NCBI GenBank assembly: GCA_032718475.1
Contig: JAUCBJ010003533.1
Span: 1-35,414, forward strand
Length of the DNA: 35,414 nt
From: Nemertoderma westbladi
Lineage: Eukaryota; Animalia; Xenacoelomorpha
Direction: 5' to 3'
The position numbers were made by a program, and so were the translations under genes. Positions within the stretch are counted from its first letter, which is position 1. Every line of letters starts with the position of its first letter. The notes below the pieces were generated by a model. The model was not told the origin of the DNA. It saw only the letters and a list, made by a program, of their open reading frames with translations, and searched no databases. Shown here in pieces: positions 1-35,414 of the stretch.

Positions 1-3000
1 CATAATAGACAGTGGGTGGTTGTCTGTAAGGTAAACACATACCATAATAGACAGTGGGTGGTTGTCTGTAAGGTAAACACATACCATAATAGACAGTGGG
101 TGGTTGTCTGTAAGGTAAACACATACCATAATAGACAGTGGGTGGTTGTCTGTAAGGTAAACACATACCATAATAGACAGTGGGTGGTTGTCTGTAAGGT
201 AAACACATACCATAATAGACAGTGGGTGGTTGTCTGTAAGGTAAACACATACCATAATAGACAGTGGGTGGTTGTCTGTAAGGCTAAACACATACCATAA
301 TAGACAGTGGGTGGTTGTCTGTAAGGTAAACACATACCATAATAGACAGTGGGTGGTTGTCTGTAAGGTAAACACATACCATAATAGACAGTGGGTGGTT
401 GTCTGTAAGCTAAACACATACCATAATAGACAGTGGGTGGTTGTCTGTAAGGTAAACACATACCATAATAGACAGTGGGTGGTTGTCTGTAAGGTAAACA
501 CATACCATAATAGACAGTGGGTGGTTGTCTGTAAGGTAAACACATACCATAATAGACAGTGGGTGGTTGTCTGTAAGGTAAACACATACCATAATAGACA
601 GTGGGTGGTTGTCTGTAAGGCTAAACACATACCATAATAGACAGTGGGTGGTTGTCTGTAAGGTAAACACATACCATAATAGACAGTGGGTGGTTGTCTG
701 TAAGGTAAACACATACCATAATATAGACAGTGGGTGGTTGTCTGTAAGGTAAACACATACCATAATAGACAGTGGGTGGTTGTCTGTAAGGTAAACACAT
801 ACCATAATAGACAGTGGGTGGTTGTCTGTAAGGTAAACACATACCATAATAGACAGTGGGTGGTTGTCTGTAAGGTAAACACATACCATAATAGACAGTG
901 GGTGGTTGTCTGTAAGGCTAAACACATACCATAATAGACAGTGGGTGGTTGTCTGTAAGGTAAACACATACCATAATAGACAGTGGGTGGTTGTCTGTAA
1001 GCTAAACACATACCATAATAGACAGTGGGTGGTTGTCTGTAAGGTAAACACATACCATAATAGACAGTGGGTGGTTGTCTGTAAGGTAAACACATACCAT
1101 AATAGACAGTGGGTGGTTGTCTGTAAGGTAAACACATACCATAATAGACAGTGGGTGGTTGTCTGTAAGGTAAACACATACCATAATAGACAGTGGGTGG
1201 TTGTCTGTAAGGTAAACACATACCATAATAGACAGTGGGTGGTTGTCTGTAAGGTAAACACATACCATAATAGACAGTGGGTGGTTGTCTGTAAGGTAAA
1301 CACATACCATAATAGACAGTGGGTGGTTGTCTGTAAGCTAAACACATACCATAATAGACAGTGGGTGGTTGTCTGTAAGGTAAACACATACCATAATAGA
1401 CAGTGGGTGGTTGTCTGTAAGGCTAAACACATACCATAATAGACAGTGGGTGGTTGTCTGTAAGGTAAACACATACCATAATAGACAGTGGGTGGTTGTC
1501 TGTAAGGTAAACACATACCATAATAGACAGTGGGTGGTTGTCTGTAAGGCTAAACACATACCATAATAGACAGTGGGTGGTTGTCTGTAAGCTAAACACA
1601 TACCATAATAGACAGTGGGTGGTTGTCTGTAAGGTAAACACATACCATAATAGACAGTGGGTGGTTGTCTGTAAGGTAAACACATACCATAATAGACAGT
1701 GGGTGGTTGTCTGTAAGGTAAACACATACCATAATAGACAGTGGGTGGTTGTCTGTAAGGTAAACACATACCATAATAGACAGTGGGTGGTTGTCTGTAA
1801 GCTAAACACATACCATAATAGACAGTGGGTGGTTGTCTGTAAGGTAAACACATACCATAATAGACAGTGGGTGGTTGTCTGTAAGGTAAACACATACCAT
1901 AATAGACAGTGGGTGGTTGTCTGTAAGCTAAACACATACCATAATAGACAGTGGGTGGTTGTCTGTAAGCTAAACACATACCATAATAGACAGTGGGTGG
2001 TTGTCTGTAAGGTAAACACATACCATAATAGACAGTGGGTGGTTGTCTGTAAGCTAAACACATACCATAATAGACAGTGGGTGGTTGTCTGTAAGGTAAA
2101 CACATACCATAATAGACAGTGGGTGGTTGTCTGTAAGGTAAACACATACCATAATAGACAGTGGGTGGTTGTCTGTAAGCTAAACACATACCATAATTAG
2201 ACAGTGGGTGGTTGTCTGTAAGCTAAACACATACCATAATAGACAGTGGGTGGTTGTCTGTAAGGTAAACACATACCATAATAGACAGTGGGTGGTTGTC
2301 TGTAAGGTAAACACATACCATAATAGACAGTGGGTGGTTGTCTGTAAGGCTAAACACATACCATAATAGACAGTGGGTGGTTGTCTGTAAGGTAAACACA
2401 TACCATAATAGACAGTGGGTGGTTGTCTGTAAGGTAAACACATACCATAATAGACAGTGGGTGGTTGTCTGTAAGGTAAACACATACCATAATAGACAGT
2501 GGGTGGTTGTCTGTAAGGTAAACACATACCATAATAGACAGTGGGTGGTTGTCTGTAAGGTAAACACATACCATAATAGACAGTGGGTGGTTGTCTGTAA
2601 GGCTAAACACATACCATAATAGACAGTGGGTGGTTGTCTGTAAGCTAAACACATACCATAATAGACAGTGGGTGGTTGTCTGTAAGGTAAACACATACCA
2701 TAATAGACAGTGGGTGGTTGTCTGTAAGCTAAACACATACCATAATAGACAGTGGGTGGTTGTCTGTAAGGTAAACACATACCATAATAGACAGTGGGTG
2801 GTTGTCTGTAAGGTAAACACATACCATAATAGACAGTGGGTGGTTGTCTGTAAGGTAAACACATACCATAATAGACAGTGGGTGGTTGTCTGTAAGGTAA
2901 ACACATACCATAATAGACAGTGGGTGGTTGTCTGTAAGCTAAACACATACCATAATAGACAGTGGGTGGTTGTCTGTAAGGTAAACACATACCATAATAG

Positions 3001-6000
3001 ACAGTGGGTGGTTGTCTGTAAGGTAAACACATACCATAATAGACAGTGGGTGGTTGTCTGTAAGGTAAACACATACCATAATAGACAGTGGGTGGTTGTC
3101 TGTAAGGTAAACACATACCATAATAGACAGTGGGTGGTTGTCTGTAAGGTAAACACATACCATAATAGACAGTGGGTGGTTGTCTGTAAGGTAAACACAT
3201 ACCATAATAGACAGTGGGTGGTTGTCTGTAAGGTAAACACATACCATAATAGACAGTGGGTGGTTGTCTGTAAGGTAAACACATACCATAATAGACAGTG
3301 GGTGGTTGTCTGTAAGGTAAACACATACCATAATAGACAGTGGGTGGTTGTCTGTAAGGTAAACACATACCATAATAGACAGTGGGTGGTTGTCTGTAAG
3401 GTAAACACATACCATAATAGACAGTGGGTGGTTGTCTGTAAGGTAAACACATACCATAATAGACAGTGGGTGGTTGTCTGTAAGGTAAACACATACCATA
3501 ATAGACAGTGGGTGGTTGTCTGTAAGGTAAACACATACCATAATAGACAGTGGGTGGTTGTCTGTAAGGTAAACACATACCATAATAGACAGTGGGTGGT
3601 TGTCTGTAAGGTAAACACATACCATAATAGACAGTGGGTGGTTGTCTGTAAGGTAAACACATACCATAATAGACAGTGGGTGGTTGTCTGTAAGGTAAAC
3701 ACATACCATAATAGACAGTGGGTGGTTGTCTGTAAGGTAAACACATACCATAATAGACAGTGGGTGGTTGTCTGTAAGGTAAACACATACCATAATAGAC
3801 AGTGGGTGGTTGTCTGTAAGGTAAACACATACCATAATAGACAGTGGGTGGTTGTCTGTAAGGTAAACACATACCATAATAGACAGTGGGTGGTTGTCTG
3901 TAAGGTAAACACATACCATAATAGACAGTGGGTGGTTGTCTGTAAGGTAAACACATACCATAATAGACAGTGGGTGGTTGTCTGTAAGGTAAACACATAC
4001 CATAATAGACAGTGGGTGGTTGTCTGTAAGGTAAACACATACCATAATAGACAGTGGGTGGTTGTCTGTAAGGTAAACACATACCATAATAGACAGTGGG
4101 TGGTTGTCTGTAAGGTAAACACATACCATAATAGACAGTGGGTGGTTGTCTGTAAGGTAAACACATACCATAATAGACAGTGGGTGGTTGTCTGTAAGGT
4201 AAACACATACCATAATAGACAGTGGGTGGTTGTCTGTAAGGTAAACACATACCATAATAGACAGTGGGTGGTTGTCTGTAAGGCTAAACACATACCATAA
4301 TAGACAGTGGGTGGTTGTCTGTAAGGTAAACACATACCATAATAGACAGTGGGTGGTTGTCTGTAAGGTAAACACATACCATAATAGACAGTGGGTGGTT
4401 GTCTGTAAGCTAAACACATACCATAATAGACAGTGGGTGGTTGTCTGTAAGGTAAACACATACCATAATAGACAGTGGGTGGTTGTCTGTAAGGTAAACA
4501 CATACCATAATAGACAGTGGGTGGTTGTCTGTAAGGTAAACACATACCATAATAGACAGTGGGTGGTTGTCTGTAAGGTAAACACATACCATAATAGACA
4601 GTGGGTGGTTGTCTGTAAGGTAAACACATACCATAATAGACAGTGGGTGGTTGTCTGTAAGGTAAACACATACCATAATAGACAGTGGGTGGTTGTCTGT
4701 AAGGTAAACACATACCATAATAGACAGTGGGTGGTTGTCTGTAAGGTAAACACATACCATAATAGACAGTGGGTGGTTGTCTGTAAGGTAAACACATACC
4801 ATAATAGACAGTGGGTGGTTGTCTGTAAGGTAAACACATACCATAATAGACAGTGGGTGGTTGTCTGTAAGGTAAACACATACCATAATAGACAGTGGGT
4901 GGTTGTCTGTAAGGTAAACACATACCATAATAGACAGTGGGTGGTTGTCTGTAAGGTAAACACATACCATAATAGACAGTGGGTGGTTGTCTGTAAGGTA
5001 AACACATACCATAATAGACAGTGGGTGGTTGTCTGTAAGGTAAACACATACCATAATAGACAGTGGGTGGTTGTCTGTAAGGTAAACACATACCATAATA
5101 GACAGTGGGTGGTTGTCTGTAAGGTAAACACATACCATAATAGACAGTGGGTGGTTGTCTGTAAGGTAAACACATACCATAATAGACAGTGGGTGGTTGT
5201 CTGTAAGGTAAACACATACCATAATAGACAGTGGGTGGTTGTCTGTAAGGTAAACACATACCATAATAGACAGTGGGTGGTTGTCTGTAAGGTAAACACA
5301 TACCATAATAGACAGTGGGTGGTTGTCTGTAAGGTAAACACATACCATAATAGACAGTGGGTGGTTGTCTGTAAGGTAAACACATACCATAATAGACAGT
5401 GGGTGGTTGTCTGTAAGGTAAACACATACCATAATAGACAGTGGGTGGTTGTCTGTAAGGTAAACACATACCATAATAGACAGTGGGTGGTTGTCTGTAA
5501 GGTAAACACATACCATAATAGACAGTGGGTGGTTGTCTGTAAGGTAAACACATACCATAATAGACAGTGGGTGGTTGTCTGTAAGGTAAACACATACCAT
5601 AATAGACAGTGGGTGGTTGTCTGTAAGGTAAACACATACCATAATAGACAGTGGGTGGTTGTCTGTAAGGTAAACACATACCATAATAGACAGTGGGTGG
5701 TTGTCTGTAAGGTAAACACATACCATAATAGACAGTGGGTGGTTGTCTGTAAGGTAAACACATACCATAATAGACAGTGGGTGGTTGTCTGTAAGGTAAA
5801 CACATACCATAATAGACAGTGGGTGGTTGTCTGTAAGGTAAACACATACCATAATAGACAGTGGGTGGTTGTCTGTAAGGTAAACACATACCATAATAGA
5901 CAGTGGGTGGTTGTCTGTAAGGTAAACACATACCATAATAGACAGTGGGTGGTTGTCTGTAAGGTAAACACATACCATAATAGACAGTGGGTGGTTGTCT

Positions 6001-9000
6001 GTAAGGTAAACACATACCATAATAGACAGTGGGTGGTTGTCTGTAAGGTAAACACATACCATAATAGACAGTGGGTGGTTGTCTGTAAGGTAAACACATA
6101 CCATAATAGACAGTGGGTGGTTGTCTGTAAGGTAAACACATACCATAATAGACAGTGGGTGGTTGTCTGTAAGGTAAACACATACCATAATAGACAGTGG
6201 GTGGTTGTCTGTAAGGTAAACACATACCATAATAGACAGTGGGTGGTTGTCTGTAAGGTAAACACATACCATAATAGACAGTGGGTGGTTGTCTGTAAGG
6301 TAAACACATACCATAATAGACAGTGGGTGGTTGTCTGTAAGGTAAACACATACCATAATAGACAGTGGGTGGTTGTCTGTAAGGTAAACACATACCATAA
6401 TAGACAGTGGGTGGTTGTCTGTAAGGTAAACACATACCATAATAGACAGTGGGTGGTTGTCTGTAAGGTAAACACATACCATAATAGACAGTGGGTGGTT
6501 GTCTGTAAGGTAAACACATACCATAATAGACAGTGGGTGGTTGTCTGTAAGGTAAACACATACCATAATAGACAGTGGGTGGTTGTCTGTAAGGTAAACA
6601 CATACCATAATAGACAGTGGGTGGTTGTCTGTAAGGTAAACACATACCATAATAGACAGTGGGTGGTTGTCTGTAAGCTAAACACATACCATAATAGACA
6701 GTGGGTGGTTGTCTGTAAGGTAAACACATACCATAATAGACAGTGGGTGGTTGTCTGTAAGGTAAACACATACCATAATAGACAGTGGGTGGTTGTCTGT
6801 AAGGTAAACACATACCATAATAGACAGTGGGTGGTTGTCTGTAAGCTAAACACATACCATAATAGACAGTGGGTGGTTGTCTGTAAGGTAAACACATACC
6901 ATAATAGACAGTGGGTGGTTGTCTGTAAGGTAAACACATACCATAATAGACAGTGGGTGGTTGTCTGTAAGCTAAACACATACCATAATAGACAGTGGGT
7001 GGTTGTCTGTAAGGTAAACACATACCATAATAGACAGTGGGTGGTTGTCTGTAAGGTAAACACATACCATAATAGACAGTGGGTGGTTGTCTGTAAGGTA
7101 AACACATACCATAATAGACAGTGGGTGGTTGTCTGTAAGGTAAACACATACCATAATAGACAGTGGGTGGTTGTCTGTAAGGTAAACACATACCATAATA
7201 GACAGTGGGTGGTTGTCTGTAAGCTAAACACATACCATAATAGACAGTGGGTGGTTGTCTGTAAGGTAAACACATACCATAATAGACAGTGGGTGGTTGT
7301 CTGTAAGGTAAACACATACCATAATAGACAGTGGGTGGTTGTCTGTAAGGTAAACACATACCATAATAGACAGTGGGTGGTTGTCTGTAAGGTAAACACA
7401 TACCATAATAGACAGTGGGTGGTTGTCTGTAAGGTAAACACATACCATAATAGACAGTGGGTGGTTGTCTGTAAGCTAAACACATACCATAATAGACAGT
7501 GGGTGGTTGTCTGTAAGGTAAACACATACCATAATAGACAGTGGGTGGTTGTCTGTAAGGTAAACACATACCATAATAGACAGTGGGTGGTTGTCTGTAA
7601 GCTAAACACATACCATAATAGACAGTGGGTGGTTGTCTGTAAGGTAAACACATACCATAATAGACAGTGGGTGGTTGTCTGTAAGGTAAACACATACCAT
7701 AATAGACAGTGGGTGGTTGTCTGTAAGGTAAACACATACCATAATAGACAGTGGGTGGTTGTCTGTAAGCTAAACACATACCATAATAGACAGTGGGTGG
7801 TTGTCTGTAAGGTAAACACATACCATAATAGACAGTGGGTGGTTGTCTGTAAGGTAAACACATACCATAATAGACAGTGGGTGGTTGTCTGTAAGGTAAA
7901 CACATACCATAATAGACAGTGGGTGGTTGTCTGTAAGGTAAACACATACCATAATAGACAGTGGGTGGTTGTCTGTAAGGTAAACACATACCATAATAGA
8001 CAGTGGGTGGTTGTCTGTAAGGTAAACACATACCATAATAGACAGTGGGTGGTTGTCTGTAAGGTAAACACATACCATAATAGACAGTGGGTGGTTGTCT
8101 GTAAGGTAAACACATACCATAATAGACAGTGGGTGGTTGTCTGTAAGGTAAACACATACCATAATAGACAGTGGGTGGTTGTCTGTAAGGTAAACACATA
8201 CCATAATAGACAGTGGGTGGTTGTCTGTAAGGTAAACACATACCATAATAGACAGTGGGTGGTTGTCTGTAAGGTAAACACATACCATAATAGACAGTGG
8301 GTGGTTGTCTGTAAGGTAAACACATACCATAATAGACAGTGGGTGGTTGTCTGTAAGGTAAACACATACCATAATAGACAGTGGGTGGTTGTCTGTAAGG
8401 TAAACACATACCATAATAGACAGTGGGTGGTTGTCTGTAAGGTAAACACATACCATAATAGACAGTGGGTGGTTGTCTGTAAGCTAAACACATACCATAA
8501 TAGACAGTGGGTGGTTGTCTGTAAGGTAAACACATACCATAATAGACAGTGGGTGGTTGTCTGTAAGGTAAACACATACCATAATAGACAGTGGGTGGTT
8601 GTCTGTAAGGTAAACACATACCATAATAGACAGTGGGTGGTTGTCTGTAAGGTAAACACATACCATAATAGACAGTGGGTGGTTGTCTGTAAGGTAAACA
8701 CATACCATAATAGACAGTGGGTGGTTGTCTGTAAGGTAAACACATACCATAATAGACAGTGGGTGGTTGTCTGTAAGGTAAACACATACCATAATAGACA
8801 GTGGGTGGTTGTCTGTAAGGTAAACACATACCATAATAGACAGTGGGTGGTTGTCTGTAAGGTAAACACATACCATAATAGACAGTGGGTGGTTGTCTGT
8901 AAGGTAAACACATACCATAATAGACAGTGGGTGGTTGTCTGTAAGGTAAACACATACCATAATAGACAGTGGGTGGTTGTCTGTAAGGTAAACACATACC

Positions 9001-12000
9001 ATAATAGACAGTGGGTGGTTGTCTGTAAGGTAAACACATACCATAATAGACAGTGGGTGGTTGTCTGTAAGGTAAACACATACCATAATAGACAGTGGGT
9101 GGTTGTCTGTAAGGTAAACACATACCATAATAGACAGTGGGTGGTTGTCTGTAAGGTAAACACATACCATAATAGACAGTGGGTGGTTGTCTGTAAGGTA
9201 AACACATACCATAATAGACAGTGGGTGGTTGTCTGTAAGGTAAACACATACCATAATAGACAGTGGGTGGTTGTCTGTAAGGTAAACACATACCATAATA
9301 GACAGTGGGTGGTTGTCTGTAAGGTAAACACATACCATAATAGACAGTGGGTGGTTGTCTGTAAGGTAAACACATACCATAATAGACAGTGGGTGGTTGT
9401 CTGTAAGGTAAACACATACCATAATAGACAGTGGGTGGTTGTCTGTAAGGTAAACACATACCATAATAGACAGTGGGTGGTTGTCTGTAAGGTAAACACA
9501 TACCATAATAGACAGTGGGTGGTTGTCTGTAAGGTAAACACATACCATAATAGACAGTGGGTGGTTGTCTGTAAGGTAAACACATACCATAATAGACAGT
9601 GGGTGGTTGTCTGTAAGCTAAACACATACCATAATAGACAGTGGGTGGTTGTCTGTAAGGTAAACACATACCATAATAGACAGTGGGTGGTTGTCTGTAA
9701 GGTAAACACATACCATAATAGACAGTGGGTGGTTGTCTGTAAGGTAAACACATACCATAATAGACAGTGGGTGGTTGTCTGTAAGGTAAACACATACCAT
9801 AATAGACAGTGGGTGGTTGTCTGTAAGGTAAACACATACCATAATAGACAGTGGGTGGTTGTCTGTAAGGTAAACACATACCATAATAGACAGTGGGTGG
9901 TTGTCTGTAAGGTAAACACATACCATAATAGACAGTGGGTGGTTGTCTGTAAGGTAAACACATACCATAATAGACAGTGGGTGGTTGTCTGTAAGGTAAA
10001 CACATACCATAATAGACAGTGGGTGGTTGTCTGTAAGGTAAACACATACCATAATAGACAGTGGGTGGTTGTCTGTAAGGTAAACACATACCATAATAGA
10101 CAGTGGGTGGTTGTCTGTAAGGTAAACACATACCATAATAGACAGTGGGTGGTTGTCTGTAAGGTAAACACATACCATAATAGACAGTGGGTGGTTGTCT
10201 GTAAGGTAAACACATACCATAATAGACAGTGGGTGGTTGTCTGTAAGGTAAACACATACCATAATAGACAGTGGGTGGTTGTCTGTAAGGTAAACACATA
10301 CCATAATAGACAGTGGGTGGTTGTCTGTAAGGTAAACACATACCATAATAGACAGTGGGTGGTTGTCTGTAAGGTAAACACATACCATAATAGACAGTGG
10401 GTGGTTGTCTGTAAGGTAAACACATACCATAATAGACAGTGGGTGGTTGTCTGTAAGGTAAACACATACCATAATAGACAGTGGGTGGTTGTCTGTAAGG
10501 TAAACACATACCATAATAGACAGTGGGTGGTTGTCTGTAAGGTAAACACATACCATAATAGACAGTGGGTGGTTGTCTGTAAGGTAAACACATACCATAA
10601 TAGACAGTGGGTGGTTGTCTGTAAGGTAAACACATACCATAATAGACAGTGGGTGGTTGTCTGTAAGGTAAACACATACCATAATAGACAGTGGGTGGTT
10701 GTCTGTAAGGTAAACACATACCATAATAGACAGTGGGTGGTTGTCTGTAAGGTAAACACATACCATAATAGACAGTGGGTGGTTGTCTGTAAGGTAAACA
10801 CATACCATAATAGACAGTGGGTGGTTGTCTGTAAGGTAAACACATACCATAATAGACAGTGGGTGGTTGTCTGTAAGGTAAACACATACCATAATAGACA
10901 GTGGGTGGTTGTCTGTAAGGTAAACACATACCATAATAGACAGTGGGTGGTTGTCTGTAAGGTAAACACATACCATAATAGACAGTGGGTGGTTGTCTGT
11001 AAGGTAAACACATACCATAATAGACAGTGGGTGGTTGTCTGTAAGGTAAACACATACCATAATAGACAGTGGGTGGTTGTCTGTAAGGTAAACACATACC
11101 ATAATAGACAGTGGGTGGTTGTCTGTAAGGTAAACACATACCATAATAGACAGTGGGTGGTTGTCTGTAAGGTAAACACATACCATAATAGACAGTGGGT
11201 GGTTGTCTGTAAGGTAAACACATACCATAATAGACAGTGGGTGGTTGTCTGTAAGGTAAACACATACCATAATAGACAGTGGGTGGTTGTCTGTAAGGTA
11301 AACACATACCATAATAGACAGTGGGTGGTTGTCTGTAAGGTAAACACATACCATAATAGACAGTGGGTGGTTGTCTGTAAGGTAAACACATACCATAATA
11401 GACAGTGGGTGGTTGTCTGTAAGGTAAACACATACCATAATAGACAGTGGGTGGTTGTCTGTAAGGTAAACACATACCATAATAGACAGTGGGTGGTTGT
11501 CTGTAAGGTAAACACATACCATAATAGACAGTGGGTGGTTGTCTGTAAGGTAAACACATACCATAATAGACAGTGGGTGGTTGTCTGTAAGGTAAACACA
11601 TACCATAATAGACAGTGGGTGGTTGTCTGTAAGGTAAACACATACCATAATAGACAGTGGGTGGTTGTCTGTAAGGTAAACACATACCATAATAGACAGT
11701 GGGTGGTTGTCTGTAAGGTAAACACATACCATAATAGACAGTGGGTGGTTGTCTGTAAGGTAAACACATACCATAATAGACAGTGGGTGGTTGTCTGTAA
11801 GGTAAACACATACCATAATAGACAGTGGGTGGTTGTCTGTAAGGTAAACACATACCATAATAGACAGTGGGTGGTTGTCTGTAAGGTAAACACATACCAT
11901 AATAGACAGTGGGTGGTTGTCTGTAAGGTAAACACATACCATAATAGACAGTGGGTGGTTGTCTGTAAGGTAAACACATACCATAATAGACAGTGGGTGG

Positions 12001-14146
12001 TTGTCTGTAAGGTAAACACATACCATAATAGACAGTGGGTGGTTGTCTGTAAGGTAAACACATACCATAATAGACAGTGGGTGGTTGTCTGTAAGGTAAA
12101 CACATACCATAATAGACAGTGGGTGGTTGTCTGTAAGGTAAACACATACCATAATAGACAGTGGGTGGTTGTCTGTAAGGTAAACACATACCATAATAGA
12201 CAGTGGGTGGTTGTCTGTAAGGTAAACACATACCATAATAGACAGTGGGTGGTTGTCTGTAAGGTAAACACATACCATAATAGACAGTGGGTGGTTGTCT
12301 GTAAGGTAAACACATACCATAATAGACAGTGGGTGGTTGTCTGTAAGGTAAACACATACCATAATAGACAGTGGGTGGTTGTCTGTAAGGTAAACACATA
12401 CCATAATAGACAGTGGGTGGTTGTCTGTAAGGTAAACACATACCATAATAGACAGTGGGTGGTTGTCTGTAAGGTAAACACATACCATAATAGACAGTGG
12501 GTGGTTGTCTGTAAGGTAAACACATACCATAATAGACAGTGGGTGGTTGTCTGTAAGGTAAACACATACCATAATAGACAGTGGGTGGTTGTCTGTAAGG
12601 TAAACACATACCATAATAGACAGTGGGTGGTTGTCTGTAAGCTAAACACATACCATAATAGACAGTGGGTGGTTGTCTGTAAGGTAAACACATACCATAA
12701 TAGACAGTGGGTGGTTGTCTGTAAGGTAAACACATACCATAATAGACAGTGGGTGGTTGTCTGTAAGGTAAACACATACCATAATAGACAGTGGGTGGTT
12801 GTCTGTAAGGTAAACACATACCATAATAGACAGTGGGTGGTTGTCTGTAAGGTAAACACATACCATAATAGACAGTGGGTGGTTGTCTGTAAGGTAAACA
12901 CATACCATAATAGACAGTGGGTGGTTGTCTGTAAGGTAAACACATACCATAATAGACAGTGGGTGGTTGTCTGTAAGCTAAACACATACCATAATAGACA
13001 GTGGGTGGTTGTCTGTAAGGTAAACACATACCATAATAGACAGTGGGTGGTTGTCTGTAAGGTAAACACATACCATAATAGACAGTGGGTGGTTGTCTGT
13101 AAGCTAAACACATACCATAATAGACAGTGGGTGGTTGTCTGTAAGGTAAACACATACCATAATAGACAGTGGGTGGTTGTCTGTAAGGTAAACACATACC
13201 ATAATAGACAGTGGGTGGTTGTCTGTAAGGTAAACACATACCATAATAGACAGTGGGTGGTTGTCTGTAAGGTAAACACATACCATAATAGACAGTGGGT
13301 GGTTGTCTGTAAGGTAAACACATACCATAATAGACAGTGGGTGGTTGTCTGTAAGGTAAACACATACCATAATAGACAGTGGGTGGTTGTCTGTAAGGTA
13401 AACACATACCATAATAGACAGTGGGTGGTTGTCTGTAAGGTAAACACATACCATAATAGACAGTGGGTGGTTGTCTGTAAGGTAAACACATACCATAATA
13501 GACAGTGGGTGGTTGTCTGTAAGGTAAACACATACCATAATAGACAGTGGGTGGTTGTCTGTAAGGTAAACACATACCATAATAGACAGTGGGTGGTTGT
13601 CTGTAAGGTAAACACATACCATAATAGACAGTGGGTGGTTGTCTGTAAGGTAAACACATACCATAATAGACAGTGGGTGGTTGTCTGTAAGGTAAACACA
13701 TACCATAATAGACAGTGGGTGGTTGTCTGTAAGCTAAACACATACCATAATAGACAGTGGGTGGTTGTCTGTAAGGTAAACACATACCATAATAGACAGT
13801 AGGTGGTTGTCTGTAAGGTAAACACATACCATAATAGACAGTGGGTGGTTGTCTGTAAGGTAAACACATACCATAATAGACAGTGGGTGGTTGTCTGTAA
13901 GGTAAACACATACCATAATAGACAGTGGGTGGTTGTCTGTAAGGTAAACACATACCATAATAGACAATGGGTGGTTGTCTGTAAGGTAAACACATACCAT
14001 AATAGACAGTGGGTGGTTGTCTGTAAGCTAAACACATACCATAATAGACAGTGGGTGGTTGTCTGTAAGCTAAACACATACCATAATAGACAGTGGGTGG
14101 TTGTCTGTAAGGTAAACACATACCATAATAGACAGTGGGTGGTTGT
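1..14146. repeat. 42-bp minisatellite, about 336 near-identical copies; unit = last 23 nt of exon G + first 19 nt of the intron
   Basis: Plus-strand unit CATAATAGACAGTGGGTGGTTGTCTGTAAGGTAAACACATAC. The main variant is G>C (AAGGTAAA/AAGCTAAA). The array runs to the window start. Confidence 0.98.
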
Positions 14147-14514
14147 TTTTGAGTTCATCACTATTTTTCGTGTAGAGGGCGGCGTCTCCTATAAGATGGT
14201 GATCATCGTCGAAAACATTATCGAACGACATTATCTGGGACATCCCGTCAGATGAGCCACTGTCTCCCTTCACTGGGTTCCTGTACATATCCTCCAAAAA
14301 CTCGTAGTTAAAAGTAATCGCGTAGTCTGGGTCCTCCGAAGACAAACCGTTGTCACGCGTGCATTGGTTGAAGGCCTCCTTGGCAACTTCAGGCATCTTT
14401 TTGATGAGTTTCCGGATTGGGGTGGTTATCTTGTTGGTATGCGATTTGTATCGAGTTATGTTCATTAGGGCCTCCCTCCACTTATCGGATGAAATTATTG
14501 CCATGGCAACTTCA
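14124..14514 (-). CDS. TRPA1: TRPA1-like exon G (post-ankyrin linker)
   Basis: Acceptor gttataacag|, donor ATG|gtatgt. Encodes EVAMAIISSDKWREALMN...TTPIRKLIKKMPEVAKEAFNQC...YAITFNYEFLEDMY...NNHPLSIM and corresponds to ORF 14070..14504. Confidence 0.88.
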
Positions 14515-17500
14515 CTGTTATAACAACAATTAACGAGTTAATAACATTTCGTTACTTAATTGTTAATCAATCTGCTAATTAGTTGTAAATAATTAGGATA
14601 ATTTATTATGCTTCTATAAAACATTAATGCACCGAACGGAAGGCTCAGTTGGTTGAGCGCTGGGCCTGCAATCTATGGTTGTAGGTTCGATCCCTGCCAG
14701 GATCCACTCAACTCAGCGTTCACAATCATCAGAAACTAGGTACCCTCTTTCTTAAAAATGAATTTGTTTATAAAATAAGTTTAATTCTCAATCTGTTAGA
14801 CCGCAGAGCGAGATGAATAACTAACCGTTTGCCATTCTCTATGGCAATATCCAAACAGTTTCGATTGTTGTCATCAACTTGTGAGACTTTAGCATCCCAG
14901 CGGATAAGCAGTTTAACTACATCAACATGTCCATAGCGGGCTGCCAGATGCAGCGGTGTGGTCTAAAATGACAAGAGATAAAAAAAAACTTGTTCATCCT
15001 TGTACCGTTGTTAGTTCAACCTACATAATGACGTCAAGGGATTATTTGATTCCTACCTTGGATTTATCCATTGGGTCTACTGGAGAGTCGTTTTCCAGTA
15101 GAAGATCGCAGGTTTTCTCCCAACCAGCTGCAGCAGCGCAATCTAACGGTGTCCATAGCGACACGTTACGCGCGTTAATATCCGCCCCCGCATCTAATAA
15201 CTCGAGACAAACCTAAAAGTAACGGAATACACATTGAGTCAGGGTTGCGAATATAAAGGGAACAATGTTTTGGCTTTATTCGTTGAGATTTTGTTTTGTT
15301 TCCTAAGTAAGATTTTTTCAATATATCATTTTACTTGTTGTATATAATTAATTACCAATTTTTCCAATTGGTGCTTTACTGTTATTCTGTTACTGATTAT
15401 CGGTTATTGTTTTGGTTAGAATAACGTGCCTCTAACCAGGTCTTTTCCCTTAATCTTCCTATTCGGACCTTCTTCATGGAACAATTTTATCCACCTCTTA
15501 AATATACATTGGGGTGTTAAACTAGAGTTCCGTTTAGCTCCGTGTTTAAATACTTATTGAATGACGTTGCGGCGAGCAAGGTCAATAAGGAAGGACGAAG
15601 GAAGAGCGAGTTTTACAGATACAAACCTTTTTGTGACCGGCTATGGCCGCCACATGTAGCGAGTTTTACAGATACAAACCTTTTTGTGACCGGCTATGGC
15701 CGCCACATGTAGCGAGTTATACAGATACAAACCTTTTTGTGACCGGCTATGGCCGCCACATGTAGCGAGTTATACAGATACAAACCTTTTTGTGACCGGC
15801 TATGGCCGCCACATGTAGCGAGTTTTACAGATACAAACCTTTTTTACACCGGCTATGGCCGCCACATGTAGCGAGTTTTACAGATACAAACCTTTTTGTG
15901 ACCGGCTATGGCCGCCACATGTAGCGAGTTATACAGATACAAACCTTTTTGAGACCGGCTATGGCCGCCACATGTAGCGAGTTTTACAGATACAAACCTT
16001 TTTGTGACCGGCTATGGCCGCCACATGTAGCGAGTTATACAGATACAAACCTTTTTGTGACCGGCTATGGCCGCCAGATGTAGCGAGTTATACAGATACA
16101 AACCTTTTTGTGACCGGCTATGACCGCCAGATGTAGCGAGTTATACAGATACAAACCTTTTTGTGACCGGCTATGGCCGCCACATGTAGCGAGTTTTACA
16201 GATACAAACCTTTTTGTGACCGGCTATGGCCGCCACATGTAGCGAGTTATACAGATACAAACCTTTTTGTGACCGGCTATGGCCGCCACATGTAGCGAGT
16301 TATACAGATACAAACCTTTTTGTGACCGGGTATGACCGCCAGATGTAGCGAGTTATACAGATACAAACCTTTTTGAGACCGGCTATGGCCGCCACATGTA
16401 GCGAGTTTTACAGATACAAACCTTTTTGTGACCGGCTATGGCCGCCACATGTAGCGAGTTATACAGATACAAACCTTTTTGTGACCGGCTATGACCGCCA
16501 CATGTAGCGAGTTATACAGATACAAACCTTTTTGTGACCGGCTATGGCCGCCACATGTAGCGAGTTATACAGATACAAACCTTTTTGTGACCGGCTATGA
16601 CCGCCAGATGTAGCGAGTTATACAGATACAAACCTTTTTGAGACCGGCTATGGCCGCCACATGTAGCGAGTTATACAGATACAAACCTTTTTGAGACCGG
16701 CTATGGCCGCCACATGTAGCGAGTTTTACAGATACAAACCTTTTTGTGACCGGCTATGGCCGCCACATGTAGCGAGTTATACAGATACAAACCTTTTTGT
16801 GACCGGCTATGACCGCCACATGTAGCGAGTTTTACAGATACAAACCTTTTTGTGACCGGCTATGGCCGCCACATGTAGCGAGTTTTACAGATACAAACCT
16901 TTTTGTGACCGGCTATGGCCGCCACATGTAGCGAGTTATACAGATACAAACCTTTTTGTGACCGGCTATGGCCGCCACATGTAGCGAGTTATACAGATAC
17001 AAACCTTTTTGTGACCGGCTATGGCCGACCCATGTAGCGAGTTATACAGATACAAACCTTTTTGTGACCGGCTATGGCCGCCACATGTAGCGAGTTATAC
17101 AGATACAAACCTTTTTGTGACCGGCTATGGCCGCCCCATGTAGCGAGTTATACAGATACAAACCTTTTTGTGACCGGCTATTGCCGCCACATGTAGCGAG
17201 TTATACAGATACAAACCTTTTTGTGACCGGCTATGGCCGCCACATGTAGCGAGTTATACAGATACAAACCTTTTTGTGACCGGCTATGGCCGCCACATGT
17301 AGCGAGTTTTACAGATACAAACCTTTTTGTGACCGGCTATGGCCGCCACATGTAGCGAGTTATACAGATACAAACCTTTTTGTGACCGGCTATGGCCGCC
17401 CCATGTAGCGAGTTATACAGATACAAACCTTTTTGTGACCGGCTATGGCCGCCACATGTAGCGAGTTATACAGATACAAACCTTTTTGTGACCGGCTATG

Positions 17501-20500
17501 GCCGCCCCATGTAGCGAGTTATACAGATACAAACCTTTTTGTGACCGGCATGGCCGCCACATGTAGCGAGTTTTACAGATACAAACCTTTTTGTGACCGG
17601 CTATGGCCGCCACATGTAGCGAGTTATACAGATACAAACCTTTTTGTGACCGGCTATGGCCGCCACATGTATAGCGAGTTATACAGATACAAACCTTTTT
17701 GTGACCGGCTATGGCCGCCACATGTAGCGAGTTTTACAGATACAAACCTTTTTGTGACCGGCTATGGCCGCCACATGTAGCGAGTTATACAGATACAAAC
17801 CTTTTTGTGACCGGCTATGGCCGCCACATGTATAGCGAGTTATACAGATACAAACCTTTTTGTGACCGGCTATGGCCGCCCCATGTAGCGAGTTATACAG
17901 ATACAAACCTTTTTGTGACCGGCTATGGCCGCCACATGTAGCGAGTTTTACAGATACAAACCTTTTTGTGACCGGCTATGGCCGCCCCATGTAGCGAGTT
18001 ATACAGATACAAACCTTTTTGTGACCGGCTATGGCCGCCACATGTAGCGAGTTATACAGATACAAACCTTTTAGTGACCAGCTATGGCCGCCACATGTAG
18101 CGAGTATACAGATACAAACCTTTTTGTAACCGGCTATGGTCGCCACATGTAGCGAGTTATACAGATACAAACCTTTTTGTGACCGGCTATGGCCGCCACA
18201 TGTAGCGAGTTATACAGATACAAATCTTTTTGTGACCGGCTATGGCCGCCACATGTAGCGAGTTATACAGATACAAACCTTTTTGTGATCGGCTATGGCC
18301 GCCACATGTAGCGAGTTATACAGATACAAACCTTTTTGAGACCGGCTATGGCCGCCACATGTAGCGAGTTATAATACAAACCTTTTTGTGACCGGCTATG
18401 GCCGCCACATGTAGCGAGTTATACAGATACAAACCTTTTTGTGATCGGCTATGGCCGCCACATGTAGCGAGTTATAATACAAACCTTTTTGTGACCGGCT
18501 ATGGCCGCCACATGTAGCGAGTTATAATACAAACCTTTTTGTGACCGGCTATGGCCGCCACATGTAGCGAGTTATAATACAAACCTTTTTGTGACCGGCT
18601 ATGGCCGCCACATGTAGCGAGTTATATAGATACAAACCTTTTTGTGATCGGCTATGGCCGCCCCATGTAGCGAGTTATACAGATACAAACCTTTTTGTGA
18701 CCGGCTATGGCCGCCACATGTAGCGAGTTATAATACAAACCTTTTTGTGATCGGCTATGGCCGCCCCATGTAGCGAGTTATACAGATACAAACCTTTTTG
18801 TGACCGGCTATGGCCGCCACATGTAGCGAGTTATAATACAAACCTTTTTGTGACCGGCTATGGCCGCCACATGTAGCGAGTTATACAGATACAAACCTTT
18901 TTGTGATCGGCTATGGCCGCCACATGTAGCGAGTTATAATACAAACCTTTTTGTGACCGGCTATGGCCGCCACATGTAGCGAGTTATACAGATACAAATC
19001 TTTTTGTGACCGGCTATGGCCGCCACATGTAGCGAGTTATACAGATACAAACCTTTTTGTGACCGGCTATGGCCGCCACATGTAGCGAGTTATAATACAA
19101 ACCTTTTTGTGATCGGCTATGGCCGCCACATGTAGCGAGTTAAACAGATACAAACCTTTTTGTGATCGGCTATGGCCGCCACATGTAGCGAGTTATACAG
19201 ATACAAACTTTTTTGTGACCGGCTATGGCCGCCACATGTAGCGAGTTATACAGATACAAACCTTTTTGTGACCGGCTATGGCCGCCACATGTAGCGAGTT
19301 ATACAGATACAAATCTTTTTGTGACCGGCTATGGCCGCCACATGTAGCGAGTTATAATACAAACCTTTTTGTGATCGGCTATGGCCGCCACATGTAGCGA
19401 GTTATACAGATACAAATCTTTTTGTGACCGGCTATGGCCGCCACATGTAGCGAGTTATACAGATACAAACCTTTTTGTGACCGGCTATGGCCGCCCCATG
19501 TAGCGAGTTATACAGATACAAACCTTTTTGTGACCGGCTATGGCCGCCACATGTAGCGAGTTATAATACAAACCTTTTTGTGATCGGCTATGGCCGCCAC
19601 ATGTAGCGAGTTATACAGATACAAACCTTTTTGTGACCGGCTATGGCCGCCACATGTAGCGAGTTATACAGATACAAATCTTTTTGTGACCGGCTATGGC
19701 CGCCACATGTAGCGAGTTATAATACAAACCTTTTTGTGATCGGCTATGGCCGCCACATGTAGCGAGTTATATAGATACAAACCTTTTTGTGACCGGCTAT
19801 GGCCGCCACATGTAGCGAGTTTTACAGATACAAACCTTTTTGTGACCGGCTATGGCCGCCACTTGTAGCGAGTTATACAGATACAAACCTTTTTGTGACC
19901 GGCTATGGCCGCCACATGTAGCGAGTTATACAGATACAAACCTTTTTGTGACCGGCTATGGCCGCCACATGTAGCGAGTTATAATACAAACCTTTTTGTG
20001 ATCGGCTATGGCCGCCACATGTAGCGAGTTATACAGATACAAATCTTTTTGTGACCGGCTATGGCCGCCACATGTAGCGAGTTATACAGATACAAACCTT
20101 TTTGTGACCGGCTATGGCCGCCCCATGTAGCGAGTTATACAGATACAAACCTTTTTGTGACCGGCTATGGCCGCCACATGTAGCGAGTTATAATACAAAC
20201 CTTTTTGTGATCGGCTATGGCCGCCACATGTAGCGAGTTATACAGATACAAACCTTTTTGTGACCGGCTATGGCCGCCACATGTAGCGAGTTATAATACA
20301 AACCTTTTTGTGATCGGCTATGGCCGCCACATGTAGCGAGTTATACAGATACAAATCTTTTTGTGACCGGCTATGGCCGCCACATGTAGCGAGTTATACA
20401 GATACAAACCTTTTTGTGACCGGCTATGGCCGCCCCATGTAGCGAGTTATACAGATACAAACCTTTTTGTGACCGGCTATGGCCGCCACATGTAGCGAGT

Positions 20501-23500
20501 TATAATACAAACCTTTTTGTGATCGGCTATGGCCGCCACATGTAGCGAGTTATACAGATACAAACCTTTTTGTGACCGGCTATGGCCGCCACATGTAGCG
20601 AGTTATACAGATACAAATCTTTTTGTGACCGGCTATGGCCGCCACATGTAGCGAGTTATAATACAAACCTTTTTGTGATCGGCTATGGCCGCCACATGTA
20701 GCGAGTTATATAGATACAAACCTTTTTGTGACCGGCTATGGCCGCCACATGTAGCGAGTTTTACAGATACAAACCTTTTTGTGACCGGCTATGGCCGCCA
20801 CTTGTAGCGAGTTATACAGATACAAACCTTTTTGTGACCGGCTATGGCCGCCACATGTAGAGAGTTATACAGATACAAACCTTTTTGTGATCGGCTATGG
20901 TCGCCACATGTAGCGAGTTATACAGATACAAACCTTTTTGTGACCGGCTATGGCCGCCACATGTAGCGAGTTATACAGATACAAACCTTTTTGTGACCGG
21001 CTATGGCCGCCACTTGTAGCGAGTTATACAGATACAAACCTTTTTGTGACCGGCTATGGCCGCCACATGTAGCGAGTTATACAGATACAAACCTTTTTGT
21101 GACCGGCTATGGCCGCCACATGTAGCGAGTTATACAGATACAAACCTTTTTGTGACCGGCTATGGCCGCCACATGTAGCGAGTTATAATACAAACCTTTT
21201 TGTGATCGGCTATGGCCGCCACATGTAGCGAGTTATACAGATACAAACCTTTTTGTGACCGGCTATGGCCGCCACATGTAGCGAGTTATACAGATACAAA
21301 CCTTTTTGTGACCGGCTGTGGCCGCCACATGTAGCGAGTTATAATACAAACCTTTTTGTAACCGGCTATGGCCGCCACATGTAGCGAGTTATACAGATAC
21401 AAACCTTTTTGTGACCAGCTATGGCCGCCACATGTAGCGAGTTTTACAGATACAAACCTTTTTGTGACCGGCTATGGCCGCCACATGTAGCGAGTTATAC
21501 AGATACAAACCTTTTTGTGATCGGCTATGGCCGCCACATGTAGCGAGTTATACAGATACAAACCTTTTTGTGACCGGCTATGGCCGCCACATGTAGCGAG
21601 TTATACAGATACAAACCTTTTTGTGACCGGCTATGGCCGCCACATGTAGCGAGTTATACAGATACAAACCTTTTTGTGATCGGCTATGGCCGCCACATGT
21701 AGCGAGTTATACAGATACAAACCTTTTTGTGACCGGCTATGGCCGCCACATGTAGCGAGTTATACAGATACAAACCTTTTTGTGACCGGCTATGGTCGCC
21801 ACATGTAGCGAGTTATACAGATACAAACCTTTTTGTGACCGGCTATGGCCGCCACTTGTAGCGAGTTATACAGATACAAACCTTTTTGTGACCGGCTATG
21901 GCCGCCACATGTAGCGAGTTATACAGATACAAACCTTTTTGTGACCGGCTATGGCCGCCACATGTAGCGAGTTTTACAGATACAAACCTTTTTGTGACCG
22001 GCTATGGCCGCCACATGTAGCGAGTTATACAGATACAAACCTTTTTGTGACCGGCTATGGCCGCCACTTGTAGCGAGTTATACAGATACAAACCTTTTTG
22101 TGACCGGCTATGGCCGCCCCATGTAGCGAGTTATACAGATACAAACCTTTTTGTGACCGGCTATGGCCGCCCCATGTAGCGAGTTATACAGATACAAACC
22201 TTTTTGTGACCGGCTATGGCCGCCACATGTAGCGAGTTATACAGATACAAACCTTTTTGTGACCGGCTATGGCCGCCACATGTAGCGAGTTTTACAGATA
22301 CAAACCTTTTTGTGACCGGCTATGGCCGCCACATGTAGCGAGTTATACAGATACAAACCTTTTTGTGACCGGCTATGGCCGCCCCATGTAGCGAGTTATA
22401 CAGATACAAACCTTTTTGTGACCGGCTATGGCCGCCACATGTAGCGAGTTATACAGATACAAACCTTTTTGTGACCGGCTATGGCCGCCCCATGTAGCGA
22501 GTTATACAGATACAAACCTTTTTGTGACCGGCATGGCCGCCACATGTAGCGAGTTTTACAGATACAAACCTTTTTGTGACCGGCTATGGCCGCCACATGT
22601 AGCGAGTTATACAGATACAAACCTTTTTGTGACCGGCATGGCCGCCACATGTAGCGAGTTTTACAGATACAAACCTTTTTGTGACCGGCTATGGCCGCCA
22701 CATGTAGCGAGTTATACAGATACAAACCTTTTTGTGACCGGCTATGGCCGCCACATGTATAGCGAGTTATACAGATACAAACCTTTTTGTGACCGGCTAT
22801 GGCCGCCACATGTAGCGAGTTTTACAGATACAAACCTTTTTGTGACCGGCTATGGCCGCCACATGTAGAGCCGTATTGGAATTCTCATCTTCGTCAGTAA
22901 TTATAGTTTTATCGTGTTTTATGAGTTCTTTAACAGCTCTAAAAATAAATACAATTAGAGATTGGGTGTCCTCAGCAGTTAGAGTGCAGTCTGTGCCACC
23001 CTGGAGGACTCCCATATTACTAAGAATGGATCTGTGCCACCCTGGAGGACTCCCATATTACTAAGAATGGATCTGTGCCACCCTGGACGACTCCCATATT
23101 ACTAAGAATGGATCTGTGCCACCCTGGAGGACTCCCATATTACTAAGAATGGATCTGTGCCACCCTGGAGGACTCCCATATTACCAAGAATGGATCTGTG
23201 CCACCCTGGAGGACTCCCATATTACTAAGAATGGATCTGTGCCACCCTGGAGGACTCCCATATTACTAAGAATGGATCTGTGCCACCCTGGACGACTCCC
23301 ATATTACTAAGAATGGATCTGTGCCACCCTGGAGGACTCCCATATTACTAAGAATGGATCTGTGCCACCCTGGAGGACTCCCATATTACTAAGAATGGAT
23401 CTGTGCCACCCTAGAGGACTCCCATATTACTAAGAATGGATCTGTGCCACCCTAGAGGACTCACATATTACTAAGAATGGATCTGTGCCACCCTGGAGGA

Positions 23501-26500
23501 CTCCCATATTATTAAGAATGGATCTGTGCCACCCTAGAGGACTCCCATATTACTAAGAATGGATCTGCGCCACCCTGGAGGACTCCCATTACTAAGAATG
23601 GATCTGTGCCACCCTAGAGGACTCACATATTACTAAGAATGGATCTGTGCCACCCTGGAGGACTCCCATATTATTAAGAATGGATCTGCGCCACCCTAGA
23701 GGACTCACATATTACTAAGAATGGATCTGTGCCACCCTGGAGGACTCCCATATTACTAAGAATGGATCTGTGCCACCCTGGAGGACTCCCATTACTAAGA
23801 ATGGATCTGCGCCACCCTAGAGGACTCACATATTACTAAGAATGGATCTGTGCCACCCTGGAGGACTCCCATATTATTAAGAATGGATCTGTGCCACCCT
23901 AGAGGACTCACATATTATTAAGAATGGATCTGTGCCACCCTGGAGGACTCCCATATTATTAAGAATGGATCTGCGCCACCCTAGAGGACTCACATATTAC
24001 TAAGAATGGATCTGTGCCACCCTGGAGGACTCCCATATTATTAAGAATGGATCTGTGCCACCCTGGAGGACTCCCATTACTAAGAATGGATCTGTGCCAC
24101 CCTAGAGGACTCACATATTACTAAGAATGGATCTGTGCCACCCTGGAGGACTCCCATATTATTAAGAATGGATCTGTGCCACCCTAGAGGACTCCCATAT
24201 TACTAAGAATGGATCTGCGCCACCCTGGAGGACTCACATATTACTAAGAATGGATCTGTGCCACCCTGGAGGACTCCCATATTACTAAGAATGGATCTGT
24301 GCCACCCTAGAGGACTCCCATATTACTAAGAATGGATCTGCGCCACCCTGGAGGACTCCCATTACTAAGAATGGATCTGTGCCACCCTAGAGGACTCACA
24401 TATTACTAAGAATGGATCTGTGCCACCCTGGAGGACTCCCATATTACTAAGAATGGATCTGTGCCACCCTAGAGGACTCCCATATTACTAAGAATGGATC
24501 TGCGCCACCCTGGAGGACTCCCATTACTAAGAATGGATCTGTGCCACCCTAGAGGACTCACATATTACTAAGAATGGATCTGTGCCACCCTGGAGGACTC
24601 CCATATTATTAAGAATGGATCTGTGCCACCCTGGAGGACTCCCATATTATTAAGAATGGATCTGTGCCACCCTAGAGGACTCACATATTACTAAGAATGG
24701 ATCTGTGCCACCCTGGAGGACTCCCATATTATTAAGAATGGATCTGTGCCACCCTGGAGGACTCCCATATTATTAAGAATGGATCTGCGCCACCCTAGAG
24801 GACTCACATATTACTAAGAATGGATCTGTGCCACCCTGGAGGACTCCCATATTATTAAGAATGGATCTGTGCCACCCTAGAGGACTCACATATTACTAAG
24901 AATGGATCTGTGCCACCCTAGAGGACTCACATATTACTAAGAATGGATCTGTGCCACCCTGGAGGACTCCCATATTATTAAGAATGGATCTGCGCCACCC
25001 TAGAGGACTCACATATTACTAAGAATGGATCTGTGCCACCCTGGAGAACTCCCATATTATTAAGAATGGATCTGTGCCACCCTAGAGGACTCACATATTA
25101 CTAAGAATGGATCTGTGCCACCCTGGAGGACTCCCATATTATTAAGAATGGATCTGCGCCACCCTGGAGGACTCCCATTACTAAGAATGGATCTGTGCCA
25201 CCCTAGAGGACTCACATATTACTAAGAATGGATCTGTGCCACCCTGGAGGACTCCCATATTATTAAGAATGGATCTGTGCCACCCTGGAGGACTCCCATA
25301 TTACTAAGAATGGATCTGTGCCACCCTAGAGGACTCCCATATTACTAAGAATGGATCTGTGCCACCCTGGAGGGCTCACATATTAATAAGAATGGATCTG
25401 TGCCACCCTGGAGGACTCCCATATTACTAAGAATGGATCTGTGCCACCCTGGAGGACTCCCATATTATTAAGAATGGATCTGTGCCACCCTGGAGGACTC
25501 CCATATTACTAAGAATGGATCTGCGCCACCCTGGAGGACTCCCATTACTAAGAATGGATCTGTGCCACCCTAGAGGACTCCCATATTACTAAGAATGGAT
25601 CTGTGCCACCCTGGAGGACTCCCATATTATTAAGAATGGATCTGCGCCACCCTGGAGGACTCCCATATTACTAAGAATGGATCTGTGCCACCCTAGAGGA
25701 CTCCCATATTACTAAGAATGGATCTGTGCCACCCTAGAGGACTCACATATTACTAAGAATGGATCTGTGCCACCCTAGAGGACTCCCATATTACTAAGAA
25801 TGGATCTGTGCCACCCTAGAGGACTCCCATATTACTAAGAATGGATCTGTGCCACCCTAGAGGACTCACATATTACTAAGAATGGATCTGTGCCATCCTG
25901 GAGGACTCCCATATTATTAAGAATGGATCTGTGCCACCCTAGAGGACTCCCATATTACTAAGAATGGATCTGTGCCACCCTAGAGGACTCCCATATTACT
26001 AAGAATGGATCTGTGCCACCCTAGAGGACTCCCATATTACTAAGAATGGATCTGTGCCACCCTAGAGGACTCACATATTACTAAGAATGGATCTGTGCCA
26101 CCCTGGAGGACTCCCATATTATTAAGAATGGATCTGTGCCACCCTGGAGGACTCCCATATTACTAAGAATGGATCTGCGCCACCCTGGAGGACTCCCATT
26201 ACTAAGAATGGATCTGCGCCACCCTGGAGGACTCCCATTACTAAGAATGGATCTGCGCCAGCCTGGAGGACTCCCATTACTAAGAATGGATCTGTGCCAC
26301 CCTAGAGGACTCCCATATTACTAAGAATGGATCTGTGCCACCCTAGAGGACTCCCATATTACCAAGAATGGATCTGTGCCACCCTAGAGGACTCACATAT
26401 TACTAAGAATGGATCTGTGCCACCCTGGAGGACTCCCATATTATTAAGAATGGATCTGTGCCACCCTGGAGGACTCCCATATTACTAAGAATGGAACTGT

Positions 26501-29500
26501 GCCACCCTGGAGGACTCCCATTACTAAGAATGGATCTGTGCCACCCTGAAGGACTCCCATATTACTAAGAATGGATCTATGCCACCCTGGAGGACTCCCA
26601 TATTACTAAGAATGGATCTGCGCCACCCTGGAGGACTCCCATTACTAAGAATGGATCTGTGCCACCCTAGAGGACTCACATATTACTAAGAATGGATCTG
26701 TGCCACCCTAGAGGACTCCCATATTACTAAGAATGGATCTGTGCCACCCTGGAGGACTCCCATATTATTAAGAATGGATCTGCGCCACCCTGGAGGACTC
26801 CCATTACTAAGAATGGATCTGTGCCACCCTAGAGGACTCACATATTACTAAGAATGGATCTGTGCCACCCTGGAGGATTCCCATATTACTAAGAATGGAT
26901 CTGTGCCACCCTAGAGGACTCCCATATTACTAAGAATGGATCTGTGCCACCCTAGAGGACTCCCATATTACTAAGAATGGATATGTGCAGCCACCAACAG
27001 TAAATTACCTATACTTTCCCGACGAAGCCGCCATATGTAACGGAGTTTTCTCTTCCTCATTCTTCTCATCGAGGTCGCCACCGAAGGATAGCAACGTCTT
27101 TATACAGTCGAGGTAACCCTTTTGAGCCGCTTTGTGCAAAGGCGTGTCCCCGTACTTATCTGGTTCATTAACCAGAGTAGAGTCGAATTGGAGGAGAAGC
27201 TACAGATAATAATAAATATATATAACGGGGGGTGGGGTGGGGATTAAGACATGTCAGGCACATTGATAACGTTCATGGGTGACAGATGTGGCCAATGAGT
27301 GTAATTAATTCATACTATAAATCAATTTAAACTATTCATTGCCATCGTCCTAATATTATCATCATAATTGTTATAAATTATTTAATAATTGATTACACCA
27401 CTTTGCAACTGACTGATTAATAAAGTTAATAATGCCGATTAGGTTTGAGACACTGCATTCCGGGAGTAAGATACCGATGGTGGGTCTGGGGACGTGGAAG
27501 AGCGAACCAGACGCCGTGGGGGAGGCCGTGACCGCAGCTATAGACGCAGGATACAGACTCATTGATTGCGCTTACTGTTACCGAAACGAGAAAGAGGTTG
27601 GCGAAGCCCTGAAAAGGGTCTTTAATGATCCGACAAAAGGGGTTTCTAGAAGCGATATATTCTTAACTTCTAAACTTTGGCGAACTCATCACCACCCAGA
27701 AGACGTGAGCACTTACTGCAGAGAAAGCGTCAGTAACCTCCAATGCGATTACTTGGATCTGTACCTCATGCACTGGCCGCTGGCGTTTAAACGTGGATCT
27801 TCTCTGCTACCGAAGGATCCAGAAGGATTTGTGGAAGTCGATGACACCGATTACATCACCACTTACAGGGCGATGGAAACATTAGTGGACGATGGTTTGT
27901 GTTTAAACATAGGAGTATCTAACTTCGGTTTGGAACAAATGGAACGGTTGGTAGAACATTCTAGAATTAAACCCAGCGTACTGCAGGTTGAATGCCATCC
28001 ATATCTCAACCAATCGAAGCTGCTATCTTACTGCCAATCACAGGGGATTGTGCTGGAGGCCTACTCCCCATTGGGCAGTCCAGCTAGGTCCTGGATGGCT
28101 TTATGCAAGGACCAACCAACACCACTACTTAGTCACCCAACGATACTGGAGATGTCCCATCGACTCCAACGCACCGTCGCACAGTTACTCATAAGATTCC
28201 AGATTCAACGAGGAGTGATTGTTATACCGAAGTCTGTCAACCCACAACGAATCTCCGAGAACTTTAACGTCTGGGATTTTCATTTAATTGACTCCGACAT
28301 GGAAACACTTACCAGACTGAACTGCAACCGTCGATTTATATTCCCCTTTGCCAAAGATGACGAGGGAAATCTGATGACCTGTCCGTCACAAGTTGGACAC
28401 AAATACTATCCATTCACGGACGACGGAACAGTTAACGTAACCTAATAAAATAGGCCTACTGTATCAGTACAAGGGAATGGAATATTCACGTATTATCGTT
28501 CAAAGTATAACATACACCTCCACTACCCAGTATAACACCCACATCCAGTACCCAGTATAACACCCGCTTCCAGCACCCAGTATAACACCCACGTCCAGTA
28601 CCCAGTATAACACCCACCTCCATCACCCAGTATAACACCCACCACTAGCACCCAGTATAACCTCCAGCACCCAGTATAACACCCACCTCCAGCACCCAGT
28701 ATAACACCCACCTCCAGCACCCAGTATAACACCCACTTCCAGCACCCAGTATAACACCCACCTCCAGCACCCAGTATAACACCCACCTCCAGCACAGCAC
28801 CCAGTGTAACACCCACCTCCAGCACCCAGTATAACACCCACCTATAGCACCCAGTATAACACGCACCTCCAGCACATAGTATAACACCCAATTCCAGCAC
28901 CCAGTATCACACCCACCTCCAGCACCCAGTATAACACCCACCTCCAGCACCCAGTATAACACCCACCTCCAACACCCAGTATAACACCCACCTCCAGCAC
29001 CCAGTATAACACCCACCTCCAGCACCCAGTATAACACCTACCTCCAGCACCCAGTATAACACCTACCTCCAGCACCCAGTATAACACCCACCTCCATCAC
29101 CCAGTATAACACCCACCTCCAGCACCCAGTATAACACCCACCTCCAGCACCCAGTATAACACCCACTTCCATCACCCAGTATAACACCCACCTCCAGCAC
29201 CCAGTATAACACCCACCCCCAGAACCCAGTATAACACCCACCTCCAGCACCCAGTATAACACCCACTTCCAGCACCCAGTATAACACCCACCTCTACCTC
29301 CAGCACCCAGTAAAACAGCCACCTCCAGTAACCAGTATAACACCCACCTCCAGCACCCAGTATAACACCCACTTCCAGCACCAAGTATAACACCTACCTC
29401 CAGCACCCAGTATAATACCCACCTCCAGCACACAGTATAACACCCACTTCCGGCACCCAGTATAACACCCAACTCCAGCACAGCACCCAGTGTAACACCC

Positions 29501-32500
29501 ACCTCCAGCACCCAGTATAACACCCACCTCCATTACCCAGTATAACACCCACCTCCAGCACCCAGTATAACACCTACCTCCAGCACCCAGTATAACACCC
29601 ACCTCCAGCACCCAGTATAACACCCACCTCCAGCACCCAGTATAACACCTACCTCCAGCACCCAGTATAACACACACCTCTAGCACCCAGTATAACACCC
29701 ACCACCAGTACCCAGTATAACACCTACCTCCAGCACCCAGTATAACACCCACCTCCAGCACCCAGTATAACACCCACCTCCAGCACCCAGTATAACACCT
29801 ACCTCCAGCACCCAGTATAACACCCACCTCCAGCACCCAGTATAACACCCACCTCCAGCACCCAGTATAACACCTACCTCCAGCACCCAGTATAACACCC
29901 ACCTCCAGCACCCAGTGTTACACCCACCTCCAGCACCCAGCACTCAGTGTTACACCCACCCCCAGCACCCAGAACCCAGTGTTACACCCACCTCCAGAAC
30001 CCAGTATAACACCCACTTCTAGCACCCAGTATTACACCCACCTCCAGCACCCAGTGTTACACCCACCTCCAGCACCCAGTATAACACCCACCTCCAGCAC
30101 CCAGTATAACACCCACCTCCAGCACCCAGTATAACACCCACTTCCAGCACCCAGTATAACACCCACCTCCAGCACCCAGTATAACACCCACTTCCAGTAC
30201 ACAGTATAACACCCACTTCCAGCACCCAGTATAACACCTACCTCCAGCACCCAGTATAACACCCACTTCCAGCACACAGTATAACACCCACCTCCAGCAC
30301 CCAGTATAACACCCACTTCCAGCACCCAGTATAACACCCACCTCCAGCACCCAGTATAACACCCGCTTCCAGTACCCAGTATAACACCCACTTCCAGCAC
30401 CCAGTATAACACCTACCCTCCAGCACCCAGTATAACACCCACTTCCAGCACCCAGTATAACACCCACTTCCAGCACCCAGTATAACACCCCCCTCCAGCA
30501 CCCAGTATAACACCCACTTCCAGCACCCAGTATAACACCCACTTCCAGCACCCAGTACCCAGTATAACAACCACCTCCAGCACCCAGTGTAACACCCACC
30601 TCCAGCACCCAGTATAACACCCACCTCCAGCACCCAGTACCCAGTATAACACCCACTTCCAGCACCCAGTACCCAGCACCCAGTATAACACCCACTTCCA
30701 GCACCCAGTATAACACCCACCTCCAGCACCCAGTACCCAGTATAACACCCACCTCCAGCACCCAGTATAACACCCACCTCCAGCACCCAGTACCCAGTGT
30801 AACACCCACCTATAGCACCCAGCACCCAGTATAACACCCACTTCCAGCACCCAGTATAACAACCACCTCCAGCACCCAGTGTAACACCCACCTCCAGCAC
30901 CCAGTATAACACCCACCTCCAGCACCCAGTACCCAGTATAACACCCACTTCCAGCACCCAGTACCCAGTATAACAACCACCTCCAGCACCCAGTATAACA
31001 CCCACCTCCAACACCCAGTACCCAGTATAACACCCACTTCCAGCACCCAGTACCCAGCACCCAGTATAACACCCACTTCCAGCACCCAGTATAACACCCA
31101 CCTCCAGCACCCAGTACCCAGTATAACACCCACTTCCAGCACCCAGTACCCAGTGTAACACCCACCTCCAGCACCCAGTATAACACCCACCTCCAGCACC
31201 CAGTACCCAGTATAACACCCACTTCCAGCACCCAGTACCCAGTGTAACACCCACCTCCAGCACCCAGTATAACAACCACCTCCAGCACCCAGTATAACAC
31301 CCACCTCCAACACCCAGTACCCAGTATAACACCCACTTCCAGCACCCAGTACCCAGCACCCAGTATAACACCCACTTCCAGCACCCAGTATAACACCCAC
31401 CTCCAGCACCCAGTATAACACCCACTTCCAGCACCCAGCACCCAGTATAACACCCACCTCCAGCACCCAGTACCCAGTATAACACCCACCTCCAGCACCC
31501 AGTACCCAGTGTAACACCCACCTCCAGCACCCAGTATAACACCCACTTCCAGCACCCAGTATAACACCCACTTCCAGCACCCAGCACCCAGTATAACACC
31601 CACCTCCAGCACCCAGTACCCAGTGTAACACCCACTTCCAGCACCCAGTATAACACCCACCTCCAGCACCCAGTATAACACCCACCTCCAACACCCAGCA
31701 CCCAGTATAACACCCACCTCCAGCACCCAGTATAACACCCACCTCCAACACCTAGTACCCAGTGTAACACCCACCTCCAGCACCCAGTATAACACCCACT
31801 TCCAGCACCCAGTATAACACCCACCTCCAGCACCCAGTATAACACCCACCTCCAACACCCAGTACCCAGTGTAACACCCACCTCCAGCACCCAGAACCCA
31901 GTATAACACCCACTCCCAGCACCCAGTATAACACCCACCTCCAGCACCCAGTATAACACCCACCTCCAACACCCAGTACCCAGTGTAACACCCACCCCCA
32001 GCACCCAGAACCCAGTATAACACCCACTTCCAGCACCCAGTATAACACCCACCTCCAGCACCCAGTATAACACCCACCTCCAGCACCCAGTACCCAGTGT
32101 AACACCCACCTCCAACACCCAGTACCCAGTATAACACCCACCTCCAGCACCCAGTGTAACACCCACCTCCAGCACTACACGTTGGTCCTCATCAGCCGCC
32201 CAGTAGATGGCGTTCTTATCATCGTAATCCACCGCCGATATGTCGGCTCCCAGTTTCAGTAACTCAGACACCGTGTCAGCGTGTCCGTTATACGCTGCAA
32301 CAATAAGCGGCGAACACCCGTCACTGTCGCGCTTCTCCATTTTAGCTTTTCTGTAACAAAGAAACACAATAATTGCAACCATAGCAGCAATGACAACAAC
32401 TGCACAATTAACCTAACTCAATATTAACTCAATATTAACTACATATAATTATTTTTAATAACTCGATTTAAATACAGTATAGCACTGTAGTTCACGCACG

Positions 32501-33005
32501 CAAGAGTGGGAATATTTCAACGAATGAGCGTAATCGAGTGAGTGAAATATGATACGGGAACCTAAAACTGAAATACAGGCACTTTATTTAAATGGAATAA
32601 TATGTCGTTTTATTTTCAAGTTTCTGAGTAATACTAATTAAATACCACATCACTTATTATACCGGAACCAGTACCGCACCTTACGGTACCGGTAACGACC
32701 TGTAGCTTGTACCAAATAACTCAATGCCCCAGATATTTTAAATCCCATTGTAAAATTAATAAATACACTGAGCTAACATATAACCAATGAAAGGAAAAAT
32801 AAAACGTACTTCTTTATAAGTAGCTGGACTATAGGCTTGTGATTGAAAGCAGCCGCCCGGTGCAAAGGGGTCTGTTTCTGGTCTGTGAGTGCGTCAATGC
32901 GTGCGTGATGATCTACCAACAAGGTTACTATCTCCTCGTTACCAGTTTGTGCCGCTAGATGGAGCGGCGTATAAAAGTTGTTTCGACTTACATTGACGTC
33001 AGCAC
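14124..33005 (-). CDS. TRPA1: TRPA1-like ankyrin-repeat cation channel, partial multi-exon CDS (7 exons visible; N-terminal exons and the transmembrane region lie outside the window)
   Basis: Manual splicing at GT-AG sites gives exons of 196, 184, 191, 103, 156, 137 and 391 nt with compatible phases and no stop. The product has consecutive ankyrin repeats (TPLHLAA, TPLHRAA, TPLHKAA, TPLHMAA, TALHVAA, TPLDCAA), then a linker (W..AL...TTPIRKLIKKMPEVA...FN.C...Y.ITFNYEFLED...NHPLSIM) that I recognise from invertebrate TRPA1 homologs. Family assignment is by recognition, not by a database search. Confidence 0.85.
14632..14745 (+). mobile_element. tRNA-derived SINE fragment or tRNA pseudogene in intron F-G
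   Basis: Pol III A box AGGCTCAGTTGG (14641-14652) with a GCTC/GAGC D-stem, and B box GGTTCGATCCC (14684-14694) in a GTAGG/CCTGC T-stem. The anticodon arm (TGC/GCA region) and acceptor stem pair poorly. A CAACTCAGC...GTACC tail follows, reminiscent of SINE body sequence. Confidence 0.6.
14826..14962 (-). CDS. TRPA1: TRPA1-like exon F (last ankyrin repeats)
   Basis: Acceptor tcattttag|, donor |gttagt, preceded by a 94-nt intron. Encodes TTPLHLAARYGHVDVVKLLIRWDAKVSQVDDNNRNCLDIAIENGK(R). Confidence 0.9.
15057..15212 (-). CDS. TRPA1: TRPA1-like exon E (ankyrin repeats)
   Basis: Acceptor acttttag|, donor AAG|gtagga. Encodes VCLELLDAGADINARNVSLWTPLDCAAAAGWEKTCDLLLENDSPVDPMDKSK. Confidence 0.9.
15605..22868. 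repeat. 53-bp minisatellite, about 137 copies; unit = last 33 nt of exon D + first 20 nt of the intron
   Basis: Minus-strand unit CTACATGTGGCGGCCATAGCCGGTCACAAAAAG|GTTTGTATCTGTATAACTCG. 50-bp deletion variants occur in the middle of the array. Confidence 0.97.
22836..22938 (-). CDS. TRPA1: TRPA1-like exon D (ankyrin repeat)
   Basis: Acceptor tatttttag|, donor AAG|gtttgt. Encodes AVKELIKHDKTIITDEDENSNTALHVAAIAGHKK. Phases match both neighbouring exons. Confidence 0.88.
22990..26988. repeat. 41-bp minisatellite, about 98 copies, filling almost all of intron C-D
   Basis: Plus-strand unit CTGTGCCACCCTGGAGGACTCCCATATTACTAAGAATGGAT, with 39-bp and SNP variants. Confidence 0.97.
27009..27199 (-). 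CDS. TRPA1: TRPA1-like exon C (ankyrin repeats)
   Basis: Acceptor tatctgtag|, donor AG|gtaatt. Encodes LLLQFDSTLVNEPDKYGDTPLHKAAQKGYLDCIKTLLSFGGDLDEKNEEEKTPLHMAASSGKY(R). Confidence 0.9.
27316..27377 (+). promoter_or_regulatory. Candidate TATA boxes upstream of the AKR gene
   Basis: TATAAA at 27316-27321 and 27372-27377, about 55-115 nt before the ATG. The region is AT-rich, so chance matches are plausible. Confidence 0.25.
27432..28445 (+). CDS. Aldo-keto reductase family 1 protein (aldehyde/aldose reductase-like, AKR1A/AKR1B type), 337 aa, intronless, nested antisense in an intron of the TRPA1-like gene
   Basis: Motifs GLGTW, IDCAYCY, TSKLW, DLYLMHWP, IGVSNF, QVECHPY, AYSPLGS and IPKS. 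The catalytic tetrad D45/Y50/K81/H114 is intact and the frame is uninterrupted from ATG to TAA. Confidence 0.95.
   Translation: MPIRFETLHSGSKIPMVGLGTWKSEPDAVGEAVTAAIDAGYRLIDCAYCYRNEKEVGEALKRVFNDPTKGVSRSDIFLTSKLWRTHHHPEDVSTYCRESVSNLQCDYLDLYLMHWPLAFKRGSSLLPKDPEGFVEVDDTDYITTYRAMETLVDDGLCLNIGVSNFGLEQMERLVEHSRIKPSVLQVECHPYLNQSKLLSYCQSQGIVLEAYSPLGSPARSWMALCKDQPTPLLSHPTILEMSHRLQRTVAQLLIRFQIQRGVIVIPKSVNPQRISENFNVWDFHLIDSDMETLTRLNCNRRFIFPFAKDDEGNLMTCPSQVGHKYYPFTDDGTVNVT
28444..28449 (+). promoter_or_regulatory. Candidate polyadenylation signal AATAAA of the AKR gene, overlapping the stop codon
   Basis: ACC TAA TAAAA at 28440-28450. Only about 60-75 nt of unique sequence follow before the 25-bp array. 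Confidence 0.45.
28505..32175. repeat. 25-bp minisatellite (with 32- and 39-bp variants), well over 100 copies; unit = last 9 nt of exon B + first 16 nt of the intron
   Basis: Minus-strand unit GTGCTGGAG|GTGGGTGTTATACTGG. Longer variants carry extra 7-bp CCCAGTA/CCCAGCA subunits. The left edge is degenerate. Confidence 0.96.
32167..32350 (-). CDS. TRPA1: TRPA1-like exon B (ankyrin repeats)
   Basis: Acceptor tttgttacag|, donor GAG|gtgggt. Encodes KAKMEKRDSDGCSPLIVAAYNGHADTVSELLKLGADISAVDYDDKNAIYWAADEDQRVVLE and joins exon C in phase 0. Confidence 0.88.
32512..32550. repeat. Short inverted repeat, possible remnant of a non-autonomous DNA transposon
   Basis: ATATTTCA (32512-32519) and TGAAATAT (32543-32550) flank ACGAATGAGCGTAATCGAGTGAG, a hairpin style I associate with marine-invertebrate non-autonomous elements. 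No element boundaries were identified. Confidence 0.3.
32810..33005 (-). CDS. TRPA1: TRPA1-like exon A (ankyrin repeats)
   Basis: Acceptor ttttctag|, donor |gtacgt. Encodes (G)ADVNVSRNNFYTPLHLAAQTGNEEIVTLLVDHHARIDALTDQKQTPLHRAAAFNHKPIVQLLIK(K). Not in the ORF track. Confidence 0.9.
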
Positions 33006-33399
33006 CTAGAAAGTATTGGAAATCAAGTTAGGCCAATTTAAGTGAATATGTAAATCGACTTAAAAATTACTATAAAAATTAGGTACTTTTTACGGTTCAA
33101 TAGTTCAGCATGAAAAAATTACAATGTAAATGGGGTTGAACTGATGAAAATAATATAACAGGACTTTTTGTCAAAGTTAACAATATATCCATGCACTTCT
33201 AAACAAACATGCACAATAGAAAATAACTTGTTACAAGTTAACCAATTAAGATATCGTTGGGAAGGTTGTAATGCGATATAATCGGCGTGTTGGGAAAACA
33301 ATTGCTGTTAGTTGTAACTTGGTAACTGGTGCGACCTTAAAGAAATCTTAAATAGTAGTTACCGAGGTTAGTTGATATATCAGTTAGGGAATATCTGAG

Positions 33400-34490
33400 T
33401 CGCCAATACTAGACCAATCAATACAAGACCATCAACCACCCCAACCTCTCCCCTCTGATATCGTCTATACTAGACCATCAACCACCCCAACCTCTCCCAT
33501 CTGATATCGTCAATACTAGACCATCAACCACCCCAACCTCTCCATCTGATATCGTCAATACTAGACCATCAACCACCCCAACCTCTCCCATCTGATATCG
33601 TCAATACTAGACCATCAACCACCCCAACCTCTCCCATCTGATATCGTCAATACTAGACCATCAACCACCCCAACCTCTCCCATCTGATATCGTCAATACT
33701 AGACCATCAACCACCCCAACCTCTCCCATCTGATATCGTCAATACTAGACCATGAACCACCCCAACCTCTCCCATCTGATATCGTCAATACTAGACCATC
33801 AACCACCCCAACCTCTCCCATCTGATATCGTCAATACTAGACCATCAACCACCCCAACCTCTCCATCTGATATCGTCAATACTAGACCATCCTCTCCATC
33901 TGATATCGTCAATACTAGACCATCAACCACCCCAACCTCTCCCATCTGATATCGTCTATACTAGACCATCAACCACCCCAACCTCTCCCATCTGATATCG
34001 TCAATACTAGACCATCAACCACCCCAACCTCTCCATCTGATATCGTCAATCCTAGACCATCAACCACCCCAACCTCTCCCATCTGATATCGTCAATACTA
34101 GACCATCAACCACCCCAACCTCTCCCATCTGATATCGTCAATACTAGATCATCAACCACCCCAACCTCTCCATCTGATATCGTCAATACTAGATCATCAA
34201 CCACCCCAACCTCTCCCATCTGATATCGTCAATACTAGACCATCAACCACCCCAACCTCTCCATCTGATATCGTCAATACTAGACCATCAACCACCCCAA
34301 CCTCTCCCATCTGATATCGTCAATACTAGACCATCAACCACCCCAACCTCTCCCATCTGATATCGTCAATACTAGACCATCAACCACGCTAACCTCTCCC
34401 TTCTGATATCGTCAATACTAGACCTCAATCACCCTTAACTACTAGACTTCAATCACCCTAATTACTAGACCATCAACCACCACAACCTCC
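33400..34490. repeat. 46-bp minisatellite, about 22 copies, degenerate at both edges
   Basis: Plus-strand unit CAATACTAGACCATCAACCACCCCAACCTCTCCCATCTGATATCGT, with 45-bp variants. Confidence 0.95.
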
Positions 34491-34831
34491 CTTCCTCCTC
34501 ACCAGGCCATCTTACCAAACCATTCCCATCCCTATAATAGTACACACGTCACAGTTCCATTGGAAGCAAATAAAAAACATCAAATTTGCAACAGTAATTA
34601 ACATTGTGGAGTGACAAACTATGAAAGGCAATCATGCTGAATGCGTTTATAATGATACAGCAACAGCAACATGTACGTCGCATTCCATCAGGTAGTTTCA
34701 ATGAGTTGAGATAAGTATCCTGAACTGGTTCCAATGACTCCAATGCTCTTCGAATGCAACTTTGATTTAATATATGTGAATTTATGGAGGCTTCACACGA
34801 ACAACTTCTGGTGATCATGTGAGACTTCATT

Positions 34832-35414
34832 GCAATTGGAAACAAGTTCGCAACATGTTGAAACAAAGTTCCAAAGGGTTGCACCCTTTGGAACCACGTT
34901 CGCAACATGTTGGAACAAAGTCTGCAACCAAATGGAACCAAGTTCGCAACATGTTGGGACAAAGTCTGCAACCAATTGGAACCAAGTTCGCAACATGTTG
35001 GAACAAAGTCTGCAACAAATTGGAACCAAGTTCGCAACATGTTGGAACAAAGTCTGCAACCAATTGGAACCAAGTTCGCAACATGTTGGAACAAAGTCTG
35101 CAACCAATTGGAACCAAGTTCGCAACATGTTGGAACGAAGTCTGCAACCAATTGGAACCAAGTTCGCAACATGTTGGAACAAAGTCTGCAACCAATTGGA
35201 ACCAAGTTCGCAACATGTTGGAACGAAGTCTGCAACCAATTGGAACCAAGTTCGCAACATGTTGGAACAAAGTCTGCAACCAATTGGAACCAAGTTCGCA
35301 ACATGTTGGAACAAAGTCTGCAACCAATTGGAACTAAGTTCGCAACATGTTGGAACGAAGTCTGCAACCAATTGGAACCAAGTTCGCAACATGTTGGAAC
35401 AAAGTCTGCAACCA
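34832..35414. repeat. 44-bp minisatellite (dimer of two related 22-mers), at least 13 copies, truncated by the window end
   Basis: Unit GCAACCAATTGGAACCAAGTTC + GCAACATGTTGGAACAAAGTCT. Confidence 0.95.

What the first reader, a model, noticed from the sequence alone, without database searches (positions are those of the whole stretch)
1..32175. Three introns of one gene begin with massive tandem amplifications of their own exon/5' splice-site junction
Seen in sequence: three unrelated arrays each start inside an exon and repeat the exon end plus the donor. They are 23+19 nt (exon G, about 336 copies), 33+20 nt (exon D, about 137 copies) and 9+16 nt (exon B, over 100 copies). No array spans an acceptor. 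Three independent units all straddling a donor is hard to explain by random minisatellite birth, because donors are a tiny target. Inference: a mutational process tied to 5' splice sites (for example transcription- or splicing-coupled pausing, R-loops, or rolling-circle-like amplification of a junction fragment) seeds intron-filling arrays. A selective filter is the alternative: duplications across a donor are tolerated because the first copy keeps the exon intact. Either way the spliceosome must pick the first of hundreds of near-identical donors. I do not know of this being described as a systematic feature, but cannot check the literature.
Basis: partly seen in the sequence, partly recalled or inferred. 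Interest (0 to 1): 0.9.

Follow-up and report, generated by a model that had tools for sequence, protein, structure and literature searches.

The report
Giant splice-donor minisatellites in TRPA-like gene
In an invertebrate ion-channel gene, the ends of three exons plus their splice signals are each repeated head to tail 140 to over 330 times into the next intron, yet the spliced transcript seen at two of them uses only the first signal, so these are likely harmless, unusually large examples of a repeat type already known from human and lancelet genes.

Summary
Seven minus-strand exons join into a 454-aa stop-free TRPA1-like ankyrin channel. Three unrelated arrays start inside exons G, D and B and repeat exon end plus donor: 42 nt x at least 336, 53 x 138, 25 x about 140. 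A spliced contig from run X4 has one copy of the D and G exon ends, so the first donor is used; B was not checked with reads. DNA runs of two studies hold the D head-to-tail joint. The type is known: human F7, CBS, LMNB2, ABCA7 (up to 427 units) and lancelet 'mirages'. This scan already noted it on other DNA, at donors and at acceptors. Donors are not a tiny target here: 4-10% per array after a selective filter; P(at least 3 of 6) = 0.008, or 0.06 for any splice site, before post-hoc selection. Best reading: ordinary duplication, tolerance, then block-wise expansion. Donor-biased mutation is untested; no genome was held.

The parts
1..14146 (-). Array G: 42-nt unit = last 23 nt of exon G + first 19 nt of the intron; at least 336 copies (runs off the window); 296 of 336 units identical
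14124..14514 (-). Exon G (391 nt) of the TRPA1-like gene; donor confirmed by the spliced contig of X4
14826..14962 (-). Exon F (137 nt); the 311-nt F-G intron is skipped in X4
15057..15212 (-). Exon E (156 nt); the 94-nt E-F intron is skipped in X4
15605..22868 (-). Array D: 53-nt unit = last 33 nt of exon D + first 20 nt of the intron; 138 copies; block-duplicated variants; 392 nt of unique intron follow
   Evidence: head-to-tail joint in DNA runs X1-X3
22836..22938 (-). Exon D (103 nt); one copy of its end is joined to exon E in X4
22990..26988 (-). Array C: 41-nt unit, 98 copies, wholly intronic, starts 20-25 nt after the exon C donor; internal control, not donor-spanning
27009..27199 (-). 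Exon C (191 nt)
28504..32175 (-). Array B: 25-nt unit = last 9 nt of exon B + first 16 nt of the intron; 136-140 copies, with 32- and 39-nt variants; 1,304 nt of unique intron follow
32167..32350 (-). Exon B (184 nt), ankyrin repeat; donor inferred from reading frame and homolog alignment, not from reads
32810..33005 (-). Exon A (196 nt), the first exon inside the window
33418..34481 (.). 46-nt minisatellite in the intron upstream of exon A, about 410 nt from the acceptor; spans no splice site
34888..35414 (.). 44-nt minisatellite in the same upstream intron; its start lies outside the window, so its relation to the upstream donor cannot be seen

Best explanation
These are splice-donor-spanning minisatellites ('mirages') in a TRPA1-like gene, likely seeded by ordinary short tandem duplications, likely kept because the first copy leaves the exon and its donor intact, and likely grown to kilobases by stepwise slippage and unequal exchange. 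Step 1 (inferred): short duplications arise often in this gene, which has six unrelated arrays in about 2.6 kb of collapsed non-coding DNA. Step 2 (inferred): duplications wholly inside coding DNA are purged, while those that straddle a donor add sequence only to the intron. Step 3 (shown for D and G in one run, at contig sensitivity; inferred for B): the spliceosome uses the most upstream donor, as shown experimentally for human F7. Step 4 (predicted): leakage to later donors mostly gives frameshifts or stops that nonsense-mediated decay would clear; B is the exception. Step 5 (block structure shown for D, mechanism inferred): the arrays expand by block duplication like any minisatellite. No function is needed.
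For: Spliced X4 contig (2,843 nt, depth 208): unique exon D sequence, one copy of the repeated exon end, then exons E, F, G and a downstream exon that, read by hand, continues the TRPA alignment. X4 shows no 53-nt back-joint, and its depth in the two array bins (57.8 and 7.7) equals the share of that one contig (homolog continuation). Non-donor arrays of like size exist in the same gene (C, 4.0 kb). Donor target is 4-10% per array under the filter. D array: repeated 11-unit block, 0 of 200 shuffles; B array: 25/32/39-nt unit variants. Decoy donors are not knocked out near the exon: the 9 dead D donors are units 43-89. Of the first 40 donors, only donor 1 at D and donors 1-2 at G are in frame and stop-free. 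Precedent: F7, CBS, 6-16, LMNB2, PDGF (PMC1557585); ABCA7 12-427 units with about 2% use of donor 2 (PMC5954066); lancelet mirages at both boundary types (PMC3087553, PMC3902484).
Against: Even with the filter, at least 3 of 6 arrays on donors has P = 0.008. All four arrays in introns B, C, D and G begin at or within 25 nt of a donor and none at an acceptor, which random seeding does not predict well. At B, 11 later donors among the first 40 are in frame and stop-free, so decay would not clear leakage there. The D donor core (-3..+6) has 2 distinct changes in 9 positions against 25 in 44 elsewhere (about P = 0.14 by a hand binomial), a weak lean toward keeping donors. The C array shows no block structure (80 of 200 shuffles reach it), and G is too uniform to test. 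The first-donor evidence is one run of contigs, which drop rare isoforms.
Confidence: 0.68

Rival explanations
1. A mutational or expansion bias tied to 5' splice sites: polymerase pausing, R-loops or breaks at exon ends would seed duplications at donors more often than elsewhere in this lineage.
For: 3 of 6 arrays on donors, P = 0.008 after the filter; a fourth starts 20-25 nt after a donor; none on an acceptor. The five human genes listed in PMC1557585 are all donor cases. PMC3087553 calls the generating mechanism unclear.
Against: One gene picked after the fact; any-splice-site P = 0.059 and 3:0 P = 0.125. Lancelet mirages hit both boundaries. Unchecked scan notes report acceptor arrays in other genomes, including four in one gene and one genome with donors hit as often as acceptors. 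The B unit is G-rich on the sense strand (46% G, 9% C) but D is balanced and G is C-rich, so there is no common R-loop signature.
Confidence: 0.15
2. Donor-bearing units are selectively allowed to grow large because each carries a U1 snRNP site that would protect the lengthening intron from premature cleavage and polyadenylation (telescripting; the concept is recalled, not from a call).
For: The two longest arrays (at least 14.1 kb and 7.3 kb) are donor arrays; GT is kept in 336 of 336, 129 of 138 and 130 of 136 units; 23 of 96 units of the non-donor C array carry a GTGAGT variant.
Against: Non-donor array C (4.0 kb) is longer than donor array B (3.7 kb). None of the six arrays has AATAAA or ATTAAA on the sense strand, so there is nothing inside them to suppress. 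Donor-core conservation is not significant. One literature search returned one off-topic listing.
Confidence: 0.07
3. The arrays exist, but their extreme lengths, G above all, are inflated or distorted by the assembly.
For: G is 88% identical units; all 10 indel-bearing G units lie at unit 235 or later, and 8 look like a merge of the two common variants, as consensus errors would (inference). Array-contig depth over flank depth is about 10 in X3 and about 50 in X2, far below 336 (the tool says depth is no copy number). No laid piece spans an array.
Against: The D head-to-tail joint is present in DNA runs of two studies, and G-unit contigs are at well above flank depth in them. D and B carry rich, ordered variant patterns that an assembler would not invent. 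This rival touches copy number only, not the donor-spanning anatomy.
Confidence: 0.07
4. One-step rolling-circle or RNA-templated amplification of a junction fragment made each array.
For: G is nearly uniform (296 of 336 identical); each unit is an exon-end/intron-start fragment as in pre-mRNA.
Against: Shared variants recur in ordered blocks in D (0 of 200 shuffles) and B has nested 7-nt sub-duplications; both need successive duplications. The first unit is the gene's own exon end in place, as a local tandem duplication gives.
Confidence: 0.03

Closest known systems
Human F7 intron 7 37-bp VNTR, and the CBS IVS13, 6-16, LMNB2 and PDGF minisatellites listed with it (PMC1557585; seen: abstract, introduction, start of results, and passages of results and discussion)
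   Same: First unit spans the exon-intron boundary; the donor is reiterated in the intron; the most upstream donor is used.
   Different: 5-25 copies there against 138 to over 336 here; one array per gene as described, three here; CBS and 6-16 also use the next one or two donors.
Human ABCA7 intron 18 25-bp VNTR (PMC5954066; seen: passages)
   Same: Includes the exon's donor in each unit; 12 to about 427 units, up to 10.7 kb, so the scale here has a precedent; first donor dominant, about 2% use of the second.
   Different: Its unit begins at the GT rather than well inside the exon; length affects skipping of the next exon and expression, untested here; single array.
Lancelet 'mirage' minisatellites: Adh3, globins BflGb6/BflGb9, troponin C, PGBD5 (PMC3087553 and PMC3902484, passages seen; the Adh3 paper itself was not held, and is known to me only through these citations)
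   Same: Invertebrate; tandem copies of an exon-intron boundary; units of 10-72 bp in Adh3; normal splicing retained; length unstable.
   Different: Both 5' and 3' boundaries are hit; 3-6 copies in the globin case against hundreds here. Whether Adh3 has several arrays in one gene I could not see.
TRPA1-homolog ankyrin ion channels of invertebrates (host gene)
   Same: 54% identity over 454 aa to an Owenia fusiformis protein whose best solved relatives are TRPA1; next relatives are named TRPA1 homolog in hemichordate, echinoderms, brachiopod, priapulid-type and shrimp records.
   Different: No relative above 54%, so the animal's lineage is not determined; only the ankyrin and pre-membrane part is in the window.

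Membership tests
Donor-spanning minisatellite / mirage | Tandem unit of minisatellite size whose first copy spans an exon-intron boundary | tested here: met
   42, 53 and 25 nt units starting 23, 33 and 9 nt inside exons G, D, B
Donor-spanning minisatellite / mirage | Splice signal reiterated in the downstream copies | tested here: met
   GT kept in 336 of 336, 129 of 138 and 130 of 136 units
Donor-spanning minisatellite / mirage | Normal mRNA made from the authentic first donor (arrays D and G) | tested here: met
   X4 spliced contig carries one copy of each exon end; one run, contigs only
Donor-spanning minisatellite / mirage | Normal mRNA made from the authentic first donor (array B) | tested here: inconclusive
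   No reads seen on exon B; frame and homolog alignment fit donor 1, but 11 later donors are also in frame
Donor-spanning minisatellite / mirage | Length polymorphism or instability between alleles | tested here: inconclusive
   Array-contig depth differs several-fold between runs of like flank depth, but contig depth is no copy number
   No genome held; no other notes on this genome; single-gene test suggestive only
Intron gain by tandem duplication (AG|GT proto-splice site) | The array itself forms the intron, donor in the first copy and acceptor in the last | tested here: not met
   392 nt (D) and 1,304 nt (B) of unique intron with their own acceptors follow the arrays; the far end of G is outside the window
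TRPA1-like channel (host gene) | Ankyrin array followed by the pre-membrane segment, collinear with TRPA1 homologs | tested here: met
TRPA1-like channel (host gene) | Six-helix ion-transport domain | not testable with these tools
   Lies beyond the window; present in the closest homolog P0121

The most novel reading that the evidence does not exclude
In this animal lineage, 5' splice sites are hotspots for seeding or enlarging minisatellites, so that many introns begin with kilobases of copies of their own donor junction (four arrays fill 88% of this gene's span in the window). Transcription- or U1-coupled events would then be a driver of intron and genome growth, and the genome a natural test bed for how the spliceosome picks the first of hundreds of identical donors.
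Probability: 0.18. Interest if true: 0.7.

Novelty: new member of a known kind. Interest (0 to 1): 0.32.

Why it matters
As it stands, it extends a known repeat type to an extreme case: three donor arrays in one gene, one at least 14 kb with 336 intact donors, and still a normal transcript at the two sites checked. That supports a strict first-donor rule in an invertebrate and warns annotators: the B array gives a spurious 714-aa ORF. If a genome-wide donor excess were found, it would address the open question of how mirages arise, which PMC3087553 calls unclear.

Tried and rejected
No whole genome is held, so the decisive enrichment test was not run. No RNA holder was listed by record; X4 is labelled 'DNA?' and I read it as RNA because it skips introns at canonical ends and has zero depth in unique intron bins. 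A processed gene copy would also give a spliced contig, but would not explain the missing intron cover. No reads were obtained for exons A-B, so the B donor rests on frame and homology. 15528-15581 had no cover in any of the 4 runs, and 15474-15527 next to none; a hole proves nothing. Contig depth as copy number: rejected, kept as a hint only. The metagenome scan gave 2 loci at 28% identity, not orthologs, so no orthologous introns could be compared. The nested reductase and exon G found no close relative to place the organism. tblastn of 4 homologs found no further exon in 33006-35414 (best E 1.3). ARAGORN found 0 tRNA genes. A 'stop fuse' reading of the TAG variant in G units 2 and 3 was dropped: 37 of 336 units carry it. 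Nine paper searches listed no genome-wide test of donor versus acceptor enrichment; the library lacks most subscription papers, so this is not proof of absence. PMC10078293 (passages) and PMC12783039 (passages) did not bear on donor-spanning arrays; other listed papers were seen as listings only. No supplements were read; those of the lancelet and ABCA7 papers may bear on copy numbers. Scan-note look-ups by sequence and for enrichment tests returned nothing.
Full report
Observation. TRF finds six large arrays covering 30,672 of 35,414 nt. Reading the minus strand at the array edges shows seven exons, A 33005-32810, B 32350-32167, C 27199-27009, D 22938-22836, E 15212-15057, F 14962-14826 and G 14514-14124, all with AG/GT ends. 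Joined, they give 454 codons with no stop in one of three frames (my first try had two donor coordinates off by 1-2 nt and was corrected). The product aligns over its whole length with four invertebrate ankyrin channels, best 54% to an Owenia protein, with every junction in register. That protein's best solved relatives are TRPA1, and ten further relatives looked up are mostly named TRPA1 homolog. The host is an invertebrate animal; no relative exceeds 54% among the 85 long homologs compared, so its lineage is not determined.

The units share no more than 9 nt with each other. The donor GT is intact in 336 of 336, 129 of 138 and 130 of 136 units. So 3 of 6 arrays straddle a donor and none a real acceptor.

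Are the arrays and the splice sites real? Four of six listed public runs hold the E-F-G stretch, and I laid those four on 14070-15660. X4 has one 2,843-nt contig (depth 208) that skips the 311-nt and 94-nt introns at canonical ends and has no cover in unique intron bins; I infer it is RNA although it is not on record as such. Upstream of exon E this contig holds exactly one copy of the repeated exon D end, preceded by unique exon D sequence. Downstream of exon G it leaves the genome two letters into the first donor (the next exon also starts with GT) and goes on in a frame that, read by hand, matches the homologs' continuation shown. X4 has no 53-nt back-joint, and its depth in the two array bins equals that contig's share. 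The first donor is therefore used at D and G, at the sensitivity of contigs, which drop rare isoforms. No reads were obtained for B. DNA runs X1 and X3 (one study) and X2 (another) all show the D head-to-tail joint and G-unit contigs above flank depth. One study may be the assembly's source, which leaves at least one independent. Depth ratios (about 10 and 50 for G) are far below 336, but the tool states depth is no copy number. Ten indel-bearing G units all lie at unit 235 or later, so the assembled length of G may be imprecise.

Is three donors more than chance? With each array collapsed to one unit the window is 4,993 nt, of which 1,358 are exon and 1,014 a nested reductase gene. The unexpanded introns are short (94, 311 and 459 nt where no array sits). 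A seed lands on a donor with probability 2-6%, or 4-10% once seeds wholly in coding DNA are removed. P(at least 3 of 6 on donors) is 0.0014 and 0.008; for any splice site 0.012 and 0.059; a 3:0 split has P = 0.125. This is suggestive, and the fourth array starting just after a donor adds to it. But the window was singled out from a very large scan for this very pattern, so it cannot carry a genome-wide claim. No genome is held and the scan has no other notes on it.

How the arrays grew. The D array repeats an 11-unit block of variants, which 0 of 200 shuffles reach; the C array shows no such block (80 of 200). B has 25-, 32- and 39-nt units. This points to successive duplications, not one-step rolling-circle copying. 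At D the two ends share 2 nt, and a 5-nt word lies at both ends; at C the left flank resembles the unit end. That fits slippage or microhomology seeding but is weak. Selection has not silenced the decoys: the nine dead D donors are units 43-89. Nor has it clearly preserved them: 2 distinct changes in 9 core positions against 25 in 44. Use of a later donor would give a frameshift or stop at D for all of donors 2-40 and at G for donors 3-40; at B, 11 of donors 2-40 stay in frame without a stop, which counts against a simple decay safety net there.

Comparison with what is known. PMC1557585 (abstract, introduction, passages) describes minisatellites whose first unit spans a donor in human F7, CBS, 6-16, LMNB2 and PDGF, and shows by mutagenesis that the most upstream functional donor is chosen. 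PMC5954066 (passages) gives the scale precedent: the ABCA7 VNTR includes the exon 18 donor, has 12 to about 427 units and up to 10.7 kb, and the second donor is used about 2% of the time. PMC3087553 and PMC3902484 (passages) describe lancelet 'mirages' at both 5' and 3' boundaries that do not disturb splicing, and call their origin unclear. The Adh3 paper was not held. The scan's own unchecked notes list 20 donor-type and 10 acceptor-type word matches on other DNA (8 of each shown), including multi-array genes at acceptors; I used them as leads only. Nine searches listed no genome-wide donor-versus-acceptor test, which does not show that none exists.

Verdict. The arrays work like, and meet the tested defining features of, donor-spanning minisatellites. 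What is unusual is size and multiplicity: three in one gene, with four arrays filling 88% of the gene span in the window. I put 0.68 on ordinary duplication plus selective tolerance plus block expansion, 0.15 on donor-biased mutation, 0.07 on U1-permitted growth, 0.07 on inflated assembly lengths and 0.03 on one-step amplification. Novelty: new member of a known kind. Interest 0.32; 0.7 if a genome-wide donor excess were shown.

Noticed in passing
window 27432-28445 (+): Intronless 337-aa aldo-keto reductase ORF (PF00248, E 1e-53; about 50% to AKR1A1/B1 proteins) nested antisense in intron B of the channel gene; possibly a retrocopy; expression not checked.
   Followed up: partly
window 14643-14710: tRNA-like dispersed repeat in the F-G intron: very high contig depth in all 4 runs with many loose ends, not called as a tRNA; likely a tRNA-derived SINE.
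   Followed up: partly
window about 15366-15473: A second high-copy dispersed element in the unique part of intron D; not identified.
   Followed up: no
window 22835-22830 and 15212-15207: The first six letters of intron D equal the first six letters of exon E, and the exon after G also starts with GT, so both junctions are slide-ambiguous, as at proto-splice sites.
   Followed up: partly
window 1-14146: Each G unit is a 19-nt GT...CAG piece plus a 23-nt exon piece; the common unit is 14 open codons, and 37 of 336 units, including units 2 and 3, carry an in-frame TAG, leaving donor 2 as the only in-frame alternative.
   Followed up: yes
window 22990-26988: 23 of 96 units of the non-donor C array carry a variant that makes a consensus-like GTGAGT.
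   Followed up: partly
window 30238-32382 (-): A 714-aa ORF runs from exon B through the B array; a likely annotation trap, not a protein.
   Followed up: partly
window 34888-35414: The 44-nt array is built of two related 22-nt halves with a near-palindromic core and is open in several frames; whether it starts at the upstream exon's donor cannot be seen.
   Followed up: partly
window 14070-15660: Runs X1 and X3, filed as one sample, differ at several single letters and about 40-fold in summed depth over the G unit at equal flank depth; unexplained, and depth is no copy number.
   Followed up: no
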